The position numbers were made by a program, and so were the translations under genes. This document shows positions 1 through 64,000 of a stretch of 64,000 bases of DNA, in pieces. Origin of the DNA: Treponema sp. (lineage in GTDB: Bacteria > Spirochaetota > Spirochaetia > Treponematales > Treponemataceae); assembly GCA_017551545.1 (NCBI GenBank), contig JAFZLJ010000055.1, positions 35-64,034 of the forward strand. The letters are read 5' to 3'. Under the pieces are notes generated by a model. The model searched no databases. It was not told where the DNA came from and saw only the letters and a program-made list of their open reading frames with translations. How positions within the stretch are numbered: the first letter of the stretch is position 1; each line of letters begins with the position of its first letter.

Positions 1-169
1 CTTTAATTCTTAAACCTTCGATTCCATTGTACTTATAAAGTCTCAACCATCGTTCGACAACAGAATGACAAGTTCCAATTTTCTTTGCGATTGCTCCTGG
101 CGACAGAATTTCTTCTTCATGCAGTCTTACAGCTTCCAATCGTGTTTCAAAACTGAATACTCTTTGCAT
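1..169 (-). CDS. IS3-family transposase OrfA (HTH), N-terminal part; not in the ORF track
   Basis: Manual translation gives MQRVFSFETRLEAVRLHEEEILSPGAIAKKIGTCHSVVERWLRLYKYNGIEGLRIK, which matches the OrfA pattern F-x-E-x-R/K-L-x-A-V...IA...G...V-x-x-W...Y...G-x-x-GL. Confidence 0.8.
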   Translation of the reverse strand, partial: MQRVFSFETRLEAVRLHEEEILSPGAIAKKIGTCHSVVERWLRLYKYNGIEGLRIK

Positions 170-210
170 AACATCCTCCAAAAAGTGTCTAGCTTTTTGG
201 GTTCAGTTCA
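1..210 (-). mobile_element. Left end of an IS3-family (IS150-like) insertion sequence, running off the window
   Basis: The minus strand starts at 210 with TGAACTGAACCCAAAAAGCTAGACAC (TG-initiated, IS150-type left IR), followed by an SD (GGAGG) and an OrfA HTH reading frame. Confidence 0.8.
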
Positions 211-266
211 GCCCCGTTAGAGGGGGTAGGGCGCAACGTAGTGCGACCGAGGGGCAGGCGCCCCTT
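211..266. repeat. GC-rich multi-hairpin REP-like element abutting the IS end
   Basis: CCCC-GTTAGA-GGGG, GCGCA-ACGTAG-TGCG and AGGGGC-AGGC-GCCCCT hairpins in an AT-rich background; single copy in the window. Confidence 0.5.
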
Positions 267-1097
267 TTAATTCCCCGAAGTAATAATTACATTCTTACCA
301 TTGCGCTGATACTGCTTTGGGGTGCACTTCATATAGTTCTTGAACATCTTTGAAAAATACTGAACTGTGTTGAACCCGTTTTCTGTTGCAATTTCGGTGA
401 TGTTTTTGGATGTGTAAATTAAATCGAGGCATGACTTTTCTATTCTATATTTATTGATATAGTCTGTAAGGTTCATGCCCATATTTTTTTTAAACAGACG
501 GATAAAGTGGCTTTTGCTGTAGGAAGTTATTTTTAAAATATCATCAAGCGAAATGTTTTCGCGGTAATGTTCACGGATATAGTTCAAAGTATCTTCTATT
601 GCATTTACTGTATGGCGCTGTTCGGCCCTGCGATTATCTGTAATTTCTACATACTGATTTGTAAGAAGCACGCAGGAAATAATATCGAACAAAACAGATT
701 TTACAAAAAGCTCGTGACCAAAGGTTTTTTCTGTTACAAATTGTGTTGCATCACGAATCTTCATTAAAACTGCATCAGGAAGTTTTATAAACCGTGATAC
801 TCTTATACTGTCCAGTGTATTGCGGACCGGCTCCCCTTGATTTCCAAGAACGGAACTGTCAAAAACCATGACATAACAATGGTAGTCAATTCCTTCAATT
901 TTTTTTACATAATGATTTGTTCCGGGGTGCATAAAAATAACATCGCCGGCTTTTGCAGTTGTAACGGAATCTTCCAGGCCAAACTCTACGGAACCCTTAT
1001 CTATATAGAAGATTTCGTACTCTACCTGATGGTGCGCCTTTTCCAGATAGGTGGTTTGAGAAAACATACCAATAGGAATTTCACTTTTATACGCCAT
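267..1097 (-). CDS. AraC/XylS-family transcriptional regulator (cupin + HTH)
   Basis: N-terminal cupin (HH..YEIFYI..G) and C-terminal AraC HTH (YSKSHFIRLFKK...ITEIATENGFNTVQYFSKMFK...TPKQY). Start moved to ATG 1097 because the ORF-track extension begins inside a REP. Confidence 0.93.
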   Translation of the reverse strand: MAYKSEIPIGMFSQTTYLEKAHHQVEYEIFYIDKGSVEFGLEDSVTTAKAGDVIFMHPGTNHYVKKIEGIDYHCYVMVFDSSVLGNQGEPVRNTLDSIRVSRFIKLPDAVLMKIRDATQFVTEKTFGHELFVKSVLFDIISCVLLTNQYVEITDNRRAEQRHTVNAIEDTLNYIREHYRENISLDDILKITSYSKSHFIRLFKKNMGMNLTDYINKYRIEKSCLDLIYTSKNITEIATENGFNTVQYFSKMFKNYMKCTPKQYQRNGKNVIITSGN

Positions 1098-1190
1098 AAA
1101 ACCATTATACACTAAAATGAGAATAAAGTATAAAAAATGTGGTGATTTTCTTGTATTTTTTAGAAAAGTGTGGGACAATAATTTAACCAA

Positions 1191-1259
1191 TGTCATTCCC
1201 GTGCTTGACACGGGAATCTATCTTATAAAGAGATTGTCGGGTCAAGCCCGACAATGACA
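1191..1259. repeat. REP family A inverted doublet
   Basis: TGTCATT-CCCGT-GCTTGAC-ACGGG-AATCT (1191-1219) plus an inverted copy AGATT-GTCGG-GTCAAGC-CCGAC-AATGACA (1231-1259). Confidence 0.9.
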
Positions 1260-1299
1260 AAAGGTAGAATCTGACAATGACACATTCTGGAGAAACAAT

Positions 1300-2676
1300 A
1301 TGCTTAGAATAGTAGAAACAAAGCTTGGTAAAATCGAAGGGCTTCCTGCCGCAGACCCTCGAATCACTTCTTTTAAAGGCATTCCTTTTGCAGAACAGCC
1401 TGTAGGCAACCTTCGCTGGCACGCACCTGTTCCTGTTTCTAAAAAATGGGACGGAGTTATGCAGGCCTACAAATTTTCACCAATTCCTGTTCAGCCAACT
1501 CCTTATTATGATCCTAATGATATTTACTGCCGCGAATGGTCTGTAGATAAAGATATTCCTATGGGCGAAGACTGCCTTACCGTAAACGTATGGACTCCTG
1601 CAAATGCGGCAGACGAAAAGCTTCCTGTTTATTTCTGGATTTACGGTGGCGGATGGCAGACTGGTTTTACTGCCGAAATGGAATTTGACGGTGAACGCAT
1701 TGCCCGCCGCGGAATTGTTGTTGTTACTGTAAACTATCGTCTTAATATGTTCGGCTTCCTTTGCCATCCAGAAATTACTGCAGAAAATCCTGAACAGCCT
1801 GCGAACTTTGGATTACTTGATCAGCGATGTGCAATGCAGTGGGTAAAGGATAATATCAGCGCATTTGGTGGTGACCCTGATAATATTACAATTGGTGGTC
1901 AGTCTGCCGGCGGCGGAAGCGTTTTGAATCAGATTGCTTTTGGTACACAGGGAATCTATAAGCGTGCCGTAGTTCACAGCGGTATGTTCTATTCTCCTGA
2001 TAACAGCTTCTTCCGTCAGAAGGACCTTAAAGAAGCAGAGCAGTGTGGTGTTGATTTCTTCAATTTTATAGGTGCAAAAAATCTTGCAGAAGCCCGCGCT
2101 ATTGATACTCAGACACTCCGCAAAAAGTGGGATGAATACGGTGGCTTTGCTAAATCTATTGCAACATGGACTCCTGTAAAGGATGAAAAGTTTGTAAAGG
2201 GCGATTTCTTTGCTTTGCTTGAAAAGGGTGAAATTGAGCCTGTTCCACTTATTCTTGGACACACAACTGATGAGTTCCTGTTCCCGGCAGATCCTGCAAA
2301 GCCTGAAGGTCCAAAGATTCAGCCGCTTGCTATTGCCGTTCAGAAGTATCAGGAGTTCCAGGAAAAAATTGGTAAAGCTGTACCAAGCTACTATTATATA
2401 TTTGATGTTCCAATCCCTGGTTGGGATAATCCGGGAACCTTCCATTCTGTAGACCTTTGGTTCTGGTTCGAAACTCTTGCCAAGTGCTGGAGACCTTTCA
2501 AGGGAATGCAGTATGATGTTTCGCGCAAGATGTGTAACTACCTGTGTAACTTTGTAAAGACCGGAAATCCTAACGGAAAAGACTGCGATGATGCAGTTTT
2601 GCCTGAATGGAAGCCTTATACAACAGGCGATACTAACAAAATGATTTTCAACACAGATGCACAACCGGAAAAATAA
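1300..2676 (+). CDS. Type-B carboxylesterase (pNB-esterase family)
   Basis: FKGIPFA, EDCL.VNVW, YGGG, NYRL, NFGLLDQ, FGGDPDNITIGGQSAG nucleophile, E (TTDE) and H (FHSVD); SD GGAG. Confidence 0.93.
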   Translation: MLRIVETKLGKIEGLPAADPRITSFKGIPFAEQPVGNLRWHAPVPVSKKWDGVMQAYKFSPIPVQPTPYYDPNDIYCREWSVDKDIPMGEDCLTVNVWTPANAADEKLPVYFWIYGGGWQTGFTAEMEFDGERIARRGIVVVTVNYRLNMFGFLCHPEITAENPEQPANFGLLDQRCAMQWVKDNISAFGGDPDNITIGGQSAGGGSVLNQIAFGTQGIYKRAVVHSGMFYSPDNSFFRQKDLKEAEQCGVDFFNFIGAKNLAEARAIDTQTLRKKWDEYGGFAKSIATWTPVKDEKFVKGDFFALLEKGEIEPVPLILGHTTDEFLFPADPAKPEGPKIQPLAIAVQKYQEFQEKIGKAVPSYYYIFDVPIPGWDNPGTFHSVDLWFWFETLAKCWRPFKGMQYDVSRKMCNYLCNFVKTGNPNGKDCDDAVLPEWKPYTTGDTNKMIFNTDAQPEK

Positions 2677-2693
2677 GGGAAAAACCCTGCAAA

Positions 2694-3640
<947 letters not shown>

Positions 3641-3679
3641 AAAATAAAAACTTAAAAAAAGTCAATAAGGAGGACTTTT

Positions 3680-5413
3680 ATGAAAAAAATCGTTGCAATG
3701 TTGTTGGTTGCATGTGCACTTACAACATCAATGTTTGCTGCAAAGAAAAAGGTAGAAACTCTCAAGATTTCTGTTTTTACTATCCAGAGCCGCAAACAGC
3801 CATCTAAGAGCAACAAAACTTACAAGTGGATTAAGGAAAACTTCGGTGTTGAATTCACTTGGGATATCTTGGTTGGTGACAAGGATCAGAAGATTGGTAT
3901 GCTTATCGCTTCTGGTGATCTTCCAGATCTCGTAGAAGTAGATTCTGAAAAATTCCAGGGTGCTGGATGTCTTCGTGACCTCTTGCCTTTGCTTCAGAAA
4001 GCAAACTGCCAGAACCTCTTGAAGCACTATGGAAGTGTTTGGCAGAAGATGCTCGACGTTGATTCAGAGAAAGATGCTAACGGAAAGATCGTTAAAGAAC
4101 ACATCTATTCTCTCCCTAACTACGGTGTAATTGATGGAAAATCATCAGGTACATATTACAACCAGAATGCTTGGTGGATTCAGAAGTGCGTTCTTAAGGA
4201 ATTCGGATACCCAACAATCTCTACTGTAGATGAATATTTCGATCTTCTCGAAAAATACTACAAGAAGTATCCAACAATCGACGGAATGCCAACAATTCCA
4301 TTCTCAATCCTTACATATGACTGGGAAGCATTCAACCTTTGGAACCCACCTAACTTCTTGTCTGGAAATCCAAACGATGGTAACGGACACGTAGAATTAG
4401 TTAATGGAAAGTATGTTTACAAAGACAACTTCCAGTCTGATGCTGCTAAGAGATGGTTCAAGCTTGCTAACGGTTACTATAAGAGAGGATTGATCGATCC
4501 AGCTTCTTTCACAGACAACAAAGACCAGTACTGGGCTAAAGTAACTCAGGGTCGTGTACTCGGATTCTTCATCCAGGGATGGGAATTCATGGGTAACTAT
4601 GATAGCGCTCTTGAAGTAGACGGAAAGGGAGAAAGAACATATTGTCCTCTTCCAGTAACATTTGATAACACAGTAGTTCCACGCTACGTAGATAGTGATC
4701 TTCCAAACCTCCAGAGAGGATATGGTATCACAACAAAGTGTTCTGAAGAAAAAGCTATCAAGATCCTTAAGTTCATGGATGAAATGCTCAAAGAAGAAAA
4801 CCAGAAAGTTCTTTACTGGGGATTCGAAGGCGAAGATTATCTCATCGATAAGGACGGATCTGTAACTGGTGTTAAGGGTCAGCCATACCGCACAGAAAAG
4901 ATGCGCAAGGAACAGAAAGATCCAAAATGGGTTGAAAAGAACCGTGCAAGACTTTGGGATGATGAAGCTCCAAAACTTGAAGGAACAACAGCTAGTGGAT
5001 ATAACCGCTCAATCGAAGAATATCCATATGAACAGGCAGCTGCTAACGCTGACCATCCATGGGATGTTGAACTCTGGAAAGCTTATGGTGTAGGTTCTTA
5101 CAAGGAACTCATGAGCAAACCTCAGACTTCTACAATGAATACTGGATGGTATCCACTCTGGCAGTTGAACCCTAACGCTGAAAACGGTGGTGCTGAAGCT
5201 ACTGCTAAGGAAGCACAGGTACAGTTCGAAGACACATGGGCACGCAAGTATCTTCCAAAGATGATTATGTGTGAAACAGACGCTGAATTCGAAAAGCTCT
5301 GGGCAGAATATGTTGCTGGTATTAAACCTTACATGGTAACATGGAATGCTTACTTCCAGAACTGTCTTGATGACCGCATTTCTAAGTACGGTGCTGTTCC
5401 TGAGGGATATTAA
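3680..5413 (+). CDS. Oligosaccharide ABC transporter substrate-binding protein (LplA-like)
   Basis: Signal peptide, MLIASGDLPD, YYKRGLIDP..FT, YWG.EG.DY motifs; strong SD AAGGAGG; upstream of two carbohydrate permeases. Confidence 0.88.
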   Translation: MKKIVAMLLVACALTTSMFAAKKKVETLKISVFTIQSRKQPSKSNKTYKWIKENFGVEFTWDILVGDKDQKIGMLIASGDLPDLVEVDSEKFQGAGCLRDLLPLLQKANCQNLLKHYGSVWQKMLDVDSEKDANGKIVKEHIYSLPNYGVIDGKSSGTYYNQNAWWIQKCVLKEFGYPTISTVDEYFDLLEKYYKKYPTIDGMPTIPFSILTYDWEAFNLWNPPNFLSGNPNDGNGHVELVNGKYVYKDNFQSDAAKRWFKLANGYYKRGLIDPASFTDNKDQYWAKVTQGRVLGFFIQGWEFMGNYDSALEVDGKGERTYCPLPVTFDNTVVPRYVDSDLPNLQRGYGITTKCSEEKAIKILKFMDEMLKEENQKVLYWGFEGEDYLIDKDGSVTGVKGQPYRTEKMRKEQKDPKWVEKNRARLWDDEAPKLEGTTASGYNRSIEEYPYEQAAANADHPWDVELWKAYGVGSYKELMSKPQTSTMNTGWYPLWQLNPNAENGGAEATAKEAQVQFEDTWARKYLPKMIMCETDAEFEKLWAEYVAGIKPYMVTWNAYFQNCLDDRISKYGAVPEGY

Positions 5414-5447
5414 TTAAAAGATAACTTTTAGTTATCCTTCAATTACT

Positions 5448-5518
5448 GATGTAAGGGGTTCTTATGACCCTTTACATCTGCTAAAAGGTCCACAGGCCAT
5501 TTTCTGTGGACTTTTTTT
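5448..5518 (+). terminator. Tandem stem-loops after the SBP gene; the second is an intrinsic terminator
   Basis: GATGTAAGGGGTT-CTTAT-GACCCTTTACATC (5448-5478), then GTCCACAG-N8-CTGTGGAC followed by T7 (5488-5518). Confidence 0.75.
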
Positions 5519-5554
5519 CTATGTAAAAACTTCTTTTTTTAGTTGGTGTTTTTT

Positions 5555-6556
5555 ATGAAAAATAAAAAAACTGAAGCTGCTCCTGCAACAACAGAAACAG
5601 CTCTTACAAATAAAGTGAGCAAGTGGCAAAAGCTTGGTAAGCAGAAAATGCTTATTTTAATGTCTGTTCCATTTGTTCTTTATGTTATCTTGTTCAGATA
5701 TATCCCACTTTGGGGTTGGACAATGGCTTTTCAGTCATATAAGCCTAATGTTAAATTTTCAGACCAGGCTTGGGTTGGTTTTAAATGGTTTAAAGAACTG
5801 TTTAAATCATATAATGCTTCAACAGACGAGTATATCTGGAATCTCGAATTCCTTCGTTCTTTAAGAAATACAGTCGGAATGAGTCTTATCAGTACTGCTT
5901 TGGGTTACATCACAGCAATTGTACTTGCAGTATTCCTGAATGAAGTTCGTGTTATTGGAATTAAAAGATTTGTTCAGACAGTATCATATCTCCCGCACTT
6001 CCTTTCTTGGGTAATTGTTACGGGTTTGGTTGCGAATGTTCTTTCCGTAGAAGGCGGAACTTTAAATAACATATTACAGGGACTTCATCTTATTAAAAAG
6101 CCTATACAGTGGCTTTCAACTCCAAAATATTTCTGGCACATCATTGGTTGGACTTACGTATGGAAGGAAGTAGGATGGAATACTATTGTATATCTTGGTG
6201 CAATGACTGCTATTGACCCATGTCTGTATGAAGCAGCACAGATTGACGGTTGTGGTCGTCTTCGCAAAATCTGGCATATTACATTGCCAGGTATTAAGCC
6301 AACAATCGTTATTATGTTGATTATGTCAGCAGGTCATATCCTTGATGCTAACTTCGAAATGCCGTTCTTCTTAAAGAATGGTCTTATTCAGGACGTTGCA
6401 AACACGATCGATATTTATGTATTGAAATTCGGTTTCAACCTGTTTAATTTCTCTCTTGCAACAGCTGCCGGTATGTTTAAGAATGCTGTTAATATTATTC
6501 TTTTGCTTTTTGCTAACTGGCTTGCCAAGAGATCTGGTGAAGAGAGGTTGATATAA
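5555..6556 (+). CDS. Carbohydrate ABC permease (LplB/YteP-like)
   Basis: QTVSYLPHFLSWVIV, WKEVGWNTIVYLGA, EAA loop LYEAAQIDG. Confidence 0.92.
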   Translation: MKNKKTEAAPATTETALTNKVSKWQKLGKQKMLILMSVPFVLYVILFRYIPLWGWTMAFQSYKPNVKFSDQAWVGFKWFKELFKSYNASTDEYIWNLEFLRSLRNTVGMSLISTALGYITAIVLAVFLNEVRVIGIKRFVQTVSYLPHFLSWVIVTGLVANVLSVEGGTLNNILQGLHLIKKPIQWLSTPKYFWHIIGWTYVWKEVGWNTIVYLGAMTAIDPCLYEAAQIDGCGRLRKIWHITLPGIKPTIVIMLIMSAGHILDANFEMPFFLKNGLIQDVANTIDIYVLKFGFNLFNFSLATAAGMFKNAVNIILLLFANWLAKRSGEERLI

Positions 6557-7503
6557 TGGAAGAGAAGACAATTAATTCATATTATGCAGCAAAAAGGCAG
6601 ACACAGATAAGCAACATCATTTTTGATGCAATTATCTTCCTTGTTCTTGCATTTGTTGTAGTAGCAACTGTATATCCTTTCTGGAATACAATTGCAATTT
6701 CGTTCAATGACGGTTTTGACTCGCTCAAGGGCGGTATTAAGCTTTGGCCACGTAAGTTTACATGGCAGAACTATGCCGATTTGTTTACAACAGACGAGAT
6801 TTTCCATGCAGGAATTATTTCTGTTTCTCGTACTGTATTACAGACAGTTTTCTGTGTATATTGTACAGCAATGCTTGCTTATGCCTTGAGCCGCAAAGAG
6901 TTTGTACTCAGAAAACCACTTACTTCTGTAGTTGTAATTTCTATGTACATTAATGCCGGTTTGATTCCTGGTTACATGCTCATGAAAAACCTTCATCTTA
7001 TCGGTAAGTTTGCAGTTTATGTTGTTCCTTGTCTTGTAGATGTATTCAACTTCATCCTTGTAAGAACATATATAAACGGACTTCCAGACAGCTTTGTTGA
7101 ATCTGCCCGCATTGATGGTGCTAACGAATTTAAGATCTTTATGCAGATTATCATGCCTCTTATTGTCCCTTCAATTGCTATGATTTCTTTGTTCGTTGCT
7201 GTAGGTGCATGGAACAGCTGGTTCGATACATATTTGTTCTGTTCAAATAAGCCAGAGCTTCATTCTTTGCAGTACGTATTGATGTCTTACTTACAGGCAA
7301 GTCAGAACCAGAGCTCTTCTGCATCTGATGCCGGTTCTATGGCCGTTGCCGCAGCTGCCGGTTCAACATCATCTGGTAGAACAACTCCAATTAGTATTCG
7401 TTCTTCTATTACAGTAGTTGCAACATTACCAATTCTTGTTGTTTACCCATTCGTACAGAAGTACTTCGTAGTTGGTATGACAATTGGTGGTGTAAAAGAG
7501 TAA
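6556..7503 (+). CDS. Carbohydrate ABC permease (LplC/YtcP-like)
   Basis: GLIPGY, ESARIDGA, WNSWFD, VYPFVQKYFV.G..IGGVKE. Confidence 0.92.
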   Translation: MEEKTINSYYAAKRQTQISNIIFDAIIFLVLAFVVVATVYPFWNTIAISFNDGFDSLKGGIKLWPRKFTWQNYADLFTTDEIFHAGIISVSRTVLQTVFCVYCTAMLAYALSRKEFVLRKPLTSVVVISMYINAGLIPGYMLMKNLHLIGKFAVYVVPCLVDVFNFILVRTYINGLPDSFVESARIDGANEFKIFMQIIMPLIVPSIAMISLFVAVGAWNSWFDTYLFCSNKPELHSLQYVLMSYLQASQNQSSSASDAGSMAVAAAAGSTSSGRTTPISIRSSITVVATLPILVVYPFVQKYFVVGMTIGGVKE

Positions 7504-7505
7504 AG

Positions 7506-7609
7506 TGTCATTATCGGGCTTGCCCCGATAATCTCTTAGACAGAACGTCATTGCGAGCCAAGGCGAAACAATCCATGGATTGCCACGTCGCTTCGCTCCT
7601 CGCAATGAC
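7506..7609. repeat. REP cluster: family A (7506-7534) plus family B inverted doublet (7547-7574, 7577-7609)
   Basis: TGTCATT-ATCGG-GCTTGCC-CCGAT-AATCT; GTCATTGCGAG...CAATCC / GGATTGCCAC...CTCGCAATGAC followed by T8. Confidence 0.9.
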
Positions 7610-7615
7610 TTTTTT

Positions 7616-7644
7616 TTGCATTCAGATCTTTTTAATGATATAAT
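7616..7644 (+). promoter_or_regulatory. Sigma70-type promoter of the HD-GYP gene (likely leaderless)
   Basis: TTGCAT-N17-TATAAT with extended TGn, 7 nt before ATG 7652, no SD. Confidence 0.7.
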
Positions 7645-7651
7645 TAATAAT

Positions 7652-9361
7652 ATGTTACCTGGGCTTTATTTATCTGCATTTTTTGTTTCTCTTATAGAGC
7701 TTGTAATGTTCTATGAAAAGCGGCTTGGAAAAAACAGTCAGAACAGATTGATTTTGTTCATTGCCTGTTTTATTGCAAACTACGGTTGTGCTTTTCAATC
7801 TTTTGCCATAATTGTAAACGAAGCAATATGCGGAATGCAGATTTATTTTATTGGTAACACCCTTACTTTTGTTTTCCTTTTCTTTGTAATCGCAGATATT
7901 TGTACAGTAAAGCTTCATCGTTATGTTGAACGCTGTCTTTTTGGCGTTGCATTTATAATAATGGCTTTGGTAGCAGTTTGCGCCCATTATGATCTTTTCT
8001 TTAAAAAGGTAGAAATTGGTCATTTTGCCGGGGCAGCCTATGTAATTAAGGAATATGGAGTTTTATACTTCCTTTATCCTTTGTTTATTCTTGCTAACAC
8101 AATTGCCAGCATTTTTGTTATTCTTACTACCCGAAAAAAGGGCAAGAAGGTTTCTAAAAAAACAGTACTTTACCTTCTTGGAATACTTTTAATTACAGAC
8201 ATCACAACTATTATTTCTCTTATTACAAATTATCCGTTTGAAATTTATCCGTTTATAAATATCCTTCTTCTTGCAGCCCTTCTTGTTATTTTTAAGCATG
8301 CAGGAATGTATGATATGACCGAAAATCTTGTTAATGTTTTTTCACAGCGACTTGAATACGGTTATATTACTTTTGACAGAAAAAAACGTTTTCTTGGCTG
8401 TAACAGGTTTGCACAAAAGGTGCTTCCTCAATTAAAAGAAGCCGAAATTGATGAATATTTAAATACAAAAGACTGCCAGTATTATTCTGTTATTCTTGAC
8501 TGGATTGATGACTGGGTTGATGGCGACGAAAAAGAGCTTAAAATTACAAATGGCGATATTACAGCCATGTCCACAATCCGTTATATTCGAAACGATAACC
8601 GCAATATTGGATATCTTGTAGAAATGCGCGATGTTACTTCGCATCAGAAGTATCTGGAAAATCTGGAAGGTAACCGCCATTATCTTGAACTTGAAGTAGA
8701 AGAAAAATCAAATAAAATTGTTCATATTCAGGATTCGATTATTACCGGTATTGCAAGTATGGTCGAAAGCCGCGACAACTCTACCGGGGACCATATTCGC
8801 CGTACAAGTGAAGGGGTTCGCATATTTGTAGAACAGATTAAAAAACATAAGGATTATGATTATCTTGGAGAATCTTTCTGTATTAATGTTACAAAAGCTG
8901 CTCCTATGCACGACCTTGGAAAAATTGCCGTTCATGATGCTGTTTTGCAAAAGCCTGGAAAGTTTATTCCGGAAGAATATGAAGCAATGAAAATTCACAC
9001 TACAAAGGGTGCCGAAATAGTTGCCAATGTTCTTAGAGAAGTTGAAGACAAGCAGTTTAAGCAGATTTCTATAAACGTTGCTCATTATCATCATGAAAAA
9101 TGGGATGGAAGCGGTTATCCTAAAGGGTTAAAGGGTGAAGAAATTCCTATTGAAGCCCGTATAATGGCTTTTGCAGATGTTTTTGACGCACTTGTGACTA
9201 AGCGCTGCTACAAGGAGGCTTACGATTACGATACAGCCTTCGAAATTATGCAGAAAGAATTCGGCTCACACTTTGATCCTGATTTGGGAAGAATATTCTT
9301 AGAGTGTAAAGATGCACTTGTAGAAATGTACAGACTTGATGCACTGTTGAATAAGAACTAA
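7652..9361 (+). CDS. HD-GYP c-di-GMP phosphodiesterase with N-terminal 7TM sensor
   Basis: About 7 hydrophobic helices; ESRDNSTGDH, MHDLGKI, HHEKWDGSGYP, ADVFDAL..KRCYK. Start moved from the REP-derived 7580. Confidence 0.92.
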   Translation: MLPGLYLSAFFVSLIELVMFYEKRLGKNSQNRLILFIACFIANYGCAFQSFAIIVNEAICGMQIYFIGNTLTFVFLFFVIADICTVKLHRYVERCLFGVAFIIMALVAVCAHYDLFFKKVEIGHFAGAAYVIKEYGVLYFLYPLFILANTIASIFVILTTRKKGKKVSKKTVLYLLGILLITDITTIISLITNYPFEIYPFINILLLAALLVIFKHAGMYDMTENLVNVFSQRLEYGYITFDRKKRFLGCNRFAQKVLPQLKEAEIDEYLNTKDCQYYSVILDWIDDWVDGDEKELKITNGDITAMSTIRYIRNDNRNIGYLVEMRDVTSHQKYLENLEGNRHYLELEVEEKSNKIVHIQDSIITGIASMVESRDNSTGDHIRRTSEGVRIFVEQIKKHKDYDYLGESFCINVTKAAPMHDLGKIAVHDAVLQKPGKFIPEEYEAMKIHTTKGAEIVANVLREVEDKQFKQISINVAHYHHEKWDGSGYPKGLKGEEIPIEARIMAFADVFDALVTKRCYKEAYDYDTAFEIMQKEFGSHFDPDLGRIFLECKDALVEMYRLDALLNKN

Positions 9362-11094
9362 CGGCTAAGTTTTCTGTAAACTGTTCTTTTTGGAACGCCT
9401 GCATCCTCGCCGAATTCCTTCATCTTCCATTCAGCGTATTCACTCCAGTTTCCTTCAAAGAAGCGTACTTCAGAGTTATTTTCAAATGCAAGAATATGTG
9501 TACAGATTCTGTCTAAGAACCAGCGGTCGTGGCTTACTACAAGGGCACAGCCTGCAAAGTCTTCAAGGGCTTCTTCAAGCGCGCGTACTGTTTCTACGTC
9601 AAGGTCGTTTGTAGGTTCGTCGAATAAGAGTACGTTACCGCTTTCTTTAAGCATAAGTCCAAGATTAAGACGGTTGCGTTCACCACCAGAAAGTACGCTT
9701 ACCTTTTTATTCTGATCCGGTCCTGCAAAGTTGAACCAGCCGCAGTAAGCATGTGCATTTACTTCGCGTACGCCACCTTCAAGGGCGCGTCCCTTTTCGT
9801 CAACGGCACCAAGCTTTACAAGGTCTCCGCCGCCGCCAAGAGTTTCATATACAGTTTTGTTCATGTCGAGTGTAGAGCGCATCTGGTCTACATATACAAG
9901 CTTTACAGTTGAACCGATTTTAATGCTTCCGCTGTCTGGCTTTTCTCCGCCTTCCATGCCTGCTGCATCTACAATCATCTTAAAGAGTGTTGTTTTACCG
10001 GCACCGTTTGGTCCTACAATTCCAATAATTGCACCGGCAGGAATATGAACATTTAAGTTTTCGAATAAAAGTTTATCGTCGAATGATTTTGTAAGGTTTT
10101 CAATATCAATTACCTGACCGCCAAGACGTGGACCTGCAGGAATAGAAATCTGTGCATCCTTAAGCTGCTTTTTGCTTTCCTGTGCCATAAGCTCGTTGTA
10201 GCGGGTAATATGTTCCTTGTGCTTTGCCTGCCTTCCTTTTGCACCCATGTGAATCCATTCCAATTCGCGCTGAATTTCTTTCTGACGTTCAGATTCATGT
10301 TTACTTTCCATTGCAAGGCGCTGGTTCTTCTGTTCAAGCCAGCTTGAGTAGTTACCTTTGAACGGATATCCTTCTCCGCGGTCAAGCTCAAGAATCCAGC
10401 CGGCAACATCATCAAGGAAGTAGCGGTCGTGGGTAATGGCAATAACAGTACCAGGGTAATCGTGAAGATGCTTTTCTAGCCATGCAACTGTTTCTGCGTC
10501 CAAATGGTTTGTAGGTTCATCGAGCAACAAAATATCTGGCTGCTGAAGAAGAAGACGGCACAAAGCAACACGGCGGCGTTCACCTCCGGAAAGTACGTCT
10601 ACAACCTGTTCTGGTGGAGGGCAGCGCAAAGCTTCCATTGCAAGTTCAAGGTTATTATCAAGATTCCATGCATCGCAGGCATCAAGCTTTTCCTGAACTT
10701 CTGCCTGGCGGGCACAGAGCTTATCAAAATCTGCATCTGGGTCGCCGAAGGCTTCATTAATCTTGTCAAATTCTTCAAGAAGGTCTGTAATTGGTTTTAC
10801 ACCTTCTTTTACAACTTCCATAACAGTTTTTCCAGGTTCAAGGTAAGGCTCCTGTTCAAGGTAACCGATTGTGTAGCCTGGAGCAAGTGAAGTTTCACCT
10901 GTATAATCTTTATCAATTCCGGCAAGAATTTTGAAAAGTGAAGATTTTCCGGAACCGTTTGGACCGATTACACCAATTTTAGCTCCATAAAAATATGAAA
11001 TGCTTATATCTTTAAGTACAACTTTAGTTCCGTAAGCACGGCCAACGCGGTCCATTGTGTAGATAATTTTCTTGTCGTCGAATGTTTTTGCCAT
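9358..11094 (-). CDS. ettA: Energy-dependent translational throttle ABC-F protein EttA
   Basis: ISISYFYGAKIGVIGPNGSGKS, LSGGERRRVALCRLLL, ELDRG.G.PF.GNYSSWLEQK..RL, second NBD LSGGERNR, SHDRWFLDR. Confidence 0.93.
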   Translation of the reverse strand: MAKTFDDKKIIYTMDRVGRAYGTKVVLKDISISYFYGAKIGVIGPNGSGKSSLFKILAGIDKDYTGETSLAPGYTIGYLEQEPYLEPGKTVMEVVKEGVKPITDLLEEFDKINEAFGDPDADFDKLCARQAEVQEKLDACDAWNLDNNLELAMEALRCPPPEQVVDVLSGGERRRVALCRLLLQQPDILLLDEPTNHLDAETVAWLEKHLHDYPGTVIAITHDRYFLDDVAGWILELDRGEGYPFKGNYSSWLEQKNQRLAMESKHESERQKEIQRELEWIHMGAKGRQAKHKEHITRYNELMAQESKKQLKDAQISIPAGPRLGGQVIDIENLTKSFDDKLLFENLNVHIPAGAIIGIVGPNGAGKTTLFKMIVDAAGMEGGEKPDSGSIKIGSTVKLVYVDQMRSTLDMNKTVYETLGGGGDLVKLGAVDEKGRALEGGVREVNAHAYCGWFNFAGPDQNKKVSVLSGGERNRLNLGLMLKESGNVLLFDEPTNDLDVETVRALEEALEDFAGCALVVSHDRWFLDRICTHILAFENNSEVRFFEGNWSEYAEWKMKEFGEDAGVPKRTVYRKLSR

Positions 11095-11103
11095 AGTTTT
11101 TCC

Positions 11104-12978
11104 TTATTCGATTATTGTTCCTGCAGGGTATCTTGTAAATTCTGCAGTTGGTTCTGTAAGTATATCAGGTTCACTTGTCGTTTCTGTTGTTGTTTCAGGT
11201 TCAGCAGAGCCTGTTTCTGTTTCTGCAGGCTTTGGTGCCGGAGCAGGCTTTGGAACCGGTGTATATGACATGCGGATATTTTCGTTTTCAGACTTGTGTC
11301 GTGACTTGAGGAGCAATGTCTGTGAGTCAGACTTATATACATAACCCGAAGAATTGTATGTTTCAAAGCGTGGGTCTGTACGGAATGCCATATCATAAAT
11401 GAAGATTTGTTCAAATGCCGGAATGCCTTTAAGTATTACATAATGTGTGTATTCCAGAGGGAAGTTGATTGTAAGAACAAGAGCTCCGTCATCAGCCTTA
11501 GCATATTTTATGTCGCCAGAACAAGTCCATGCCCACATAACATCCTTTCCGGAGCCGTGTATAAGCTGAATATGTGGATAGAATGTGTTGTCGTATGCCA
11601 GAAGCGGATAAAGTGTTGTGAGTGTGCGTAAGTCGAATGATGTACTTTCGCCAAGGTATGAATTAACAATTACACGACCTGCTCTTGTATATGTATCATT
11701 ATTAACAGCAAGACCGAATCTCATAAGTGAAATACCGGCTTCTGCTGCCTGGACTACAGAAAGGAAGGTGTCGTTTTCGGAAATTGTAAGAACTTCGTTT
11801 TCAAATGTGCACGAATCTGTAATATGCTGTACACAATCTCCCATAACAGGTTCAAGAATAGAAGCATATTCAGCGTTGAGTTTTCTAAGTTCTACATAAG
11901 TTCGCATGATTCCCGAAACCTGAGCAATTGTTGCTCTTGAAATGTCAGAAGTAGCGGCGTTTCTAAGAACTGCAACAGCTTCTGATTTTTCAGGGTAGAT
12001 ACACAAGCGTGCTGCAAGATTATTTACAGTAAATATATCGAGTGTACCTGAAGAAGCGGCCTTTCTGATTGAATCTGACGACTCTTTTACTGCAGTTTCA
12101 AGCAAAGTGTTCATGTTTGCAAGGTTATTAAGGAACGGTGCAGAAAGATATGTTCTTGAATTACTCTTTTTGTAATCCTGTGGAATATCATCTATTGCAG
12201 TCTTGTAGTTTCCGTTTATAGCCATTGCAGAAATATATGCAACTACAGCCTGTTCTGTATAGCTGTTATCATTTAATGAAGTCTTAAAGCTGCTTATTAA
12301 ATTAGCTGTAATTGAAGAAACTGTATTGTCGTAGGCTTGTTTTTCTGCGCTTGCAAGAGAAGTAAGTACATCAAGAGAGAATTTCTTTGTTTCATCATAA
12401 ACTGTGTAATGTGCAATGTTATCTGCATAAGTTAAATGAAGGTAATTTTCTGCAATTTCAGATGCGCTTATGCTCCAGTTCTGTTTTTTGCCTTCAAGTA
12501 CAATTCTGTTTGAATCTTCTTTAAGAATCTTGAAGTTATAACCAATATTGAATGGTATATACAAATCTGATATATTCTTAGGAACATCGGCGTAAATGGT
12601 AAGCGGTGAATTTGCTTCATTTTGAGCAAGCATAATTACAATACTTACATTTTCTGTAAAATGGAATGTATACTGAAGGTCGTTTTCTTCATAAGAAATA
12701 AGCTGAAGATTTTTTGCAACCTGTTCATCTTTCTGAATTATCTTAATGCTGTCCTGATCATTTGTGTGGAGTGTTATTCCGTTGTATGAAATTTCCAGCT
12801 TGTTCTGCAGAGCTTCTGAATTTTCTGCTTCTTCGGTCCTTGCCATGCTAACCTGAAGGTTTCCGATTTTTTTGAGAATGGAAGAATCTGTTCTAAATTG
12901 AAGAATAAAAATGCCGATGATAATAACGATATCGACAATCAGAAGTCCTATGGCTTTTCTTATAACACGCATATTCAT
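11104..12978 (-). CDS. Membrane-anchored hypothetical protein with P/T/E-rich tail
   Basis: 624-aa ORF with one N-terminal TM helix; FRTDPRFETYNSSGY motif near the C-terminus; function not recognised. Confidence 0.8.
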   Translation of the reverse strand: MNMRVIRKAIGLLIVDIVIIIGIFILQFRTDSSILKKIGNLQVSMARTEEAENSEALQNKLEISYNGITLHTNDQDSIKIIQKDEQVAKNLQLISYEENDLQYTFHFTENVSIVIMLAQNEANSPLTIYADVPKNISDLYIPFNIGYNFKILKEDSNRIVLEGKKQNWSISASEIAENYLHLTYADNIAHYTVYDETKKFSLDVLTSLASAEKQAYDNTVSSITANLISSFKTSLNDNSYTEQAVVAYISAMAINGNYKTAIDDIPQDYKKSNSRTYLSAPFLNNLANMNTLLETAVKESSDSIRKAASSGTLDIFTVNNLAARLCIYPEKSEAVAVLRNAATSDISRATIAQVSGIMRTYVELRKLNAEYASILEPVMGDCVQHITDSCTFENEVLTISENDTFLSVVQAAEAGISLMRFGLAVNNDTYTRAGRVIVNSYLGESTSFDLRTLTTLYPLLAYDNTFYPHIQLIHGSGKDVMWAWTCSGDIKYAKADDGALVLTINFPLEYTHYVILKGIPAFEQIFIYDMAFRTDPRFETYNSSGYVYKSDSQTLLLKSRHKSENENIRMSYTPVPKPAPAPKPAETETGSAEPETTTETTSEPDILTEPTAEFTRYPAGTIIE

Positions 12979-13035
12979 GGTGCTTATAGTTTAACCAAAA
13001 AATAAGGGACTTTCAACTATATATATAAGGAATAA

Positions 13036-14502
13036 ATGATGAAGAAATGTAAAATACTGATGATTTTTTTGATTGGTTTTGTTGCAGCATTTACATTCTG
13101 GAGCTGTGGAACAACCCCAGCACCTGAGCAGACAGAAGTTACTGAGCCAACAGAGATCCCTGAGCCAACAGAGGTTCCTGAGCTTGTCGAAGGGCAAACA
13201 GAAGAGGTGGCCCTTCAGGAACCACAGGATCCACCGAATATTGCATTTGCAAAGCAGCTTAAGGAATTGCTCGACAAGGGTGATGTAAAGGCTGCAATTG
13301 CTCTTTTTGACACTATTCCTCCTGAACTTAAGGATGATATTGAACTTAAGATTGTTCTTGCTTCACTTTATGTTTCTGATGCTGATTATGATATGGCTAT
13401 AAAGGTTGCAGATGAAGTTCTTGCAATTGACCCTGAAAATCTTGATGCACTTGAAATAAAAACATTTTGTGCAAAGGCAAAGGGCGATAGTACAACCTAT
13501 AAAGCTGCTGCAAAAGCAATTCTTGCTACAGATCCTTATAATGCACAGATAAATATCATGGAAGGCGACGAGCAGGCTCTTAATCATAAATGGAAGCTTG
13601 CACGCGATGCCTACAGTAAAGCACTTAAATCTGAACCGGATAACACAGATGCCCTTTACGGCTATGCAAAAATGACATATTACATGGATGACCTTAAGCT
13701 TGCAAAAGAAACATGTCAGACTATTCTTGATAAGGATCCGGAAAATGCACAAGCTCTTGCCCTTATGGGAAAGCTTGCTGCCGAAGATTTTAACTATGTT
13801 CGTGCAATAAAGCTTACACAGGATGCCCTTGTATACGACCCTGACAATTATGATTTTTATCTTGATATGGGAACATATTACCGCTATCAGGGAAAATACA
13901 GTGAATCTATAAAATGCTGGACTAAAGCAACAGAAATCATTCCTGATTATTTCTTAGCCTATGCTTATCTTGCAGGTATTTATGATGAACAGAATCAGTT
14001 TGAGTTAGCTTTACAGAATTACCGCATGGTTATTAAAACAAATCCTGATTATTATTATGCTTATGAATCTACTGCAATTCTTGAATATCACTTTGGAAAT
14101 TATAAATATGCGCGAGCTTTGTTTGACCAGGCATATTCATATAGTGACAGCTGGGCCTATAAGCTTATGAATATTGCTATGTACTTAAAAGAAGGCGACA
14201 AGAATACCGCAAAACAGGAAGCACAGGCTTTGATGAAAAAGCTTGATCGTGAATCAACAGAATACAATCTTGTTCGTTTTTATGTTGACACATACAGCAA
14301 AAATGCGGAAACTTCACTTGTAAATAAAATCAACAAAGAAGATAATAACAATAAAAAAGGAAAAATGTTGTTCTACATGGGACTTTTCTATGAAATCAAT
14401 GGTTCTATAGAAACTGCCCAGGAATATTATGCTAAGGTTACAGCGTTCCAGGCACCAATGTTCTTTGAATATAGAATAGCAGAATGGGGACTTGGTTTAT
14501 GA
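13036..14502 (+). CDS. TPR-repeat lipoprotein
   Basis: Lipobox-like FWSC, Pro/Glu/Thr linker, multiple TPR units (..A...Y...L...P.N..A). Confidence 0.88.
   Translation: MMKKCKILMIFLIGFVAAFTFWSCGTTPAPEQTEVTEPTEIPEPTEVPELVEGQTEEVALQEPQDPPNIAFAKQLKELLDKGDVKAAIALFDTIPPELKDDIELKIVLASLYVSDADYDMAIKVADEVLAIDPENLDALEIKTFCAKAKGDSTTYKAAAKAILATDPYNAQINIMEGDEQALNHKWKLARDAYSKALKSEPDNTDALYGYAKMTYYMDDLKLAKETCQTILDKDPENAQALALMGKLAAEDFNYVRAIKLTQDALVYDPDNYDFYLDMGTYYRYQGKYSESIKCWTKATEIIPDYFLAYAYLAGIYDEQNQFELALQNYRMVIKTNPDYYYAYESTAILEYHFGNYKYARALFDQAYSYSDSWAYKLMNIAMYLKEGDKNTAKQEAQALMKKLDRESTEYNLVRFYVDTYSKNAETSLVNKINKEDNNNKKGKMLFYMGLFYEINGSIETAQEYYAKVTAFQAPMFFEYRIAEWGLGL
13123..13194 (+). repeat. 4 x 18-bp coding tandem repeat ending in a REP family C copy
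   Basis: cctgagcagacagaagtt/actgagccaacagagatc/cctgagccaacagaggtt/cctgagcttgtcgaaggg = PEQTEV TEPTEI PEPTEV PELVEG. Confidence 0.88.
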
Positions 14503-15680
14503 GTCAGTTACAGAGGGTTCTTTCGCTTGGTGGAAGGACAATTACTTTAATTGGTACAGCACATGTTTCGGCCGAAAGTGTTGCAGAAGTTGAAAATGCT
14601 ATAAGAGAGCTTAAGCCCGACAGTGTTGCAATAGAACTTGATGAAAAACGTGCGGATTCAATCCGTAATAAAGATAAATACCGCGAACTTGATATTGTAA
14701 AGGTTTTGCGTCGTGGTGAAGGCTTTCTTCTTCTTGCAAACCTTGTACTTGCTTCTTTTCAGCGCAGAATGGGCCAGAATGTAGGCGTAAATCCTGGTGA
14801 TGAAATGCTTGCAGCAATGCGTGTAGCCGATGAATTAAATATTCCTACCGTTATGGCAGACCGCGCTATTCAAATTACACTTAAGCGTGCCTGGGCTAAA
14901 AATTCCTTCTGGGGAAAATGCAAGCTTTTGGCAACACTTCTTTCAAGTGCTTTTTCTAAAGAAGATATGAGCGCTCAGGACATTGAAAACATCAAGGAAA
15001 AGAATGAGATGGATTCAATGATGAACGAGCTTTCGGAATACATGCCTGTTGTAAAAGAAGTTCTTATTGATGAGCGAAACACTTATCTTGCCGATAAAAT
15101 CTGGAACAGCCCTGGAAATAAGGTTGTTGCAGTCCTTGGTGCAGGACATCTTGATGGTGTAGTAGAAAATCTTGAAAAAATAGCAGGCGGACAGAAAGTG
15201 AATATTGACGAAATTGATGTTGTTCCTCCAAAAACTGTTGCTGCAAAGATTATTCCTTGGATTATTCCTGTTTTGATTGTTGTATTATTTGTTCTAGGTT
15301 ATATTTTTGGTGGACGTGAAATCGCTAAAGAAATGATATTAACCTGGATTTTCTGGAATTCTGTATGTGCTGGGGTTGCAACTATAATAGGTGCTGGACA
15401 TCCGATAACAATACTTGCTGCTATTATAAGTGCGCCACTTACTTCTTTATGTCCGACTATTGGTTGTGGTTTTGTGACTGCAATAGTTCAGGCTATTGTG
15501 TGTAAACCCAAAATTCGGGATATTGAAACTCTGCAAGATGATGTAACATTTAGAGGATTCTATAAAAATCGAATTCTTCGAATTTTATTAATATTTATAT
15601 TATCATCTATTGGTAGTACAATTGGAACATTTATTGCTGGTGGAAAGATGGGTGGAATCGCAGCAGCGTCCAATGCATAG
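14499..15680 (+). CDS. TraB/PrgY (TraB/GumN family) protein with C-terminal TM helices
   Basis: LIGTAHVS..S, VAIELD..R, PG.EM..A, ADR.I.ITL.RAW, LIDERN, VLGAGHL.G; ATGA overlap with the TPR gene. Confidence 0.9.
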   Translation: MSQLQRVLSLGGRTITLIGTAHVSAESVAEVENAIRELKPDSVAIELDEKRADSIRNKDKYRELDIVKVLRRGEGFLLLANLVLASFQRRMGQNVGVNPGDEMLAAMRVADELNIPTVMADRAIQITLKRAWAKNSFWGKCKLLATLLSSAFSKEDMSAQDIENIKEKNEMDSMMNELSEYMPVVKEVLIDERNTYLADKIWNSPGNKVVAVLGAGHLDGVVENLEKIAGGQKVNIDEIDVVPPKTVAAKIIPWIIPVLIVVLFVLGYIFGGREIAKEMILTWIFWNSVCAGVATIIGAGHPITILAAIISAPLTSLCPTIGCGFVTAIVQAIVCKPKIRDIETLQDDVTFRGFYKNRILRILLIFILSSIGSTIGTFIAGGKMGGIAAASNA

Positions 15681-15777
15681 ATTCCCGTGTCAAGCACGGG
15701 AATGACAGAGATGTGGTCCCTGAGCCTGTCGAAGGGCCCCTTGTTTATTGTCATTGTCGGGCTTGACCCGACAATCT
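15679..15777. repeat. Mosaic REP cluster A(-)/C(+)/A(+)
   Basis: 15679-15707 family A, 15715-15737 GGTCCCTGAGCCTGTCGAAGGGC, 15749-15777 family A. Confidence 0.9.
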
Positions 15778-15874
15778 TTTCTTAGAAAACTCTTATCATA
15801 ACAAGTCGTTATATAACAATCCATATATAGATTTTTTCCCAAAATTTGCGAAAATATGTATATATGGATTGATT

Positions 15875-17338
15875 ATGAAAAGAAAACTACTTTGTGTCCT
15901 TGCGGCATTTTTTACAATCAATATTCTTGGTGCAGTAGAACTTGTTCCTACACAACAGCTTTTAGCTTCGTATCTGGAACAGGACACAGATCTTAAAAAT
16001 CTGGCACTTGAATTAAAAAAGGCAAAGCTTAATCAGCAGTCAACAGAAATTGATAAGGGTTTTACAATCAAGCTGTCTACCGGCGATATGACAATGACCC
16101 TTGGAGACAATAACTCCTTCAGCGTAAAGCCTGGCGTAAATGCAACAATTCCAGGCATGAACAATCTTGGATTAAATGTAAGCAGCCAGCTTAGTGTTGC
16201 AGACGGAAAGACAACTTTTGACAGTGCAAGCGCAACAGTTTCTGTAGACATCATTTCTTCGAACAAAGCAAACAGAGATATTTCATTATTAAAGTCAGAA
16301 CGCTCTGTGCTCGAAGCAGAACGAAACCTTACAGCAAAGGCTACAGACAAAGAAAAGTCTTTTTACAAAAGCCTTAGCAACCTTATGAACAGCATTTCAA
16401 GCATAGTTCAAAAGCAGAACACAATAATCGACGATTTTAATTCACTCGAAAAAATCAAGCTTCAGGGTTATGCTTCAACTTCGGCAACTTATATCAAGGC
16501 ACAGATGAAGCTTGAATCTTCTGAACGCGACCTTGAATCGGCAATTCATACACTTATAAGAGATTATAAGTTGTTCTATGCCAGCTGCGGCTACGAAATT
16601 GAAATCCCTGAAGATACAGACTTTAAAGAGCTTATTCCAGAAGATATTCCTGAAGTAGAAGCAGAAGATATATCTGAATACAAGGCAGAAAATTATACTC
16701 AGATAGAAAGCAATTTGTGGAATCAGACAATCAACCAGATGACACGTGATGCCAACACAAAGCTTACTTTATCTGCAAACGGCGGCTACACATACAGAAA
16801 CAACAACGGAAACGGTTCAAACACTGTAAGTGCAGGAGTAAGCGCCGGTTATGAAGGCTTGAGCCTAAGTGCAAACGTGAATGTGCCGATTGCGTCTGGA
16901 AGTAGTTCCGGTGCCGGTGGAGCAGGTGGAATGGGAGCAGGCAGTTCTGGTTCTTCCCCAACTGTTACATTGGGAATTACTTACACACCAACAACATCAA
17001 AGAAAAACAAGATTTCTGACCAGCTTACAGAAATTTCTATAGAGCAGGAACAGATGAAAATTGAATCTGCATGGTCTGCTTATGAAACAGCTGTGCTCGA
17101 AAAGCAGCTTAAGCTTGAAGATCTTGAATGGGACAAAGAAACAAATCAGAAAAATTACGAAATGTATACCGCTGTAGAAGAGCAGATGCTTGATTACTAC
17201 AAGAAGGGACTCATTTCGGAAAAAGATTATACATCTGCAGTAATCAACACGCTGCAGGCAAAGGTTAAAGGCCTTATAAATCGCATAGACTTTATTGTCT
17301 ATAATGATGAAGTAAAAGCAATGTTTGTGGAGAAATAA
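15875..17338 (+). CDS. TolC-like outer membrane efflux protein
   Basis: Signal peptide, alternating helical and beta segments, C-terminal YYKKGLIS..DY motif, first gene of an adaptor/ABC operon. Confidence 0.75.
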   Translation: MKRKLLCVLAAFFTINILGAVELVPTQQLLASYLEQDTDLKNLALELKKAKLNQQSTEIDKGFTIKLSTGDMTMTLGDNNSFSVKPGVNATIPGMNNLGLNVSSQLSVADGKTTFDSASATVSVDIISSNKANRDISLLKSERSVLEAERNLTAKATDKEKSFYKSLSNLMNSISSIVQKQNTIIDDFNSLEKIKLQGYASTSATYIKAQMKLESSERDLESAIHTLIRDYKLFYASCGYEIEIPEDTDFKELIPEDIPEVEAEDISEYKAENYTQIESNLWNQTINQMTRDANTKLTLSANGGYTYRNNNGNGSNTVSAGVSAGYEGLSLSANVNVPIASGSSSGAGGAGGMGAGSSGSSPTVTLGITYTPTTSKKNKISDQLTEISIEQEQMKIESAWSAYETAVLEKQLKLEDLEWDKETNQKNYEMYTAVEEQMLDYYKKGLISEKDYTSAVINTLQAKVKGLINRIDFIVYNDEVKAMFVEK

Positions 17339-17339
17339 T

Positions 17340-18479
17340 ATGGCAAAAAAAAATGGAAAGAAAATGAAGAAAAGCGTAAAAATCATCTTGATTCTTGCAA
17401 TTGTGGCTGTGGTTGTTGCTGGGGTTCTTATAGGACTCAGATTCTTCCTCCACAAGGATAAAAACCAGGTACAGATTTACACAGTAAACAAAGAAGTTTA
17501 CGAAAACGTAATTGAAATTTCCGGAACTGTTTCTGCAGCTCAGCAGCAGACCCTTAATGCATTGGGCGCCGGAACTGTTATGAAGATTTACGTCAAAGAA
17601 GGCGACACAGTTAAGAAGGGTGATATTCTAGTTCAGCTTGATGATTCTGAAGAAGTTTATAACCTTGAAAAGCACGACTATAATATGGCTACAACAAAGC
17701 TCAACGGTTCACCACGTGATTTAAGCCTTATGGAAACCCAGCGTGTTTCACTTGTGCAGAAAATTGCAGACCGCAAGGTAGTAGCTGCTTTTGATGGTGT
17801 AATTGTAGAGCTTAATGTTTCTGAAGGAAACTCTGTAAAGGCCGGTGATAAGATTGGTACACTTGTAAATCTTGATTACCTTACTGCAGAGGTTGAAATC
17901 CCGGAAACAGATGTTGCAAAGCTCCAGGTTGGACTTCCTGTAATTCTTGAATTCAATGCTTCTGACAAGCAGGGTAACGGCTATGTAACAGGCTGGCCTG
18001 CAATTGGTGAGCTTACAAACCGTGGTGCTTCTGTTGTTCGTGCACAAATCCGTATTGATGATTATCCAAAAGAAATACTTCCTAACTATTCGTTTACCGG
18101 AAAGATTCAGATTGAAGAGCCTGTAGAAACAATTACAGTTGAACGCTATGCAATCGGGTATGATGATGACGGCCAGGCTTATGTAATTCTTGCACGTGGT
18201 AACCAGAAGATAAATGTAGAAGTTGAACAATATGGACGAAACTACGTAAAGGTTTTGAGTGGTCTTAGCGGCGGCGAAATACTTTTGCAGGCAAGCGAGA
18301 TTCCAAAGTCTGGTTCAGCTGCAAACAGAAACAGAAATCAGCAGGGCGGAATGCCTGACTTTGGCGGTAGTATGCCTAACTTTGGCGGAAGCTCTGGTGG
18401 TAGTGGTTCCGGCAGAAGTGGTGGAAGTTCCGGTGGTGGTGGAATGCCAAACTTTGGTGGCGGCGGTATGCCATTCTAA
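17340..18479 (+). CDS. MacA-like periplasmic adaptor (membrane fusion protein)
   Basis: N-terminal TM; lipoyl halves GTV.KIYVKEGDTVKKGDIL.QLD and FDGVI...NVSEG..V..G; IPETDV..L..G. Confidence 0.9.
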   Translation: MAKKNGKKMKKSVKIILILAIVAVVVAGVLIGLRFFLHKDKNQVQIYTVNKEVYENVIEISGTVSAAQQQTLNALGAGTVMKIYVKEGDTVKKGDILVQLDDSEEVYNLEKHDYNMATTKLNGSPRDLSLMETQRVSLVQKIADRKVVAAFDGVIVELNVSEGNSVKAGDKIGTLVNLDYLTAEVEIPETDVAKLQVGLPVILEFNASDKQGNGYVTGWPAIGELTNRGASVVRAQIRIDDYPKEILPNYSFTGKIQIEEPVETITVERYAIGYDDDGQAYVILARGNQKINVEVEQYGRNYVKVLSGLSGGEILLQASEIPKSGSAANRNRNQQGGMPDFGGSMPNFGGSSGGSGSGRSGGSSGGGGMPNFGGGGMPF

Positions 18480-18490
18480 CGAGGCGCGTC

Positions 18491-19168
18491 ATGGCTGAAA
18501 TTGTTGTACGACTTGAAAATGTAGTAAAAACATATTCCATGGGAGAAAGCGAAGTTCATGCATTGCGGGGCATTTCGTTCCAGATTGAGCAGGGGGAATT
18601 CCTTTCTATAATGGGTCCGTCTGGTTCTGGAAAATCTACCTGTATGAACATGATCGGGTGTCTGGACAGACCTACCTCTGGAATAGTTGAAATAAACGGA
18701 AAAGAAACTGCAAAGATGACAGAAAAAGAGCTTGCAGTGCTCAGAAATCAGACTGTAGGCTTTGTATTCCAGCAGTATCATCTTATTCCTTCGATGAACG
18801 TTCTGGAAAATGTAATGCTTCCTTTGAAATATGCGCATGTAGAAAAGAGCGAGCGTGTGGAACGTGCAGAAGAAGCACTTATAGCAGTAGGCCTTGGCGA
18901 CCGAATGAAGCACCGTCCTCATGAACTTTCTGGTGGACAAAAGCAGCGTGTTGCAATTGCCCGTGCCATGGTAACACAGCCAAAAATCCTTCTTGCCGAC
19001 GAACCAACCGGTGCGCTCGACTCAACAACAGGTAAGCAGGTAATGGAGCTTTTCAGACAAATCAATACCGAAAAGGGCACGACAATCATCATTGTAACAC
19101 ACGATCCAAGAATCGGTGAGTCTACAAAAAGATGTATTCGGATTCTTGATGGGCAGATTCAGGAGTAA
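18491..19168 (+). CDS. MacB/LolD-type ABC ATP-binding protein
   Basis: GPSGSGKST, GFVFQ, LSGGQKQRVAIARA, LADEPTGALD, VTHD. Confidence 0.95.
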   Translation: MAEIVVRLENVVKTYSMGESEVHALRGISFQIEQGEFLSIMGPSGSGKSTCMNMIGCLDRPTSGIVEINGKETAKMTEKELAVLRNQTVGFVFQQYHLIPSMNVLENVMLPLKYAHVEKSERVERAEEALIAVGLGDRMKHRPHELSGGQKQRVAIARAMVTQPKILLADEPTGALDSTTGKQVMELFRQINTEKGTTIIIVTHDPRIGESTKRCIRILDGQIQE

Positions 19169-19170
19169 TT

Positions 19171-20361
19171 ATGTGGGAAGATTTTATAAACGCTTTAAAT
19201 AATTTTGTACGCAACAAGACAAGAACATTCCTTTCTCTGCTTGGTGTAATCATTGGTGTAGCTTCGGTAATTGTAATTACAAGTATTGGTTCAAGCTCTA
19301 CAAAACAGGTTGCCGACACTTTTGGTTCTGCCGGTCTTGATATGGTAAGTATTTCTTCAGGCGGTATGTGGCGTGGACGAAGTGCAGTAAGCATTAAGTT
19401 CAATGATACTTTCCGCGATAACCTTTTTGAAAACGTAGAAAATATTAAGACAATCTGGTACAAGAACTCTTTGAGTGCAACTGTTACTTACGGTGAAACT
19501 TCTAACTCTGTAAACTGTTCTGCAATTGAAACAGGCTACCTTCAGGCACTTGGAATGGAGCTTGAAGAAGGCGGCCGTTATTTTAATGTAAGCGACAACG
19601 AAGAGGGAACTCAGAAAATCATTTTGAATCACGATACTGCCGAAAGCTTTTTCCCTGCAGGAGACGCTGTTGGTAAAAAGATTCTTGTTGTAGTAAGCCG
19701 TGTTTCGTTCAGCTTTGAAGTAATTGGTGTCTTAAAGGAACAGACAACAGGTATGGAAAACAGTTCTGCATATGTACCACGCGGTTTTTATGACAAAAAG
19801 ATTTCGCCTAATGCAGATGCAGCAACTGTAATGGTTCAGGCTGTAAGCGAAGATAAGGCACAAGGTCTTGTAGATAAAATCAAGGAATACTGTACAAGCC
19901 TTAGCGGAACAGACACCTCTGTAAGCGTTTCTACAATGCAGACAATGATAGACCAGATCAGTTCCATTACAACAACACTTTCGACAATGCTCAGTGCTAT
20001 TGCAGCAATTTCGCTTCTTGTTGGTGGTATTGGAATTATGAATATCATGATTGTAACAGTAACAGAACGCAAGCAGGAAATTGGTATCCGAAAAGCTCTT
20101 GGTGCCAGCCCGAACGCAATACGGCAGCAGTTCCTTGTTGAATCTGCAAGTATCACGCTTATTGGTGGTTTCTTTGGAGTTTTAGTAGGGATTCTGATAA
20201 GTCTGGCGGTAGAATATGTCCAGAAGCAGTCATACGTAATAAACACAAACGCCTGTATCATAGCATTTGTGTTCAGTGTGTTTGTAGGTATTTTCTTTGG
20301 ATTGAATCCGGCAAGCCGCGCGGCTAAGTTGGACCCGGTAATTGCACTTAGTGGTGAGTAG
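19171..20361 (+). CDS. MacB/FtsX-type ABC permease
   Basis: RTFLSLLGVIIGVASVI, ISLLVGGIGIMNIM.V.VTER..EIGIRKALGA, PA.RAAKLDP. Confidence 0.95.
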   Translation: MWEDFINALNNFVRNKTRTFLSLLGVIIGVASVIVITSIGSSSTKQVADTFGSAGLDMVSISSGGMWRGRSAVSIKFNDTFRDNLFENVENIKTIWYKNSLSATVTYGETSNSVNCSAIETGYLQALGMELEEGGRYFNVSDNEEGTQKIILNHDTAESFFPAGDAVGKKILVVVSRVSFSFEVIGVLKEQTTGMENSSAYVPRGFYDKKISPNADAATVMVQAVSEDKAQGLVDKIKEYCTSLSGTDTSVSVSTMQTMIDQISSITTTLSTMLSAIAAISLLVGGIGIMNIMIVTVTERKQEIGIRKALGASPNAIRQQFLVESASITLIGGFFGVLVGILISLAVEYVQKQSYVINTNACIIAFVFSVFVGIFFGLNPASRAAKLDPVIALSGE

Positions 20362-20424
20362 AGATTGTCGGGTCAAGCCCGACAATGACACACTTTGTCA
20401 TTCCCCGGCTTGACCGGGGAATCT
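20362..20424. repeat. REP family A doublet between convergent genes
   Basis: 20362-20390 (GTCGG stem, minus) and 20396-20424 (CCCCG/CGGGG stem, plus). Confidence 0.9.
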
Positions 20425-20428
20425 CTTA

Positions 20429-22129
20429 TTAATATCCGTCCGACATTTCGCGGTTGGCATCTTTCTTACAAAGTTCATCATAAACAAGTGAACGTCTGCG
20501 CAAATCTTCCTTGAGTTCTTTAGGGAACGGCATGTTGCGCCAGAAGATACCGCGAACGTCCTTTTCAAGACGCTGTACACCGGTAGATTCCTTTGTCATC
20601 CACAGGATGTAATCTTCAATAAAGAATTCCTTAACGTCACCCTTGAGTTTGGCCTGGTCAAAGTGCTGGTAGTACTGACCTGTAAGACCTTCTTCCATCC
20701 AGTAGTAAGAAGCCTTTTCCTTTGCAACCTGCCAGCGCAAATCTGCAACGGCTGTAAGAACTGCAATGCGGAGGTCCTTTGGATACATTGGAACAACAAT
20801 ACGTCCACGGCTTGTTACACGGTTGTAGCGGTCGAATGGTTCCCAGCAGAAGCCTCTGTCGCCATAAGTTGGAACAAGACAAACATAAGGAACAATTCGG
20901 TTAGGAATATTTTTATGTACACGGCAGAATACACCTGGATCAATTGATTCAATCCAGCGCATTACTTCAATTACGTTTTCGCGGGTTCCTGTTCCGTTTT
21001 CGGTACAGTGGTAGAATTCGCGTGTGAAAATAGGGAACTGGTTACCACGACGACCAATTGTCATCTTTGCCATCTGGCGGATTGTTTCAAATTCAATATT
21101 GATTGCACTTGTGTCTACCTGAACAATAGGACCGGAATCCTGAATCTTATTCTGAACGCTGTCGTAAACGCCCTTTGCTTCCTGGAATTCTGCAAGTGCC
21201 TTTGAAAGTTCCTTATCATTGCGTGAAAGGCGGTGAAGCAAATCTGTAATTTCAGAGAAAAGCTTGCGCTGAGATTCTGAAAGACCCTGTGTATGTGGTT
21301 CCATACCAATAATAGGGCTGTGCTGGCACAAAGAATCAACTCTGTTACGAAGCTCAACTTCAATCATTGAGCGTTCATTTTCTTTTATATGAAGAATATT
21401 TTCTGAGCTTTGAAGTTTTCCGGAGTTCTTTGACTGCAGCTGCATAAGACGAGCCTGTTCTGCACTGGCTGCCTGTTCCGGAGAAAGATTTCTCTGTGGA
21501 GTTTTCTTTTCATCTGTCATTGAGTTGTTCATTCGGCCTGAAGCAATTTCCTTGAACCACTCATCAACATAAAGTACAGGCTCCTGAGGCTTGTTTTCAA
21601 AAATTATGCGCGAAAAGAAATCCTTCTGTTCTGCTTTAAAAAGTGAAGGAAGAAGAACACCGAATCTCATGAGCATGCGTTTTGGCATTGGCAAGTTGAT
21701 ATCTGCCATTTTTGGCGCCATTCCGCGAAGAAGTTCCCAATAACAGGTAACAATCTGCTGGCGGTAAACTGCACGATCTTTTGGATCCTGGCAGGTAAGA
21801 TATTTAGAAAGCACCTGATGAACTCGTTGTGCCGACTGATTTTCGTTTGTAAGAACTGTTTTATAATATTTTGGATCTTCGTAGACATTTGAAGGAGTGT
21901 CATTCTTAAGCTTTTCAAGAGGAGCAAATTCCTTAAGACTTAAGTTTACTTCATGAACGCCGCCGCTTCCTGCTGTGTGAGTATGCGATTCTGAAGAATT
22001 TTTAGAAAGTAAATTAGGATTAAAGGAATCCGATGCGCTAGGCATGTTATCAATATCTTCGATAGATACTGATGATTCTGTATTTGCTAACAATGCAGCA
22101 ATTTCCGGATCCAATTCTGCTTCTGCCAT
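20429..22129 (-). CDS. Conserved hypothetical cytoplasmic protein with central coiled coil
   Basis: Long ORF with host-like codon usage and SD GGGAG before ATG 22129; Trp/Tyr-rich C-terminal domain (WMEEGLTG.YY, FIEDYILW); function unrecognised. Confidence 0.8.
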   Translation of the reverse strand: MAEAELDPEIAALLANTESSVSIEDIDNMPSASDSFNPNLLSKNSSESHTHTAGSGGVHEVNLSLKEFAPLEKLKNDTPSNVYEDPKYYKTVLTNENQSAQRVHQVLSKYLTCQDPKDRAVYRQQIVTCYWELLRGMAPKMADINLPMPKRMLMRFGVLLPSLFKAEQKDFFSRIIFENKPQEPVLYVDEWFKEIASGRMNNSMTDEKKTPQRNLSPEQAASAEQARLMQLQSKNSGKLQSSENILHIKENERSMIEVELRNRVDSLCQHSPIIGMEPHTQGLSESQRKLFSEITDLLHRLSRNDKELSKALAEFQEAKGVYDSVQNKIQDSGPIVQVDTSAINIEFETIRQMAKMTIGRRGNQFPIFTREFYHCTENGTGTRENVIEVMRWIESIDPGVFCRVHKNIPNRIVPYVCLVPTYGDRGFCWEPFDRYNRVTSRGRIVVPMYPKDLRIAVLTAVADLRWQVAKEKASYYWMEEGLTGQYYQHFDQAKLKGDVKEFFIEDYILWMTKESTGVQRLEKDVRGIFWRNMPFPKELKEDLRRRSLVYDELCKKDANREMSDGY

Positions 22130-22244
22130 TATTCTGTTGCTCCCATAAAACAATTATCTCTATATTATAGTATTTCATTATATCATATAATTATTGAATT
22201 TCCACTAAAAAAGTGCCATAATCGCAGAAAGCGAGGAATAAAAT

Positions 22245-23420
22245 ATGGAAAAAAAGATTCTGAACAACTACGGGTCGTTTGATGTCGTTTTCACTAAAGG
22301 AAAAGGCTCAACAATGTGGGATGTAAATGGTAAAAAGTACATCGATTTCCTTTCAGGCATTGGCGTAAACTGCCTTGGACACAATTATAAACCACTTGTA
22401 AAGGCAATTTCAGATCAGGCTAAACGGCAGCTCCATATTTCCAACTATTTTCTCAGCGATATTGGTCTTGTTTTTGCAGACGAACTTTTAGCAATTACAG
22501 GCTTTGAAAAAGGATATTTTGGTAACTCAGGCGCAGAAGCTAACGAAGCTGCAATTAAACTTGCAAGAAAGTATGGTCAGCTCAACGGTGGTTCTAAGCG
22601 CAAGACAATCATAACTTTGGAAAAATCCTTCCACGGTAGAACACTTGCAACACTTACAGCAACTGGTCAGGAAAAATTCCATGCAGAATGCTTTGCTCCT
22701 TATCCGGAAGGCTTTAAGACAATTAAGGCAAATGATTACGAATCAATCAAAACTGCTTTTGACGATACAACAGCCGCTCTCTTTATTGAATGTATTCAGG
22801 GAGAAGGCGGTGTAAATCTTATTGATGCAGAATGGGCTAAGGCTGCTGCAGACGCTGCACGCAAAGCTGGTGCAATTGTTATGGCAGATGAAGTTCAGAC
22901 TGGTATTGGAAGAACAGGTACTTTCCTTGCAAGCGACTTCCTTGGATTTAAGCCAGAAGTTGTTACTCTTGCAAAAGGAATTGCAGGCGGTATTCCAATG
23001 GGAGCATGCCTCTTCCGCGGTAAGGCTGCAGATGTTTTTGTAGCAGGAGATCATCAGTCTACATTTGCCGGAAACCCTCTTGCATGTGCTGCAGGCTGTG
23101 TTGTTGCCGAAACTGTAAGCGATTTGAACTTCCTTGATAAGGTAAATAAAAAGGGTGAATATATCAGAAAGACTATTGCCAGCTGGAATATTCCTTTTAT
23201 AAAAGAAGTTCGCGGACGTGGTCTTATGATTGGCTCACAGATTGACAGTTCAATTAATCCGGGCGACATAAAGGTACGTTGTCTTGAAGAAGGCCTTTGC
23301 GTAACAACAGCCGGTTCTGACGTTGTACGATTCCTTCCGCCGTTGAATATCAGCGACAAAGAAATTGAAGAAGGACTTGCAATCTTCCGCAGGGTTCTTG
23401 GAGAATTTGCTGCAAAATAA
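22245..23420 (+). CDS. argD: Acetylornithine aminotransferase (class III PLP)
   Basis: YIDFLSGIGVNCLGH, NSGAEANEAAIKLARK, SFHGRT, IQGEGG, DEVQTG.GRTG, TLAKG, STFAGNPLA. Confidence 0.9.
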   Translation: MEKKILNNYGSFDVVFTKGKGSTMWDVNGKKYIDFLSGIGVNCLGHNYKPLVKAISDQAKRQLHISNYFLSDIGLVFADELLAITGFEKGYFGNSGAEANEAAIKLARKYGQLNGGSKRKTIITLEKSFHGRTLATLTATGQEKFHAECFAPYPEGFKTIKANDYESIKTAFDDTTAALFIECIQGEGGVNLIDAEWAKAAADAARKAGAIVMADEVQTGIGRTGTFLASDFLGFKPEVVTLAKGIAGGIPMGACLFRGKAADVFVAGDHQSTFAGNPLACAAGCVVAETVSDLNFLDKVNKKGEYIRKTIASWNIPFIKEVRGRGLMIGSQIDSSINPGDIKVRCLEEGLCVTTAGSDVVRFLPPLNISDKEIEEGLAIFRRVLGEFAAK

Positions 23421-23423
23421 AAA

Positions 23424-26400
23424 ATGCACCATCGCGCCGTAAAAAACAGATTTTTGTTTTTAACTATTGTTCTCTTTTGCGCAAAGCTTTTTTGCGGCGA
23501 GATGGCAATTCCCCGTTCTGTTTATGTAATTTCTACAAAATATTTTGATTTTCTTTTTCCGCTCGAAAAGGAACAGACTGTAAGGTTTCTTGCCGAACAG
23601 GCAGATGATATTTATCTTAATGCAAAACAAACCTTTAACTGCGATTATGATATCAGAACTATAGTAGTTGTTTCTCCGGATTCAGATACCCTTTCTGTAA
23701 AATATACTGCTTCTCCGTATAACCGCATTGTAATTTTTGATGCCGTTGGACGACTTGAAGCAAGCTCGTATGCAAGCGGATTACTTGATTTATTTGCACA
23801 TGAAGTTGGAAGGGCAGTAAGTCAGTCAATCCGTTCTAAACCAATGGCGTTTCTTTCAAAGTATTTTTTAGGTGACTCTTTCCAGCCGGCAGGCCTTCTT
23901 AATGTACCGTACTCTTTCCTTGAAGGAGCAGTTTATGCAGAAGACGAAAAAAGCATGTCTGGCATTTTATATGACAACTGGAATCTTGAACTTTTAATGC
24001 AGGCTAAGCTTGAAAATAAATTTCCGTCGCTTCTGCAGGTTTCCGGCGCCTATGATATTTATCCGGTAAATAGAATTGACTATATTGCTGCCGCTTCTTT
24101 TTATGCATATATTCAGCAGTTGTGGGGAATAGAAAAATTCGGAGAATACTGGCAGGAATGCGGAAAGTTGAATTTCTTTAAGCTAGACAAAGGAATTTTT
24201 CGCAAGGTTTATGGAGAAGAAATTACAAAGGTCTGGCAGGATTTTATAGAAGCAATACCTGTTCCGGAAGTTTCGGCTCAGGAAGAAGAAAAGACAAAAC
24301 AGTTTTTTAAAACAGATTACGATTCAAATTACAAATATATTGTAAGCACAAATTATGGTCTTGTCTGGTATGATGAATTAAAGGAAGAGGTTGATATTTC
24401 CGGTTTTTATGATTATCAGAGTATTAAACAGCTGCTTTTTCTTGCAAATAATATCACCAATCTTACAGTTTCTCCCGACGGACGCTTTCTTGTAGTTTCG
24501 CATGTTCAGGGTGGTATACGCGAAAAATTTGAACATGACCTTGTGCGTATTTATGATTTAAAAGAACGAAAATTCCTTTCTGAAAAGTACGAAATGCGCG
24601 ACGGTTCAATTGTGCGGCTAGAAGACGGAAGATTTGCTGTTGCCGGAAACTATGTTGATGACGGTTATTCCTGCCTGCAGATTTATGAATCGCCTGTGCT
24701 TGATTCTTTGCTTGGGTTTGAATGCGATGTTTATAAAGGACTTGTTTATTCAAGAAAGTTTGAAAGCAATGTAATTCCTTATAGTCCTGTTGCTCTTGGA
24801 AAAAATCATTTTGCGTGTCTTTTGAACAGCAGCAACGAATGGTACATAATGCTTTCTGATATTACACCAGAACTTTCTGCAGGCGGACAGAATGATGAAG
24901 ATTTTTATACAATCTCTGTCGGCGGGAACAATGAAAGCTTTGCCGAAGTATTGAAAATCCGTAATTTGCGTTATGCCGATTATGTTGAAGTTTCAGGTAA
25001 AAAAAGCGACAGAGATAAAAACTTCTGCCTGTTATATGATTATGTTCTTCAAAATGAAACTTCGTTTGTTCGTACCGGCTGGCTTTTCTTTGATAAAAAT
25101 TCAATTCCGTTAAGGTCTCTTGTTTCCGGCTGTGACTATTATGGCGGTATGAATTGCGGGGCAATGTTTGACTGTAAGCTTTATTATTCTTCGCAGCGAT
25201 TTGATTATTCTGAATTAAAATATGTTTCGCTTAATGATATTCCGCTGGAAGAAGCAAAGATTTCGTATTCTGCAGGCCCTATGCCAACAACTGCAATTCC
25301 TATACCAACGACTGCAATTCCTGAGCCAACAACTGCGGTTCCTGAGCCTGTCGAAGGACCATATCAAGAAACCCTTGAACTAAAAAAATACTCTCCGTTC
25401 AAATATATGTACAAAGGTTCATTTTCTTTCTTCATGCCTGTGCGCGATATAACGCTTGATGATGGAATAAAACGGGAACCTGGTCTTGGTGCAATTTTTG
25501 AAACACAGTCCGATCCTTTTTCGAATAACGAGCTTCTTATTTCTGCAGCAAAAGGTTTTGTACCGCTTGATTTTGAACAGATTTTTAATGCAGATAAAAA
25601 GAAACTGGATGAGCTTAATGCGCAGAAAATTGAATTAAGCAAGGATGCAGCTTTTGCAATTTATTTTAAAAACACATCTACTCCTGCAGACATTGTTGCT
25701 TCCGGTGTGTTTAAGTTTAATGAATCGGGTGAATATACTCTTTCTGCTTTCAGCGATATTGTGTTCAGTCTTCCGCTTGCCATGACATTCAGACGGCTTA
25801 CTTTTGACGTATCGCTTGCTTTTAATGCTTCTACAACATATTGGGATGTTACACAGACAGAGCGTTTCCCGAATCTTACAGACTGGCCTTCGCTTTCAAA
25901 ATCATACAGACAATGGCAGAGCACTGCAGGCCTGCTGTATTCAAATATTCATCAGTATGGAATCTCTCCGTTGAAGAAAGTTGGTATAGCAGCCGGAGTA
26001 AAATTAATTTCTTCGTGGGAATGGGGTAATTGGAATCCTTATCAGATAAACGCTGGAATATACGGCACAGGTGAAATTCCATTTTTAATGCCGGTACAGA
26101 ATTATAAAAATATCATTTTATGTCTGCCAACTACAGTTCACGCAGAATTGTTTTATACAAACGGAAAAGCCGTAGATGCTTATGCACAGCTTATGCTTTC
26201 GGGAATGGAAATTCAAAACGGTTTCTGGCGATTGTATTTTCCGCGGGCAGGCCTTTATTTAGGTTACGATATAGCTCTTGAATACGACACTGCAACAGTA
26301 CGCCTGCCGGACCTTCGCCACCTGGAACGGTTTTATGATGTATTTGCTCACTGCACTTTAAATGACAGCGTTTATGTAAAATTAGATTTTGGGTTGACCC

Positions 26401-26510
26401 CGGTAATAGGAAAGTTTTCGAAGGTTCAGTTCCAGTCCTCACTGCGGTTAGAAAAATATCTGCGCAGCGAAGAATGGAAACTGAAGTTTGATATTGATAT
26501 TAAATACTAG
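23424..26510 (+). CDS. Large exported protein (degenerate peptidase-like N-domain, propeller-like middle, probable C-terminal beta-barrel)
   Basis: Signal peptide; AHEVGR..FLEG; VSPDGRFL propeller-type motif; amphipathic C-terminus ending KFDIDIKY. Confidence 0.65.
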   Translation: MHHRAVKNRFLFLTIVLFCAKLFCGEMAIPRSVYVISTKYFDFLFPLEKEQTVRFLAEQADDIYLNAKQTFNCDYDIRTIVVVSPDSDTLSVKYTASPYNRIVIFDAVGRLEASSYASGLLDLFAHEVGRAVSQSIRSKPMAFLSKYFLGDSFQPAGLLNVPYSFLEGAVYAEDEKSMSGILYDNWNLELLMQAKLENKFPSLLQVSGAYDIYPVNRIDYIAAASFYAYIQQLWGIEKFGEYWQECGKLNFFKLDKGIFRKVYGEEITKVWQDFIEAIPVPEVSAQEEEKTKQFFKTDYDSNYKYIVSTNYGLVWYDELKEEVDISGFYDYQSIKQLLFLANNITNLTVSPDGRFLVVSHVQGGIREKFEHDLVRIYDLKERKFLSEKYEMRDGSIVRLEDGRFAVAGNYVDDGYSCLQIYESPVLDSLLGFECDVYKGLVYSRKFESNVIPYSPVALGKNHFACLLNSSNEWYIMLSDITPELSAGGQNDEDFYTISVGGNNESFAEVLKIRNLRYADYVEVSGKKSDRDKNFCLLYDYVLQNETSFVRTGWLFFDKNSIPLRSLVSGCDYYGGMNCGAMFDCKLYYSSQRFDYSELKYVSLNDIPLEEAKISYSAGPMPTTAIPIPTTAIPEPTTAVPEPVEGPYQETLELKKYSPFKYMYKGSFSFFMPVRDITLDDGIKREPGLGAIFETQSDPFSNNELLISAAKGFVPLDFEQIFNADKKKLDELNAQKIELSKDAAFAIYFKNTSTPADIVASGVFKFNESGEYTLSAFSDIVFSLPLAMTFRRLTFDVSLAFNASTTYWDVTQTERFPNLTDWPSLSKSYRQWQSTAGLLYSNIHQYGISPLKKVGIAAGVKLISSWEWGNWNPYQINAGIYGTGEIPFLMPVQNYKNIILCLPTTVHAELFYTNGKAVDAYAQLMLSGMEIQNGFWRLYFPRAGLYLGYDIALEYDTATVRLPDLRHLERFYDVFAHCTLNDSVYVKLDFGLTPVIGKFSKVQFQSSLRLEKYLRSEEWKLKFDIDIKY
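25278..25360 (+). repeat. 3 x 21-bp coding tandem repeat ending in a REP family C copy
   Basis: cctatgccaacaactgcaatt/cctataccaacgactgcaatt/cctgagccaacaactgcggtt/cctgagcctgtcgaaggacc = PMPTTAI PIPTTAI PEPTTAV PEPVEG. Confidence 0.88.
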
Positions 26511-27133
26511 AAGAGTTCCTTGAACTTGCCAAGAAGCACGTCTGTTTCAATAGAAGCATCAAGGTCTGTGATTTTTCCCTTACCCTTGTAGAAGTTGATA
26601 AGAGGTTCTGTCTGTTCACGGTAAACATCCATACGGTGCATGATAGATTCCTGTTTGTCATCATCACGCTGATAGAGTTCGCCGCCACATTTGTCGCAAA
26701 CACCTTCTACTTTTGGTGGAAGTGTAAGAACGTTGAAGTTTGCACCACAAGCCTTACATACACGGCGTGTAGAAAGACGGCGGATTACAATTTCATCCTG
26801 AATTTCAAAGTTTACAACCTTAACATCATCAACAAGCTTTTCGAGCATTTCTGCCTGTGGAATTGTGCGTGGGAATCCGTCAAGAATGTATCCGTTTTTG
26901 CAGTCATCCTGTGCAAGGCGGTCTTTTACAAGTTCAAAAGTAAGTTCATCGCTAACCAAAGAACCTGAATCAATAATAGCCTTTACCTTAACTCCAAGTG
27001 GAGTCTGTGCCTTTATATTTGCACGGAAAATATCTCCTGTAGAAATGTGAGGGATCTTGTAGTCTTCTGCAACCTTTACAGCAAGTGAGCCCTTTCCAGC
27101 TCCCGGTGGTCCCAAGAAAATAAAATTGTTCAT
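26507..27133 (-). CDS. adk: Adenylate kinase (Zn-lid type)
   Basis: GPPGAGKG, HISTGDIFR, LDGFPRT..QA, CxxC...CxxC lid, QRDDD. Confidence 0.97.
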   Translation of the reverse strand: MNNFIFLGPPGAGKGSLAVKVAEDYKIPHISTGDIFRANIKAQTPLGVKVKAIIDSGSLVSDELTFELVKDRLAQDDCKNGYILDGFPRTIPQAEMLEKLVDDVKVVNFEIQDEIVIRRLSTRRVCKACGANFNVLTLPPKVEGVCDKCGGELYQRDDDKQESIMHRMDVYREQTEPLINFYKGKGKITDLDASIETDVLLGKFKELF

Positions 27134-27170
27134 TATTCGTTATCCTCCAATTAATATGTCTATATTTATT

Positions 27171-28469
27171 TTACTCAAAGTTTTGCGCAGTTTCAAGAAC
27201 GCCAAAGAAGGCCGGCTTGCATTCGTATTCTTTTTCGAATAACAAAGGACGCTGGTGCTTGTTTGCATTATCTGAATTATTGTAAATCCATGAAACTTCA
27301 TCTTTTGTTCCCCATAAGGTAATACCTGTAATTCCATTTTTGCCTGGAGTTTTACGGTATTTAAGGAAGAGCTTGAAGTATTCTACATATCTGTCGCTAA
27401 GGGCTTGCTGAGAAACGCTTCTGCCGCCAAAAGCAATTTCCATTTCTGTAACCTGAACATCTACTCCAAGTGCAAAAAATTCATTCAGGGCTTTTTCGTA
27501 ATCGGCAACAGCAGGGTAGGTCATGCTTACATGCGACTGCATTCCAACAATATCAATGCGGGCGTCAGGGGCTGCCTGAATATCCTGAACAACCTTGCAG
27601 ATTGCTTTTGTTTTGGCAGGTGCATAACTTGAATAATCATTGTAGGCAAGTTTAACGTCGGCCGGAGCATATTTGTTTGCATAACGGAATGCATTTACAA
27701 TAAAGCTGTCGTCACCGTAAATTGAATACCACGGACTTGAAGTTCTTAACGGGTCATCTGTCCAGGCGCCGTCGGTACAGGCTTCATTTACAACATCCCA
27801 TGTAACAATAATTCTTTTGCCGTCGTTGTTTTTTTCTTCCCAGTCTTTTACAAATTCCAGAACAGATTTTATATACCATTCCTGGCGGGCTGTCATTGTA
27901 GCTTTGTCGGCATATGGTTTACTTGTAGAGTAATCTTCACGGAAGAACCAATCCGGAGTCTGACTGTGCCATACAAGTACATGGCCACGCATTATCATTC
28001 CATATTGTTTTGCAATATCAAGAATCTTTGCAAGGCGGGTAAAACCTAAAAGTTTATCTGGAACCTGATACTCTTTTCCGTCTTCTGCTTTAAAAGCAAC
28101 TGTTTTTTGTGGCTGAGCCCAGTTAAAAATAAAATCAGGTTTGCATTCGTTTTCGCAGGTAAAACAGTTTGCCTGATAGCTTACACCCTTCATGATGCTG
28201 TCATTTGTAAGCTGAGTTTCCGGAACTGCAAAACCAAAGTAATCAAAGTACTTGGTGTATTCATCTTTAAGGGCAGGAACTTCTGTCCAGGTTTGCTGTT
28301 TGCTGTTTTTTTCTGTTGAAGAAGAAGCAGAAGATATTTTTACGGGAATTACAGGTTCTGCTTTTTGCTTTGTTTCTTTTTTTGAAGAACATGAAATAAG
28401 AACTACAGAGCATAAAAAGACTCCGCAGTATGTGGCGATAATTGATAATTTAGTGTGTTTCATTTTCAT
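27171..28469 (-). CDS. GH10 endo-1,4-beta-xylanase, lipoprotein
   Basis: Lipobox LISC; ENECKPD, RGHVLVWHSQTP, WDVVNE (acid/base), YNDY, GMQSH, VTEME (nucleophile), ITLWG. Confidence 0.93.
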   Translation of the reverse strand: MKMKHTKLSIIATYCGVFLCSVVLISCSSKKETKQKAEPVIPVKISSASSSTEKNSKQQTWTEVPALKDEYTKYFDYFGFAVPETQLTNDSIMKGVSYQANCFTCENECKPDFIFNWAQPQKTVAFKAEDGKEYQVPDKLLGFTRLAKILDIAKQYGMIMRGHVLVWHSQTPDWFFREDYSTSKPYADKATMTARQEWYIKSVLEFVKDWEEKNNDGKRIIVTWDVVNEACTDGAWTDDPLRTSSPWYSIYGDDSFIVNAFRYANKYAPADVKLAYNDYSSYAPAKTKAICKVVQDIQAAPDARIDIVGMQSHVSMTYPAVADYEKALNEFFALGVDVQVTEMEIAFGGRSVSQQALSDRYVEYFKLFLKYRKTPGKNGITGITLWGTKDEVSWIYNNSDNANKHQRPLLFEKEYECKPAFFGVLETAQNFE

Positions 28470-28588
28470 ATTAATAGCAGAAAATCACAGAAAAAACAAT
28501 TCGTTAAACTTGAGGCTCTTCATACTAGTTTATTTTTTTTATAGATGTTAAAATGATTAAAAGAGAAAAAGGAGAGAGTTAGAGAGTT

Positions 28589-29503
28589 ATGGCAAACATT
28601 ATTCAGAAGTTCATGGCGTGCAAAACGCGCTGGGATTTTGGAAGAATGGATAAGAGACGCGATGCAGGTCAGTCAATTCCTGATGATGTAATGCGCTTTG
28701 AAAACATTCTGTATGGTCCCGACAAAAAATTCCAGAAATGGCAATATCTTGATGTTTATCGTCCTGCTGGGAAATCTCAGAAAGAAAAGCTTCCTGTAAT
28801 TGTTAGTGTACATGGAGGTGCCTGGGTATATGGCGATAAGGATGTTTATCAGTGGTACTGTATGCGTCTTGCTCAACGCGGTTTTGCAGTAATTAATTTT
28901 TCTTACAGGCTTGCACCTGAAACAGCTTTTCCTTGTTCAGTTGAAGATACAGAGCTTGTTTTTCAGTGGCTTGGCAATAATGCAGACGAATATGGTTTTG
29001 ATATAAATAATGTTTTTGCTGTAGGCGATTCTGCCGGTGCACATCTTCTGGCACTTTATGCTTCTGCAATAACAAATGATGAATATGCAAAGAATTTTAC
29101 GTTCATTAAAAGTAAGCCGTTCAGTCTTCGTGGTGTTGCTTTGAACTGCGGTAAATATAATCTTGATCCTTCGCTTGAAAAAAATCCTTTTATGAAAATG
29201 CTTGTAGAAGCACTTTTGCAGTCTAAAATAACAAAGGAAGGACTTGAGCTTTTAAATGCGAGTGCGCATGTTACAAAAGCTTTTCCTCCTGCATTTATAA
29301 TGACTTGTATTGGTGATTTTCAGTTTGTTCAGGCACCTTTTATTACAAAGGCATTGGAACAGGCAGGGGTTCAATTTGAATATCATTGCTATGGTTCAGA
29401 AGAAAAACCATTGTGGCACGTTTTCCACTGCGACCCGCACCTGGAAGAAGCCGTTGTATGCAATGACGATGAATGTGAGTTCTTTAGAAAACATATAAAG
29501 TAA
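28589..29503 (+). CDS. Alpha/beta hydrolase (HSL/BD-FAE-like esterase)
   Basis: LDVYRP, HGGAW..GDK, YRLAP, GDSAG, D and H (WHVFH) candidates. Confidence 0.9.
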   Translation: MANIIQKFMACKTRWDFGRMDKRRDAGQSIPDDVMRFENILYGPDKKFQKWQYLDVYRPAGKSQKEKLPVIVSVHGGAWVYGDKDVYQWYCMRLAQRGFAVINFSYRLAPETAFPCSVEDTELVFQWLGNNADEYGFDINNVFAVGDSAGAHLLALYASAITNDEYAKNFTFIKSKPFSLRGVALNCGKYNLDPSLEKNPFMKMLVEALLQSKITKEGLELLNASAHVTKAFPPAFIMTCIGDFQFVQAPFITKALEQAGVQFEYHCYGSEEKPLWHVFHCDPHLEEAVVCNDDECEFFRKHIK

Positions 29504-29505
29504 TA

Positions 29506-29534
29506 TGTCATCCTCGGGCTTGACCCGGGGATCT
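29506..29534. repeat. REP family A copy supplying the gntR C-terminus and stop codon
   Basis: TGTCATCCTCGGGCTTGACCCGGGGATCT; the minus strand reads RSPGQARG*. Confidence 0.85.
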
Positions 29535-29885
29535 TATAATCTGAACAATTTCATCCAGACTCAAACCCATTTCGCGGCAGGAATTTACTGCTTTGCGTAA
29601 TACTTCTTCGGCAGCAGCATTTCGTTTACCCGAAATTTCGTGATGTTCAAGCTTGTTTACAAAGGTTCCTCGGCCTGCGGCTGTAGAAATAAAACCTTCG
29701 CGTTCAAGCTGCTCCCACGCCTGTTTTACAGGAATTACGCTTATGCGCAGATTCAGGGCAACAGTGCGAATAGGAGGCAGCTTTTCGCCGGCAGAAATCT
29801 CGCCAGTCATAATCTGGTTAGAAATCTGCTCGTAGATTTGAGTATAAATTGGTTTGTCTGATTGTTGTGACAATACTATATCCAT
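29508..29885 (-). CDS. GntR-family regulator, YtrA subfamily
   Basis: PIY.QI.EQI...I..G....GEKLP.IR..A..L.IS..PV..A...LE.EG.I....GRGTFV, short C-domain, in an ABC operon. Confidence 0.93.
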   Translation of the reverse strand: MDIVLSQQSDKPIYTQIYEQISNQIMTGEISAGEKLPPIRTVALNLRISVIPVKQAWEQLEREGFISTAAGRGTFVNKLEHHEISGKRNAAAEEVLRKAVNSCREMGLSLDEIVQIIRSPGQARG

Positions 29886-29890
29886 AATGA

Positions 29891-29912
29891 CCCTTCGACA
29901 GGCTCAGGGCCC
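29891..29912. repeat. REP family C copy between the permease and gntR
   Basis: CCCTTCGACAGGCTCAGGGCCC. Confidence 0.85.
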
Positions 29913-29918
29913 CCGAGC

Positions 29919-30617
29919 CTACATATCATATTTTTCAAACTGTTTGGCAGCCCGGCGGAAGGTTATTGGCCAGCTTATTATAAATAGTAATAAACCAATT
30001 CCAAGTACCGGCAGCTGCTTTATAAGGCCGGCAAAATCATTCTGATTCAATATTGAACCAAAACGTGTAAGGAATGTCTGTGCGTTTTCGGGGTGGGCCA
30101 AAGTTCCTCTGTACATCCATACAGGGAGTTCACAAAGTGCGTAAATTCCAAAATACAAAACTGCCGAAAGCATAAAGCGCCAGCCAGGTTTAAGCGGATT
30201 TTTATAAATACCGCCAAGGAATATGCAATTAAAAATTGCAAGATTAAAAAACTGGAATCCAAAATAGGCAACATTAATGTCTATTCCCGATTTATTCGGC
30301 GGGAAGTTGCATTTTGCACGAATAAATGCCGCAAGAATGGCAAAAGGAATAAATGATAATTCCAGAAGTCCGCAGTAGAGGAAGCGGGCCTTTACCGTAT
30401 CAATTTTTCGTACAGGCAGTAGAACTGTGTACATCATTCCGTGATTAACCTGATTAAGAGTATAGGTCATCATTATTCCAAGTGTGATATAAAAACAGCC
30501 TATATAAACCGGATAAGACGGAATAAAATAAAAGACAAGGACACAAAGAATCCAGATATAAACAGAAAGATTTGTTTCAAGCTTTGCTTCTTTTTTTAAG
30601 AGTTTCATAACATTCAT
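29919..30617 (-). CDS. ABC-2 type permease
   Basis: About 6 TM helices, LPV.K...V.ARFL, C-terminal FEKYDM. Confidence 0.85.
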   Translation of the reverse strand: MNVMKLLKKEAKLETNLSVYIWILCVLVFYFIPSYPVYIGCFYITLGIMMTYTLNQVNHGMMYTVLLPVRKIDTVKARFLYCGLLELSFIPFAILAAFIRAKCNFPPNKSGIDINVAYFGFQFFNLAIFNCIFLGGIYKNPLKPGWRFMLSAVLYFGIYALCELPVWMYRGTLAHPENAQTFLTRFGSILNQNDFAGLIKQLPVLGIGLLLFIISWPITFRRAAKQFEKYDM

Positions 30618-30620
30618 AGC

Positions 30621-31469
30621 CTATCTCCTTTCAATGTGAATCATAATATCTTCAAGCAGCGGATCGCTTATTTCAAAGCCGGCGCCCTTTGCAAGCTCAA
30701 CATCTTTTGAATACATCATTCCTTCAAAGCCAAGCTGGTGCTTATGAAGGCCTATAATCTTTGACTCAAGCTCCGGTGTAAGCTGATCTTTTTTACCGGC
30801 AACGAGAATGTAGCTCTTTTTAAAGTCTTCTTTTTCGGCAGCAGCAAGAATCTGACCGTTTTTAATGTAAGTAATGTAGTCGGCGCATTTTTCAAGGTCG
30901 CTTGTAATGTGTGTAGAGAACAAAACAGAATGCTGTCCGTCTTCTATGAATTCCTGAAGCATGCAGATAAGGTCGTCGCGTGCTGCAGGGTCAAGACCGC
31001 TTGTAGGCTCGTCAAGAATAAGCAGGCGCGCATTGTGGCTCATTGCAATTGCAAGTGAATACTTAACCTTCATACCTGCAGAAAGCTGTTTGAACTTTTT
31101 GTTCTGGTCAATTTCAAAACGCTGGCAAAACTCGTTGTAGCGGTTGTCATCCCAGTTTTTGTAGAAGGTTTTTGTGATGTCTGTAATATTTTTGATTTTG
31201 CTTTCAGGGTAAAAATCAACTCCACCAAAAACATATCCAACCTGATTTTTAATTTCAATCTCATCCTTTGGCATATCCAGACCGCAAAGCTTAACAGTTC
31301 CACCGTCGTTGTTCATAAGGTTGAGCGTTGTCTTTAAGGTTGTAGATTTACCGGCACCATTGCGGCCAATAAATCCCATGATAAAGCCTTCTTCCAGTGT
31401 AATGTCCACGTTCTTCAGCTGGAAGCTCGGGAAGTTTTTACAAAGTCCACGAATTTCAATTAAATTCAT
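30621..31469 (-). CDS. ABC ATP-binding protein (YtrB-like)
   Basis: GRNGAGKST, LSAGM, LDEPTSGLD, FSTHI; SD GAGGTG before ATG 31469. Confidence 0.93.
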   Translation of the reverse strand: MNLIEIRGLCKNFPSFQLKNVDITLEEGFIMGFIGRNGAGKSTTLKTTLNLMNNDGGTVKLCGLDMPKDEIEIKNQVGYVFGGVDFYPESKIKNITDITKTFYKNWDDNRYNEFCQRFEIDQNKKFKQLSAGMKVKYSLAIAMSHNARLLILDEPTSGLDPAARDDLICMLQEFIEDGQHSVLFSTHITSDLEKCADYITYIKNGQILAAAEKEDFKKSYILVAGKKDQLTPELESKIIGLHKHQLGFEGMMYSKDVELAKGAGFEISDPLLEDIMIHIERR

Positions 31470-31483
31470 AAGCACACCTCAAC

Positions 31484-31533
31484 TTGTGTATATTGTATAT
31501 ACACAATATAACACTCGCGGTGAGGGTTGTCAA
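31484..31533 (-). promoter_or_regulatory. Promoter and YtrA-type operator of the ABC-gntR operon
   Basis: Minus-strand TTGACA-N17-TATATT (31533-31505) abutting the perfect IR TTGTGTATAT-TGT-ATATACACAA (31484-31506). Confidence 0.85.
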
Positions 31534-31563
31534 GAAAAAAAAGTGTGATATACTAATATTGTT

Positions 31564-32340
31564 ATGGAAATTATCAGGCTGAAGCGTTTGAAGAATTATC
31601 GCGATTTGGGGGGCATAAAGACTGTTGACGGCAGAGTTACAAAGCCGCATATGCTCATTCGTGGTACAACGCTTTTTGATCCTACCTTGCTTGGTATAAA
31701 GCTTTTAAAGGAACAATACAATCTTAAGACAATCATAGATTTACGCACTCAGAAAGAAATGCTTGAAAAGCCTGATGTTCTTATTGACGGTGTTGAAATT
31801 GTTCATATGCCTATTATTAATGAAGCTGTAGCCGGAATCAGTCATGAAAAAAAGGTTCGCAGCTTTAAGACACTTATGATGATGCCACGCATGGAAGAAC
31901 TTTATGTGAGTATGGTAACAGCAGAAAGCCTTGATAATGTTGTAAAGGTTTTAAAATATATTCTGACTTTGCCGCTCCAGAAGTTTTCTGTTGTTTTTCA
32001 TTGTACTGCAGGTAAGGATAGAACAGGAGTTATTTCGGCATTGCTGCTTTCGTTCTTGGGAGTAGACAGGGCTACTGTTATTAAAGATTATCTTCTTACA
32101 AACAAAAACGTTCAGTTTAAGGCAAACATGGCTTATCTTGGACTGCTCATTACAAAAGGAAACCATAAGCTGGCACATAAAATCAAACATTATTTTATGG
32201 CTGAACCCGATTTTATAAAAGCTTCGCTGAACCGTCTTGAAAAGGATTTTGGTTCGTTGAACGAGTTTTTTAAGCAAAAGCTTGGGTTTACTACAGAAGA
32301 AGAAAAAGAAATTAAAGATAAATTTTTGCAGGGAGAATAA
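31564..32340 (+). CDS. Tyrosine-protein phosphatase family (Y_phosphatase3)
   Basis: NYRDLGG, IIDLRT..E...PD, HCTAGKDRTG, DYLLTN. Confidence 0.92.
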   Translation: MEIIRLKRLKNYRDLGGIKTVDGRVTKPHMLIRGTTLFDPTLLGIKLLKEQYNLKTIIDLRTQKEMLEKPDVLIDGVEIVHMPIINEAVAGISHEKKVRSFKTLMMMPRMEELYVSMVTAESLDNVVKVLKYILTLPLQKFSVVFHCTAGKDRTGVISALLLSFLGVDRATVIKDYLLTNKNVQFKANMAYLGLLITKGNHKLAHKIKHYFMAEPDFIKASLNRLEKDFGSLNEFFKQKLGFTTEEEKEIKDKFLQGE

Positions 32341-32343
32341 AAA

Positions 32344-32835
32344 ATGGCAATTACACCAAAACGCAGCGATTACATTTCTTGGGATGAATATTTTATGGGA
32401 GTTGCAAAGCTTGCAGGCTTCCGCTCAAAGGATCCTAATTCACAGGTTGGAGCATGTATTGTAAGCGAAGATAACAAGATTCTTTCTATGGGTTATAACG
32501 GTTTTCCACGCGGCTGTTCTGATGATGAATTTCCATGGGCACGCGAAGGAGACACACTCGAAACAAAATATGCATACGTTTGCCACAGTGAGCTTAATGC
32601 AATTTTGAATTATCGCGGCGGTTCGCTCGAAGGTTCAAAAATTTATGTGACACTTTTCCCTTGCAATGAATGTGCAAAGGCAATTATTCAGGCTGGAATT
32701 AAAACTGTTGTTTATGCAGATAACAAATATGACGGAACGCCAAGCGTTGAAGCTTCTAAGCGTTTGATGAATGCTGCTGGGGTTCGTTACTATCAGTATG
32801 AGCCGACTGGTCGCAAGATTGAGATTGATGTTTAA
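32344..32835 (+). CDS. dCMP deaminase
   Basis: ISWDEYFMGVA, RSKDP..QVGACIV, GYNG.P.G, HSELNA, PCNECAK. Confidence 0.93.
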   Translation: MAITPKRSDYISWDEYFMGVAKLAGFRSKDPNSQVGACIVSEDNKILSMGYNGFPRGCSDDEFPWAREGDTLETKYAYVCHSELNAILNYRGGSLEGSKIYVTLFPCNECAKAIIQAGIKTVVYADNKYDGTPSVEASKRLMNAAGVRYYQYEPTGRKIEIDV

Positions 32836-33136
32836 GCGCAAGGTACATCTGCGAAAGCTCGGTTCTGGCTTCGTGAATCTGGCGGATTAAATCTGCATTT
32901 TCTTCCAGGGCCTGAGCTTCTTCTAAAAGCTGCTGACCAGCTCCTTCGGCAGTAAACTTCTTTTCATTTATAAGATATTTCAGACGGTAAATCATTTCAA
33001 TTTCGCGCTGTGTGTAGGTTCGGCGGCCACCCATATCTTTTTGCGGGGCAAAGCCTGGAACAACTTCTTCCCAGTATCTAAGAACATGAGCTTTAATGCC
33101 GGTTAAGTCTTCTACTTCGCCAATTGAATAAGTCAT
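32756..33136 (-). CDS. MerR-family HTH protein
   Basis: YSIGEV..LTG...HVLRYWE...P.K..GGRR.Y; the C-terminal ~25 aa overlap the convergent dCMP deaminase gene. Confidence 0.85.
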   Translation of the reverse strand: MTYSIGEVEDLTGIKAHVLRYWEEVVPGFAPQKDMGGRRTYTQREIEMIYRLKYLINEKKFTAEGAGQQLLEEAQALEENADLIRQIHEARTELSQMYLALKHQSQSCDQSAHTDSNEPQQHSSNA

Positions 33137-33138
33137 GT

Positions 33139-34584
33139 TTACCCCCTGTCTTCCCATTTCTGGCGGCTTGCTTTGAATTCTACCTGAACAGGAATATGGT
33201 CATAGCCTAAATCTTCGCGGATTCGGTTTTTAAGGTATGTTACATACGGCTCAGGAACAACCTCTGGCCTTGTTGCAAAAATCACAAAGTTTACAGGGTT
33301 TACGCTTGCCTGAGTCATATAGCGTATTTTAAAGTGTGCAGTTTTACTTGCAGGAGGAGGGTAGCGTTCAAGCCAGTCCTGAAGCGCATTGTTGAGCGAT
33401 GCAGTTCCAATTTTGCGTGTAAGCTGCTCGTACATATTAATTGCAGTATTCAGCAGATCTTTGATTCCTTTTCCTTCGAGTGCAGAAAGCGGAAGAATCG
33501 GAGCAAAGTCCATCTGCCCAAACATTATGTTTATCCATTCGCGAACGGCTTTTACTGCTTTGTTGCCCTGTTCTTCGCGAAGGTCCCATTTATTCAAAAC
33601 AAAAATAATTCCGCGGCCTCGTTCAAATGCAAGTGAACAGATTTTTTTATCCTGCTCGGCAAGACCTTCTACAGCATCTATGAGCAGGAACACAATATCA
33701 CATTCGTCCAGTGTTTTGATTGCGCGGTTTACAGAATAATATTCAACGTCGTCGTGAACGCGTGCCTTTCGGCGGATTCCTGCAGTATCAAGAACATGAA
33801 AGTTTTTGCCGCCATAGGTGAAGTTACCTTCTACAACATCGCGGGTAGTTCCGGCATAGTCACAAACAATTGATTTTTCTGAATGGGTAAGGCGGTTAGA
33901 AAGTGTAGACTTTCCTGTATTTGGCTTACCCATGATTGCAATTTTAATAGGGCGGTCTGCAGAAAGCTCACGAACATTGCTGAAGTCGCAGCGGTCAACA
34001 ATAAGGTCTGTAAGCTCACTTATTCTGTCGCCGTGTTCTGCAGAAATAAAAATCAGATTTTCAAAACCATAACGTGCATAGTTCCAGGCTTCTGCTTCAT
34101 TACGTCCGCCTTCTGTTTTGTTTACGGCTGCAATGAGCTTGTGGGTGTACGGGCGCATTTTTAAGATAAACTCTTCGTCTTCGCCTGTGATTTCTGTTGC
34201 GTCTAAAAGAAGAACTACAACGTCTGCGCGGTCTATCATATCAAGCGAGCGTTCTACTACATAGTCATCAAGCTCTGCTTCTTTTGTTCCAATGTCGCGT
34301 GTAAGTTTATATCCACCTGTGTCTACAAGATGAACAGGTTTGTCGTTCAAAAAGGCAGTTGCTTCTACAGGATCGCGTGTTACACCAGGCTGATCATTTG
34401 TAATAGCAATGCGGCGGCGGAGGAATCGGTTGAAGAGGGTAGATTTTCCAACATTAGGACGGCCTGCAATAACAACAAGAGGAAGTCCTTCGTATTCAAC
34501 TTCTTTTGAGAATTCATCCTGTGTAACCGGCTGTTCTTCTTCTTTTGGTTTTGAAAAATCCGGTTTATTTTTCTTTTTTGCCAT
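33139..34584 (-). CDS. der: Ribosome biogenesis GTPase Der (EngA)
   Basis: Two G domains GRPNVGKS/DTGG/NK and GKPNTGKS/DTAG/NKWD plus a KH-like C-terminus. Confidence 0.96.
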   Translation of the reverse strand: MAKKKNKPDFSKPKEEEQPVTQDEFSKEVEYEGLPLVVIAGRPNVGKSTLFNRFLRRRIAITNDQPGVTRDPVEATAFLNDKPVHLVDTGGYKLTRDIGTKEAELDDYVVERSLDMIDRADVVVLLLDATEITGEDEEFILKMRPYTHKLIAAVNKTEGGRNEAEAWNYARYGFENLIFISAEHGDRISELTDLIVDRCDFSNVRELSADRPIKIAIMGKPNTGKSTLSNRLTHSEKSIVCDYAGTTRDVVEGNFTYGGKNFHVLDTAGIRRKARVHDDVEYYSVNRAIKTLDECDIVFLLIDAVEGLAEQDKKICSLAFERGRGIIFVLNKWDLREEQGNKAVKAVREWINIMFGQMDFAPILPLSALEGKGIKDLLNTAINMYEQLTRKIGTASLNNALQDWLERYPPPASKTAHFKIRYMTQASVNPVNFVIFATRPEVVPEPYVTYLKNRIREDLGYDHIPVQVEFKASRQKWEDRG

Positions 34585-34597
34585 AATTCCTCTATTG

Positions 34598-34619
34598 CCC
34601 TTCGACAAGCTCAGGGACC
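34598..34619. repeat. REP family C copy between ptsI and der
   Basis: CCCTTCGACAAGCTCAGGGACC. Confidence 0.85.
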
Positions 34620-34625
34620 CCGTGC

Positions 34626-36341
34626 TTAAATATTGTTCAACCTGTTATCAGAAATTGCTTTGAACTCGTCAATGGTAAAGCGGCTGAGTAATTCCTTTGT
34701 GCTCGAAATCATCTTTGGGCTCATACTCAAATTGCGGATTCCCATGCCTGCCAAAACCATAATGCTGTCTGGTCGGCCTGCCATTTCACCGCATACAGAA
34801 ACAGGAATATTTGCATCCTGAGCAGCAGTGATTGTTGTCTGAATAAGGCGGAGGACTGCAAGATTAAATTCGTTATAAAGACCTGCAACATGCTGATTTT
34901 CGCGGTCAACGCCAAGTGTATATTGAGTAAGGTCGTTTGTACCAAGACTGAAAAAGTCGCTGATTTTTGCAAGACAATCACTTGTAAGGGCAGCGGCTGC
35001 AGTTTCGACCATAATTCCAACAGGAGTTGCCGGATTAAAATCGATTTTTTCGGCTGTGAGCTCTTCCTTAACCTGTTTTATGAGTGTAAGGGCTTCTTTT
35101 ACCTGGTCAACGCTCGAAATAAGCGGAAGCATAATCCTTAAGTTGCCGAAAACACTTGCACGGTAAAGGGCACGAAGCTGAGTTTTAAATACATTTGGAC
35201 ATTCAAGACTAAGGCGGATTGCACGTAAGCCCATAAGAGGATTCTTTTCCTCGAACATAGGCATGTCTACGGCATTAATCAGTTTATCACCACCGGCATC
35301 CAAAGTACGGATTGTTACAGGTTTGTCTCCCATTATCTGAAGAACCTGCTTGTAAGCTTCAAACTGAGTCTGCTCGCTGAAGGAACGGGCTGCAGCATTA
35401 AGCGAAACACCGTTCTGGCTCATGTAAAGGAATTCTGTACGGAAAAGACCAATACCGTCTGCTCCTTCTGCCTTTGCAATTTCTGCTTCTTCGGGAGTAC
35501 CTATGTTTGCAAAAAGCTGGAATCTTGTTCCATCCTGAGTTACTGCGGGTTTGTCCAGATATTTTTTAAGTTCAAGCTTATGCTGGTATTCTTCACGGAT
35601 TTTTGCCTTATATTCGTTGATTGTTGTAATATCTGGGCTTACAAGAACTTCTGCAGAAGTACCGTCTATGATTACTGTTTCGCCGTTATGAACTTTTTTG
35701 TTTATGTTTTCAAGGCCTGTAATTGTTGGAATGCCATAGTTACGGGCAAGAATTACTACGTGAGAAGAAACTCCGCCTTCACTAAGGGCAAGACCTGCAA
35801 TTTTTCGTTTTGAAAGAATGATTGTATCAGAAGAACTAAGGGCGTTTGCAAAAATAACTGCTCCATCCGGTACACTGTTGATGTCAAAAGGATGAATATC
35901 AAGCATTTCATCAAGAACGCGGCCAAAAACATCTGTGATATCCTGGGCACGTTCAGAAAGATATTCGTTTCCGGACTGTCTAAGGCGCTGGGCATATTCT
36001 TCTGCTTTAAAATTCAGGGAGTATTCAATGTTAAAGAGCTCTTTTTCGTAAAACTCGCGGGTTTCTTTTAAGAAAACAGGGTCTTCGAGCATAAGAATAT
36101 ATGTTTCAAAAACTTCGCGCTGGATTTTATCCTTAGGATCTGTGCGTGAAAGTGAGTCAAGATAACTGTTAAGCTCAAAAATTACATTCTGAGAAGCATA
36201 CTCAAACCTGCTCCAGCCGTCATTCAGCTGGTCAATCTTAATATGATGCTGAGTAATTGCGCGTTTTACCGGGTCAGGAATCACAAAAGCGGTGCCAATG
36301 CCAATTCCGTCAGCGGCGGGTATGCCTAAAAATACTTCCAT
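34626..36341 (-). CDS. ptsI: PTS enzyme I (PEP-protein phosphotransferase)
   Basis: GG.SSHVVILAR phospho-His, GIGLFRTEFLY, RTLD.GGDK, NP.MGLRAIR, GTNDLTQY, CGEMAG. Confidence 0.96.
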   Translation of the reverse strand: MEVFLGIPAADGIGIGTAFVIPDPVKRAITQHHIKIDQLNDGWSRFEYASQNVIFELNSYLDSLSRTDPKDKIQREVFETYILMLEDPVFLKETREFYEKELFNIEYSLNFKAEEYAQRLRQSGNEYLSERAQDITDVFGRVLDEMLDIHPFDINSVPDGAVIFANALSSSDTIILSKRKIAGLALSEGGVSSHVVILARNYGIPTITGLENINKKVHNGETVIIDGTSAEVLVSPDITTINEYKAKIREEYQHKLELKKYLDKPAVTQDGTRFQLFANIGTPEEAEIAKAEGADGIGLFRTEFLYMSQNGVSLNAAARSFSEQTQFEAYKQVLQIMGDKPVTIRTLDAGGDKLINAVDMPMFEEKNPLMGLRAIRLSLECPNVFKTQLRALYRASVFGNLRIMLPLISSVDQVKEALTLIKQVKEELTAEKIDFNPATPVGIMVETAAAALTSDCLAKISDFFSLGTNDLTQYTLGVDRENQHVAGLYNEFNLAVLRLIQTTITAAQDANIPVSVCGEMAGRPDSIMVLAGMGIRNLSMSPKMISSTKELLSRFTIDEFKAISDNRLNNI

Positions 36342-36398
36342 AGAAAGATATTATATCATAAAAAAGACGATAATAGCAATTTATATGCAATCATGTGG

Positions 36399-36601
36399 GA
36401 AAAAATCGCTCCCAGCCGAAATTGCAAACAGTTAGAAAACAAATCTGCTCCCGCTAAGGAACGTCCGCAAACTACGGCGAGACTTGCAAAGTAAGATTTT
36501 ACTCGCTTCGCTCGGCAAGCCTCGAAGTAGTTTGCGGCCGCCCCTTAGCTCCGCAGCTTTGTTTTCGAATATGTTTAAAAATCGGCTTACGCGATTTTTT
36601 C
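36399..36601. other. 203-bp nested imperfect inverted repeat (MITE-like element or structured RNA)
   Basis: Nine successive paired segments from GAAAAAATCGC/GCGATTTTTTC inward to CTTGC/GCAAG. Confidence 0.7.
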
Positions 36602-36628
36602 AAACTGGTATTTATAATTACTATTTCT

Positions 36629-37315
36629 TTATTTTTTGAGATTTATCTTTCTATTGCCTATCCAAAGCCCGAGGGAAATTAACCAGGTGATGAGGAGCAT
36701 GGCTGGGACTGCTATAAGGGCGTTGGAAATGTTGCCGCCCAGGAAGCCGTACCAGTCGTAGTCTTTTAAAGGGTTGCCGGAATTCAGGTGGGCTATTATG
36801 TTTATGGTGTAGAAAACGGCGTAGATTGCCATGGTGATTATGCCGAAGAGAGAATCTTTTAAGGAAATGTCATCAGTGTCTGGTTCAAAAAATATAAAGG
36901 TGATGATTGAAAGCAGTGGGACTGTCAGGTGGAAGAAAAAGTTGTTGTCTATGTACAGGATTGCCCAGTTTTCGCCGAATTGTGGGATTAAGAAGAAGGC
37001 TGTTACAAGCATTGTAAGGGTGAGACCTGTTGCAGCGGCAAGTCTTAAAAGGTGAAGCAGCTTTGGAAGGCGTGTGATTTTACCTTTGGCAAGGGCAATT
37101 TCAAAGAAAATATAAACAAGCGCAAGCAATCCTCCAAAAACATTCGAATCAACTGTGTAATACTTAAATGCAGAAAGGTTAGCAGCTGTAAAAGCACGTA
37201 CTTCTTCCGAACGGCTCATAATATTAAAGTTAAAAATCATGCTGATTGTTGCAAATGATACCAGCACGAAAATGAGGGTGTTTAGAATAATGGAAACTAT
37301 TGCTTTCTTTTTCAT
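36629..37315 (-). CDS. Integral membrane protein, Pr6Pr / FAR-17a-AIG1-like
   Basis: About 6 TM helices; YYTVDSN, H..VP, YGFL motif pattern. Confidence 0.65.
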   Translation of the reverse strand: MKKKAIVSIILNTLIFVLVSFATISMIFNFNIMSRSEEVRAFTAANLSAFKYYTVDSNVFGGLLALVYIFFEIALAKGKITRLPKLLHLLRLAAATGLTLTMLVTAFFLIPQFGENWAILYIDNNFFFHLTVPLLSIITFIFFEPDTDDISLKDSLFGIITMAIYAVFYTINIIAHLNSGNPLKDYDWYGFLGGNISNALIAVPAMLLITWLISLGLWIGNRKINLKK

Positions 37316-37360
37316 ACCAATATAATACTACTGAATTGTAGATTTTGAAAGATTTACATC

Positions 37361-37446
37361 GTCATTGCGAGGAGCGCAGCGACGTGGCAATCCAGATATT
37401 AGAATGCATTCTTGTAACTGGATTGCCACGCTACGCTCGCAATGAC
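37361..37446. repeat. 86-bp REP family B doublet (REPIN-like) with 26-bp spacer
   Basis: GTCATTGCGAGGAGCGCAGCGACGTGGCAATCC-N26-GGATTGCCACGCTACGCTCGCAATGAC. Confidence 0.92.
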
Positions 37447-37452
37447 AAGGAA

Positions 37453-37504
37453 TATAGGGAGTTTCCCCTATAACCTTGAAAATCTACGTTTTCTCTATTA
37501 TAAT
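37453..37504 (+). promoter_or_regulatory. GH94 promoter with upstream palindrome
   Basis: TATAGGG-AGTTTC-CCCTATA (37453-37472), then TTGAAA-N17-TATAAT (37476-37504). Confidence 0.65.
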
Positions 37505-37544
37505 GAACGAACTACATTTCAATTATTTTATAGGAGAACCGTTC

Positions 37545-40022
37545 ATGAAGTTCGGACACTTTGATGACGCCAACCGCGAGTATGTTATTGAAACACCTCG
37601 CACACCTTATCCTTGGATTAACTATCTTGGAACACAGGGATTTTTCTCGTTAATTTCTAATACTTCAGGAGGATACAGCTTCTACAAAGATGCACGCCTT
37701 CGTCGTATTACACGTTACCGCTACAACAACGTACCTATCGACATGGGCGGACGCTATTTTTACATCAACGACAACGGTACAATCTGGAATCCGGGCTGGT
37801 CTCCTGTAAAGACAGAACTTGATTCTTACGAATGCCGCCATGGTATGGGCTATACAATCATCACCGGTAAAAAGAATAACCTTAAGGCACAGGTTACCTT
37901 CTTTGTTCCACAGGACTACGATGGAGAAGTTCAGCAGGTAGTTTTGACAAACGAAGGTTCAAGCGACAAGACATTTAAGTTCTGGTCATTTGCTGAATGG
38001 TGTCTTTGGGATGCTCAGGATGACTGTACAAACTTCCAGAGAAACTTTTCTACAGGCCGCGTAGAAATCAAAGATTCTGTAATCTATCATAAAACTGAAT
38101 ACCGCGACCGCCGCAATCATTATGCATTCTATTCTGTAAACGACAAGATTGACGGTTATGATACAGACCGCGATACATTCATTGGTCTTTACAACGGCTT
38201 CCACAATCCTCAGGCTGTTCTTGACGGAAAGTGCGGCAATTCTCTTGCAGACGGATGGTCTCCTATTGCATCACACTACAAGGAAATTACACTTAAAGCA
38301 GGCGAATCAAAGACTTTAGTATTCGTACTTGGTTATGTAGAAATGCCTGTTGAAAAGAAATTCGAAGCAGACGGTAAGACAATCAACAAAGAAAAAGCTC
38401 TTGCTATGATCGAAAAATACAACACTCCGGAAAAGTTTGCTGCCGGTATGAAAGAGCTTCGTGCTTACTGGGATAAACTTTTGGGCATTCTCAACGTAAA
38501 TACACCGGAAGACAAAGTAAACCGCATGGTAAACATCTGGAACCAGTATCAGTGTATGGTTACATTCAACCTTTCACGCTCGGCTTCTTACTTTGAGTCA
38601 GGAATTGGTCGTGGTATGGGCTTCCGTGATTCTAACCAGGATATTCTTGGATTTGTTCACCAGATTCCTGACCGTGCCCGCGAACGACTTATTGATATTG
38701 CATCAACACAGCTTGAAGACGGAGGATGTTACCACCAGTACCAGCCGCTTACAAAGAAGGGTAACGCAGACATTGGTGGCGACTTCTCTGATGACCCACT
38801 TTGGATGATTCTTTCTGTTTCTGCATACATCAAGGAAACAGGCGACTGGTCAATCCTGGACGCAAAGGTTCCTTATGACAACGATGAGTCTAAGGCTAAG
38901 TCAATGCTCGATCACCTTACAGTAAGCTTCTACCACATTGTAAATAATCTTGGACCACACGGACTTCCACTTGCAATGCGCGCAGACTGGAACGACTGTA
39001 TCAACCTTTCATGCTTCTCTGACACACCGGGTGAAAGCTTCCAGACATATACAAACCCTAAGTTCAAGGCAGAAGGCGGCTACTCAAAGGTTGCAGAATC
39101 TGTATTTGTTGCCGCTTTGTTCACCTACGTTGGACCAAACTTCGTAGGAATCCTCAATCACTTGGGCAAGAAAGACGAAGCAGCTAAGGCTCAGGCAGAA
39201 ATCGATAAGATGAAGAAGGTTATGATGGATTCTGCATGGGACGGAAACTGGTTCATGCGTGCATACGATGCAAACGGCCAGAAAATGGGTTCTAAGGAAT
39301 GCGAAGAAGGACAGATCTTCATCGAACCACAGGGCTTTGCAATCATGTCTGACATTGACAAGGATGCAACAAAGAAGACTCTTGCCGCAATTGATGAACG
39401 CCTGAACACAAAGCACGGTCTTGTTTTGAATAACCCTGCATTCTCTAAGTACTACATCCAGTACGGTGAGATTTCTACATATCCGGGCGGATACAAGGAA
39501 AATGCCGGTATCTTTACACACAACAACGCATGGATTATCTGTGCTGCAGCTTATGCCGGTGAAGGTGATCAGGCATTCAAGTACTACTCAGAAATTGCAC
39601 CTGCCTATACAGAAGAAACTTCTGACCTTCACAAGACAGAACCTTATGTATACGGCCAGATGATCGGTGGTAAGGACGCAGGTTCGGACATAGGTCAGAC
39701 AGGCAAGAACTTTGGTCAGGGTAAAAACTCTTGGCTTACAGGTACAGCTGCCTGGAACATGGTTGCAATCAGCCAGTACATCTTGGGCATTCAGCCGGAC
39801 TTTGACGGACTTAAGGTAGATCCTTCTATTCCGGCTAACTGGGATGGCTTTACAGCAACACGTCTTTTCCGCGGTGCTAAATACAACATCACAATCAAAA
39901 ACCCAAGCCACGTATGCAAGGGCGTAAAGAGTTTGGTTGTAGACGGCCAGGCTGTTGAAGGTTGTGTAGTGCCTTTTGTTGAAGGTAAGAAAGAAGTTAA
40001 TGTAGAGATTACATTAGGATAA
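37545..40022 (+). CDS. GH94 cellobiose phosphorylase
   Basis: [70 protein letters not shown]; SD AGGAG. Confidence 0.93.
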
Positions 40023-40027
40023 TTGCT

Positions 40028-40151
40028 GGGGCCCCTGAGCTTGTCGAAGGGCCCTATAAACACACGTCATTGCGAGCGAAGCGTGGCAATCCAGTTATTA
40101 AAATGCATTCTAATAACTGGATTGCCACGTCGTTTCACTCCTCGCAATGAC
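40028..40151. repeat. REP family C (40028-40054) plus an 86-bp family B doublet (40066-40151)
   Basis: GGGGCCCCTGAGCTTGTCGAAGGGCCC; the doublet is a near reverse complement of 37361-37446, including the spacer. Confidence 0.92.
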
Positions 40152-40160
40152 GTTATTTTT

Positions 40161-41129
40161 TTACCATTCCATTCCATCCATAGTCTTAATAGAACCATCT
40201 GGATTAAATGTCAATTCGCGGAACTTAACGTTGCGCTTCTGGTTTACGCCGTTTGAGCGTTCGCAGTCATGGTAGAACAAGTACCACTTTCCGTTGAACT
40301 CGAGGATTGAGTGGTGTGTTGTCCATCCAAGAACAGGAGTAAGAATCTTTCCGCCGTAGGTGTATGGACCGTAAACATTCTTGCTGGTTGCCCAGTTCAA
40401 AAAGTGGGTTGTTCCTGTTGAATATGTAAAGTAGTAGGTGTCGCCTTTCTTAAAGAGCCATGGGTCTTCAAAGTAGCGGCGGTCTTCGTCTTTACCAAGT
40501 AAAGGCTTTCCGTTTTCGTCTACAATTACAAGGTCGCGTGGAGCTTCTGCAATTTCAAGCATGTTATCTTTCATCAAAGCGATTTTTGGTGTGCATGCTT
40601 CTTCTTCGCGTGGTTCCTTGTTTTCGGCACCCCAGGTGTTGTTGCGGTACTGATCAAGCTGTCCGCCCCAAAGTCCACCGAATGTAAGGTAGTATTTTCC
40701 GTCTGTGTCTGGGAAGCAGCATGGGTCAATACTATATGTTCCCTGGATATAGTCATCTTCCGGCTTGAATGGGCCTTCAGGTTTGTCGCCAACTGCTACA
40801 CCAACTCTGAACATACCGTTTTTGTCGCGTGCAGGGAAATAGAAATAGTATTTTCCGTTTCTTTCAACGCAGTCTGGAGCCCAAAGCTGTTTGCTTGCCC
40901 ATTTTACATCATCAATTGTGAAAACACATCCACAATCACGTGGATAAGTTTCTGTATCTTTCATCTCATAAACGTGATAGTCTTTCATATCATACTGATC
41001 ACCGTTATCGTTGCTTTCTACATCAATATCCTCGTCATGAGAAGGGTAGATATAGATTTTTCCATTAAAAACGTGTGCAGAAGGATCAGCTGTATAAAGG
41101 TCGTTTACCAAAGGTCTTCTTTCGATCAT
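40161..41129 (-). CDS. GH43 beta-xylosidase/alpha-arabinofuranosidase (GH43_1-like), cytoplasmic
   Basis: YTADPSAHVF.GKIYIYPSHD, LWAPD, SIDP, FGG.WGGQL, RYFE.PW, GWTTHHSI. Confidence 0.93.
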   Translation of the reverse strand: MIERRPLVNDLYTADPSAHVFNGKIYIYPSHDEDIDVESNDNGDQYDMKDYHVYEMKDTETYPRDCGCVFTIDDVKWASKQLWAPDCVERNGKYYFYFPARDKNGMFRVGVAVGDKPEGPFKPEDDYIQGTYSIDPCCFPDTDGKYYLTFGGLWGGQLDQYRNNTWGAENKEPREEEACTPKIALMKDNMLEIAEAPRDLVIVDENGKPLLGKDEDRRYFEDPWLFKKGDTYYFTYSTGTTHFLNWATSKNVYGPYTYGGKILTPVLGWTTHHSILEFNGKWYLFYHDCERSNGVNQKRNVKFRELTFNPDGSIKTMDGMEW

Positions 41130-41202
41130 AAATTGTTCTCCTGTATGAATTTATTGTATATCATTTTTGGATTTTTTCAATAATACAAATTACCTATGTT
41201 AT

Positions 41203-41272
41203 GGATTGCCGCGTCGCTGCGCTCCTCGCAATGACGAAAGGCCACGTCATTGCGAGCGAAGCGTGGCAATCT
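41203..41272. repeat. REP family B pair (GTCAT ends facing each other)
   Basis: 41203-41235 minus copy, 41246-41272 plus copy. Confidence 0.9.
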
Positions 41273-41275
41273 ACT

Positions 41276-42163
41276 TTACTGTATACTTCCCGGCACCTCA
41301 GAAAGGGCATTTTGTGCTGCACACCAGGTTCCTTTTTCAAGGGATTTCTGCATGTCTCCGGTGTTGAGGTATTCGTGTAAAAAGCCTGCATTAAAGCTGT
41401 CGCCGCATGCAATTGTGTTTACGGCTTTTACTTTTAAGGTAGGGCATTCAAAAAAATCTCCCCGGCAGGCGGCAAGAGTAGAGTCAATTCCCCGGGTGAT
41501 AATAAAAATATTATTGTATTCAAGGCTTTTTGCGCAGATATTTTCCTGATTTGCAGGCATTCCAAAAGTTGCCTCAAACTCATCTGAATTGATTTTTACA
41601 ATGGAAGGCACTGCAGTATTGAGTGCACATTTCAGTTCATCGCCAATAAAGTCTGCAAGGACGAGCTTTCCCTTGTCCAGGGCAATTCCGCAGAGAACTG
41701 CATAAATATCAGGCGACCATTTTCCCTGACGGCTTCCGGCAATGAGCAGGGCCTCGCATTCGTCAAGTTTTTCTGTAACAAGCTTAAGGAATTTTATTTC
41801 TGTAGCCGCGTAGTCTTCTTCTGGAACAGGCTCACCCGCAATAAGCTCAGTTGTCGTGCCTGCAGTAGAGTCAAGCAGCGTCCAGCAGTCGCGGATTTTC
41901 CCCGGAGAATCAACATACCACAAATCAAGGCCATCGCGTTCTGCAAGTTCAATAAATTCCGCAGAGTTTTTCTGACCAAGCGGGCATACAGTAACAGCGC
42001 TTCCTTTTTCAAGCTGGGCAAGTACACGAGCAGAGTTCACAGCTTTTCCGGAAGCATAAAGTCCGTAGTGATGAGCCCTGTTTATTTTTTCAAGAGCAAG
42101 CTTTTCAAAAACAACAGTGCGCTGGTAAGTAGCACTCATGCAAACGCAAAGGATTTTTTTCAT
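41276..42163 (-). CDS. PfkB-family sugar kinase (1-phosphofructokinase/LacC-like)
   Basis: SGKAVNSARVL..L, KINSDE, ITRG, NTIACGDSFNAGF. Confidence 0.85.
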   Translation of the reverse strand: MKKILCVCMSATYQRTVVFEKLALEKINRAHHYGLYASGKAVNSARVLAQLEKGSAVTVCPLGQKNSAEFIELAERDGLDLWYVDSPGKIRDCWTLLDSTAGTTTELIAGEPVPEEDYAATEIKFLKLVTEKLDECEALLIAGSRQGKWSPDIYAVLCGIALDKGKLVLADFIGDELKCALNTAVPSIVKINSDEFEATFGMPANQENICAKSLEYNNIFIITRGIDSTLAACRGDFFECPTLKVKAVNTIACGDSFNAGFLHEYLNTGDMQKSLEKGTWCAAQNALSEVPGSIQ

Positions 42164-42966
42164 AGCGCAACCCCCGCGGTCCCTGAGCTTGTCGAAGGGG
42201 TCGAAGGGCCCTCAGTATAAGCATACGCATTATGAAAATGAATACTCTCTTCATTCTCTGCTTCTACGCTGAACCATTTAAAATTCTTTTTTGCCAGGGC
42301 TGTATAAACTTCACGCACAACATCTTCAACAAAACGAGGATTGTCATAGGCATGTTCTGTTACATATTTTTCATCCTGACGCTTGAGCAATGAGTAGAGT
42401 GGCGAAGAAGCGCAATTTTCAATCAATTCAATAATATCTTCAATCCAGAAAAATTCAGAATAAAACAGCTTTACCTTTACAGTTCCACGCTGATTATGAG
42501 CACCGTATTCACTGATTGCCTTTGAACAAGGACACAAGGTTGTAACTGGAACTTCTATAGTAATGTAAAACTTTCGTTCATCTGCGCTTACAGTTCCTTC
42601 AAAAGAACAGTTATATTCCATAATTCCCGAAGCCTGCGAAACCGGAGCAGCTTTTTCAATAAAATAAGGAAAGCTTACAGTTCCAAAGGCCTGCTCGGCA
42701 TCAAGCTTTTTGCGCATTTCTTCAAGCATATCAAGGAAATGCTGCATCGTAACATCCTGATGATATTTATGGAACACTTCAATAAAGCGCGACATATGAG
42801 TTCCCTTAAAATTGTGAGGAAGGTTTACAAAAAGATCTACTGTTGCAGTTGTCTGCTGCTGCTTGTGATTTTTGTCGAGGACAGTTACCGGGTATCGAAC
42901 GCCCTTTACGCCAACTTTTTGAAGCGGAATCTTACGTGTGTCTGTTTCGTTTTGAATGTCGCGCAT
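42160..42966 (-). CDS. folE2: GTP cyclohydrolase IB
   Basis: D.QNE.D.R.IP.QKVG, KGTHMSRF, TLCPCSK.IS.YGAHNQR, LKR.DEK, NPRFVED.VR, ESIH.HNAYA. Confidence 0.95.
   Translation of the reverse strand: MRDIQNETDTRKIPLQKVGVKGVRYPVTVLDKNHKQQQTTATVDLFVNLPHNFKGTHMSRFIEVFHKYHQDVTMQHFLDMLEEMRKKLDAEQAFGTVSFPYFIEKAAPVSQASGIMEYNCSFEGTVSADERKFYITIEVPVTTLCPCSKAISEYGAHNQRGTVKVKLFYSEFFWIEDIIELIENCASSPLYSLLKRQDEKYVTEHAYDNPRFVEDVVREVYTALAKKNFKWFSVEAENEESIHFHNAYAYTEGPSTPSTSSGTAGVAL
42178..42211. repeat. REP family C copy with a 9-bp duplication, translated as the FolE2 C-terminal tail
   Basis: GGTCCCTGAGCTTGTCGAAGGG-GTCGAAGGG-CCC; the minus strand reads GPSTPSTSSGT. Confidence 0.85.
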
Positions 42967-43017
42967 GAATATATTATACGAAAAAGGGGAGAAGAGAATC
43001 AACAGCACTACATTGGA

Positions 43018-44262
43018 TTACAGTTCATCTCCTGTTAAAAAATCTTCCAGGCAGATGATGTAGATTCCGTTGTCGTCGTAATGCGGGATAACTTTTTCTT
43101 TTTGAATTATTATTTTTTTAAAACTATCGTTGATTCTTAAAAGGGAGTTTTCTTCCTGAGTTTTTTTCTTTTCGGAAGAAATATCTAAAGCTGACTGGAT
43201 GTAGATTTTTTCGTTACCCAGGTTTGCAACAAAATCACATTCAAGCTGAATCTTTTTTGTTTTGCCTTCCTTGTCTTTCGTGTTATATTCTACAATTCCA
43301 ACATCAACATTATAACCGCGCATTTTAAGTTCGTTGTAGATGATGTTTTCCATGATATGAGGTTCTTCTATCTGGCGGAAATTCAGTCTGGCGTTTCGCA
43401 ATCCGGAATCTGTAAAATAATATTTCTTGTTTGCGCCAATGTATTTTCTTCCTTTAATGTCAAAGCGTTCTACTGTCTGAATTAAAAAGGCATCTTCAAG
43501 ATAATTCAAATATGATGTGATTGTTTTGTTTGTTATTGAAGATTTTTCTTTTGTCCTAAAGGTATTTTGAATCTTAACAGGATTTGTAAACGCGCCGATA
43601 GAAGAAGCTGTAACATCAAGCAAATCTTCAAACTCTTTTTTATTGCGGATATTGTAACGGTCAATTACATCGGTGAGATATACTTTTGAAAAAAGGCTGG
43701 AAAGATAATCTGATTTTTCTTTGTGGGTTTTCATTCCTGCAACAAGAGGAAGACCGCCATAAGTATAATAATCTGTCCATGCAGAAACAAAATCGTCTTT
43801 TCGTGATTCATAAAATTCCTTGAACGAAAGAGGATACATCCTTATTTCATCACCTCGTCCACGGAACTCTGTGATTACATCTTTTACAAGAAAACGCGAA
43901 TTACTTCCGGTAACATACACATCTATGTTTGGAATGTGCAAAAGCGAATTAAGGACTTCTTCAAATCCGTCAACCAGCTGAATTTCGTCAAGAAGGCAGT
44001 AGTATAATTTTTTTTCTGTGATTTTTGATTTTATAAATTTGTAAAGGCTGATTTTATCACGAAGTTCGGCGTATTCCAGATCGTCCAGAGGAATCTTTAT
44101 AATATGAGATTCTGATACACCTTGTGAAATAAGTTTTTCATAAAACAGCTTGAATAAAAGATATGACTTTCCGCAGCGTCGGAGTCCGGTGATAATTTTA
44201 ATCATTCCGTTCTGCTTTTTTTGAGTAAGCTGATTTATGTATATATCTCGAGAAAATATCAT
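43018..44262 (-). CDS. AAA_14 ATPase with DUF4143 C-terminus
   Basis: ITGLRRCGKS, LLDEIQ, YVTGSNS, FRGRG, GGLP, K.YF.D.GLRN, MENIIYNEL, ECDFV......IYIQ. Confidence 0.9.
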   Translation of the reverse strand: MIFSRDIYINQLTQKKQNGMIKIITGLRRCGKSYLLFKLFYEKLISQGVSESHIIKIPLDDLEYAELRDKISLYKFIKSKITEKKLYYCLLDEIQLVDGFEEVLNSLLHIPNIDVYVTGSNSRFLVKDVITEFRGRGDEIRMYPLSFKEFYESRKDDFVSAWTDYYTYGGLPLVAGMKTHKEKSDYLSSLFSKVYLTDVIDRYNIRNKKEFEDLLDVTASSIGAFTNPVKIQNTFRTKEKSSITNKTITSYLNYLEDAFLIQTVERFDIKGRKYIGANKKYYFTDSGLRNARLNFRQIEEPHIMENIIYNELKMRGYNVDVGIVEYNTKDKEGKTKKIQLECDFVANLGNEKIYIQSALDISSEKKKTQEENSLLRINDSFKKIIIQKEKVIPHYDDNGIYIICLEDFLTGDEL

Positions 44263-44272
44263 ATACTTTTCT

Positions 44273-44315
44273 ATTACCTAAAAATTAGTATATCTGCATT
44301 TTTAGGTAATTGCAA
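44273..44315 (-). promoter_or_regulatory. Promoter of the AAA ATPase gene enclosed by a 13-bp inverted repeat
   Basis: ATTACCTAAAAAT-N12-ATTTTTAGGTAAT (44273-44310); minus-strand TTGCAA-N17-TATACT (44315-44287). Confidence 0.75.
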
Positions 44316-44356
44316 GATTTTTTTGAAACATACGTCTATGAGCGAAAAGTGGGAGT

Positions 44357-46883
44357 TTAGTTCGAAGCCTCTTGTAAATTACTTGCATTAATGTAAAGAG
44401 CTGGGACTACGCCTGGTTTTTCATCTTGGACAACTGTTCTTGTTATTTCGACAGTGGTCGTTATTCCATTACTATCAACAAAATAATCCTTGTTATGCGA
44501 ACTGGTCTCATTAATATTCCAAGCTCTATTATCATGAAAAGCGTTATTCAACCACCAGCTGCCATCTGCTGTACTGTTTGTAGCTTGGGCATAAGCTGTT
44601 AAGGTTTTTTTAGCGTAAGAATATTCTGAGCCAAGATCATCTGTGTTTTTTAAAAGGAAAATCTTTTCGTTTTCAAGAGTACATATTTCTGCATCATTAT
44701 TGTTTTTGCGATATGCCTTAAAGCTTACAGAAGAATTGAGTATTGTATTTGTAGCGGTAGTTGTTACAAAAGCTTTTTGTAAGAATCCTTTATTATAATA
44801 TAATGAATTAATATCTTTCATATATTCGAGATTACTTACTGGAACGAGAGTCGGATAAGATAAGCCGTTTAAGAATGCTCTTATTGTAGACACTTCATAG
44901 TCATTTGGATAGTACGTTACTCCCTCATTGTTTCTTTGTTGATTAGGCCCGTCATAGAAAGGAACATCTGCTGTAAGGATTTTTTCTGAAACCAAAAGCA
45001 CATTGTTAGAATTAGAATCACCTATAACGCGCCAGATAATAGGTTCATACTTGTAATAATTACCATTGTATTTTTCATAGAAATAACCGTCTGTACCAAG
45101 GTACCAGTCAAGACAAATTTTGTCTTGAGGATACAGGCTGACATTTGTGCTGTCAATTAGCGATTGAGGGTAGTTTCCGAATTTACAGTAAGTACCTCCA
45201 TCATAACTTCCTGAATAATTGGTGATTTTTGTTGGTATAGACGCAATGGCATCGCTTCTTATATAGAAGGTAGCAGCTTCTCCTACATTTCCTGCGTAAT
45301 CTATATATTTTAAAGTAACTTCATAAAGTGCATCATATTCAAATTTTTTTATTATATACGAAGTAACTGTGTTGTTAGAAGTTTCAACTTCTGTTGCTCC
45401 AACTTTTTTAAAAGAATAGTATAATTGAGCAAAGTCTGGTGCAGCAGTAGGTTCTGACCAGCTAAAACAAAAATCCCTATATACTTTATCTTCAAAACTT
45501 ATGCTGGTAAGTACAGGTTTTTCACTTATTCCAGTCTTGTCTATTGCAAAATAATACTTTTTGCCGTCAGAAGGATATGTAGAATCATTACCGGCTTTAT
45601 CTTTAAAGGTAAAGCTTATTGCGTAAACTCCTTCATCGATAATCTCTTTTGCTTTTGTTTTTAATAAATCTATTGTTCCCGTATAAGAGGCTTTTAAAGA
45701 ATCTACTGTCGAATAAATAATTTGGATATCTCTGGAAGAAGATGCGTTTTGATAGTTCTTTCCCTTAACCTTTTCAACCTTCATCCAGAAAGAAGTATCC
45801 GGACCAGATTGTCCGTCGGAGTTTTCTTCTACTGAAATATCAAGGGCAATTTGGAATTTATTATTTTTGATAAAATCGTTTTTCAGATCAGAAACTTTAG
45901 TAAACTTTTTTGAAGTTTTAGAAGTATTATTAATTTTTAATGTAAATTTATCAGTTACAAGAGGGAATTTATCGGTCTGATTATTAACTGTATAGCTCCA
46001 TTTTTTGAATTCCTTCATTTGTACGTCTTTTTCATATCCGGAAGAATTTGCTGTGTAGAAAAAGCCTGCTTCAATACATACAAGAAGACTGGTGTAAGAT
46101 ACAGGTGGCGAACTCTTTTTTGGTGGTATTATAAGTGTAATATTGTTGTTTTCAAAAGTCGGAGCATCAAAAAGACTTAAAAGATTGTCGCCGGTTTTTT
46201 TATTTGTTATTTTAATATTTTTAAAATATATTTCATTTCCAATTTTATATTTATAATATCTTTGTGTTCCATCAGGCAGTGTTACTGGCTCAAAGAAAGT
46301 GACAGAGTCTTTTAATCTATCATATTCATCTGTTGTAAAATAAATGGAATCTGTGTTCATTTCGTAGTCAAAATCAACTGTAATAACTGACTCTCTGATT
46401 ACATTTGCTGTTTCAGGGTATTTAGAAATAACAGAAGGGCGTTCTGCAAGAACTACGCTTATACAAAGTTCCATTCCGTCTGAAGGCTTTTTATTAAAAG
46501 AACAGGTTGTATTTTCTGAAGTAGGAGAATCAATAAAAAGAAAATCTCCGTTTTTTAATTCTGTTCCGCTGGCAGAATCTATAATTTTCCAGCATATAAA
46601 TTCATAAGATTCGAAAGGTTTAAAGGATATTTCAAAGGAATCTGTTACCTTTTTCATTACCTGGTTACCAACAGGATTCTGCATTGTTCCCTGACCAGGA
46701 TAATCAAAGGTTATTTTATACGAAGGTGCATTTGCATAATCAATATATTTTTCTATCTGCTGTTTTGTTTCTCCGGCATTTAAGAAATCATTACAGGATG
46801 AGAGCAGAAAAAGATTTACTATACATAATAACGCCCCCCCCCAGTATAGTAATTTTTGAAAGCTTAAAATGTGTGTGTGTCAT
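44357..46883 (-). CDS. Frameshifted (putatively phase-variable, OFF) surface lipoprotein with Ig/FN3-like domains and a DUF6273-like C-terminus
   Basis: SD GGGAG + ATG 46883, (AC)5 and G9 tracts, then an out-of-frame lipobox FLLSSC continuous with ORF 44357-46684; FG.YPQ, YEPI.WRV, S.IR.FLNG, WWL...GVVPAL motifs. Confidence 0.8.
46834..46880 (-). repeat. Simple sequence repeats G9 (46834-46842) and (AC)5 (46871-46880)
   Basis: Plus strand shows C9 and (GT)5 within the first 50 nt of the gene. Confidence 0.92.
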
Positions 46884-46945
46884 GTAAGGACTCCCTCTGA
46901 AATATTCCCCTTATTTTATCAGAAAAGAGTCTTTATTGCTAGTTT

Positions 46946-47935
46946 TTATTCATAAAGATAGCAGTCGTAACCGGAGCTTCGTAATTTGTCTGCGGTTGTG
47001 CCGGTGCCGTCATCTTTTACAAGGACAATGTAGTAGGTTGTGCCGCTGGCGCGTTTTTCTGAAATAATGTAGGCGTCAAAGCCTTTCTGTTTTACTTCTT
47101 CGCACAGGAGTTTTGCATTTGATTCTGTTTTGAAAAGGCCAAGCTGCCATTTGGAATCTTTGGTTGTTGTAGCTGCGGCTGTTGTTTTTGTTGCAGGAGC
47201 TACAGAAATATCTTCTTTAAAAGTTCCTGTTCCCTGTTCTGCAACACCGCTCTTTGGTACAAAGAACCAGAATGGTGTTGGAAGTAACTGAACATCGCCT
47301 TTTACAATTGCAGCTTCTGTTGAGTTTGGATAATTTTTGGTTATCTGTTCCGACCACGATTTGTCGCCGGTTACATACCAGAGTGTTAATAAAATTACAG
47401 GATGCACACTCTTCATTGACTGAACTTTGAGATAGGCTTTTAAAAGTTCAAGCGGCTCGTTTAAGTCGTCAACGTTTTCGGCTTTGCAGAGTGCGCTCCA
47501 CTGGGCATATAATTTTACATAAGATTGAATGTTTGCATCTTTTGAATTTCGCACTGCAGAGTTTAAGTAGCTGTCGGCAGTAGGCCAGTCTCCGCAGCAA
47601 AGGGCACAGCGCACTGCATCAATTACAAGCTGTTCATTTGTTTTTTGCGGCATGCCTTCTGCATCGCCTGCGGCAATTCCTGCAGCAGTTGCATAGCTTT
47701 TCTGGGCATCACCATATAAGGCCAGCTGCTCCTGAAGCGACGCTAAAAATACATAAGCAGCGCGTTTTTCTGAAGCAACTGTAAGGCTTTTGATTTGATT
47801 CTTTACATACGAAACTGATTCTTCGACTGTTGATTGTTTTACAGCCTGAGCTTTTATATCTTTTGCTTTTGGTTCTGCAAAAATGAGTGAGGTAAAAAGT
47901 GAAAATATTACAATTGCAAAAAGTTTTTTATTCAT
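46946..47935 (-). CDS. Exported TPR-like protein with C-terminal SPOR domain
   Basis: Signal peptide; WQLGLF....NA..L...V..KGF.A.I......G..YY.V.V. Confidence 0.8.
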   Translation of the reverse strand: MNKKLFAIVIFSLFTSLIFAEPKAKDIKAQAVKQSTVEESVSYVKNQIKSLTVASEKRAAYVFLASLQEQLALYGDAQKSYATAAGIAAGDAEGMPQKTNEQLVIDAVRCALCCGDWPTADSYLNSAVRNSKDANIQSYVKLYAQWSALCKAENVDDLNEPLELLKAYLKVQSMKSVHPVILLTLWYVTGDKSWSEQITKNYPNSTEAAIVKGDVQLLPTPFWFFVPKSGVAEQGTGTFKEDISVAPATKTTAAATTTKDSKWQLGLFKTESNAKLLCEEVKQKGFDAYIISEKRASGTTYYIVLVKDDGTGTTADKLRSSGYDCYLYE

Positions 47936-48317
47936 GAATTCTGTCTTCTATACTATTCACTTTATCGGTGGATTTTGATGAAGACTCAACAGGATTTTCT
48001 GATTTAGAAGGCGTGGCGGCAGATGCTTTTTTTGCAAGTTTTCGCTCTATTTTTTCCTGCTTTTTCTTTTCTTTAAGGCCAAGATTACGGGCATCGGCAA
48101 CTTCATTTTCGTGGGAAAGTCTTATGAACTTTGCAATAAGATAACACAAAAGTGAAAAAATGATTCCTGCAGCAAACGCAACAAAAATTACAACAACAAT
48201 AGACTTATCTGTATAGGTTTTAAAAAGCCACAAGGTACAGACATTCGAAAGATTCTTGCCAATAAAAAATGCAAGGAAAAGGATGATGAGTAAGATGACG
48301 ATTAATGCTGCGATCAT
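47928..48317 (-). CDS. LapA-like small membrane protein
   Basis: Two TM helices (F...N...V.LW.F), basic C-terminal tail; SD GGAG; the ORF-track extension is REP-derived. Confidence 0.7.
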   Translation of the reverse strand: MIAALIVILLIILFLAFFIGKNLSNVCTLWLFKTYTDKSIVVVIFVAFAAGIIFSLLCYLIAKFIRLSHENEVADARNLGLKEKKKQEKIERKLAKKASAATPSKSENPVESSSKSTDKVNSIEDRIHE

Positions 48318-48332
48318 AGTAAAACTCCATAC

Positions 48333-48416
48333 GTCATTGCGAGCGCAGCGTGGCAATCCACATATTAAAAGAAATTCTCAAATGTGGATTGCCACGCCCT
48401 TCGGGCTCGCAATGAC
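48333..48416. repeat. REP family B doublet with 26-bp spacer
   Basis: 48333-48359 and 48386-48416; spacer ACATATTAAAAGAAATTCTCAAATGT. Confidence 0.92.
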
Positions 48417-48423
48417 GGATTGT

Positions 48424-49812
48424 TTATATCAATTCTCCCTTAAAAGTATTACCATTAAGTTGAATTATTTTAACATTTACAAACGAACCTATCAACTTGC
48501 GGTCGGCTTTGAAGGCAACTTTTTCGTGCTGCTCTGTCTGGCCTAAAAGTTCATCGGCACTGTCGCGGCTTACTCCTTCTGCAAGGACAAGGGCTGTTGT
48601 TCCAACACGTTCGCTCATTCGTTCCTGTGTGTGTTCAAGCTGAAGGTCTATTACACGCTGAAGTCGCTCTTTGCGGACCTCTTCCGGAAGTTGTTCCATT
48701 TTTGCAGCAGGAGTTCCTTCTCGCGGATTATAATAATACATCATTGCGCTTTCGTATTTTACCTGCTTCATAAGGTCGAGCGTCTGCTGAACATCTTCTT
48801 CTGTTTCGCCAGGGAAGCCCATCATGATATCTGTCGTAAGAGAAACTTCAGGAATCTTTGCTTTGATTTTTGCAACAAGTTCAAGATACTGTTCACGTGT
48901 GTATCGGCGGTTCATTGCCTTTAAGACTGCTGTAGAACCGTTCTGCACCGGAAGATGAATATGGCGGCAGATAAGAGGTTCGGCGGCAATTACATCAATT
49001 ACATCATCTGTAAAATCTTTTGGATGCGAAGACATGAATCGAACCCAGCGGATTGTAGATTCTGTTTTACGAAGGTGGTTTGCAATGATACGCAAAAGCC
49101 CCGCAAAGTTTACAGTTACACCATCAAGCCCCAGACCCTGGTAGCTGTTTACATTCTGACCAATAAGTGTGATTTCACAAACTTTCAATTTCTTAAGGAT
49201 ATCAAGCTCTTCAAGAATCTGCTCAACAGGACGGCTGATTTCACGGCCACGAACATACGGAACAATACAGTAAGTACAAAAGTTATTGCAGCCATGCATG
49301 ATTGGAACAAATGTAGAAAATGCTCCAGGCTCCGCAGAAACAGGCGCAAAGTGATATGGCTCTGAATTATCAGGAACTGCAGGTGCGGCATGCTTTTCTT
49401 CGATTGAATCTATAATTTCGCCAAAGTGATGTTTTGCAAAAGTTCCAACAACAAAATCAACAAAAGGCCAGCGCTCTTTAAAAGTTGGGAGTAATCGTTC
49501 TGCCATACAGCCTGTAACTAAAACTGTAAGAGGTTTGGCACCGTCCTTTACATATTCAACTGCTTCTTCTAAAAACTTTGTCTTGGCATTACTTCTTTTT
49601 TCGCGTACAGCCTTGAGCCCGTTGATCCAGCCCAGTCGTCCTTCTATTCTGTCTTCTGCAGTTTTTCTGATTGAGCATGTATTTACAACAATTAAATCTG
49701 CTGTCTGAGCCGAATCTGATTTTGTCCAGCCGCGCGCAATCAAAAGCTGCTCCATAGAAGCAGACTCTGCAATATTCATTTCGCAGCCGTATGTTTCGAA
49801 AAAGTAAGTCAT
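48424..49812 (-). CDS. miaB: tRNA-2-methylthio-N6-dimethylallyladenosine synthase
   Basis: ETYGCEMN, NTCSIR..AE, TGCMAE, radical SAM CNNFCTYCIVPYVRGRE.SR, GQNVNSY, SHPKD, TRAM domain. Confidence 0.95.
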   Translation of the reverse strand: MTYFFETYGCEMNIAESASMEQLLIARGWTKSDSAQTADLIVVNTCSIRKTAEDRIEGRLGWINGLKAVREKRSNAKTKFLEEAVEYVKDGAKPLTVLVTGCMAERLLPTFKERWPFVDFVVGTFAKHHFGEIIDSIEEKHAAPAVPDNSEPYHFAPVSAEPGAFSTFVPIMHGCNNFCTYCIVPYVRGREISRPVEQILEELDILKKLKVCEITLIGQNVNSYQGLGLDGVTVNFAGLLRIIANHLRKTESTIRWVRFMSSHPKDFTDDVIDVIAAEPLICRHIHLPVQNGSTAVLKAMNRRYTREQYLELVAKIKAKIPEVSLTTDIMMGFPGETEEDVQQTLDLMKQVKYESAMMYYYNPREGTPAAKMEQLPEEVRKERLQRVIDLQLEHTQERMSERVGTTALVLAEGVSRDSADELLGQTEQHEKVAFKADRKLIGSFVNVKIIQLNGNTFKGELI

Positions 49813-49916
49813 ATAAGCTATTATACAGATAGGTAGATTTGACGACAAGATAGGCATTGTTCTGAATATAGAACTACCTTACTAAGTTTGATATACTTTA
49901 AAAGAGAGGAGAGCCG

Positions 49917-52025
49917 ATGAAAAAATTATTATTTTCTCTGTTTTTTTTGTTTTCAATTTTCTGTTTAAATGCAGGTGTAAAAATAACAACGGGTGAATAT
50001 GTTTGTGATGAAACAGATATAGAAAAAGGTGCTATACAAAAACTGACTGTTACACGCGAATACCGTTCTGCTACTCCTGTTGTCGGCAGCTTTGGAATTG
50101 GCTGGTCCACAAATCTTGATGAAAGAATTATCATATGTGTTTCTCCACCTTCAGAAGAACTATATGATATACTGGTTCGAATTGTTGATATGCGTCAAAG
50201 TATAGTTTCTCAATATGAAGAATCAATTAAAGAAAGTTATGAGGTGGATGATCCCTATAAGGTAGTTGAAGAATTAAAAGGCAGACAGAAAAGAGTTGTT
50301 TCTATTAAAAATGAACTTATAGGACTAAAAGACGAACTGCTGGGAATGCAAGGTTTTATGCCTGCCGGAAGCGAAGATGAACGATTGATTACAGAAAATA
50401 TAGAATCGTGTGATAAGGGAATAGAAGATGCAGATAAAAAGTTTGAAGAGCTTGATGAGTCTATAAAAGAAGCACAAGAAGTACTTGGAAAACTTGAGGG
50501 AGTAAAAAAACAATTAGATGAAGATACTAACAAGAAAATAAAAATGGAGGAAGAAATAACAATATCAAATATCAGAAAAGAGCGAAATAAAAAGGCTATG
50601 TTTAAAGGTATGGAGTCCTGGTATGAAGAGACAGGAATTGAAACAATTCAATATATAGATGACAAAGGATATCCTAACCTTATGTATGAAAGTAAGAAAT
50701 ACAAGGATGTCTGGGAGCCTGAGTCCGGAGAGTATCTTTGCTATTATAGAAACGGCAACTATTTTGTTGAAGATACCTCGGGTCAGACTAAGGTTTTTGA
50801 TTTTTATGGATTCCTTGTAAAGATAATAGATAGATATGGTAATCAGATAAACATTATTCGAGATGAGGATGAAAAGATAAGCAGCATAAAATCATCGTTT
50901 GGAGAAAGCTTTACGGTCGAATATGAAAACTCATTTATTAAATCAATTACAAATGACCGTGATCCTTCTGAAAAATATGTTTATTTTTATGATGGTGACA
51001 GAATGACAGGAGTTACAGATTCAGATGGAGATTATGTTTCTTATGGTTACAATGAGTTTGGACTTTTAGATTCCATGAACAAAAATGATGGAAGCTGTTA
51101 CAGGATTCTTTATGATGACAAGATTTTAAAAGGAAGTGTTGTTGCTACTGCACTTGTAAACGAAGATGGAAAAGCACAAAGGTTTGAATTCAATTTTAAA
51201 GATAGAATAACAACTTTTATAGACAGAGATGGTAACCGAACAACATATTACTACAATAAAAATCAAAAAACCATAAAAGAAGAATATGAGTATGCTTCTG
51301 AAGACTATGTGCCGCAAAACAATCAGACAGAAGATAGTAACACAAAAGGAATTCAGCAATATGATGATTTAGTTTATGATCAGGAAAATAATGTTCTGGA
51401 ATTAAAGAATAAAGGCAAAACTGTTTATAAATATACGTTTAATTCAAAAGGACAGGTAATTGCTTTTTATGATTCTACAGAAGGAAAAGGTGTTACACAT
51501 ACTTATGAATATGACTCTTTTGGAAACAGAATAAAAGATTCTACAAGCAAAAAAAATGCAATTGTTATGGAATATGATGCACGTAACAGACTTGTACGAG
51601 TAAAACAGAATAAGAAAGTGATTTTAAACATTGCTTATGAAAATAATGGAAAAATAACACGAAGAACTTATTCAAACGGGCTTGTAATTGAAATGGAACA
51701 AAATGGCCGCAAAGATATAATCCGCATGACTATAACAGATACTAAAACCGGTAAAAAGATTCAGACCGAAGTTGAATACAATAGGCATCACATTCCGCTA
51801 AATGTATATAAGGGCGATGGTACAACAAGAAAACTTGTAAAAACCTTTACCTACACAGATCAGGACTGGATGATTATGAGCGAAATTGACGGTGTTAAAA
51901 AGACTTATAAACCTTCAGAAAAAAAGCAGGCCGATTTTGAAGATTTGTGGGATATTCCTGATTTTAATGATTCAATTTACTTTGATTCAAAAGCAATGGA
52001 TGAACTTAAGGCCAGCTTGTTTTAG
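49917..52025 (+). CDS. Exported YD/RHS-repeat protein (DUF6531-like N-terminus), no toxin tip
   Basis: Signal peptide; GEYV..ETD..R.YRS...FG.GWS; repeated (Y/F).YD..G motifs; AT-rich. Confidence 0.78.
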   Translation: MKKLLFSLFFLFSIFCLNAGVKITTGEYVCDETDIEKGAIQKLTVTREYRSATPVVGSFGIGWSTNLDERIIICVSPPSEELYDILVRIVDMRQSIVSQYEESIKESYEVDDPYKVVEELKGRQKRVVSIKNELIGLKDELLGMQGFMPAGSEDERLITENIESCDKGIEDADKKFEELDESIKEAQEVLGKLEGVKKQLDEDTNKKIKMEEEITISNIRKERNKKAMFKGMESWYEETGIETIQYIDDKGYPNLMYESKKYKDVWEPESGEYLCYYRNGNYFVEDTSGQTKVFDFYGFLVKIIDRYGNQINIIRDEDEKISSIKSSFGESFTVEYENSFIKSITNDRDPSEKYVYFYDGDRMTGVTDSDGDYVSYGYNEFGLLDSMNKNDGSCYRILYDDKILKGSVVATALVNEDGKAQRFEFNFKDRITTFIDRDGNRTTYYYNKNQKTIKEEYEYASEDYVPQNNQTEDSNTKGIQQYDDLVYDQENNVLELKNKGKTVYKYTFNSKGQVIAFYDSTEGKGVTHTYEYDSFGNRIKDSTSKKNAIVMEYDARNRLVRVKQNKKVILNIAYENNGKITRRTYSNGLVIEMEQNGRKDIIRMTITDTKTGKKIQTEVEYNRHHIPLNVYKGDGTTRKLVKTFTYTDQDWMIMSEIDGVKKTYKPSEKKQADFEDLWDIPDFNDSIYFDSKAMDELKASLF

Positions 52026-52096
52026 TTTGAAGACTGATTGTATTTTTTTTCAAATCTGATTGTTTATAATTGTTTTTTACTATAATATATACTCCT

Positions 52097-53722
52097 ATGA
52101 GTAACGAAAATAACAACGAAAAGAGAGATCCATTGCTCTGTCATTGGGCAGATCAGATGGCTAGTCAGATTATCCGCGAAAAGGGTGATCTTGATTCTTA
52201 CACCTGTGCTTCAGGAATTACACCTTCCGGAACTGTTCATCTTGGAAACTTCCGCGAAATTATTACTGTTGATTTAGTAGTACGTGCCCTTCGCGACCGT
52301 GGTAAAAAGGTTCGCTTTATTTATTCATGGGACGACTACGATGTATTCCGCAAAGTTCCTGCAAATATGCCGGACCCAGAGGTTTTGGAAAAATATCTTA
52401 GATATCCGATTACAGAAGTACCAGATACAACTGGCCGCAATGAAAATTATGCACGTCATCACGAGGTAGATATTGAAACTCAGCTTCCACGCGTTGGAAT
52501 TGCTCCGGAGTTTTTGTACCAGGCAAGCCGTTATCGTGCAAACCGTTATGCAGAAGGAATGCGCAAGGCAATGCAGAACCGCGACGTTATTAAGGAATGC
52601 TTGAACGAATACCGCGATGACGCACACAAAATGAAGCCTGAGGACGTATATTGGCCTGTTTCTATTTTCTGCGGTAAGTGTAACAAAGATACAACAGAAA
52701 TTACAGACTACGACGGCGAATACGGAATTACCTATAAGTGTGAATGCGGCAACTGCAAAACTGCAGATATCCGCGTCTTCAAGGGTGCAAAGCTTGGCTG
52801 GCGTGTTGACTGGCCTATGCGTTGGAACGAAGAAAAAGTAGTATTCGAACCGGGTGGAAAGGATCATATCAGCCCGGGTGGTTCGTACGATACAGCAAAA
52901 TTGGTTTCTAAGAGAATCTACGGCTGGGACGCACCGGTAACAATGCGCTATGACTTTGTAAACTTAAAGGGAGTGCCTGGAAAGATGTCTTCTTCAAAAG
53001 GAAAGGTAATTGCTTTGCCGGACGCACTTGATGTTTACCAGGCAGAAGTACTCCGCTACCTTTTTGCAGGAACTCGTCCAAATACAGAATTTGCTATCAG
53101 CTTTGATATGGATGTTCTTAAGGTTTACGAAGACTACGACAAGACAGAACGTATTGTTTACGGAATAGATAAGGCAAAGAGCGATGATCACTTCAACAAA
53201 GAAAAGAGAATCTACATGCTCAGCCAGATTGACGGAAAGATTCCAGACGTAATGCCATACCAGGTAACAATCCGCCAGCTTACAACATTGCTCCAGATTT
53301 ACTCTGGCGACGTTGATGCTGTTATTAAGGCACTTGGTGACGTAAAGCCTGAACAGGAAGAACGCCTCCACCGCAGAATTGAATGTGCATGGTTCTGGGT
53401 AAAGCATTCGGCTCCAGACTGCGCACCTGATTTCTGTTTTGAACTCCGCAAGGATGGCAGCAAGGCAGACCTTTCAGGCGACATTCTTAAGGCTGTTCAG
53501 CGCGTTCGTGATGAAGTTGTTCCAAAGCTCGATACCTTCCAGATGGACAAGGAGTGCCAGCAGGCAATGTACGACATTGCAACAGAAATGGGACTTGAAT
53601 CAAAAGCCTTGTTCACAGCCCTTTACCAGGCACTCATTGCCAAAGAACAGGGACCACGCTTGGGAAGCTTCTTTAGGATTATTGGTAAAGAGAGATTACA
53701 GAAGATTTTAAGTGTGTATTAG
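52097..53722 (+). CDS. lysS: Lysyl-tRNA synthetase, class I
   Basis: HWAD, ASGITPSG.VHLGNFRE, WRVDWPMRW, GGKDH, KMSSSKG, GPRLG. Confidence 0.96.
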   Translation: MSNENNNEKRDPLLCHWADQMASQIIREKGDLDSYTCASGITPSGTVHLGNFREIITVDLVVRALRDRGKKVRFIYSWDDYDVFRKVPANMPDPEVLEKYLRYPITEVPDTTGRNENYARHHEVDIETQLPRVGIAPEFLYQASRYRANRYAEGMRKAMQNRDVIKECLNEYRDDAHKMKPEDVYWPVSIFCGKCNKDTTEITDYDGEYGITYKCECGNCKTADIRVFKGAKLGWRVDWPMRWNEEKVVFEPGGKDHISPGGSYDTAKLVSKRIYGWDAPVTMRYDFVNLKGVPGKMSSSKGKVIALPDALDVYQAEVLRYLFAGTRPNTEFAISFDMDVLKVYEDYDKTERIVYGIDKAKSDDHFNKEKRIYMLSQIDGKIPDVMPYQVTIRQLTTLLQIYSGDVDAVIKALGDVKPEQEERLHRRIECAWFWVKHSAPDCAPDFCFELRKDGSKADLSGDILKAVQRVRDEVVPKLDTFQMDKECQQAMYDIATEMGLESKALFTALYQALIAKEQGPRLGSFFRIIGKERLQKILSVY

Positions 53723-53726
53723 AAAG

Positions 53727-53841
53727 AGATTGTCGGGTCAAGCCCGACAATGACACAGACAGTCAAGACTGACAATGACACAGACAGTCAAGACTGACAA
53801 TGACACAAGTCTTGTCATTCCCGGGCTTGACCCGGGAATCT
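53727..53841. repeat. REP family A (-), two 25-bp REP-derived tandem units, REP family A (+)
   Basis: 53727-53755; (CAGACAGTCAAGACTGACAATGACA)x2 at 53756-53805; 53813-53841. Confidence 0.92.
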
Positions 53842-53860
53842 CATATTAGAAGAGGTTATC

Positions 53861-55681
53861 ATGGATACAAAGGACCTTTGCCGCGCAATTATTGCAACGG
53901 CATTAAATGAATTTATAAAAGAAAAAGACTCGTCGGCAGCCGTTGTTGACCCGGCTACAATTGTCGTTCAAAACGCCCCAAACCCTGAAATGGGAGACCT
54001 TGGAAGCCCTATGTTTGCATATGCAAAAGCTCTCCGCATGGCTCCTCCTCAGATTGCAGTCGGTGTTGTTGCAAAAATCACAGACAAGTCAATCGGCGAA
54101 TTTATTGCCGTTGGTCCTTATGTAAACGTTAAACTTAATAAAAGCGATGCCGCAGCTCCAATCCTCAAGGCAATCAAAACTCAGGGCGACAGCTACGGTT
54201 CCCTCAACAGTGAAGGCAAAAAGCCACTTGAAGGCCGCCGTGTAATGATTGAGTTTTCTTCTCCAAATACAAACAAACCTCTTCACCTGGGTCACGTACG
54301 CAACGACGCCCTTGGTGAATCTGTAAGCCGCATTCTTAAAGCAGCCGGTGCAGATGTTTACAAGGTAGACCTTATTAATAACCGTGGTGTTCATATTTGT
54401 AAGTCTATGCTTGCATACAAAATGTTCCACGAAGCCGCAGGCGACACACCAGAATCACTTGGAATGAAAGGCGACCATTTTGTAGGTCAGTGCTACGTAG
54501 AGTTTGACAAATATCTTAAAGGCGAAAAAGATAAACCCGAAACAGCTCACCCCGAAGCAAACCAGATGGCAGAAGATATGCTCATCAAATGGGAAGCCGG
54601 CGACAAAGAGGTTCACGCACTTTGGGAAAAAATGAACGGCTGGACCTTTGACGGAATGATGGCAACATATAACCGCACAGGAATCAGCTTTGACAAATAT
54701 TACTTTGAAAGTGAAACCTACCTCAAGGGTAAGGACGAAATATTAAAAGGTCTGGACAAGGGAGTATTCTTCAAAGCTCCGGACGGCTCTGTACGCATAG
54801 ATGTAACAGACGTTGTAGGAAAGGGCAAGGACGAAGACAACCACGAAAAAGTACTCCTTCGCAAAGACGGCACATCAGTTTACATCACACAGGACATTGG
54901 TACTGCAATCAGCCGCCACGACGACTGGGCCTTCAACCAGCTTGTATATGTTGTAGCAAGCGAGCAGAACTACCACTTCAAAATCCTCTTCCATATCTTA
55001 AAGAAGCTTGGTTTTGACTGGGCAGACAAGCTCTATCATCTTAGCTACGGTCTTGTAAACTTACCAAGCGGAAGAATGAAGAGCCGCGAAGGAACTGTAG
55101 TAGATGCCGACGATCTTATAGACTCACTCCACGCAGATGCCTTAGCCGCAATTAAAGAACGTGGCCGCGACAGCGAAGTAGGAGACGCCGACGAGGTAGC
55201 AGAAAAAGTAGCACTTGGAGCCCTTCATTACTACATGCTTCAGGCAACACCGATTAAAGACATGCTCTTTAATCCCGAAGAATCACTGAGTTTTAATGGA
55301 AATACAGGTCCATATCTTCAGTATATGGGTGCACGCATAAATTCAATCTTAGGTAAAGCTCCAGAAGCAGGCATTACACCGGACGAATCTGACGAAGCAG
55401 TTGCCCTGTTGACCTCGGAAGACGAATGGGCACTCATCAAACAGCTGGGCGACTTCCCGACAGCAATCGAAAAATCAGCTGAAAACCTTGACCCAAGCAC
55501 AATTGCAGCCTATGTTTATGATACAGCAAAGCTTTTCAGCAAGTTCTATCAGACCTGTTCAATCGTAAATGCAGAAAGCAAGCAGCTTGCCGGGGCACGT
55601 CTCTACTTAGCATCTTGTACTCTTCAGGTAATCAAGAATGCAATGAAGCTTGTACTTGTTCCTTATCTTGAAAGAATGTAA
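53861..55681 (+). CDS. argS: Arginyl-tRNA synthetase
   Basis: [52 protein letters not shown]-terminus. Confidence 0.96.
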
Positions 55682-55746
55682 ACTGTAAATTAAATAATTG
55701 TTCTTCGTCTTTAGGTCTGCCGATAATAGAAAAGGAGACCCTTTTT

Positions 55747-57783
55747 ATGAAACTGCGGAATAAATTTCTATTGATTACCTTTTTCTCAGTAATTCAGGTT
55801 GCGGTAATTTCTGCATTGTCGCTCACTGGTTTTAAATCTATTCAGCATTATAAAGATTATCAGCTTGTTCAGTCTCAAACCCAGAAACAATTAAGCGAAA
55901 TGATTAATTATCTTGATGGCATGGAAAACTGGGGTTTTGACCAAAAGACTGCCTGGCTTGAATGGCATAACATGTCAATTTCGCTGAATAAAAATATTGA
56001 TATTTATTTAAATGATTCTTCCATAAAGCATTTCCCGGCTGAATATTTGCAGAATATTAATCAGGCAAAAAATCTTTTTAATTCTTTTACAAACGGATTC
56101 GGAAACCTTGAAGCAAAGCTTATAGATATGGAAGCATTAACTTTAGATAACAATACCTACATGCAGGTTCAGAAATTTGGAATAAAAGAAGCATACAGAT
56201 ATCTTTCTGATGATCCTAATATAGCAAAGCTTATGGAGCTTGCACAGTCGGCAAGTTATGATGTTTCTGAAATCAGACGGAATTATTCTCTTCTTTCAAT
56301 TGTAACAGACCAGTCTTACGAAATGATTGATTCGATTATTGGAAAGCAGGAAAAAATCATTTCTCTTATGATTCTGGTTATTGCTGTTTTTGCATGTGTA
56401 AGTATAAGCTTTTTCATTCTTTCAATAACTACACGAATTGCACGTAGAATTATCAGAGTGCGCGATATGACTTCTACTCTGGCCGAAAAGGATTTTACTG
56501 CAAGTGTTGTTCCTAAAGGAAGTAATGAAATAAGGTCTCTTATGCAGAATATTAACAACATGGTTGATCAGATAAATGCATTCTTTACTGTTGTTAAAGT
56601 TACTGCTTCAAGAGCAATTTCTTCTGGTTATACAATTAATGATGCTGCCAACAGTACAGCAGCTGCAACTGCGGCAATTGATGAAAATATTCAGAAAATA
56701 ATGACCCAGTTTGACCAGATGATTGAAACAGTCGGAAAGGCCGTAATGGTTATTTCGAACATGAATATTCAGGTTAATACACTTGTAAGTAATAATGAAG
56801 TTCAGGCGCTTGCAATAGAAGAAAGCTCTAAGGCTGTAAATGAAGCTGCAGGAACTCTTGAGCATATAAAATCAATGGCAACAGAACGTTCAAGCATGGC
56901 TCAGGAAATGCACTCACTGATTACAGATGGTGATGAAAAAATCTCGAGCACAAATGATCTTCTTACAGTTATTTCTAATCAGCTTGACCAGGTAAAAGAA
57001 GTAATTGATATTATTGATAACGTTGCAGAACAGACAAACCTTCTTTCTATGAATGCTGCAATTGAATCGGCACATGCAGGTGAAGCTGGAAAAGGATTTG
57101 CCGTAGTTGCAGAAGAAATCAGAACGCTTGCCGAAAATACATCAGAAAATGCGGGAACAATTGCTAGTGTAATTAATGGAATTATTGAATCTGTAAATAA
57201 CGCAAATAAATCAAGTAACGAAGCTTCTGTAGCATTCCGTAAAGTAAGTAAATATGCCGATGATGTTGTTTCATCTTTAAAAGAAATCACTACAGGAATT
57301 GAAAGTATTGATACTCAGATGCAGCAGATTAAAGTAAAGAGTGAAGAAGAGTTTGCCGCTGCAGATAAGATTAATACTTATTGTAAAGACCTTGCAGAAC
57401 AGCAGCGATCTGTTTCAAGAGACGTAGATGCAATGAATGATAAGTTCTTTGAAGCAACTTCTGCAATTAAGAAAATCAAAGAAGGCACTACAGATATTGT
57501 TGAACGAATGATGGGTGTTAGTGTTGCAAGTAAAGAAAGCTACAAGAACATGACCGATCTTGAAAATATCCTTGAAGAATTCAAAACAAAAGAAACTGTT
57601 GATGAAGCTGTAAAAGAAGCAGATGAAGAAAGCGTAATAGAAACTCCTGTTTCAACAGAACTTACAGAAGAGTTTATTGAAGAACAAAAACTTCTTGCAG
57701 AAAAGGGCCTTGAAGCAGCCGGAGAAGCTGGACTCGAAGAAATTGAGTTTGATCTTGAATCAGTTGAAGAATATAAGGGCTAA
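55747..57783 (+). CDS. Methyl-accepting chemotaxis protein
   Basis: Two TMs, [41 protein letters not shown]. Confidence 0.95.
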
Positions 57784-58560
57784 AGAAACAATATACGGCA
57801 GAGAAAGCAAAACAGAAGAAGGAATGCCTGGTATAAAGTTTTGTATGTAAACAGCTCCAAAATCAACGGCACAGAAAATAAGAGCATAAAGTGCTATAAG
57901 CGGGAGCTTTCTTTTTCCCATAAAAACTGCTGCCAGTGCAAGCCATCCTTTCCCGCTTGCAAGATTCGGAACAAAAGAAGAAATCCTTAAAACAAGAAAA
58001 CTTCCGGCAAAGCTTGCAAAAAATCCGCTTATTCCCCAGGATGCAATTCTATAAATGGCAGGGGAAACTCCGCGCACAAGAAGAACATCAGGATTACTTC
58101 CGGTGATTCTAAAATATATTCCGCCCTTTGCTTTTTTAATATAAACTACAGCAGCCGTAATAAGTGCAGCTGTAATTAATGTTGTCGAAATATTTACCGG
58201 TACCAGATGATAAACAAAGCCTGGTGAAGAAAGAACTCCTCTTGTTCCAAAACAAAGCCACGAAAAAAGCGATGTAAACGAACTAAAAAGAAGATTTACT
58301 GCAATGGCTGCAATAAAAGTATTTGCACGTGCTTTTTCAATAATCAGTGCAATAACAAGGCATAGCAAAACTGAAATTATGGCAGACAAAGTCATACCTG
58401 CTGCTACAGACCCTGTTGCGACTGTAAATGCATAAGTTAAAAATCCGGAAAATGATATGAGCCCATCCATAAAAAGTGCAAGACAACCGGCATATTCACT
58501 GAATAAAGCGCCTGTTGCAGCAAGAAGAAGCGGACATGAAAAACCTAAGAAGTTAAGCAT
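57760..58560 (-). CDS. Nucleoside/simple-sugar ABC permease
   Basis: [13 protein letters not shown]......[14 protein letters not shown]; SD AGGAGG. Confidence 0.85.
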
Positions 58561-59443
58561 TTTCATTCCTCCTTTTATGAGGCGCATACAAAAGCGAAAT
58601 TGAAAAAAGTATTATTGCCTGAATGAGCGTGTTTACATCAAAATCGAGGTTTGAATAAAGTGCAAATTTTCCTGAGTAAGTCATAAGCGACGAAATTAAA
58701 ATAGAAACAGGAATTACAAGGGCAGGTCTTGTTCTTGCAATCATTGCTACAGAAAGAGCGTTCCAGCCTAAGCCTGCATAAAAGCTTGTGTGGCATGTAA
58801 AATATATTCCACAGATTGCAGTGGCGCCGGCAAGTGAATGAAGAGAACCGCAGGCAGCTGCAGCAGTAAATGTTATTTTGTTGCAGTTGAATCCGGAATA
58901 AAAAGAAAACTGAGGACTGATGCCGTAAATCTGAGTTTGTTTACCAAAACGTGTTTTTATAAAGAAAAGTTCGAGCAAAATACATAATGCAATTGCTCCA
59001 AAAATGGTGCAGTTCAAAGGGGAAGGCTTTAATATGCTTGCAAAACGATATTGCTGTACAAGATACGGAGTTGCAAGAAGGTTTCCTGTTTTAGTTCTGA
59101 ATGGACCTGAAATAAGGCCGTCAATAAGCGGAATGATTGCAGAAGAGGTTATAAAGGTTGTAAGAAGAAAATCGGCATGCTTGAGCTTATAAAGCAGTTC
59201 ACAGAAAATAAGAATTAGCGCACCTGCTGCAGCCGAAATTATAAACGCGAATGAAACTGCAAAAAAGGCCGGAATATGAACTTTTGCAAACAAGTCGAGC
59301 AGCACGGCACATAAAAAGCCTCCAAGATAAATAAGGCCTTCTCCAGCCAGATTTATGCGTCCTGTTTTAAGTGAAAAAGCAGCTCCTGAACCTGCGAGCA
59401 TATAAATTGCAGAAAGGCTTAGCATAAGTCCAAAGTAGTACAT
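58553..59443 (-). CDS. Nucleoside/simple-sugar ABC permease
   Basis: G.INL.GEG.IY.GG, KT.FG, G.GW....VA..A..P. Confidence 0.82.
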   Translation of the reverse strand: MYYFGLMLSLSAIYMLAGSGAAFSLKTGRINLAGEGLIYLGGFLCAVLLDLFAKVHIPAFFAVSFAFIISAAAGALILIFCELLYKLKHADFLLTTFITSSAIIPLIDGLISGPFRTKTGNLLATPYLVQQYRFASILKPSPLNCTIFGAIALCILLELFFIKTRFGKQTQIYGISPQFSFYSGFNCNKITFTAAAACGSLHSLAGATAICGIYFTCHTSFYAGLGWNALSVAMIARTRPALVIPVSILISSLMTYSGKFALYSNLDFDVNTLIQAIILFSISLLYAPHKRRNENA

Positions 59444-60651
59444 TACACAGCCTCCAGGTTTCCGTCTTTTAATCTGTATTCTACATCGCAATATTCAGAA
59501 GGCCAGGCACCATAAGAAAGGACAAGAACATAGGCTCCGTTTTGAGCAGCTTTTTGTATTCGTTCACAAGTTTTCTGGCAGGTGTTTACATCAAGTCCCT
59601 GAAGCGGATTACATAAAATTAACAGTTCCGGATTTCCGTAAAGCTCTCGTTCAAACATAAGCTTTTGAAGCATGCCTCCGGAAAGACTTGAACATTTTTC
59701 CTGTGGTGTTATGTCTACTCCGCTTGAGTTTATCATTTGAAGGGCAGCAGCAGGTTTCTGGCTTTCGGGAATATCAAGTGAACTTGTAAGCATCTGTTCA
59801 ATTGTAAGGTTTGGAGAAGAACCGGTGAACTTTCTGTCTGTAGGGATAAGTGCTGTTTTAAAAGCGAACTCATGATGTGAGCGCATATTTATAAGTGATT
59901 TTTCAAGTTTATCAAGGCCATCTTCTGCAAGACCTTTTATAAGTGTAATTCTACCGTTGTTGCTCTGTGATATGGGGTCACCAAATGACCCGTGATCTCC
60001 GAGTTTGTCGAAGGGGTTCCCTGCAGGCACAATCTTCCCATCTTTAATATAATCAACTGTGTCGCAGTATTTTTCTGCTTCATCGTAATTATGGGTGATG
60101 ATAATGATGTTCATTCCTTCACCCGCAAGAAGCCTGAGCTTTTCGAAAAGAAAAATCCTCTGATTGTCATCAAGCAGGGCAGAAGGTTCATCAAGAATAA
60201 GAATCTTTGGCTTTTTTATAAGGGCACTTGTGAGCGCAATAAAAAATCGTGTATCGGCTCCGTGTTTTAATACAAGTGAATTAAGGTTTACTTCGGGCAG
60301 CCATTTTTCTGCTTCAGGTTTTAGCAAAAGCTTTTGTTCTTTGTTCAGCCCGAGTAAAAGATTTTCTTTAACAGTAATGTAATCTGCAAGCATAGGCCGC
60401 TGATGAACATAACAGATTCCGTTTTGAATTGCATCTTTTGGGGTACGAAAAACAACAGGCTTCCCGTCTAAAAGAATTGTTCCGCTGTCTGGTGAAAGTT
60501 CGCCGCAGATAATATTTGCAGCAGTTGATTTTCCGGCTCCGTTTTCTCCTAAAAGTGCATGAAGCTGTCCTTCATTAAAACAAAGACTTAATTTATTGAG
60601 AACAGTTTTTTTAGAAAAATGCAGACAAATCTGTCTAAGTTCAAGCGTCAT
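59443..60651 (-). CDS. CUT2-type ABC ATP-binding protein, shortened and degenerate
   Basis: HALLGENGAGKST, LILDEPS..L, IITH, second-half IP.DR and LSGG..QK. Confidence 0.85.
   Translation of the reverse strand: MTLELRQICLHFSKKTVLNKLSLCFNEGQLHALLGENGAGKSTAANIICGELSPDSGTILLDGKPVVFRTPKDAIQNGICYVHQRPMLADYITVKENLLLGLNKEQKLLLKPEAEKWLPEVNLNSLVLKHGADTRFFIALTSALIKKPKILILDEPSALLDDNQRIFLFEKLRLLAGEGMNIIIITHNYDEAEKYCDTVDYIKDGKIVPAGNPFDKLGDHGSFGDPISQSNNGRITLIKGLAEDGLDKLEKSLINMRSHHEFAFKTALIPTDRKFTGSSPNLTIEQMLTSSLDIPESQKPAAALQMINSSGVDITPQEKCSSLSGGMLQKLMFERELYGNPELLILCNPLQGLDVNTCQKTCERIQKAAQNGAYVLVLSYGAWPSEYCDVEYRLKDGNLEAV
59994..60015. repeat. Degenerate REP family C copy in frame in the ATPase linker
   Basis: GATCTCCGAGTTTGTCGAAGGG; the minus strand reads PFDKLGD. 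Confidence 0.65.
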
Positions 60652-60661
60652 ATCATTTTGT

Positions 60662-60725
60662 GGATTGCCACGGCCTTCGGCCTCGCAATGACGTTATTGC
60701 GAGGAGCGAAGCGACGTGGCAATCC
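60662..60725. repeat. REP family B pair
   Basis: 60662-60692 minus copy directly abutting the 60693-60725 plus copy. Confidence 0.9.
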
Positions 60726-60731
60726 AGTTTT

Positions 60732-61733
60732 TTACTGAATAATAATATCGCCGGCTTTAATAGAATCTACAAGCTCTGCCATTTTTGTACGAATACCGGC
60801 AGGGACTGTAGAAATATAAAGAGGATCGTCCTGAACAAAATCAACAAAGCCTTCTTTTATACCAAAGGTTTTTGCTGTTCCCCAATCTGTTTTGCCGTTC
60901 AGGAAGTCGGTTGTCATAATAAATGAAAGCTCCTGCTGAAGCATTACGGTAGATGAAATAATGTTGCCCGGTGCTTTGTCAAAGCCGTTGTTATCGAACC
61001 AGGTAATATAAAAGTTGTTGTTTACTGCAGAATTAATAACTCCCTGTGAAGCTCCTCCGCAGATTGGAAGAATTACATCAACACCTTCGCTGTAAAGACT
61101 GTCGGCAAGAACTGCGCCTTTATTTGCATCGTACCAGTTTCCAACAACACGGAAAGCTACAGTAGAAGCAGAATTGGCATCGCGTGCACCCTTTTCAAAA
61201 TAAGGCCAGATGATATTGTTCATAACAGGATATTCCTGTGCTGCAATAAGACCAAGCTTGTGCGAAGAAGACATAAGACCACCAATGTAGCCTGTAAGAT
61301 ATGCCTGTTCATACTGATTGTAGCAGACAGTACAGATATTTTTGTTACCTCTGCATTCTGCGTCCATAAGAATGAACTTCTGGTCTGGGAACTGTTCAAT
61401 TATTGGAAGAACAATTTCCGGAAGGGAAGGGTTAGATGAAATAATAACATCGTACTTCTGTTCGGCAGCAAGGGCAGAAATTTTAGCAGGCCATTCAGAC
61501 TGATTTGTACCGGCTTCAAGAACATAAAGTGTTGTTTTCTTGTCCATTTCTTTGCCGCTGTTGAATTCATCTACAGCAAGAGAAACGCCGTCACGAAGCA
61601 TTGCATAAACAGGACTGTCTGCGCAAATACCTGGAATAAAAACTGCAATAGACTTTTTCTTTGTCGTTGCAGATTTACACGAAATTACAATAAATGATAA
61701 AAGAATTGAGAGAATAATAAATGATTTTTTCAT
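60732..61733 (-). CDS. BMP-family (PnrA/TmpC-like) ABC substrate-binding lipoprotein
   Basis: Lipobox VISC; YDVII, FPDQKF..MD, EQAYL.GY, G.W.D...G..LA..LY..GVDVI. Confidence 0.88.
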   Translation of the reverse strand: MKKSFIILSILLSFIVISCKSATTKKKSIAVFIPGICADSPVYAMLRDGVSLAVDEFNSGKEMDKKTTLYVLEAGTNQSEWPAKISALAAEQKYDVIISSNPSLPEIVLPIIEQFPDQKFILMDAECRGNKNICTVCYNQYEQAYLTGYIGGLMSSSHKLGLIAAQEYPVMNNIIWPYFEKGARDANSASTVAFRVVGNWYDANKGAVLADSLYSEGVDVILPICGGASQGVINSAVNNNFYITWFDNNGFDKAPGNIISSTVMLQQELSFIMTTDFLNGKTDWGTAKTFGIKEGFVDFVQDDPLYISTVPAGIRTKMAELVDSIKAGDIIIQ

Positions 61734-61742
61734 AGTAAGAGA

Positions 61743-61771
61743 ATAATAGTTTTATATAAAACTATTGTCAA
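61743..61771 (-). promoter_or_regulatory. BMP operon promoter with a 22-bp palindromic operator
   Basis: Minus-strand TTGACA-N17-TATTAT; perfect palindrome AATAGTTTTATATAAAACTATT at 61745-61766. Confidence 0.85.
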
Positions 61772-61774
61772 CCC

Positions 61775-62206
61775 CTAATTGAAGTTGTTTTTGATTCTTT
61801 CTAAAAATGCACAGAACTCTTCTTTTTCTTTGCTGGTAAAGCCTTTATAAAAGGTTTCCTGTAGTTCCTGAGAAAGTTTCTGGGTCATCTGGTTGTATTC
61901 TGTGCCTTTTGAAGTTAAACTCAGCTTTTTGTTTCGTTTGTCCAGCGGGTCAATTGTTGTAGTTACAAGACCTGCTGCTTCGAGCTTACGTACAAGAACT
62001 GTAGTTGTAGATTTATCTCTGTTTATCCTGGCAGAAAGTTCTTTCATTGTAATTTCCGGATTCACACTAAGCTGATAAAGAATGTATCCGTGAGAGGAAG
62101 CAAAATCATCAAAGCCGTTTTCTGAAAGACGCTTTTTTATAAAATCGGCTGTAAGAGTGTGAATCTGTGAAACCTTTGCAATGCTGGTATCTTTTTCTTC
62201 TGCCAT
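61775..62206 (-). CDS. MarR-family transcriptional regulator
   Basis: ITMKELS......KST.T.LV.KLE..GLV....DP.DKR...L.LT.KG. Confidence 0.93.
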   Translation of the reverse strand: MAEEKDTSIAKVSQIHTLTADFIKKRLSENGFDDFASSHGYILYQLSVNPEITMKELSARINRDKSTTTVLVRKLEAAGLVTTTIDPLDKRNKKLSLTSKGTEYNQMTQKLSQELQETFYKGFTSKEKEEFCAFLERIKNNFN

Positions 62207-62222
62207 TTAAAGGTTTCCACTG

Positions 62223-63047
62223 TTATTTTTCTTCCTTCCAAGGGAAAAGGAATGAACGAAGTTTTCTTGGTCCAAGTGCTTCGCGATCATCATAAATCAG
62301 TTCTTCCCAAGGAATCTTTTTGCGGTCTTTGGCAGTAGTAAGCTCCGGATGCTCTTCAAGATAATCATATTTGTACATACGAAGACGGAAGGCATTGTGC
62401 TTAGAAATAGAAAGCCCTGTTATTGAAGGGAAGAATCCAATTGGCAGAATAGAAAGTGCTGTCAAAAGAAGATGATATAATCCCATGATAATAGAAAAGC
62501 CTGTATTATCCATGAAAATAATAAAGCATTTTTTAAGGCATTTTCCAAACTTGTTATGGAATGTGCTGCGGATTGGAACAAACCATTGAAGTGATAATGC
62601 AATAATAATATCAATCCAGAAGAGCAGCGCTCCTACAAAAAGACCCATTATTGTCTGCTGCTGAAGGATATAGAATGTAAGGCTGTAGACAGAAATAAAA
62701 ACAATCACAATTGTCAGGAGTGAAAAAAGGAATGCATCTAAAAGAACGCCTGGAATGCGCTTGAAGAAATCAAGAAGGTGAATGCCTTCAAAGTTAGCAA
62801 TTTTCTGAGAAAGTTCACCAAAGGCAAAATCTATGATATTAAAAATAAATATACCAATAAAAAGAATGCCTGTCTGAATCAGATAGAAGGCCATATCAGT
62901 AGTGTTTTCATTAAGATGTTGTGTAACAAAAGAGCTTAAAAGAATTACACCAACCATGCTTATAAGAAACAAAACATTGATTACAACAACAGTAAACAGG
63001 TTATCCCACCCGTCACAAAAGTTTTTCTTAAATAAAAATCCGTACAT
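62223..63047 (-). CDS. Hypothetical multi-TM membrane protein
   Basis: About 5-6 TM helices; KKNFCDGWDN and IPW.ELI..D.E..GPR..RSF.FPWK ends; function unrecognised. Confidence 0.75.
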   Translation of the reverse strand: MYGFLFKKNFCDGWDNLFTVVVINVLFLISMVGVILLSSFVTQHLNENTTDMAFYLIQTGILFIGIFIFNIIDFAFGELSQKIANFEGIHLLDFFKRIPGVLLDAFLFSLLTIVIVFISVYSLTFYILQQQTIMGLFVGALLFWIDIIIALSLQWFVPIRSTFHNKFGKCLKKCFIIFMDNTGFSIIMGLYHLLLTALSILPIGFFPSITGLSISKHNAFRLRMYKYDYLEEHPELTTAKDRKKIPWEELIYDDREALGPRKLRSFLFPWKEEK

Positions 63048-63061
63048 TAGCGCGGTCCTAT

Positions 63062-63133
63062 AAAAAAAAAGTCATTGCGAGCCGGAGGCGTGGCAATCCA
63101 GTCTGTAGATTGCTTCGCTTCGCTCGCAATGAC
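63062..63133. repeat. REP family B doublet (63071-63099, 63107-63133) with an adjacent A9 run; likely minus-strand terminator
   Basis: Hairpin followed by T9 on the minus strand, downstream of 63148..63807. Confidence 0.85.
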
Positions 63134-63147
63134 GTTTATGTTAACAA

Positions 63148-63807
63148 TTATTTAGTAAAAAGTAACGTTTTTGCGTCAAGGTTTACGCTTCCGTCGCCGT
63201 TCTTGAGAACTGTGAGGGAAAGCTGATTTCCGCTTGCTGCAAGGTGTGCTACTGTTGCAAATGAATCGAGTTTTGCTGCATCAAGAGTATCCTTGAGAGT
63301 AGCTGCTTCATTTGTATAGCTGAACCATGCAGTCATTTTTTCTGCTTTAACAAAGTCTGCAAAAACCTTAAGGTCAGCTTCTGCTGTTTTAGCAAGGTCA
63401 AGACCGTCTACAACGATGCTTGCAATTGCAATTCCGCCTTCCTTAAGAGCCTTGAGTGTATTTACAACCTTTGGAAGTGTGAATGTTTCCTGGTTGAAGT
63501 TCAAGATTGTTCTGTTGCGAACAATTTCTTCATTTACATCATCAAGGTTGAAGTTCTTCTTCTTTGCAATTTCTGCCATTACGCTAGAGTACCATGCAAT
63601 AACGTTAGAAGACTGCTGGTCAAAAGATACGTGAACAAGTGCCTTGTCGTTCAAAAGAGAGTCAATTCCAAACTGTACAAGAATAGAAGTCTTTCCAAGA
63701 CCCTTCTTTGCAGTTACAAGTCCCATTTCACCGTCTTTGAGTGATGCAGAAGTTGCATTGTCAAAGTAGCGTACTGGGCTATGAGCGATTAAATCCTTCT
63801 TTTCCAT
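63148..63807 (-). CDS. RecA/KaiC-like P-loop protein
   Basis: GEMGLVTAKKGLGKTS (Walker A), HVSF, IVVDG (Walker B); directly downstream of fusA. Confidence 0.7.
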   Translation of the reverse strand: MEKKDLIAHSPVRYFDNATSASLKDGEMGLVTAKKGLGKTSILVQFGIDSLLNDKALVHVSFDQQSSNVIAWYSSVMAEIAKKKNFNLDDVNEEIVRNRTILNFNQETFTLPKVVNTLKALKEGGIAIASIVVDGLDLAKTAEADLKVFADFVKAEKMTAWFSYTNEAATLKDTLDAAKLDSFATVAHLAASGNQLSLTVLKNGDGSVNLDAKTLLFTK

Positions 63808-63818
63808 AACGGTGCTCC

Positions 63819-64000
63819 TTATTTCTTAGCAGCGGCAGCTTTTGCACGCTCTTCCTTGTATTTAGCCTGAAGTTCTTCAGAAACATTGTTTGGAACCTTA
63901 CCATATTTTTCGAATTCCATTGTGAATTCACCCTTACCCTGAGTAGATGAACGGAGGATAGTAGAGAATCCGAACATTTCTGAAAGTGGAACTTCTGCGT
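63819..64000 (-). CDS. fusA: Elongation factor G, C-terminal fragment; not in the ORF track
   Basis: Manual translation [36 protein letters not shown]... = EF-G domain V. Confidence 0.93.

Follow-up and report, generated by a model that had tools for sequence, protein, structure and literature searches.

The window analysed here, a stretch of 64,000 nucleotides from a gut Treponema genome, carries a dispersed repeat, family B, whose copies vary in sequence and keep a mini-hairpin with a G-N-A (GNA) tri-loop. This raises the question of what such repeats are selected for, i.e. whether they act mainly as RNA or as folds in single-stranded DNA (ssDNA) read by a protein, and which protein this would be. 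The initial annotation had favoured strand-specific ssDNA structures recognised by a RAYT/HUH or GIY-YIG-type nuclease encoded elsewhere. Drawing on the structure and covariation of the repeats, a repeat-gene-repeat layout, its recurrence across phyla and empty sites in sister species, we consider family B very probably to comprise Ssn-related, CGTC-tagged hairpin motifs of the SRM/NTS type, serving as ssDNA binding and cleavage sites of a cognate GIY-YIG nuclease whose gene lies on contig C78 of this genome.

Family B units form inverted pairs

A search for GTYATTGCGAG allowing at most one mismatch returned exactly 14 sites in the window, the same sites as listed in the initial annotation, while shuffled windows gave a mean of 1.84 sites and none of 100 shuffles reached 14. 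The count of 14 copies stands, with the correction that these are half-units forming seven inverted pairs. Units share the architecture (C)GTCATTGCGA-[mini-hairpin]-GNN-GCAATC(C), most window copies reading CGTC-ATTGC...GCAAT-CCA and some being followed by T-runs. The unit folds into a 5-bp stem (ATTGC/GCAAT), an internal loop, an inner stem of 2-5 bp and a 3-nt loop. All inner hairpins described initially, including the degenerate copy at 7547, were confirmed by reading the sequence.

Tails face each other in five pairs. The pair at 7547-7609 joins the degenerate plus-strand unit (7547-7573, inner segment GCCAAGGC) across a 4-nt gap to a long-form minus-strand unit (7578-7609, GC-GAA-GC). Two pairs are 86 bp in length with a 28-nt spacer. 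That at 37361-37446, located in the gap between the divergent ORFs 36629-37315 (minus) and 37476-40022 (plus), consists of a long plus unit (37361-37392, GC-GCA-GC) and a short minus unit (37421-37446, GC-GTA-GC). The other, at 40066-40151, is flanked by convergent ORFs and marks a synteny break relative to five sister genomes; here a short plus unit (40066-40091, GC-GAA-GC) is followed by the spacer CAGTTATTAAAATGCATTCTAATAACTG and a long minus unit (40120-40151, GT-GAA-AC). The pair at 48333-48416 (84 bp) also has a 28-nt spacer, set between a short plus unit (48333-48358, GC-GCA-GC) and a short minus unit with a 4-bp inner stem (48387-48416, GCCC-GAA-GGGC), and at 63071-63133 a 9-nt gap separates a plus unit (63071-63098, GCC-GGA-GGC) from a minus unit (63108-63133, GC-GAA-GC with a GAA 3' flank). 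Heads face each other in the remaining two pairs: at 41204-41271 a long minus unit (41204-41235, GC-GCA-GC) and a short plus unit (41246-41271, GC-GAA-GC) are 10 nt apart, and at 60663-60724 a minus unit (60663-60692, GGCC-GAA-GGCC) abuts a long-form plus unit (60693-60724, head GTTATTGCGA, GC-GAA-GC). The stretch of the window is also present in animal-gut metagenomes; contigs of four sequencing runs showed only pile-ups, contig breaks and joints from other copies at the repeats.

The GNA loop is conserved genome-wide over covarying stems

The host genome, a gut Treponema MAG (3.01 Mb, 157 contigs, 89.5% complete), contains about 290-370 family B units (371 by regular expression, 324 parsed, 275 with a fully Watson-Crick-paired inner stem); as units are defined by the head GTCATTGCGA and the tail GCAATC, the expression itself selects for these two elements. 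A C precedes the head in 271 of the 371 units, and paired units nearly always comprise one short and one long arm. A looser expression, returning 1374 mostly false units, was discarded. Among the 275 fully paired units, loop position 1 is G in 255, A in 17 and T in three, and position 3 is A in 272, C in two and T in one, while position 2 varies freely (A 143, C 69, T 54, G 9). Positions 1 and 3 are hence far from free, their conservation being close to that of the unit's head and tail, and GNA lies on the CGTC-tagged strand in 255 of 275 units. The inner stems covary as initially claimed: 22 of 24 4-bp stems are paired, in five stem types (shuffle mean 6.1), as are seven of seven 5-bp stems, in four types (shuffle mean 1.9), and GNA is kept in 66 of 76 units with a stem other than GC/GC.

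With 214 of 275 units sharing the GC/GC stem and GAA being the commonest loop, the constancy of GNA might simply be inherited from a small number of master copies, the loop itself being unselected. We regard this as very unlikely, since the middle loop base is free between fixed neighbours, at least 13 stem types, length changes included, retain GNA, and the bias toward GNA is also found in unrelated phyla. In families A and C of this genome, the loop is constantly CTTGA while the stems differ. Hirao and co-workers reportedly described d(GCGNAGC) DNA mini-hairpins closed by a sheared G.A pair. In family B this heptamer, GC-GNA-GC, forms the commonest inner core and, unlike the isolated mini-hairpin, is embedded in a larger hairpin; folding programs do not model the GNA fold. 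Nearest-neighbour folding, with models having no term for sheared G.A loops, did not favour the fold of the single unit (z about -0.3) and preferred for pairs a rod-like arm-to-arm hairpin, which is very stable as RNA (z about -11).

These RNA rods, the T-runs following some copies and an enrichment of repeat clusters in convergent gaps (26% compared to 13% of all intergenic gaps) would suit repeats acting mainly as RNA, i.e. as terminators or 3'-end stabilisers, with any nuclease association being secondary. However, the share of clusters in divergent gaps is near background (15% versus 17%), the pair at 37361-37446 being an example, and the orientation of true singletons is not significantly linked to gene direction (17 to 8, p = 0.11) or to GC skew, so that orientation does not simply follow transcription. 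The loops are GNA and not GNRA or UNCG, RNA-type tetraloops being nearly absent among the units (GCAA, twice), and no Rfam family matches family B; a literature search for the exact motif returned unrelated primer matches only. Together with the failure of the Neisseria enzyme SsnA to bind RNA (PMC11893778), this makes a primarily RNA-based role quite unlikely and supports the initial view of the repeats as more than RNA terminators.

A GIY-YIG gene is framed by family B units

Contig C78 of the genome carries a single-domain GIY-YIG ORF of 93 amino acids (L121:1902-2183; PF01541 match at C78:4904-5125, E 1.1e-15). The gene is preceded by an AGGAGG ribosome-binding site and framed by inverted family B units, 20 bp upstream on the plus strand (L121:1852-1883) and 17 bp downstream on the minus strand (L121:2200-2231), with three further units upstream. 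It lies at the dyad of a pair of the 86-bp type: its start ATG falls on that of the dyad core GAATGCATTC, and both inner flanks match the spacer-half profile, as do about 0.01-0.03% of random positions. Homologues have 93-100 amino acids with PF01541 as sole domain, the closest being 70-99% identical, and Y6, Y17 and E64 are invariant in a 16-sequence alignment of the family. Among solved structures, the UPF0213 proteins 1ZG2 and 1YWL are the closest. A profile built from this alignment matches genes accompanied by canonical NTS-like repeats in Micavibrio, Sphingobium and Novosphingobium (E 1e-39 to 1e-31). The genome encodes three nuclease paralogues (on C78, C144 and C96), which may each be specific for one of family B, families A/C and the GGGNCCCTGAGC repeat.

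The GIY-YIG half of the initially proposed alternative is supported by the C78 gene, while its RAYT half is not, the genome having yielded no Y1/RAYT gene. Family B resembles in several respects the classical REP/REPIN elements, which are mobilised by an HUH Y1 transposase (RAYT). REPINs and BIMEs of E. coli and Pseudomonas are likewise inverted doublets with a spacer and two arm types, as in the Y and Z REPs of E. coli, use an ssDNA hairpin as substrate, and the enzyme gene can be framed by its own repeats ("REPtron"). Their enzyme, in contrast, has the HUH-Y1 fold and their tag is GTAG, whereas family B carries CGTC and frames a GIY-YIG gene. PF01797 had no match in the 89.5%-complete genome, the same search being positive in six control genomes, and mobilisation by a RAYT is accordingly extremely unlikely.

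The repeat-gene-repeat layout recurs in other taxa

The layout is also found around homologues in loci of Eubacteriales, Melainabacteria and Kangiella. Metagenomic homologue loci are flanked by repeats on both sides in 46 of 78 cases and on one side in 24 more, the chance expectation being about 0.07 per side, and repeats of one class tend to group together on the nuclease tree (14 changes of class compared to a shuffle mean of 25.2 and a shuffle minimum of 20). Repeats with the family B head and tail are found in Alpha-, Beta- and Gammaproteobacteria, Firmicutes, Chloroflexi, Fibrobacter, Treponema, Melainabacteria and Patescibacteria, as well as in further groups. Among 318 distinct inner sequences from 188 loci, all outside this genus save a few other Treponema MAGs, GNA accounts for 92 of 187 triloops, with about 1 in 16 expected by chance. 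A restriction of GNA to very short stems was rejected, since in other taxa its share of triloops changes little across stem lengths of 2-7 bp. Close homologues are also accompanied by other inner segments, such as CGACGAAAGGAGCGCG in Kangiella and an 8-bp stem with CTCCGA in a Eubacteriales MAG, and many metagenomic copies have 4- to 8-nt loops.

Empty sites and distribution within the genus

The whole repeat-gene-repeat block of about 670 bp is missing from the syntenic site of the sister genome G020, and five sister genomes have the homologous intergenic region without the pair 41204-41271; the intergenic DNA of the sister species is too diverged to define exact insertion boundaries or a target duplication. 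The empty sites support the view of repeat-ssn-repeat blocks and gene-less pairs as insertions, and it is along these lines that we infer the copies to have spread. Unit counts across the genus are patchy (269, 153, 89, 55, 20, 13, 13, 1, and 0 in the remainder), and the co-occurrence of units and nuclease is imperfect. The genomes G011 and G023 have 13-20 units, yet no nuclease homologue was found in them, and in G048, with 153 units, the profile finds a single intact homologue, lacking any GTCAT repeat in the surrounding 220 bp, and a further copy with a stop codon.

Discussion

Family B is very probably a further example of the Ssn/SRM system described in 2025 (PMC11893778). SsnA of Neisseria meningitidis binds a CGTC-tagged hairpin as ssDNA only and on one strand, neither as RNA nor as double-stranded DNA, and cuts just upstream of it; mutating Tyr6, Tyr17 or Glu64 abolishes cleavage, and mobility of the elements was a hypothesis (PMC11893778). 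Both systems (for Ssn NTS/SRM: cd10448; Chenal et al., Nat Commun 2025) have a single-domain GIY-YIG protein of about 93 amino acids with Y6, Y17 and E64, its gene placed between inverted hairpin repeats, repeats beginning with (C)GTC and then AT with a C directly 3' of the palindrome, copies numbering in the hundreds and lying mostly between genes, and multiple nuclease-repeat pairs per genome. They differ in that the NTS has a continuous 8-bp stem whereas in family B a stem of 5 bp leads through an internal loop to a nested GNA mini-hairpin, in the nearly invariable pairing of a short with a long arm, and in the host, a gut Treponema. Family B also lies outside the published SRM search pattern HGTCWYN(0-2)YYVSBRHN(0-5)WNVSBRGN(0-2)RNCYNB (PMC11893778): none of 290 units fits this pattern, which is a search heuristic and not a definition, and its 64 matches in the genome are mostly family C (GTCATTCCCG[GT]GC). 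The misfit to this pattern, the short-plus-long pairing and the position of the gene at an 86-bp-type dyad are new here. The CGTC-tagged REPs of Di Nocera et al. 2013 (PMC3733652) share with family B the tag, the A-T stem opening, the CCA tail, inverted dimers, a distribution over several phyla and the absence of a RAYT, while having continuous 8-9-bp stems and 4-5-nt loops, which family B lacks. No dedicated enzyme was found for them at the time (PMC3733652), and this missing enzyme is supplied by the Ssn work together with the present data.

The framing of the C78 gene, the recurrence across phyla and the Ssn biochemistry lend indirect support to the initial proposal of a strand-specific ssDNA structure read by a protein, and we infer that the C78 protein binds and cuts the units as ssDNA. 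By analogy with SsnA and the NTS, specificity on the tagged strand, for recognition as well as for cleavage, would reside in the GTC directly before the palindrome, the ATTGC/GCAAT stem and the 3' C, with the nuclease cutting a few bases upstream of the tagged unit. The variable inner segment would sit where the enzyme accepts any sequence and would be selected for folding only. A GC mini-stem with a G-N-A cap, presumably the most compact stable DNA hairpin and possibly extended in the long form by a tandem G.A module, would clamp the short AT-rich 5-bp stem and thereby allow the site to form in ssDNA.

The nuclease probably does not read the GNA loop itself. The conservation of positions 1 and 3 at about the level of head and tail, and the constant CTTGA loop of families A and C despite their differing stems, would fit a nuclease reading the loop directly, by sequence or shape. 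For SsnA, however, loop identity is dispensable and both deletion and extension of the loop are tolerated (PMC11893778), and the repeats of close homologues have other inner segments; direct reading of GNA is therefore unlikely, and for the same reasons the mini-hairpin would more likely be a folding clamp than a recognition site. Since families A and C keep CTTGA over different stems, loops may nevertheless matter more than the Neisseria data suggest.

Tentatively, family B may represent a distinct structural subclass of Ssn sites, with the 86-bp short-plus-long pairs being ORF-less derivatives of a repeat-ssn-repeat element. The recognition stem would then be reduced to 5 bp and the site would depend on a nested ssDNA-specific fold, composed of the GNA-capped GC mini-stem and, in the long form, G.T and tandem G.A modules. 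A derivation of the pairs from the element is suggested because the gene lies at the dyad of such a pair, with coincident ATG and flanks matching the spacer halves. If true, the element and the pairs would be the autonomous and non-autonomous partners of a transposon system driven by a GIY-YIG ssDNA nuclease.

As a summary, a repeat type that is among the most widespread escapes the published SRM pattern, and the development of Ssn enzymes as ssDNA tools would have in family B a compact substrate with a tunable loop. About 300 unexplained repeats of a gut Treponema can be assigned to a known enzyme-site system, and the likely enzyme gene is named. Because the GNA loops keep phase with the CGTC tag and almost no RNA-type tetraloops occur, our data provide comparative support for Ssn sites being selected as DNA folds and not as RNA folds.

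Family-B units keep a GNA triloop over covarying stems

The genome (3.01 Mb, 157 contigs, 89.5% complete) belongs to a Treponema, since its PtsI is 90-92% identical to proteins of Treponema MAGs and 80% identical to that of T. bryantii, and DNA of the window is found in animal-gut metagenomes. A search of the window, which spans C60:35-64034, for GTYATTGCGAG with at most one mismatch yields 14 matches; shuffled sequences average 1.84, and 0 of 100 reached 14. The initial annotation's count of 14 copies is thereby reproduced as a number, but not as independent copies, the 14 sites being half-units of seven inverted pairs: three of the 84-86 bp class with a 28-nt spacer (37361-37446, 40066-40151 and 48333-48416), two with tails facing across a short gap (7547-7609 and 63071-63133) and two with heads facing (41204-41271 and 60663-60724). 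The unit layout is (C)GTC-ATTGC-GA-[inner hairpin]-G(T/A/C)(G/A)-GCAAT-C(CA), and site-by-site reading confirmed all inner hairpins originally given for the window copies.

Genome-wide, a head-plus-tail regular expression retrieved 371 units, 324 of which could be parsed and 275 of which have a fully Watson-Crick inner stem. Within these 275, loop position 1 is G in 255 (A 17, T 3) and position 3 is A in 272 (C 2, T 1), position 2 being A in 143, C in 69, T in 54 and G in 9; the GNA rule proposed from the window therefore holds across the genome, positions 1 and 3 not varying freely. Units exist in a short form, GA-[stem GNA stem]-GTG, and a long form, GA-GGA-[GC GNA GC]-GAC-GTG, with inner stems including GC, GCC/GGC, GCCC/GGGC, GCAC/GTGC, GGGC/GCCC, GGCC, GCCAC/GTGGC and others. 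The suggested covariation of stems under a constant loop was likewise borne out: 4-bp stems are fully paired in 22/24 units (five stem types; shuffle mean 6.1), 5-bp stems in 7/7 (four stem types; shuffle mean 1.9), and GNA is retained in 66 of the 76 units with a stem other than GC/GC. RNA-type tetraloops are nearly missing.

The recognition stem of family B is AT-rich and has only 5 bp, and a GC mini-stem with a G-N-A cap makes an unusually stable, very small DNA hairpin. GNA lies on the tagged strand, the complement of which would read T-N-C, and a continuous helix can be drawn for the long form (G.T, A.G, G-C, G.A, A.G, then GC/GC with GNA). In the other CGTC-type families of the genome (~210 copies) the stem runs uninterrupted over at least 7 bp, typically 8-9 bp (ATTGTCG 100, ATTCCCG 59, ATTGCCG 16, ATTATCG 10). 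Inner segments of many other kinds are found in repeats beside nuclease homologues elsewhere; even so, 92 of the 187 triloops at loci of other organisms are GNA. The GNA pattern fits selection for folding in single-stranded DNA rather than for protein contact with the loop. About 180 of the ~210 other CGTC-type copies have a CTTGA loop; if loop identity is irrelevant, there is no explanation for a loop that stays constant while the stems covary.

Arrangement of the repeats

The 290 confident units fall into 199 clusters: 58 tails-facing pairs, mostly with a 27-30-nt spacer, 32 heads-facing pairs, one tandem same-strand pair and 108 apparent singletons. Half of these singletons have a decayed partner close by. 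Seventy of 90 pairs combine a long with a short arm, 20 two short arms and none two long arms. For the 28-nt spacer, the consensus is CAnnTAtaAgAATGCATTcTaaTannTG and the mean pairwise identity 0.67. Identical inner arms occur in none of the 90 pairs of this genome, so that arms cannot pair mutually across the inner segment, whereas each can self-fold.

Some copies may act at RNA 3' ends, as pairs form stable RNA rods and 26% of clusters lie between convergent genes versus 13% of all intergenic gaps. This role leaves unexplained the phasing of GNA with the tag, the copies in divergent gaps (15% of clusters, 17% of all gaps) and the nuclease association, which upholds the view that the elements are not merely RNA terminators. 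Orientation in family B does not simply track transcription, true singletons showing no significant tracking of gene direction (17 to 8, p = 0.11); nor does their orientation follow GC skew in this genome. About 22 clusters fall inside long ORFs of a crude gene caller (C101:33173, C86:98549, C88:26166, C67:36587 and others), some being start-codon artefacts and a few resembling true in-frame insertions.

A GIY-YIG gene between inverted family-B units

A RAYT/HUH or GIY-YIG enzyme encoded elsewhere had been predicted, and the GIY-YIG alternative is the one that stands: PF01797 (RAYT/Y1) has no match in the 89.5% complete genome, and PF01541 (GIY-YIG) retrieves three small genes. The gene on contig C78 (C78:4901-5182), preceded by an AGGAGG ribosome-binding site and encoding 93 aa, lies between a short-form unit on the plus strand, 20 bp upstream, and a long-form unit on the minus strand, 17 bp downstream, with three more units farther upstream. 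The locus has the layout of an 86-bp pair with the gene replacing the spacer centre: both inner flanks fit the spacer-half profile of 86-bp pairs (0.01-0.03% of random positions are as good), and the ATG of the gene coincides with that of the dyad core GAATGCATTC. Among solved structures, the UPF0213 proteins 1ZG2 and 1YWL come closest.

Family-A repeats lie on either side of the second paralogue (C144:36053-36319), at L216:1406-1440 and 1857-1885 in its extracted locus. These repeats read GTCATTGTCGGG-CTTGA-CCCGACAATCTC, and a window copy at 7507-7535 adjoins the family-B pair at 7547. The third, more distant paralogue (C96:18402-18653; 40% identity) has around it, at L217:1455-1482 and 1783-1810, an inverted pair of a non-CGTC repeat, GGGGTCCCTGAGCCTGTCGAAGGGCC, of which a window copy at 40028-40054 adjoins the pair at 40066. 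Gene and repeat may here form a nuclease-repeat pair that the published motif does not cover.

CGTC-tagged REPs were defined by Di Nocera et al. 2013 (PMC3733652), who found no dedicated enzyme. SsnA of Neisseria meningitidis, a 94-aa single-domain GIY-YIG protein (cd10448), binds its target CGTCATTCCCGCGMAVGCGGGAATCYRG as ssDNA only and on that strand only, binds neither dsDNA nor RNA, and cleaves a few bases upstream of the repeat; binding hinges on the C after the palindrome and cleavage on the three bases before it, the loop can be changed, removed or extended, and cleavage is lost in the mutants Y6A, Y17A and E64A (Chenal et al. 2025, PMC11893778). Ssn homologues have the motif nearby in 71% and on both sides in 42% of cases, and the same authors noted an IS-like architecture and proposed domestication (PMC11893778). 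The C78 protein shares Y6, Y17 and E64, which are invariant in the alignment with its homologues; the invariant parts of family B (GTC, stem, 3' C) are those that matter for SsnA, and its variable mini-hairpin sits where SsnA is tolerant. Because enzyme residues and invariant site parts match the Ssn/SRM system, the family-B repeat-nuclease system is one already known, and by analogy with SsnA biochemistry the proposed reading of a strand-specific ssDNA structure by a GIY-YIG nuclease appears supported. Family B fits the published SRM search pattern in 0/290 units, which is a limit of that pattern and not grounds to exclude family B.

Signs of mobility, and recurrence elsewhere

At the syntenic site of the sister genome G020 the whole ~670-bp repeat-gene-repeat block of C78 is missing, and five sister genomes lack the pair at 41204-41271 in their homologous gap. 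Only the 5' arm of a pair is in the recognised orientation on any one strand, so simple IS200-like excision is not implied by the Neisseria data. Within 40022-40161, synteny with 5/5 sister genomes ends exactly at the pair 40066-40151, the genes to its left and right lying there on different contigs or in separate places; the repeat was either the site of a rearrangement or a point through which the assembly was joined. Within the genus, this genome has 269 family-B units and others have 153, 89, 55, 20, 13, 13 and 1, with 0 in the other genomes searched; co-occurrence with the nuclease gene is imperfect.

Family-B head and tail occur together in many phyla. In a Eubacteriales MAG, a Melainabacteria MAG and Kangiella japonica, homologues of the C78 protein with 49-57% identity lie between family-B-type units whose heads point outward; around the homologues of Micavibrio, Sphingobium and Novosphingobium the repeats are of the classical GTCATTCCCGCGCAGGCGGGAATCC type. 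Both flanks could be read at 78 metagenome loci, of which 46 carry a unit in the expected orientation within 160 bp on both sides and 24 on one side only (chance ~0.07 per side). On a quickly built tree of 109 homologues, the class of flanking repeat switches 14 times (shuffles: mean 25.2, minimum 20), which backs the repeat-nuclease association, short of proof, related sequences sharing labels. Homologues sharing 70-99% identity with the C78 protein are mostly on contigs below 1.5 kb, fitting assemblies that break at flanking repeats; one at 83% is named Treponema and one at 73% Gastranaerophilales, a hint that horizontal spread has been recent. In the sister species G021, which has no family-B units, the GIY-YIG homologue (L212:1339-1900) lies inside an array of GTCATTCCGGG-CTTGA-CCCGGAATCTC repeats, and the genus therefore holds nuclease-repeat pairs that differ between species.

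What the first reader, a model, noticed from the sequence alone, without database searches (positions are those of the whole stretch)
13123..60015. A palindromic REP (family C) inserted in frame into four unrelated proteins, in three reading frames
Seen: the ~22-bp GGTYCCTGAGCYTGTCGAAGGG element occurs intergenically (15715, 29891, 34598, 40028) and inside CDSs. It reads VPELVEG in the TPR lipoprotein (13173), VPEPVEG in the 1028-aa exported protein (25337), PSTSSGT in the FolE2 tail (42178) and PFDKLGD in the ABC ATPase linker (~59994, degenerate). All sites are linkers or termini. Established: Rickettsia palindromic elements create new peptide segments in this way. Inference: an analogous selfish-repeat-to-protein process operates in this spirochaete.
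Basis: partly seen in the sequence, partly recalled or inferred. Interest (0 to 1): 0.78.

Follow-up and report, generated by a model that had tools for sequence, protein, structure and literature searches.

The report
Short repeat turned into protein linkers
A 22-base GC-rich repeat scattered through this gut-type Treponema genome has become translated peptide in flexible linkers and tails of unrelated proteins, a process already known from Rickettsia and other bacteria.

Summary
GGTYCCTGAGCYTGTCGAAGGG occurs 7 times with at most 1 mismatch, where 0 are expected. An eighth, degenerate copy sits at 59994 (expected 0.003).

- **Location.** Four copies are intergenic; three start 6-7 nt after a stop codon and the fourth 34 nt after one. 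Four lie inside genes: a TPR lipoprotein tether, the disordered linker of a 1028-aa exported protein, the FolE2 C-terminal tail and an ABC ATPase interdomain linker.
- **Orthologues.** In three hosts the peptide is lineage-specific. REP-type FolE2 tails occur in 7 of 121 rows, all at least 85% identical.
- **Recurrence.** The 1028-aa linker carries the repeat in either orientation in one subclade only. Two proteins 97% identical overall differ in orientation.
- **Codons.** The peptide alone would give the repeat's nucleotides with probability about 2e-5 to 5e-5.
- **ABC case.** It remains unproven.
- **Caveats.** The element is only weakly palindromic, no transposase is in the window, and mobility is inferred.

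Intragenic REPs are already published for many species, so this is a new member of a known kind.

One unexpected result: the 18-nt core recurs exactly in 126 or more loci from 20 named phyla.

The parts
13173..13194 (+). REP-C copy inside the TPR lipoprotein gene, read as VPELVEG (residues 47-53), in the tether after lipobox Cys24
13211..13223 (+). Possible partial inverted partner. It is the reverse complement of the two ends of the copy at 13173, without the central 9 nt. It is read as part of ALQEP.
   Evidence: 71-nt fold -23.4 kcal/mol against -18.3 +/- 2.8 for shuffles; 8 of 200 shuffles fold as well; tentative
13036..14502 (+). Host gene 1: TPR-repeat lipoprotein, 488 aa
15715..15736 (+). 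Intergenic REP-C copy, 34 nt after the stop of the TraB/GumN-family gene, flanked on both sides by hairpins of another repeat family
25337..25358 (+). REP-C copy inside the 1028-aa exported protein gene, read as VPEPVEG (residues 639-645). Its one mismatch (final G to A) pairs with the T at its 5' side.
25270..25343 (+). Three 21-nt tandem units (PTTAIPx) that run into the left half of the REP-C copy. A 99%-identical homologue lacks one unit.
   Evidence: (family D10)
23424..26510 (+). Host gene 2: 1028-aa exported protein with no Pfam family. The model shows an N-terminal alpha/beta domain and beta-propeller (to 616), a disordered linker (620-649) and a C-terminal all-beta domain.
29891..29912 (-). 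Intergenic REP-C copy, sense to the operon. It lies 6 nt after the stop of the ABC-2 permease gene and 5 nt before the ATG of the GntR gene.
34598..34619 (-). Intergenic REP-C copy, sense, 6 nt after the stop of the PEP-utilising enzyme gene. The listed TTG start of the downstream Der/EngA ORF lies inside it, but the ATG 13 nt downstream is the likelier start.
40030..40051 (+). Intergenic REP-C copy, sense, 7 nt after the stop of the GH94 gene, followed by a hairpin pair of another repeat family
42178..42208 (+). REP-C copy with its right half (9 nt) duplicated, antisense to FolE2. It is read as PSTPSTSSGT within the 16-residue tail GPSTPSTSSGTAGVAL.
42160..43008 (-). Host gene 3: GTP cyclohydrolase FolE2. 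The Pfam domain ends at residue 263 of 282, and the stop TGA overlaps the ATG of the downstream pfkB-family kinase gene (41276-42163).
59994..60015 (+). Degenerate REP-C copy (18 of 22), antisense to the ABC ATPase gene, read as PFDKLGD (about residues 213-219) in the interdomain linker
59443..60651 (-). Host gene 4: ABC ATPase of a Bmp/PnrA-type transporter operon. It is 402 aa, and its linker and the start of its second domain are shorter than in relatives of 433-540 aa.

Best explanation
REP-C is a short interspersed repeat of the REP type: a 22-nt conserved core, about 24-27 nt with its flank, GC-rich in a 40% GC genome. The host is an uncultured Treponema.

Its usual place is directly 3' of a stop codon, in the sense orientation. 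This is typical of REPs, which are transcribed at mRNA 3' ends.

The element is short, and five of its six frames lack a stop. Copies that arise in, or are recombined into, regions with no structural constraint therefore survive and are translated. Such regions include a lipoprotein tether, a disordered interdomain linker and the last codons of a gene. Each copy adds 7-16 residues.

In FolE2 a copy abutting the gene end displaced the stop codon. Translation now runs through the repeat to a TGA that overlaps the next gene's ATG.

In the two linkers, replication slippage has duplicated units that include the left half of the repeat. This adds P/E/T-rich heptads.

**Shown:** the nucleotide identity, the lineage restriction, the recurrence in both orientations, and the disorder of one site.

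**Inferred:** that new copies arise by transposition in trans or by recombination between copies, and that the segments are selectively neutral.
For: - **Copy number.** 7 copies with at most 1 mismatch plus 1 degenerate copy, against 0 and 0.003 expected.
- **Position of intergenic copies.** 3 of 4 start 6-7 nt after a stop and the fourth 34 nt after. All 4 are sense to the upstream gene.
- **Codon test.** Probabilities of 2e-5 to 5e-5, with rare codons used.
- **FolE2.** 7 of 121 rows have REP-type tails of 12-18 residues, against a median of 5 in the others. Rows at 87% and 85% identity (P0010, P0011) lack the tail.
- **TPR lipoprotein.** The tether is hypervariable in all 121 rows. VPELVEG appears only at 97% identity or more.
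- **1028-aa family.** 17 of 103 rows carry strict motifs, all at positions 626-657.
- **Tree of 48 rows.** 18 of 26 rows in one clade (SH-aLRT 97) carry a motif and 0 of 22 outside do. At least 8 state changes are needed.
- **Orientation switch.** P0250 (sense) and P0252 (antisense) are 992/1021 identical, and the differences are concentrated in the linker.
- **Structure.** In the AlphaFold2 model (mean pLDDT 83.6, pTM 0.82) the only long internal low-confidence segment is 620-649, which contains the copy.
- **Slippage.** There are 21-nt tandem units at 25270-25343. One unit is missing in a 99%-identical homologue.
- **Precedent.** Di Nocera et al. 2013 (PMC3733652; abstract, sections 6 and 15, and passages read) report REPs inside ORFs of many species and REPs close to 3' gene ends.
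Against: - No transposase or other mobility gene was found among the 50 window ORFs scanned.
- No orthologous DNA could be fetched, so no empty site, target duplication or exact insertion boundary was seen.
- Calls in orthologues rest on peptides alone. These linkers are P/E-rich everywhere, and PEPVE-like strings also occur in rows with no other sign of the repeat (P0132, P0154).
- AEPAEGQTEEV in an 80%-identical TPR orthologue (P0138) could be an old diverged copy, or could be ancestral sequence.
- The ABC ATPase copy is degenerate. It was compared only with relatives of 64% identity or less.
- Folding energies of 5 of 7 copies do not beat shuffles, a sixth is borderline (z -1.8, 8 of 200 shuffles as good), and only 1 of 7 clearly does. 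A hairpin-dependent mechanism is therefore not evident here.
- The orientation bias (7 of 8 copies sense to the local gene) is not significant.
Confidence: 0.8

Rival explanations
1. There is no mobile element. Copies spread and turn over only by host processes: replication slippage, and recombination or gene conversion between existing copies. The orientation switches in the 1028-aa linker would then be local inversions or conversions.
For: - Half-unit duplications occur at 42200-42208, and 21-nt tandem units at 25270-25343.
- There is a copy-number difference between 99%-identical proteins.
- The antisense linker of P0252 keeps GP before and TA after the core, as an inversion of the sense form would (inferred from peptides only).
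- No transposase lies in the window.
Against: - Slippage and conversion cannot place a first copy at a new locus.
- The copies lie in eight unrelated contexts.
- The same core occurs in 20 named phyla.
Confidence: 0.3
2. REP-C is chiefly a selected cis-acting RNA or DNA signal at gene ends, for example a 3' mRNA-stabilising or ribosome-pausing hairpin, or a protein-binding site. The coding copies are by-products, or are kept for the same signal.
For: - 3 of 4 intergenic copies begin 6-7 nt after a stop codon, and all 4 are sense.
- The pair flanking the core covaries: 161 of 170 copies can pair, and T-A is enriched when the 3' base is A (Fisher p 4e-4, copies not independent).
- The CDS copy at 25337 carries such a compensated pair.
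- The core is invariant across phyla.
Against: - The hairpins are weak in this genome.
- No Rfam family matches any copy.
- The FolE2 and ABC copies are antisense to their genes.
- Presence and absence are patchy among close orthologues, which argues against an essential signal at those sites.
Confidence: 0.15
3. The coding matches are chance or convergent. P/E-rich low-complexity linkers would happen to spell PE[LP]VEG.
For: All TPR and 1028-aa homologues have P/E/T/Q-rich linkers, and PEPVE-like strings occur without other repeat features.
Against: - The codon-level probability is 2e-5 to 5e-5 per site.
- The copies are 20-22 of 22 identical at the nucleotide level, where 0 hits are expected.
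- S/T/G-rich antisense peptides (PSTGSG) occur in the same linkers and in the FolE2 tail.
Confidence: 0.02

Closest known systems
Intragenic REPs of the GTAG and CGTC superfamilies (Di Nocera, De Gregorio and Rocco 2013, PMC3733652)
   Same: - They are short (20-40 bp) interspersed repeats, mostly just 3' of ORFs between unidirectional or convergent genes.
- Some copies lie wholly inside ORFs of unrelated proteins and add amino acids.
- Some copies lie at ORF ends (abstract and section 15 read).
   Different: - REP-C has no GTAG or CGTC/TGTC tag.
- It lacks the 8-9 bp stem beginning with A-T pairs, the 4-5 nt loop and the CCA tail that define the CGTC families (section 6).
- Its stem is 4-5 pairs around an 11-nt centre.
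- Neither CCTGAGC nor TCGAAGG occurs in that paper's main text.
Rickettsia palindromic elements (RPE)
   Same: Repeat copies are inserted in frame into unrelated genes and translated as extra peptide segments at sites the fold tolerates. Di Nocera et al. equate RPE-4 and RPE-6 with CGTC REPs (section 6).
   Different: - RPE-1-type elements are about 100-150 bp and encode tens of residues (recalled, not from a call).
- REP-C adds 7-16 residues and is not a long palindrome.
- REP-C is not confined to one genus.
REPINs mobilised by RAYT transposases
   Same: - Both are short GC-rich repeats.
- In other phyla 41 of 140 REP-C core copies have an inverted partner within 80 nt, which is a doublet architecture.
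   Different: - In the window only one tentative, truncated doublet exists (13173 with 13211).
- No RAYT is in the window.
- REPIN-RAYT systems are described as mostly vertically inherited and lineage-specific (abstract of 10.1101/2022.05.22.493013, seen in the listing). The REP-C core, in contrast, is identical across 20 phyla.
Coxiella burnetii MITEs that alter proteins (PMC5896051)
   Same: Non-autonomous repeats that contribute to protein and small-RNA evolution (title and start of abstract seen in the listing only).
   Different: MITEs are longer elements with terminal inverted repeats. REP-C has none.

Membership tests
REP (repetitive extragenic palindromic) elements, broad sense | Short (about 20-40 bp) sequence repeated many times and dispersed in one genome | tested here: met
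   8 copies in 64 kb, in eight unrelated contexts. The genome-wide number is unknown.
REP (repetitive extragenic palindromic) elements, broad sense | Mostly extragenic, close to 3' ends of genes, between unidirectional or convergent genes | tested here: met
   All 4 intergenic copies are of this kind, and 3 start 6-7 nt after a stop. However, 4 of the 8 copies are intragenic, an unusually high share.
REP (repetitive extragenic palindromic) elements, broad sense | Imperfect palindrome able to form a stem-loop | tested here: inconclusive
   The stem is only CCCT/AGGG plus 1-4 flanking pairs. Fold z-scores range from -2.1 to +0.8, and 5 of 7 copies do not beat shuffles, with a sixth borderline. 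The flanking pair covaries.
REP (repetitive extragenic palindromic) elements, broad sense | Cognate RAYT (Y1 HUH transposase) in the same genome | not testable with these tools
   None was found among the 50 window ORFs scanned. The rest of the genome is not available.
CGTC-tagged REP superfamily (Di Nocera 2013) | Terminal CGTC, TGTC or CCTC tag, 8-9 bp stem starting with A-T pairs, 4-5 nt loop, short CCA-like tail | tested here: not met
   The flanks of the window copies read gcacgg, gctcgg, ttgctgg and gagatgt before GG(T/C/G)CCC, with no tag and no A-T start. Another repeat family in the window (for example 53812-53851) does fit this description.
Rickettsia palindromic elements | In-frame insertion into unrelated protein genes, absent from orthologues | tested here: met
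   Shown for FolE2, the TPR lipoprotein and the 1028-aa protein. The ABC ATPase is untested.
Rickettsia palindromic elements | Long (about 100-150 bp) palindromic unit, sequence family of Rickettsia | tested here: not met
   The unit is 22-27 nt. The RPE size is recalled and comes from no call.
MITE | Terminal inverted repeats and target-site duplication, 50-500 bp | tested here: not met
   No conserved sequence extends beyond about 27 nt, and there are no terminal inverted repeats or flanking direct repeats in the aligned copies.
DNA uptake sequences | Species- or family-specific short motif at a density of about one per kb | tested here: not met
   Density is about one copy per 8 kb, and the same core occurs in 20 named phyla. 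The defining density is recalled.

The most novel reading that the evidence does not exclude
REP-C is the Treponema form of a bacteria-wide family of short hairpin repeats. All share an invariant 18-nt core, CCTGAGCYTGTCGAAGGG, while the flanks differ by lineage. Such a core cannot stay exact across 20 phyla by neutral vertical descent. Two explanations remain:
- It is read by a widely conserved factor, or by a promiscuously transferred enzyme with strict sequence needs.
- It spreads horizontally. The same CGGTC-flanked subtype occurs in rumen and gut Bacteroidales and in this Treponema.

Because five of the six frames are open, the family would be a recurrent, domain-wide source of the same few peptide modules in linkers, loops and tails. 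The family also has an unusual habit of nesting or duplicating its halves. All 7 copies with a duplicated right half also have a duplicated left half.
Probability: 0.35. Interest if true: 0.7.

Novelty: new member of a known kind. Interest (0 to 1): 0.5.

Why it matters
- **Annotation.** The finding explains odd tails and linker peptides in Treponema proteins. It warns that such segments, and the ORF starts called inside repeats, are repeat-derived and not functional motifs.
- **Turnover.** Close strains show fast replacement of a linker. Proteins 97% identical overall carry the repeat in opposite orientations. That makes this family a convenient natural system for asking how repeats enter coding sequence.
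- **Wider question.** An 18-nt core is identical in 20 phyla. If confirmed by an exhaustive scan, this raises a concrete and testable question about what recognises or spreads it. The usual view is that REP families are lineage-specific.

Tried and rejected
- **Rfam (E up to 1).** No match at any REP-C copy. The 7 weak matches elsewhere are all below their gathering scores.
- **Literature by sequence string.** No relevant paper. The one hit was an unrelated stem-cell paper.
- **Literature by topic.** Nothing on REPs in Treponema.
- **Long stems flanking the core.** Mean contiguous pairing beyond the core was 2.40 against 2.00 for mismatched flanks. Only about 8 of 139 copies have stems of 7 nt or more, so the idea of a conserved loop on a variable long stem was dropped for most copies.
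- **Hit at 60129-60150.** It has 6 mismatches and was rejected as chance (0.9 expected). It lies in the conserved ABC fold.
- **ABC ATPase orthologue test.** The library holds one representative per 50% cluster. The best hit was 64% identical and aligned only to residue 210, so an insertion could be neither shown nor excluded.
- **Foldseek of the 1028-aa model against PDB.** Only generic beta-propeller matches (TM 0.2 or less over the query), so the host protein could not be named.
- **Orientation bias.** 7 of 8 copies are sense to the local gene, which is not significant.
- **Not used.** Complex prediction was not used, because no binding claim is made.


Full report
**What is there.** The window has 39.8% GC. 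Its proteins have their best named relatives in uncultured Treponema. Its gene content is that of a fibre-degrading gut or rumen organism, with GH10, GH43 and GH94 enzymes and ABC sugar and nucleoside transporters.

The motif GGTYCCTGAGCYTGTCGAAGGG occurs 7 times with at most 1 mismatch, at 13173+, 15715+, 25337+, 29891-, 34598-, 40030+ and 42178+. None of 100 shuffles gave a match. An eighth copy at 59994-60015 has 4 mismatches. Simulated sequence of the same dinucleotide make-up gives 0.003 such hits per window. A 6-mismatch hit at 60129 is at chance level and lies in the conserved ABC fold.

Aligned copies share little beyond a short G-rich 5' flank, so the unit is about 24-27 nt.

**Where the copies sit.** There are four intergenic copies.
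- Three begin 6-7 nt after the stop codon of the upstream gene: 29891, 34598 and 40030.
- The fourth (15715) lies 34 nt after a stop, with a hairpin of a different repeat family in between.
- All four are sense to the upstream gene.

Four copies lie inside genes:
- The tether that follows the lipobox cysteine of a TPR lipoprotein (VPELVEG, residues 47-53).
- A linker of a 1028-aa exported protein without a Pfam family (VPEPVEG, residues 639-645).
- The C-terminal tail of FolE2, read antisense as PSTPSTSSGT within a 16-residue extension. The extension ends at a TGA that overlaps the ATG of the next gene.
- The interdomain linker of an ABC ATPase, read antisense in another frame as PFDKLGD.

A six-frame search of the window for the five possible peptides finds them only at these eight sites.

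**Are the coding copies insertions?**

*FolE2.* The Pfam domain ends at residue 263 of 282. Of 121 rows (the query plus the 120 best of 8000 hits), 7 have tails of the PST[SG]SG type, 12-18 residues long. All 7 are at least 85% identical to the query. The other 114 have a median of 5 residues after HNAYAY. They include rows at 87% and 85% identity that end in YKE and YKQ.

*TPR lipoprotein.* The tether is hypervariable in every one of 121 rows. VPELVEG occurs only in the four hits at 97% identity or more, and PEPVEG occurs once at 77%. An 89%-identical row has an unrelated tether. Two rows carry AEPAEG or SEPAEG at the aligned place, which may be old diverged copies.

*1028-aa protein.* 17 of 103 rows carry strict repeat-type motifs. 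Thirteen are sense and five antisense, with one row carrying both. All lie at positions 626-657 and none elsewhere in these proteins of about 1020 residues.

A tree was built on 48 rows with the linker columns left out. A 778-aa fragment and all rows below 62% identity were dropped. With a slightly looser motif, all 18 carriers fall in one clade of 26 rows (SH-aLRT 97), and none of the 22 rows outside carries a motif. At least 8 changes among the states none, sense, antisense and both are needed.

P0250 (sense) and P0252 (antisense) are 992/1021 identical, with the differences packed into the linker.

*ABC ATPase.* The only search left returns one representative per 50% cluster. The best hit is 64% identical and lacks the peptide. 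The region is a hypervariable linker that is much shorter in the window protein. This case is consistent with insertion but unproven.

**Is the nucleotide match more than the peptide requires?** Yes. Codon usage was taken from 16,717 codons of 34 window genes. On that basis the peptides alone would reproduce the repeat consensus with probability 2.4e-5 (VPELVEG), 1.9e-5 (VPEPVEG) and 5.4e-5 (PSTSSGT). The copies use codons that are rare here: GTC 4% of Val, GGG 3% of Gly, GAG 13% of Glu and TCG 9% of Ser.

**Structure of one site.** An AlphaFold2 model of the 1028-aa protein was built from 95 aligned sequences (mean pLDDT 83.6, pTM 0.82). Its only long internal low-confidence segment is 620-649 (block means 31-34). 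That segment lies between an N-terminal alpha/beta domain with a beta-propeller and a C-terminal all-beta domain. The repeat-derived residues 639-645 lie inside it. Foldseek gave only generic propeller matches.

**How palindromic is it?** Only weakly in this genome. The inverted repeat is CCCT/AGGG plus 1-4 flanking pairs. Of seven folds, one beats shuffles clearly (40030, z -2.1) and the possible doublet at 13173 is borderline (z -1.8, 8 of 200 shuffles as good). The rest do not beat shuffles.

The pair flanking the core nevertheless behaves as a pair. In 170 copies from the window and the fetched loci, 161 can pair. T-A is enriched when the 3' base is A (7 T-A and 4 C-A, against 21 T-G and 131 C-G; Fisher p 4e-4, copies not independent). 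The single mismatch of the coding copy at 25337 is of this compensated kind.

**Slippage.** Three 21-nt tandem units at 25270-25343 run into the left half of the repeat. A 99%-identical homologue lacks one unit. At FolE2 the right 9 nt of the element are duplicated. Orthologues show AVPETS/AVPETE units repeated before AVPELVEG.

**Mechanism.** The copies behave like REPs. These are short repeats that accumulate just after stop codons and are tolerated in coding sequence only where structure imposes no constraint. Five of the six frames are open, so most in-frame arrivals do not truncate the host.

How new copies arise is not shown. Transposition in trans and recombination between copies both remain open. 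The orientation switch between near-identical proteins fits either a local inversion or a replacement.

**Comparison with what is known.** Di Nocera et al. 2013 (PMC3733652; abstract, sections 6 and 15, and passages read) describe the following:
- REPs lying mostly within 20 bp of 3' gene ends.
- REPs wholly inside ORFs of unrelated proteins in several species.
- CGTC-type REPs in five phyla, including Spirochaetes.
- RPE-4 and RPE-6 of Rickettsia as CGTC REPs.

REP-C lacks the tag, stem and loop that define those families, and neither half of its core occurs in that paper's main text. Another repeat family in the window does fit the CGTC description.

The RepRanger paper (PMC12306157, passages only) notes that REP motifs of Spirochaetota resemble those of other taxa. 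It does not give this sequence.

Searches by sequence string and by topic found no description of this element or of REPs in Treponema. About 1.7 million PubMed Central articles and all subscription-only papers were not searched.

**An unexpected wider pattern.** Of these, 119 come from 20 named phyla. The largest groups are Pseudomonadota (47), Chloroflexota (17), Actinomycetota (13) and Bacteroidota (12). None is archaeal and none is from Bacillota.

About 35 chance matches would be expected in the whole 596-Gb collection, and the fraction scanned is unknown. The count alone therefore proves nothing. The flanks do show these are family members and not chance matches. The three bases before the core are CGC, CAC, GTC or TGC in 94 of 139 copies. 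26 copies share the 7-mer CGTTCGC.

Three further features:
- 41 of 140 copies have an inverted partner within 80 nt.
- All 7 copies with a duplicated right half also have a duplicated left half.
- The CGGTC-flanked subtype of the window recurs in rumen and gut Bacteroidales and in Actinomycetota.

In one yak-rumen Bacteroidales contig (L038) a nested copy is read in frame as PSTLRQAQDGAGSGT inside a TonB-dependent receptor barrel.

**Verdict.** The kind of process is already known, so the finding is a new member of a known kind, of moderate interest. The cross-phylum core and the rapid orientation turnover are the parts worth following up.

Noticed in passing
The 5' flanks are lineage-typical: CGTTCGC, GTCAC, CGGTC, GCCTGC. 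41 of 140 copies have an inverted partner within 80 nt.
   Followed up: partly
L038:578-628 (yak-rumen Bacteroidales MAG): A nested REP-C (left half, spacer, full core, extra right half) lies in frame inside a TonB-dependent receptor beta-barrel, read as PSTLRQAQDGAGSGT. The same repeat has therefore become coding in another phylum.
   Followed up: partly
L038, L044, L046, L051, L066, L109, L116; window 42178-42208: Half-unit duplications are coupled. All 7 copies with a second right half also have a second left half, where about 0.8 would be expected if the two were independent. This suggests self-nesting or hairpin-mediated duplication. The window's FolE2 copy has only the right half doubled.
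   Followed up: partly
L086, L087 (Coxiellaceae MAG): The REP-C core sits exactly between the two arms of a different, related-looking hairpin repeat. This hints that several widespread repeat families share one architecture.
   Followed up: no
window 1190-1259, 7505-7544, 15682-15707, 15748-15787, 20354-20434, 29505-29544, 53719-53851: A second repeat family has a TGTC tag, a 9-bp stem beginning ATT and a 5-nt loop. It fits the published CGTC-type REPs. Three 25-nt tandem units occur at 53737-53811.
   Followed up: partly
window 7576-7617, 37360-37446, 40061-40159, 41202-41276, 48328-48421, 60659-60732, 63093-63133: A third repeat family is organised as inverted pairs around an A/T-rich spacer, in intergenic regions and often next to REP-C or the second family. 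Several listed ORF starts (7580, 48356) fall inside these repeats and are probably miscalled.
   Followed up: no
window 42160-42163: The FolE2 stop TGA overlaps the ATG of the pfkB-family kinase gene (ATGA), so the repeat-derived tail ends exactly at the next gene's start. The kinase frame is also open upstream through the repeat, but no start codon lies there.
   Followed up: partly
window 59443-60651: The ABC ATPase of the Bmp/PnrA-type operon is 402 aa, against 433-540 aa in relatives. The linker and the first strands of the second ATPase domain are missing, and the second domain lacks a canonical Walker A motif.
   Followed up: partly
window 23424-26510: The 1028-aa exported protein has no Pfam family. 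Its homologues were found only in Treponema-named or unnamed metagenomic records. The model shows an N-terminal alpha/beta domain, a beta-propeller, a disordered linker and a large C-terminal all-beta domain. Its function is unknown.
   Followed up: partly
window 34582-34608: The TTG start listed for the Der/EngA GTPase ORF lies inside the REP-C copy. An ATG 13 nt after the repeat, preceded by AGAGGA, is the likelier start.
   Followed up: no

Follow-up and report, generated by a model that had tools for sequence, protein, structure and literature searches.

The window, a 64,000-nucleotide stretch of Treponema DNA, contains REP hairpins of several families, some standing alone and others adjoined by short tandem arrays (Table 1). 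Two of the arrays lie within genes and are in frame, one in a lipoprotein and one in a 1028-aa protein that has a signal-like N-terminus and looks exported; the lipoprotein array encodes PEQTEV/TEPTEI/PEPTEV and continues into its REP. Tandem Repeats Finder (TRF) and the sequence agree on the arrays at 13123-13183, 25283-25348 and 53737-53807 and on the stub at 1272-1282, confirming that the arrays named in the original prediction are real. As had been claimed, an intact family C REP forms the last unit of both in-gene arrays, and all four expansions in the window adjoin an intact REP hairpin at its 5′ (tagged) end. The segment 53756-53805 had been described as repeating the 5′ part of the neighbouring family A REP; a 25-bp array in which each unit consists of a family A REP 5′ end plus filler was indeed found, but it is flanked by both an A and a B REP and, lying between a minus-strand A REP and a plus-strand B REP, it is 5′ of both. 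The shorter echo proposed at 1271-1282 was recovered as a stub of the family A REP 5′ end, spaced by 23 nt. The adjacent units of the two unrelated genes had also been said to share their start, and CCTGAGCCAACA is present in each (13159-13170 and 25320-25331). This motif was considered as a sign of common array origin; because just 4 filler bases are common among the ~20 arrays, the sharing may be due to chance or to Pro-Thr selection. Finally, one exception with a 3′-side duplication had been noted in folE2. Here a FolE2-like ORF (minus strand) ends in a C-terminal tail formed by a REP, with GTCGAAGGG present twice at 42191-42208, the 3′ end of the REP. The 9-bp duplication is genuine but is not a lone case, and the 3′ side of REPs is not inert: a stereotyped 9-bp 3′-arm duplication (8-bp once) was found in 20 of the 235 family C copies, several of which also carry a 9-bp 5′-arm duplication.

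Table 1. REP hairpins and tandem arrays in the window.
Feature	Position	Strand	Evidence or remark
Family A REP with a single 5′-side stub, 23 nt off	1232-1258	-	
Partial copy of the 5′ end of a family A REP (TGTCATTGTCA on the minus strand)	1272-1282	-	
18-bp tandem array, 3.4 copies	13123-13183	+	TRF, sequence, ORF; TPR lipoprotein linker
Intact family C REP hairpin GGTTCCTGAGCTTGTCGAAGGGCA, array terminus	13173-13196	+	encodes PELVEG
Family C REP without array	15715-15738	+	
21-bp tandem array, 3.1 copies	25283-25348	+	TRF; encodes PTTAIP-type units
Intact family C REP, terminus of the 21-bp array	25337-25360	+	encodes PEPVEG
Family C REP without array	29889-29912	-	
Family C REP without array	34596-34619	-	
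Family C REP without array	40030-40053	+	
Family C REP with the recurrent 9-bp 3′-arm duplication	42178-42208	+	REP proper 42178-42201
Family A REP, TGTC-tagged hairpin, 5′ end toward the array	53728-53754	-	
25-bp tandem array, 2.8 copies, 95% matches	53737-53807		TRF; intergenic
Family B REP, 5′ end toward the same array	53814-53840	+	

The reference genome (G000) is a 3.0-Mb draft assembly of a rumen Treponema, 89.5% complete, in which 729 REP copies of four families (A, B, C and D) make up 0.65% of the DNA. The 235 copies of family C have the consensus GGTCCCTGAGCYTGTCGAAGGGCC, and the 17-nt core of this family occurs 7 times in the window (0.01 expected) and 208 times in the genome. Its predicted DNA fold is a 7-bp stem (8 bp with an extension) closed by a loop of 10-11 nt. 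The consensus of families A and B is predicted to form a 9-bp stem starting ATT with a 5-nt loop, and that of family D (CGTCATTGCGAG, 304 sites) a weak fold (-3.5 kcal/mol) with an interrupted stem. A search of the window against Rfam returned no family at gathering score. Each REP family has a conserved unpaired motif at its array-forming end: in family C this is Y at -3 (92%) and G at -2 (96%), in family A it is T at -1 (96% of 103 copies) followed by GTC, and in family B T is found at -1 in 91% of 67 copies, the unpaired tags of A, B and D being TGTC or CGTC. At the opposite end many D copies read AATCCA, and A/B copies have AATC, then a T and a T-rich run. Family C is also found inside the loop of A/B elements, in a single fixed orientation, at no fewer than 8 loci.

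The prediction that arrays are enriched at REPs genome-wide was borne out. Among the 266 arrays with a period of at least 15 that TRF detected in G000, 31 touch a REP copy, and at this period threshold 38 REP/array overlaps were counted, whereas 300 random placements gave 5.2 on average and never more than 11. The predicted side bias was equally evident, with 29 of the 31 REP-touching arrays on the 5′ side and 2 solely on the 3′ side (p=4.6e-7), so that the observation of one-sided arrays at REPs is confirmed. The bias is present in all four families (C, 16 versus 1; A/B/D, 13 versus 1) and in singletons and dimers alike. Pairs of A/B/D elements face each other with their 5′ ends (83) as often as with their 3′ ends (84), indicating that the bias is no artefact of dimers. 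A stub pattern independent of TRF gave 13 matches on the 5′ side and 1 on the 3′ side in G000, and tandem GGTYCCTG stubs terminate in an intact REP of the same orientation at 16 of 18 loci. Two possible sources of the polarity were considered and set aside. Predicted hairpin energies are near-equal between strands (C, -6.5 versus -6.2 kcal/mol; A, -9.6 versus -9.7 kcal/mol), leaving the polarity unexplained by thermodynamic asymmetry. A bias in replication direction was not significant for any family when REP orientation was compared with local GC skew (Fisher p 0.12-0.68 across families), a test of low power because the skew is low and the draft assembly fragmented.

Unit length is 18-22 bp for family C and 19-36 bp for A/B/D. 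Stubs match the REP exactly over as many as 14 nt, and do so in non-coding DNA too. The point at which homology between unit and REP ends is scattered, falling anywhere from position 5 to 14 in family C and reaching as far as the loop end in A/B, which argues against one fixed nick site and makes the single site-specific nick of the original prediction unlikely. Its proposal that the 5′ half plus flank is duplicated holds for the one-sided 5′ copies but not always for the flank: in the young arrays at C11, C101, C117 and C147 the filler between stubs is unlike the sequence upstream of the first stub, contrary to a simple duplication of flank plus 5′ arm. No filler copies were found within 1 kb, and nowhere else in G000 does a filler precede a REP start, short fillers recurring at chance-like sites only. 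The units of an array share one locus-specific filler, with up to 4 identical 18-nt units. The decay of upstream units with distance was upheld, since among 18 arrays with at least 2 upstream units REP-likeness falls away from the REP in 11 and shows a tie in 7, with no case of reversal; the arrays are polar, and the units nearest the REP are the most REP-like. An origin through microhomology (short direct repeats) was examined by eye at C144 and C117, where TGT or GT repeats flank the 5′ part; these repeats predict 15-nt units, whereas 18 and 22 nt are observed, so that such an origin has little in its favour at these loci.

A scan for the stub patterns in 61 genomes, G000 included, revealed the same polarity in other Treponema genomes. 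Beyond G000 the A/B pattern matched 49 times on the 5′ side and 4 times on the 3′ side, and the family C pattern 13 and 4 times, respectively; all 4 family C 3′ matches are short 3′-arm reiterations in genome G068, and reversed-pattern controls gave 0 matches. A comparison of unit numbers among strains had been proposed, and whole-unit differences were found at both in-gene arrays of the window. The species is present in many rumen metagenomes, among them 20 runs from 9 studies. In contigs from independent metagenome runs one 18-nt unit is missing at 13142 in one of four runs (X5) and one 21-nt unit at 25284/25290 in three of four (X5, X6 and X16). Relative to G000, the arrays at 25283-25348 and C86:100219 are each one unit shorter in the genome G077, whose shortfall at four loci is 1, 1, 3 and 4 units, although this comparison is biased because the loci were picked for having arrays in G000. 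Such whole-unit differences in copy number between close strains are a feature of VNTR slippage. The array at 13123-13183 has an equal unit number in the close relative L047 and is absent from relatives of 71-78% identity.

A REP without an array was seen at three loci in relatives, and an array without a REP at no orthologous locus in any relative compared. G077 has a bare REP at a locus where G000 has 4 more 18-bp units, and another at C114 where G000 has 3 units; at FeoAB a REP-like hairpin is present in G006, and G000 has one more 21-bp unit. Neither REP nor array is found in G015 at the 25283-25360 site, and the whole REP pair and array of 53737-53807 are missing from the orthologous site of G077. 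These cross-genome comparisons fit an order in which the REP would have arrived before the array. Orthologous sites may also carry different REPs: orientation differs in an RlmI-like gene in G015 and, within MutL, at the upstream REP in G077, the stem differs at FeoAB in G006, and the loop subfamily differs at C114 in G077. These differences indicate that REP turnover by re-insertion or conversion is going on, and such turnover could also leave stubs.

About half of the family C copies (121/235) are internal to ORFs of at least 200 aa, within recognisable proteins whose frame is unbroken. Where REP 5′ parts are tandemly copied inside genes, they become variable low-complexity linkers. In ORFs of this size TRF found 12 arrays, each with a period divisible by 3; intergenic periods include 19 and 22. 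The arrays had been proposed to build Pro/Thr linkers in exported proteins, which is correct for the sense orientation only. Of the 16 in-ORF arrays or stubs, 5 are sense and 11 antisense to the host gene; the antisense ones encode Gly/Ser/Thr/Ala or Gln/Ala/Gly/Pro segments, Pro/Glu/Thr encoding being limited to one REP orientation. Moreover, the hosts are mostly cytoplasmic (MutL, GrpE, QueH, RlmI-like, FeoAB, glutamate racemase and others), and most arrays occupy inter-domain linkers of housekeeping proteins, with Pfam domains on both sides of the REP in MutL, FeoAB, the RlmI-like methyltransferase and a GH2 enzyme. In relatives lacking the REP, the orthologous linkers are Pro/Glu/Lys-rich and disordered-looking.

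Association, polarity, strain variation, gradient and coding context are matters of observation, and the interpretation first placed on them is partly supported. We give about an even chance to the model that, in this Treponema lineage, the REP hairpins act as hot spots of in-situ, one-sided tandem duplication. The copied segment would begin a few bases upstream, pass through the 5′ arm and stop at no fixed position within the loop, never taking in the 3′ arm, and the first duplication would arise when a nascent strand is misaligned at the hairpin in the course of replication or of repair synthesis. An array of two or more units would then gain and lose whole units by ordinary slipped-strand mispairing, resulting in copy-number variation between strains while the REP-adjacent units stay youngest. 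The polarity would stem from an intrinsic asymmetry of the element, for which the best candidate is the unpaired tag conserved at its 5′ end (YG in C; TGTC/CGTC in A/B/D); this tag may act through a bound protein. Inside genes the survivors would be in-frame events (18 or 21 bp) at sites that tolerate insertion, namely N- or C-termini and inter-domain linkers, and the outcome would be REP-seeded variable low-complexity linkers whose composition is set by orientation and frame.

A serious if unlikely alternative assigns the duplications to a REP-specific nuclease or transposase, which would recognise the hairpin and 5′ tag on one strand and, close to the end that bears the tag, nick or transfer strands; rounds that abort or are repeated, together with strand-displacement resynthesis or sister-strand joining, would leave tandem 5′ stubs as footprints of REP mobilisation. 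The polarity does track the element strand rather than gene orientation, GC skew or hairpin stability, every family has its unpaired motif at the array end, and A, B and D agree in their features with the CGTC/TGTC-tagged REP superfamily, a group without a known transposase (PMC3733652). However, the breakpoints inside the REP are scattered rather than fixed, and no candidate enzyme for REP processing was found in this analysis. RAYTs handle GTAG REPs by recognising hairpin plus tag and cleaving near the tag, and may offer a parallel; a search of G000 for the Y1/RAYT transposase (PF01797) gave 0 matches, with matches in 6 of 14 control genomes, although absence from G000 is not proven because the assembly is 89.5% complete. 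Extending this alternative, the stubs could be footprints of a strand-specific enzymatic step at the tagged hairpin end, and hence of the machinery, so far missing, that mobilises or processes CGTC/TGTC-type REPs and intragenic family C, a conjecture that we regard as doubtful.

It is quite improbable that the arrays are instead stacks of truncated former REPs, amplified later by slippage, formed as new REPs repeatedly land at or just downstream of a resident 5′ arm or loop and overwrite the 3′ part. REPs do insert into REP loops (C in A/B), a complete REP at C27:8198-8257 has an outer stub on each side, one 5′ and one 3′, and orthologous REPs differ in orientation, stem and loop subfamily. 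Against this, matching 3′ remnants occur at 1 locus compared with 13-16 with 5′ stubs, the filler shared within arrays means that in-situ amplification is needed anyway, and with filler plus stub at no other REP locus no donor is evident. That no REP process is involved, either because REPs prefer pre-existing repetitive linkers or because selection purges 3′-side duplications, seems very unlikely. The linkers of REP-less relatives would suit the former; for the latter, A/B hairpins with their T-rich run may act as terminators, so that 3′ insertions could be selected against. Yet arrays occur without a REP in no relative, exact REP sequence is found in stubs in non-coding DNA too, and the polarity of family C is the same inside genes in both orientations, where the terminator argument does not apply. 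For family C this explanation is largely refuted.

The REPs and their arrays can be set beside several known systems. The CGTC-tagged REP superfamily is defined by a stem of 8-9 bp starting with A-T pairs, a loop of 4-5 nt and a 3′ tail CCA, and whole REPs or dimers are reiterated with flanking DNA (Di Nocera et al. 2013, PMC3733652, as far as its accessible text goes). Families A, B and D resemble it, as far as that text allows comparison, in the unpaired TGTC/CGTC at one end, frequent inverted dimers, some intragenic copies and no linked transposase; A and B also share the 9-bp stem starting AT and the 5-nt loop, a feature confined to them since D folds weakly with an interrupted stem. The accessible text does not describe one-sided partial duplications, and dimers in G000 have their tags inside and outside equally often (83 versus 84). 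Family C, with its 7-bp stem, 10-11-nt loop and no CGTC tag, falls outside the definitions. Rickettsia palindromic elements (RPEs), inserted in frame in genes for functional proteins according to the same partial source (PMC3733652), are like family C small palindromes in frame within genes; they are described there as single or dimeric insertions, whereas here the REP also nucleates a polar, strain-variable array. RAYT-mobilised GTAG REPs and REPINs share the hairpin with a conserved unpaired tag, inverted doublets and spread within the genome, but the tags of G000 are TGTC/CGTC or YG, with no GTAG, and no Y1 transposase was found in the 89.5% complete assembly. PARCEL elements, which are 75-nt protein-domain repeats in the part of the report available (PMC2996958), were considered and are unrelated.

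Where DNA can form hairpins, short duplications or templated changes arise from replication errors, according to the available parts of two reports (PMC5677150, PMC7202029). Flap or slippage duplications in yeast rad27/FEN1 mutants and quasipalindrome template switching in E. coli, as portrayed in those parts, likewise involve units of tens of bases and later gain or loss by slippage. Unlike the REP arrays, these events have no link with a dispersed repeat family, and they are not known to copy only one arm on one consistent side. A literature search, in sources available in part, found no account of polar partial duplication beside REPs, which is not proof of absence.

Few bacterial repeats are as abundant as REPs or as poorly understood, and the CGTC-tagged class is without a known means of spread. 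The one-sided signature described here (29 versus 2 arrays in this genome; 49 versus 4 stubs elsewhere) constrains models of hairpin processing, and counting 5′ versus 3′ stubs provides a cheap genomic assay. It also identifies a route by which a selfish element makes strain-variable, in-frame low-complexity segments in MutL, GrpE, FeoB and surface lipoproteins. If the enzymatic reading were true, REP-rich Treponema would offer a natural readout (stub side, breakpoints and unit length) in the hunt for the enzyme, and a selfish hairpin element would be continuously writing new linkers into housekeeping proteins.

Tandem Repeats Finder (TRF) and the sequence itself bore out the original observation at all four window sites where repeat expansions had been described beside REPs, small hairpin repeat elements. 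Arrays 13123-13183 and 25283-25348 are both in frame within their host genes, a TPR lipoprotein, in which the array occupies the post-lipobox linker, and a 1028-aa protein whose N-terminus is signal-like. The third array lies outside genes; a family A element on the minus strand and a family B element on the plus strand flank it, so it is on the 5′ side of both. Window positions 13209-13223 (GGCCCTTCAGGAACC) resemble an inverted family C REP minus 9 nt of the loop.

Coordinates of arrays and REPs in the window and on contigs (C) of its assembly, G000, with the state of the locus in a close relative, G077
Position	Feature	State in G077
1232-1258	family A element; single stub (partial copy of the 5′ end) at 1272-1282	
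13123-13183	tandem array, 18 bp x 3.4 (TRF)	unit number unchanged
13173-13196	intact family C REP, 24-nt hairpin GGTYCCTGAGCYTGTCGAAGGGCC; array 13123-13183 runs into it	
25283-25348	tandem array, 21 bp x 3.1 (TRF)	21-bp units one fewer
25337-25360	intact family C REP, 24-nt hairpin GGTYCCTGAGCYTGTCGAAGGGCC; array 25283-25348 runs into it	
42178-42201	family C copy	
42191-42208	9-bp doublet GTCGAAGGG (TRF)	
53728-53754	family A element, minus strand	
53737-53807	tandem array, 25 bp x 2.8, 95% matches (TRF)	entire REP region absent or replaced
53814-53840	family B element, plus strand	
C144:34044	4 additional 18-bp units plus a second REP in inverted orientation	single REP
C114	3 units	single REP, other loop subfamily
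C86:100219		21-bp units one fewer
C11		unit number unchanged
C86:63838		unit number unchanged
C150		unit number roughly unchanged
C101		inverted partner REP only (nothing in G015)
C117:17602		entire REP region absent or replaced
C3:5791, C4:8042, C21:51419, C64:20430, C102:3964, C105:13028, C113:5221, C118:11813	family C in A/B loop	
C4:22241, C36:11004, C45:24267, C76:757, C90:28156, C128:13380	REP variant GGTCCCTGAGCTTAGCTTGTCCTGAGCTTGTCGAAGGGAAGGGCC	

The G000 assembly (3.01 Mb, 157 contigs, 38% G+C, 89.5% completeness) holds an unusual abundance of small hairpin repeats, with 235 copies of family C at ≤3 mismatches (GGTCCCTGAGCYTGTCGAAGGGCC; 208 exact 17-nt cores), 123 of family A (GTCATTGTCGGGCTTGACCCGACAATC), 94 of family B (GTCATTCCCGnGCTTGACnCGGGAATC) and 277 of family D (GTCATTGCGAG...GCAATC). 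An unpaired TGTC/CGTC motif marks the 5′ end of families A, B and D, and in A and B the stem is 9 bp long, begins with AT and encloses a 5-nt loop; these tags, stems and loops agree with the CGTC-tagged REP superfamily as characterized by Di Nocera et al. (PMC3733652), whereas family C, with its 7-bp stem and 11-nt loop, falls outside that class. Family C, too, has conserved unpaired bases, and solely on its 5′ side (Y at position -3 in 92% of copies, G at position -2 in 96%). According to that paper the superfamily has no associated transposase, and a Y1/RAYT transposase domain was not found in the 89.5% complete G000 assembly.

Several further features of these elements were observed. Genome-wide, a T-rich run follows the A/B hairpins (T at 50-86% across the next 6 bases; in the window, 53814-53850), so that they resemble intrinsic terminators. 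Family C elements are nested in A/B loops in one constant relative orientation at at least 8 loci, which may reflect a composite spreading as a unit or a loop that is targeted repeatedly. A complex REP variant with three internal short duplications is present at at least 6 loci, and therefore either REPs continue to spread once rearranged or one and the same rearrangement arises repeatedly. Another dispersed repeat, TAGTAAATAGGGGATAG, occupies ~23 sites (e.g. C25:29582, C85:3379), often in tandem itself with a 14-nt period and often beside G/C-rich hairpins.

TRF run over the entire assembly gave 1418 merged loci at period ≥6 and 266 at period ≥15. REP/array overlaps at period ≥15 numbered 38, against a mean of 5.2 and a maximum of 11 in 300 random placements, confirming the proposed enrichment. 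The 5′-side polarity claimed from the window also held genome-wide, since 29 of the 31 unique arrays touching a REP extend from its 5′ end and 2 only from its 3′ end (binomial p=4.6e-7; C 16 versus 1, A/B/D 13 versus 1). When an 8-nt 5′ stub 8-16 nt ahead of a REP was compared with the mirrored 3′ pattern, independently of TRF, G000 gave 13 cases on the 5′ side versus 1 on the 3′ side, and at 16/18 loci with tandem GGTYCCTG stubs the last element is an intact REP in the matching orientation. Dimers do not account for the bias, because A/B/D pairs face each other with their 5′ ends (83) as often as with their 3′ ends (84). Tandem duplication is REP-linked and strand-polar.

Every unit is in register with the REP 5′ end, 2-3 conserved upstream bases included, and no upstream unit contains the 3′ arm. 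The breakpoints are scattered (units have 5-14 nt in common with the REP in family C and up to the entire 5′ arm plus loop in A/B/D), arguing against the single site-specific nick originally proposed. Beyond the REP-derived part lies a locus-specific filler of 1-12 nt, giving periods of 18, 19, 21 or 22 in family C, along with one 39-bp repeat of the whole REP, and of 19-36 in A/B/D. In 11 of 18 arrays, units resemble the REP less the farther they lie from it; 7 arrays are tied and none shows the reverse, in line with the decay described from the window; arrays grow or are renewed at the REP-proximal end. At four loci (C11, C101, C117, C147) the sequence ahead of the first stub does not match the filler that separates the stubs, and no donor of this filler was found elsewhere in G000, a mismatch for which no model accounts well. 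The 3′ side shows a different, stereotyped 9-bp (once 8-bp) duplication within the element in 20/235 family C copies, several of which also have a 9-bp 5′-arm duplication, with a two-tier hairpin kept. The 9-bp event reported at folE2 is therefore genuine, but it is one of many and not a lone exception.

A stub-pattern scan covered 61 genomes of the genus, G000 included. The family C 5′ pattern was present 14 times in G000, 9 times in G015 and once in each of four other genomes (G005, G054, G063, G068), and two of the family C matches were complete REPs in tandem; its 3′ mirror image had a single match in G000 and 4 in G068, there as short 3′-arm reiterations. The A/B 5′ pattern matched 65 times across 13 genomes (49 matches outside G000), versus 5 matches in 5 genomes for a deliberately laxer 3′ pattern, which look like chance. 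Reversed-pattern controls gave 0 in all.

Comparison among strains, as had been suggested, revealed whole-unit differences both in G077 (87-97% DNA identity at array loci) and in metagenome contigs, and whole units are gained and lost after an array has formed. One 18-nt unit is missing at 13142 in contigs of run X5 and one 21-nt unit at 25284/25290 in those of X5, X6 and X16 (three studies), these being 3 of the 12 rows listed among 14 indel rows in 13.8 kb aligned; contigs of run X4 match the window. The X5 contigs lacking the 18-nt unit also carry a 9-nt insertion, TCCAGAGCC, at 13214 in the lipoprotein linker, immediately downstream of its REP. Because loci were chosen from G000, its higher unit numbers are a biased observation; at these loci, no array without a REP was found among the genomes compared. 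In more distant relatives, neither window gene has the REP or the array. One relative of 78% identity (L048) has a full opposite-orientation REP at the matching place in the lipoprotein linker, with its own 21-nt 5′-side stub; its loop is the variant CGAGAGCCTC and its site matches window 13209-13223.

Orthologous REPs also differ in orientation. The RlmI-like gene has a sense REP in G015 (L027) versus an antisense one in G000 (L013, C117:3518-4831), and MutL has GGTCCCT followed by an inverted REP in G077 (L080) versus a forward REP in G000 (L061, C150); it looks like the loop and 3′ arm were inverted within the hairpin. At the FeoA-FeoB junction, G006 (L042) and G000 (L016, C86:18850-21210) have an identical 13-nt loop, TGAGCCTGTCGAA, on stems of GGTGGTT/AACTACC versus GGTCCCT/AGGGCC, complementary in both, suggesting that resident copies underwent compensatory change or conversion.

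Polarity tracks the element's own strand. Gene orientation does not account for it (5 sense, 11 antisense), local GC skew offered no explanation in a low-power test, and hairpin stability is not responsible because both strands fold equally well. The asymmetric feature that every family shares is its conserved, unpaired motif on the 5′ side. We favour, at about an even chance, a reading in which the nascent strand would misalign at the hairpin during replication or repair to give the first duplication, and in which one-sidedness would be set by the tag or by a protein bound to it. A nicking or strand-transfer enzyme directed by the tag is possible but rather unlikely, given the scattered breakpoints and a search of the 89.5% complete G000 assembly that found no candidate gene. 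Repeated re-insertion, leaving truncated 5′ stubs behind, would fit the clear REP turnover at orthologous sites and the nested REPs, but 3′ remnants are nearly absent and fillers are identical within arrays, and we judge it improbable; that selection or pre-existing repeats alone produced the arrays is very doubtful indeed.

REPs inside genes, and complete REPs clustered together with their flanking DNA, are known (PMC3733652), as are replication errors linked to hairpins in model organisms (PMC5677150, PMC7202029). One-sided partial duplication beside REPs appears new by comparison, as we found no description of it in full-text literature searches, which included the available text of PMC3733652.

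Within ORFs ≥200 aa lie 121/235 family C copies (62 sense, 59 antisense), 15/123 of A, 12/94 of B and 25/277 of D, and 790/1000 random G000 sites. The in-ORF family C copies are in frame in both orientations, with all reading frames but one open. An RPE-like 'coding REP' in such numbers was unexpected in a Treponema. A reading-frame filter acts within genes: TRF array periods in such ORFs are divisible by 3 in 12/12 cases, and intergenic periods include 19 and 22. Arrays or single stubs separate the mismatch-repair domain of MutL from its dimerisation domain, the two parts of a FeoA-FeoB fusion, and the PUA domain of an RlmI-like methyltransferase from its methyltransferase domain; in GrpE they lie at the N-terminus. 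The other hosts are QueH, a glutamate racemase, a pseudouridine synthase, a GH2 enzyme, an AddB-like nuclease, a DUF1538 membrane protein, a secreted-type nuclease and an amylase-family protein. Sense-orientation arrays encode PEP(T/A/V), consistent with the predicted Pro/Thr linkers in exported proteins, but antisense arrays encode GSGT(T/A)V, ADGAGT or AQGPQ, and hosts such as MutL, GrpE and QueH do not follow that rule. Given these varied hosts and orientation-dependent products, the Pro/Thr linkers of exported proteins are a special case of a general process.

Follow-up and report, generated by a model that had tools for sequence, protein, structure and literature searches.

A homopolymeric G tract in signal-peptide codons as a probable phase-variation switch in a lipoprotein family of a gut-commensal Treponema

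Multigene families in which leader-peptide repeats switch each member independently, resulting in a combinatorial surface, are known from the opa genes of Neisseria and from outer-membrane protein genes of Helicobacter pylori. The gene described here likewise belongs to a multigene family of surface proteins with repeats of their own in the leader codons; the opa and H. pylori repeats are pentanucleotides (CTCTT) or dinucleotides (CT), however, whereas this gene carries a G homopolymer. In gonococcal pilC, a poly-G tract lies inside the signal-peptide codons, and a change by one G shifts the frame and toggles translation of an adhesin-type surface protein (PMC13017665). Neisseria gonorrhoeae pilC1/pilC2 and our gene thus share a G homopolymer in signal-peptide codons and translational ON/OFF control, but PilC is a pilus tip adhesin rather than a lipoprotein, Neisseria has two such genes where we find at least 14 paralogues (six with tracts), and it is a pathogen, whereas the organism studied here is a spirochaetal gut commensal.

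Within the same genus, T. pallidum has well-established poly-G switches, both at the promoters of tprE/G/J, tprL and tp0126 and inside ORFs, with runs of at least 8 G tied to surface-protein genes and variation between 7 and 11 G measured within isolates (PMC7864442, where Opa is mentioned as well). The tp0126 layout, in which the tract separates the −35 and −10 hexamers and 17 nt is the optimum (PMC7864442), recurs at six promoter tracts of the present genome. In contrast to the well-studied T. pallidum cases, which are transcriptional, the tract in focus here is translational and lies inside a lipoprotein signal peptide, and its gene family has no tpr homology. A gut commensal, Bifidobacterium breve, also has a G-tract replication-slippage switch that turns a surface structure, a sortase-dependent pilus, ON and OFF (PMC9187656); it concerns Gram-positive pilus genes, with neither a signal-peptide position nor a large paralogous family.

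The gene lies on the minus strand of the window, i.e. the whole stretch of 64,000 nucleotides that was analysed, and is laid out as follows (the first five features were read directly from the sequence):

46891–46897, minus strand: ribosome-binding site GAGGGAG, separated from the downstream start codon by 7 nt
46881–46883, minus strand: ATG start codon of the lipoprotein gene
46871–46880, minus strand: (AC)5, codons 2–5 (T-H-T-H)
46843–46870, minus strand: 28-nt spacer between (AC)5 and G9
46834–46842, minus strand: G9 homopolymer in signal-peptide codons (Gly-Gly, start of the hydrophobic core); OFF here
46791–46883, minus strand: 30-codon frame from the ATG in the OFF state (G9), including the stop (TAA at 46793–46791)
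46793–46795, minus strand: lipobox Cys codon (L-S-S-C) of the long frame, predicted lipidation site
44357–46879, minus strand: long open frame of the lipoprotein including the stop; with the frame restored, 841 codons counted from the ATG
46844–46852, minus strand: left arm TTACTATAC of a 9-bp inverted repeat bracketing the G tract (DNA folding)
46816–46824, minus strand: right arm GTATAGTAA of the same repeat (DNA folding)
45161–46723, minus strand: chain of beta-sandwich (Ig/Fn3-like) domains, approximate, residues ~54–575 of the ON form (AlphaFold, Foldseek)
44360–45160, minus strand: DUF6273, C-type-lectin-like head, approximate, C-terminal residues ~575–841

The G9 tract occupies codons 14–17, 39 nt downstream of the ATG and ahead of the lipobox Cys. 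The long frame reads through a hydrophobic stretch, the lipobox Cys and then about 810–825 more codons, but is one base out of register with the ATG. Its first in-frame ATG is at 46684, from which gene callers report a 775-aa ORF, and the offset between the two start codons (46883−46684) is 199, i.e. 1 mod 3. Loss of one G or gain of one AC unit would bring both into the same frame, and the intervening frames are short and free of stops in either case, a stop-free run over ~12 codons being by itself nothing unusual. This arrangement, from the ribosome-binding site through the start codon, (AC)5, spacer and tract on the minus strand to the early stop, the one-base offset and the frame arithmetic, had been described in an earlier sequence-only reading and proved correct. 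A scan of the upstream region (46884–46945) for the sigma-70 consensus gave no convincing promoter and no more sites than shuffled sequences; the tract does not sit between −35 and −10 hexamers, as in T. pallidum tp0126 or N. meningitidis porA, but downstream of the ATG.

Independent metagenome assemblies contain syntenic alleles with G8, which are ON and start at the homologous ATG (L030 with 841 aa, L031 with 856 aa), as well as alleles with G9, G10 and G11, and the GAGGGAG ribosome-binding site is kept in all of them. G9, G10 and G11 alleles are OFF, products ending after 30 aa (G9) or, in a C-type allele with G11, after 21 aa. The 841-aa protein (P0013) has exactly the N-terminus that had been predicted for a tract shortened by one G. 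Tract length also differs on otherwise identical DNA: single-G differences separate L031 (G8, ON) from L032/L033 (G9) over 5,346 bp, the paralogue on contig C81 of the window's own genome, G000 (G9, ON), from L045 (G8, OFF) over 3,045 bp, the paralogue on C134 of the same genome (G9, ON) from L046–48 (G10, OFF) over 4,067 bp, and L049 (G9, OFF) from L052 (G10, ON) over 3,730 bp. These four pairs are haplotypes other than that of the window, which itself was seen with G9 only (five assemblies, possibly from few samples) and whose closest ON allele, L030, shows 84 differences over 5,328 positions. A pattern scan of JGI metagenome contigs with the flanks of the tract yielded no additional alleles.

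At the scale of the entire genome, a 3 Mb draft in 157 contigs (89.5% complete), long G/C runs are clearly over-represented. Numbers fall from 504 runs of 5 nt to 50 of 6 nt and 6 of 7 nt, but there are 4 runs of 8 nt, 7 of 9 nt and 3 of 10 nt, so that 14 runs of at least 8 nt stand against ~0.7 expected from extrapolating the roughly ten-fold decay per added base, a ~20-fold excess. Ten of the 14 are located at the 5′ ends of as many lipoprotein genes, i.e. four in signal-peptide codons of the family described here and six in promoter spacers, between the −35 and −10 hexamers, of other lipoprotein genes; two further family members carry G7. Long G runs occur in 38 of 41 genomes (the present one and 40 relatives), a count based on G9 words, which overlap within tracts and were not normalized for G+C content, and which we take only to mean that such runs are widespread. 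One promoter-class tract, the G10 of paralogue C53, showed no length variation in five other assemblies, all of which have G10; thus not every tract varies at such sampling depth.

The lipoprotein family numbers at least 14 genes in this genome; six of these paralogues carry G7–G9 at the homologous signal-peptide position. Two of these are ON (C81, C134) and three OFF (C14, C60, C86), with C147 also OFF when read from its ATG starts, while in the remaining paralogues the run is short or broken up (GGGTGGGG, G4, G3) and the gene is locked in frame. The lipobox Cys and the motif following it (N/D-F-L … Y-A-N-A-P-S-Y) are conserved across paralogues. In a relative (G009), the family similarly includes members whose G9 leaves them in frame, members put out of frame by G10, and interrupted tracts.

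By inspection, the signal peptide of P0013 has Lys 7 and Lys 10, a hydrophobic core at about residues 11–27 and L-A-S-C with Cys31, to which L-S-S-C corresponds in the long frame of the window. With its charged n-region, hydrophobic core and lipobox Cys, the product is thus predicted to be a bacterial (spirochaetal) lipoprotein. An AlphaFold model of the full-length protein (m7afaea8fa5c7, pLDDT 87.7) matches only generic multi-Ig/Fn3 ectodomains in Foldseek, and Pfam gives nothing but a sub-threshold Big_13 match for the window's own protein. The modelled head (m50c34d9878e3), however, finds the solved DUF6273 domain of 9qa6 (residues 48–291; Foldseek E-value 2.5e-5, Z 14.8, rmsd 3.6 over 187 residues), and behind it come numerous C-type-lectin-like domains with Z 4–6; Z is 5.7 against T. 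denticola TvpA (2y3c). The corresponding profile, PF19789, has no match in the window protein or P0013, reaches 26.4 against a cut-off of 23.5 in one allele (P0015) and scores 40–62 bits in homologues; searching PDB sequences with a profile of the head returned nothing meaningful. As modelled, a lipid anchor is followed by a string of beta-sandwich domains, and the protein closes with a C-type-lectin-like DUF6273 head. The head is the most variable part between alleles (nucleotide identity 64–78%), and the lipoprotein is hypervariable within the species.

Overall, we consider it highly probable (roughly 0.88) that the G9 tract at 46842–46834 is a hypermutable contingency locus in the signal-peptide codons of a surface-lipoprotein gene. 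The tract has a 5′ coding position, its length toggles the product between full-length and truncated, it is polymorphic on otherwise identical sequence in haplotypes other than the window's, and it belongs to a class of runs in excess, four traits of such loci. That such an ON/OFF switch operates by slipped-strand mispairing had been proposed from the window sequence, and both the G8 alleles with the predicted N-terminus and the identical haplotypes differing by one G support it. In this mechanism, slipped-strand mispairing at replication, the presumable cause of the changes in tract length, would add or drop one G. With 8 (or 11) Gs in the window allele, translation from the ATG at 46883 would run through signal peptide, lipobox Cys and ~810 codons and yield an 841-aa prolipoprotein with lipid anchor, beta-sandwich stalk and C-type-lectin-like DUF6273 head; with 9 or 10 Gs, it would stop after 30 or 21 codons and no protein would be exported. 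The sequenced population would then be OFF. If the six tract paralogues each switch independently, a population would display changing subsets of these proteins. The switch is probably reversible within a clone and the lipoprotein probably exposed on the surface, with host immunity, phage or niche as potential selective agents.

The tract may also be part of a larger element. The inverted repeat formed by TTACTATAC and GTATAGTAA pairs, in DNA folding, over 9 bp around a loop of 19 nt (−4 kcal/mol, z −3.4), and the heptamer ACTATAC, which is rare (159 copies in 3 Mb, both strands counted), also adjoins G tracts in two unrelated contexts, i.e. in a promoter spacer on C101 and in an SDR gene on C152, where it is in a different reading frame. 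That these arms and the tract in their hairpin loop constitute a small conserved cis-module is a rather unlikely proposition; if true, the module could tune the slippage rate or, alternatively, be a portable cassette that has carried the switch from one lipoprotein gene to another and between promoter and coding sites.

The position of the tract in this loop is also compatible with a leaky OFF state, in which RNA polymerase slippage or ribosomal frameshifting on G9 restores the frame in a fraction of products and the tract tunes the expression level rather than switching it. Bacterial RNA polymerases are known to slip on long homopolymers. No sequence datum requires leakiness, however, and length polymorphism at the DNA level suffices to account for ON and OFF forms, so that we regard leaky expression as improbable here.

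A combinatorial action of (AC)5 and G9, providing several routes between ON and OFF and alternative signal-peptide N-regions, was the model proposed in the sequence-only reading. Indeed, one added AC unit (+2) would put the ATG into the long frame without an intervening stop, and an AC repeat directly behind the ATG of a gene with a G tract is unexpected, given only five such repeats in 3 Mb. When tract lengths were compared among orthologues, as that reading had suggested, G8, G9, G10 and G11 were found, but (AC)5 was constant throughout the AC-type sequences, eight in number and belonging to three allele lineages with differing G tracts. The other allele type has AAAAACACAAA in its place, i.e. 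three C-to-A substitutions and no change in unit number. The three 90% clusters that hold the syntenic alleles contain no 842-aa product of the (AC)6 type. Genome-wide, AC/GT repeats show plain decay and no enrichment (47 repeats have 4 units, 5 have 5, and no repeat exceeds that). Six paralogues share the G tract, but none of the other five has a second repeat, and no paralogue carries an AC repeat. Dinucleotide tracts of five units are also shorter than usual for phase variation. A dual switch is thus very unlikely; most likely, (AC)5 simply represents codons 2–5 of one allele type, and in a weaker variant of the cis-module idea it could be a slow second switch.

Two explanations that would do away with the G-tract switch altogether fare worst. 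Homopolymers are error-prone and the genome is a draft, so the true tract could be G8 and the gene intact. Yet G9 was called in several independent assemblies (L021–L026, L032–L036) made with different assemblers from different runs, the G10 of C53 was called alike in six assemblies, which shows that calls at such tracts are reproducible, and long G/C runs cluster at lipoprotein 5′ ends instead of being scattered through housekeeping genes; a sequencing or assembly error has therefore hardly any credibility. Equally implausible is permanent inactivation of a decaying pseudogene with tract variation as a by-product: five of the seven sampled protein variants are out of frame (the OFF alleles having been retrieved via their truncated ORFs, the sampled ON:OFF ratio is no unbiased estimate), but 770–781 codons stay open in all five OFF lineages despite nucleotide divergence of 10–36%, dN/dS is 0.5–0.65 overall and below 1 over most of the gene (approaching 1 in the head domain), the tract is always the sole lesion, and ON and OFF versions of one haplotype coexist in nature.

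Phase variation by the G tract, the reading we retain, is not a new mechanism but a textbook slippage switch, and the novelty for gut treponemes that had been suggested for the locus is weakened accordingly. What it adds is a clean case, at sequence level, of phase variation at multiple loci in a spirochaete that lives as a gut commensal, with identical haplotypes of 3–5 kb that differ by one G. A recent review asks whether multi-locus phase variation is truly restricted to pathogens or whether this impression reflects database bias (PMC11868660), a question on which genomes such as the present one bear. In gene-caller output these lipoproteins appear as cytoplasmic proteins with a truncated N-terminus (775, 781 or 770 aa), and surface-protein inventories of treponeme MAGs will thus undercount them.

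DUF6273 and other C-type-lectin-like domains typically serve as variable heads for ligand binding (PMC10743442, PMC12402451). The modelled head shares its fold with the N-terminal domain of the Thomasclavelia ramosa IgA peptidase, phage tentaclins and T. denticola TvpA; in the IgA peptidase, the DUF6273 domain is without assigned function. The head was also considered as a target of a diversity-generating retroelement, but this was rejected: a BLAST search of the gene against its own genome (89.5% complete) found no second copy of any part of its 3′ end and no template repeat in the assembly. A diversity-generating retroelement does exist elsewhere in this genome, where it targets two other lipoproteins.

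The 5' region of the lipoprotein gene was read on the minus strand as follows:

46897-46891, minus strand: GAGGGAG
46883-46881, minus strand: ATG
46880-46871, minus strand: (AC)5, then 28 nt before the G run
46842-46834, minus strand: G9

Translation from this ATG yields 30 residues before a TAA at 46793-46791; the frame beside it has no stop from 46879 until that at 44357 and encodes, in this order, Gly-Gly, a hydrophobic stretch, L-S-S-C and about 810 further residues. The 775-aa ORF is this long frame taken from its first in-frame ATG (46684). On this reading and translation all numbers of the sequence-only reading, which had proposed an ON/OFF switch by slippage (ON meaning an ATG in frame with lipobox and long ORF), proved correct.

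Syntenic alleles, flanked throughout by a TP_0752-like/SPOR gene on one side and an AAA_14/DUF4143 gene on the other, form three 90% clusters in the protein database; their sample tags suggest gut metagenome series, which we take to be ruminant studies. At the DNA level, alleles of the AC type have G9 in the window and in contigs L021-L024 and L025/26 of other assemblies and G8 in L030; alleles with AAAAACACAAA after the ATG have G9 in L032-36 and G8 in L031, and a variant of this type, with a G also preceding the tract, has G10 (L027-29) or G11 (L037/38). Among these four tract lengths only G8 is in frame, i.e. in P0013 (841 aa) and P0015 (856 aa), and P0013 starts with the N-terminus that had been predicted for a shorter tract. 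The exact window haplotype occurs with G9 only among the alleles found.

Between L031 (ON) and L032/L033 (OFF), one tract G is the sole difference over 5,346 bp. Single-G pairs exist at two paralogues as well: the C81 paralogue of the source genome (G9, ON) shows one difference in 3,045 bp from L045 (G8, OFF), and C134 (G9, ON) one in 4,067 bp from L046-48 (G10, OFF); L049 (G9, OFF) and L052 (G10, ON) differ once in 3,730 bp. Haplotypes differing by one tract G alone, ON versus OFF, are the signature of a tract mutating far faster than its surroundings, and they bear out the proposed switch in signal-peptide codons. We favour, with a probability of about 0.88, that slipped-strand mispairing alters the length of the G run, which, as judged from the sequence, would toggle prolipoprotein translation ON and OFF, each paralogue switching independently. 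The ON:OFF ratio among the alleles is biased, since OFF alleles were retrieved via truncated ORFs. These are annotated by gene callers from internal or alternative starts as products of 775 (window, 46684), 781, 770, 748, 1089 or 1072 aa (database proteins P0002, P0003, P0004, P0014, P0016, P0018, P0020 and P0021), so that miscalled products without signal peptide make lipoproteins appear cytoplasmic in public protein sets.

Leaky expression via transcriptional or translational slippage might modify this switch, which we regard as unlikely. Less likely still is the dual switch of the earlier reading, in which (AC)5 and G9 would act in combination. (AC)5 is unchanged in all eight AC-type sequences, which represent three lineages with differing gene bodies and G lengths. 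Three C-to-A substitutions, rather than a change in unit number, set the other allele type apart. An 842-aa product is absent among members of the three 90% clusters, and the other tract-bearing paralogues have no second repeat. Nor is there genome-wide selection for long AC repeats, as AC/GT repeats of four units (47), five units (5) and more (none) show plain decay. Thus, the dual switch is arithmetic without support. An assembly error in the tract is highly improbable given the single-G haplotype pairs, the agreement of several assemblers and runs on each tract call and a G10 in the promoter of paralogue C53 that is called identically, without length variation, in five other assemblies. Just as improbable is a pseudogene, since the long frame is kept open in every OFF allele.

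At the scale of the whole genome (a 3.01-Mb draft, 38% G+C, in which the window is C60:35-64034), G/C runs of 5, 6 and 7 nt number 504, 50 and 6, i.e. drop ten-fold per extra base, and then rise, with 4, 7 and 3 runs of 8, 9 and 10 nt; 14 runs of at least 8 nt compare with about 0.7 expected. Their positions are non-random: four sit in signal-peptide codons of this gene family, where two further paralogues have G7, and six in promoter spacers of lipoprotein genes (listed below). Long G runs are present in 38 of the 41 genomes of the order searched, this one included. The family comprises at least 14 paralogues in the genome, which have in common a lipoprotein signal peptide and, following the Cys, a conserved N-terminus.

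Frame states of tract-bearing paralogues, scored from ATG starts at the homologous Gly-Gly position
C81: G9, in frame
C134: G9, in frame
C60 (the window gene): G9, out of frame
C14: G8, out of frame
C86: G7, out of frame
C147: G7, out of frame

In the remaining paralogues, which are in frame, the runs are interrupted or short (GGGTGGGG, G4, G3) or absent; C53 has its G10 in the promoter spacer instead. Family members in the related species G009 behave likewise (G9 in frame, G10 out of frame, interrupted tracts in frame).

Within one species and beyond the switch, the locus of the lipoprotein gene is both hypervariable and mosaic. When window positions 44357-46945 are compared with L025-L037, nucleotide identity is about 98% in the flanking genes and 64-83% in the distal two thirds of the gene; the short intergenic promoter region occurs in two types (61% identical), which are shuffled independently of gene-body types. 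Overall dN/dS is 0.5-0.65, rising to about 1 in the C-terminal head. In a confident full-length model (54-sequence alignment, pLDDT 87.7), the signal peptide is disordered and is followed by a short helical segment and then by chained beta-sandwich domains, which match multi-Ig/Fn3 ectodomains in a structure search. The last ~265 residues were modelled separately (pLDDT 85.8); structure comparison matched them to the DUF6273 domain at the N-terminus of an IgA peptidase from Thomasclavelia ramosa (9qa6; Foldseek E-value 2.5e-5, Z 14.8) and, next in rank, to numerous C-type-lectin-like domains, among them T. denticola TvpA (Z 4-6). PF19789 exceeds its cut-off in P0015 and homologues, though not in the window protein. 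The family numbers 891 representatives at a threshold of E ≤1e-3. According to published work, DUF6273 is C-type-lectin-like and, in phage receptor-binding proteins, is targeted by retroelements (PMC10743442); in the IgA peptidase it has no assigned function (PMC12402451). We infer a lipid anchor, a stalk and a binding head, an architecture of the adhesin or receptor kind at the cell surface.

Gonococcal pilC offers the closest precise parallel, with a poly-G tract that also lies inside signal-peptide codons (PMC13017665); opa and H. pylori outer-membrane protein genes follow a similar family logic. In T. pallidum, of the same genus, established poly-G switches are, in contrast, mainly in promoters (PMC7864442). 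A bovine treponeme study counted homopolymers, the fewest being in the commensal T. ruminis, and a term search of the paper yielded nothing on phase variation (PMC8049484).

The six promoter tracts (G8-G10) fill the spacer between TTGACA-like and TATAAT-like hexamers, 34-43 nt 5' of lipoprotein-gene ATGs, in the layout of tp0126/porA:

C14:16028, C21:83195, C41:8322, C53:4230, C145:5739: tract in a 19-nt spacer
C101:29104: tract in a 17-nt spacer

Outside the window, a diversity-generating retroelement lies on C86:35670-38758, with a remote part on C41:7208-8330:

C86:37739-38758, minus strand: reverse-transcriptase ORF
C86:37494-37649: template repeat
C86:36600-36756: variable repeat in a 359-aa lipoprotein gene, at its 3' end; template adenines account for 27 of 30 mismatches
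C41:7210-7354: second, remote variable repeat, where a 357-aa lipoprotein gene ends; adenines account for 24 of 25 mismatches

The promoter spacer of the C41 gene also contains G9 (TTGACA, 19 nt, TATTAT), so that this gene's lipoprotein appears, from sequence features, subject to both retroelement hypermutation and a poly-G promoter switch.

On C152 (15198-15206, minus strand), a G9 run splits a short-chain dehydrogenase-type gene (Rossmann motif TGATGGIGK), the N-terminal part ending just past the run and the remainder lying in the +1 frame; this is possibly a phase-variable enzyme gene. The heptamer ACTATAC (159 genomic occurrences, both strands counted) directly precedes the G tracts of the lipoprotein family, where it encodes T-I-L, and is also found 5' of the tracts in the C101 promoter spacer (C101:29095-29103) and, in another reading frame, the C152 dehydrogenase (near 15207-15225). 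With GTATAGTAA it forms a 9-bp inverted repeat around the window tract (46816-46852; DNA fold z -3.4). Three G/C runs of 8-9 nt have no tie to a lipoprotein start (C104:47963-47970, C126:8898-8906, C155:62512-62519): one lies 62 nt ahead of the next gene, at the 3' end of what looks like an acetyltransferase-like ORF, one in a G+C-rich intergenic repeat region and one 5' of a TATAAA-like hexamer.
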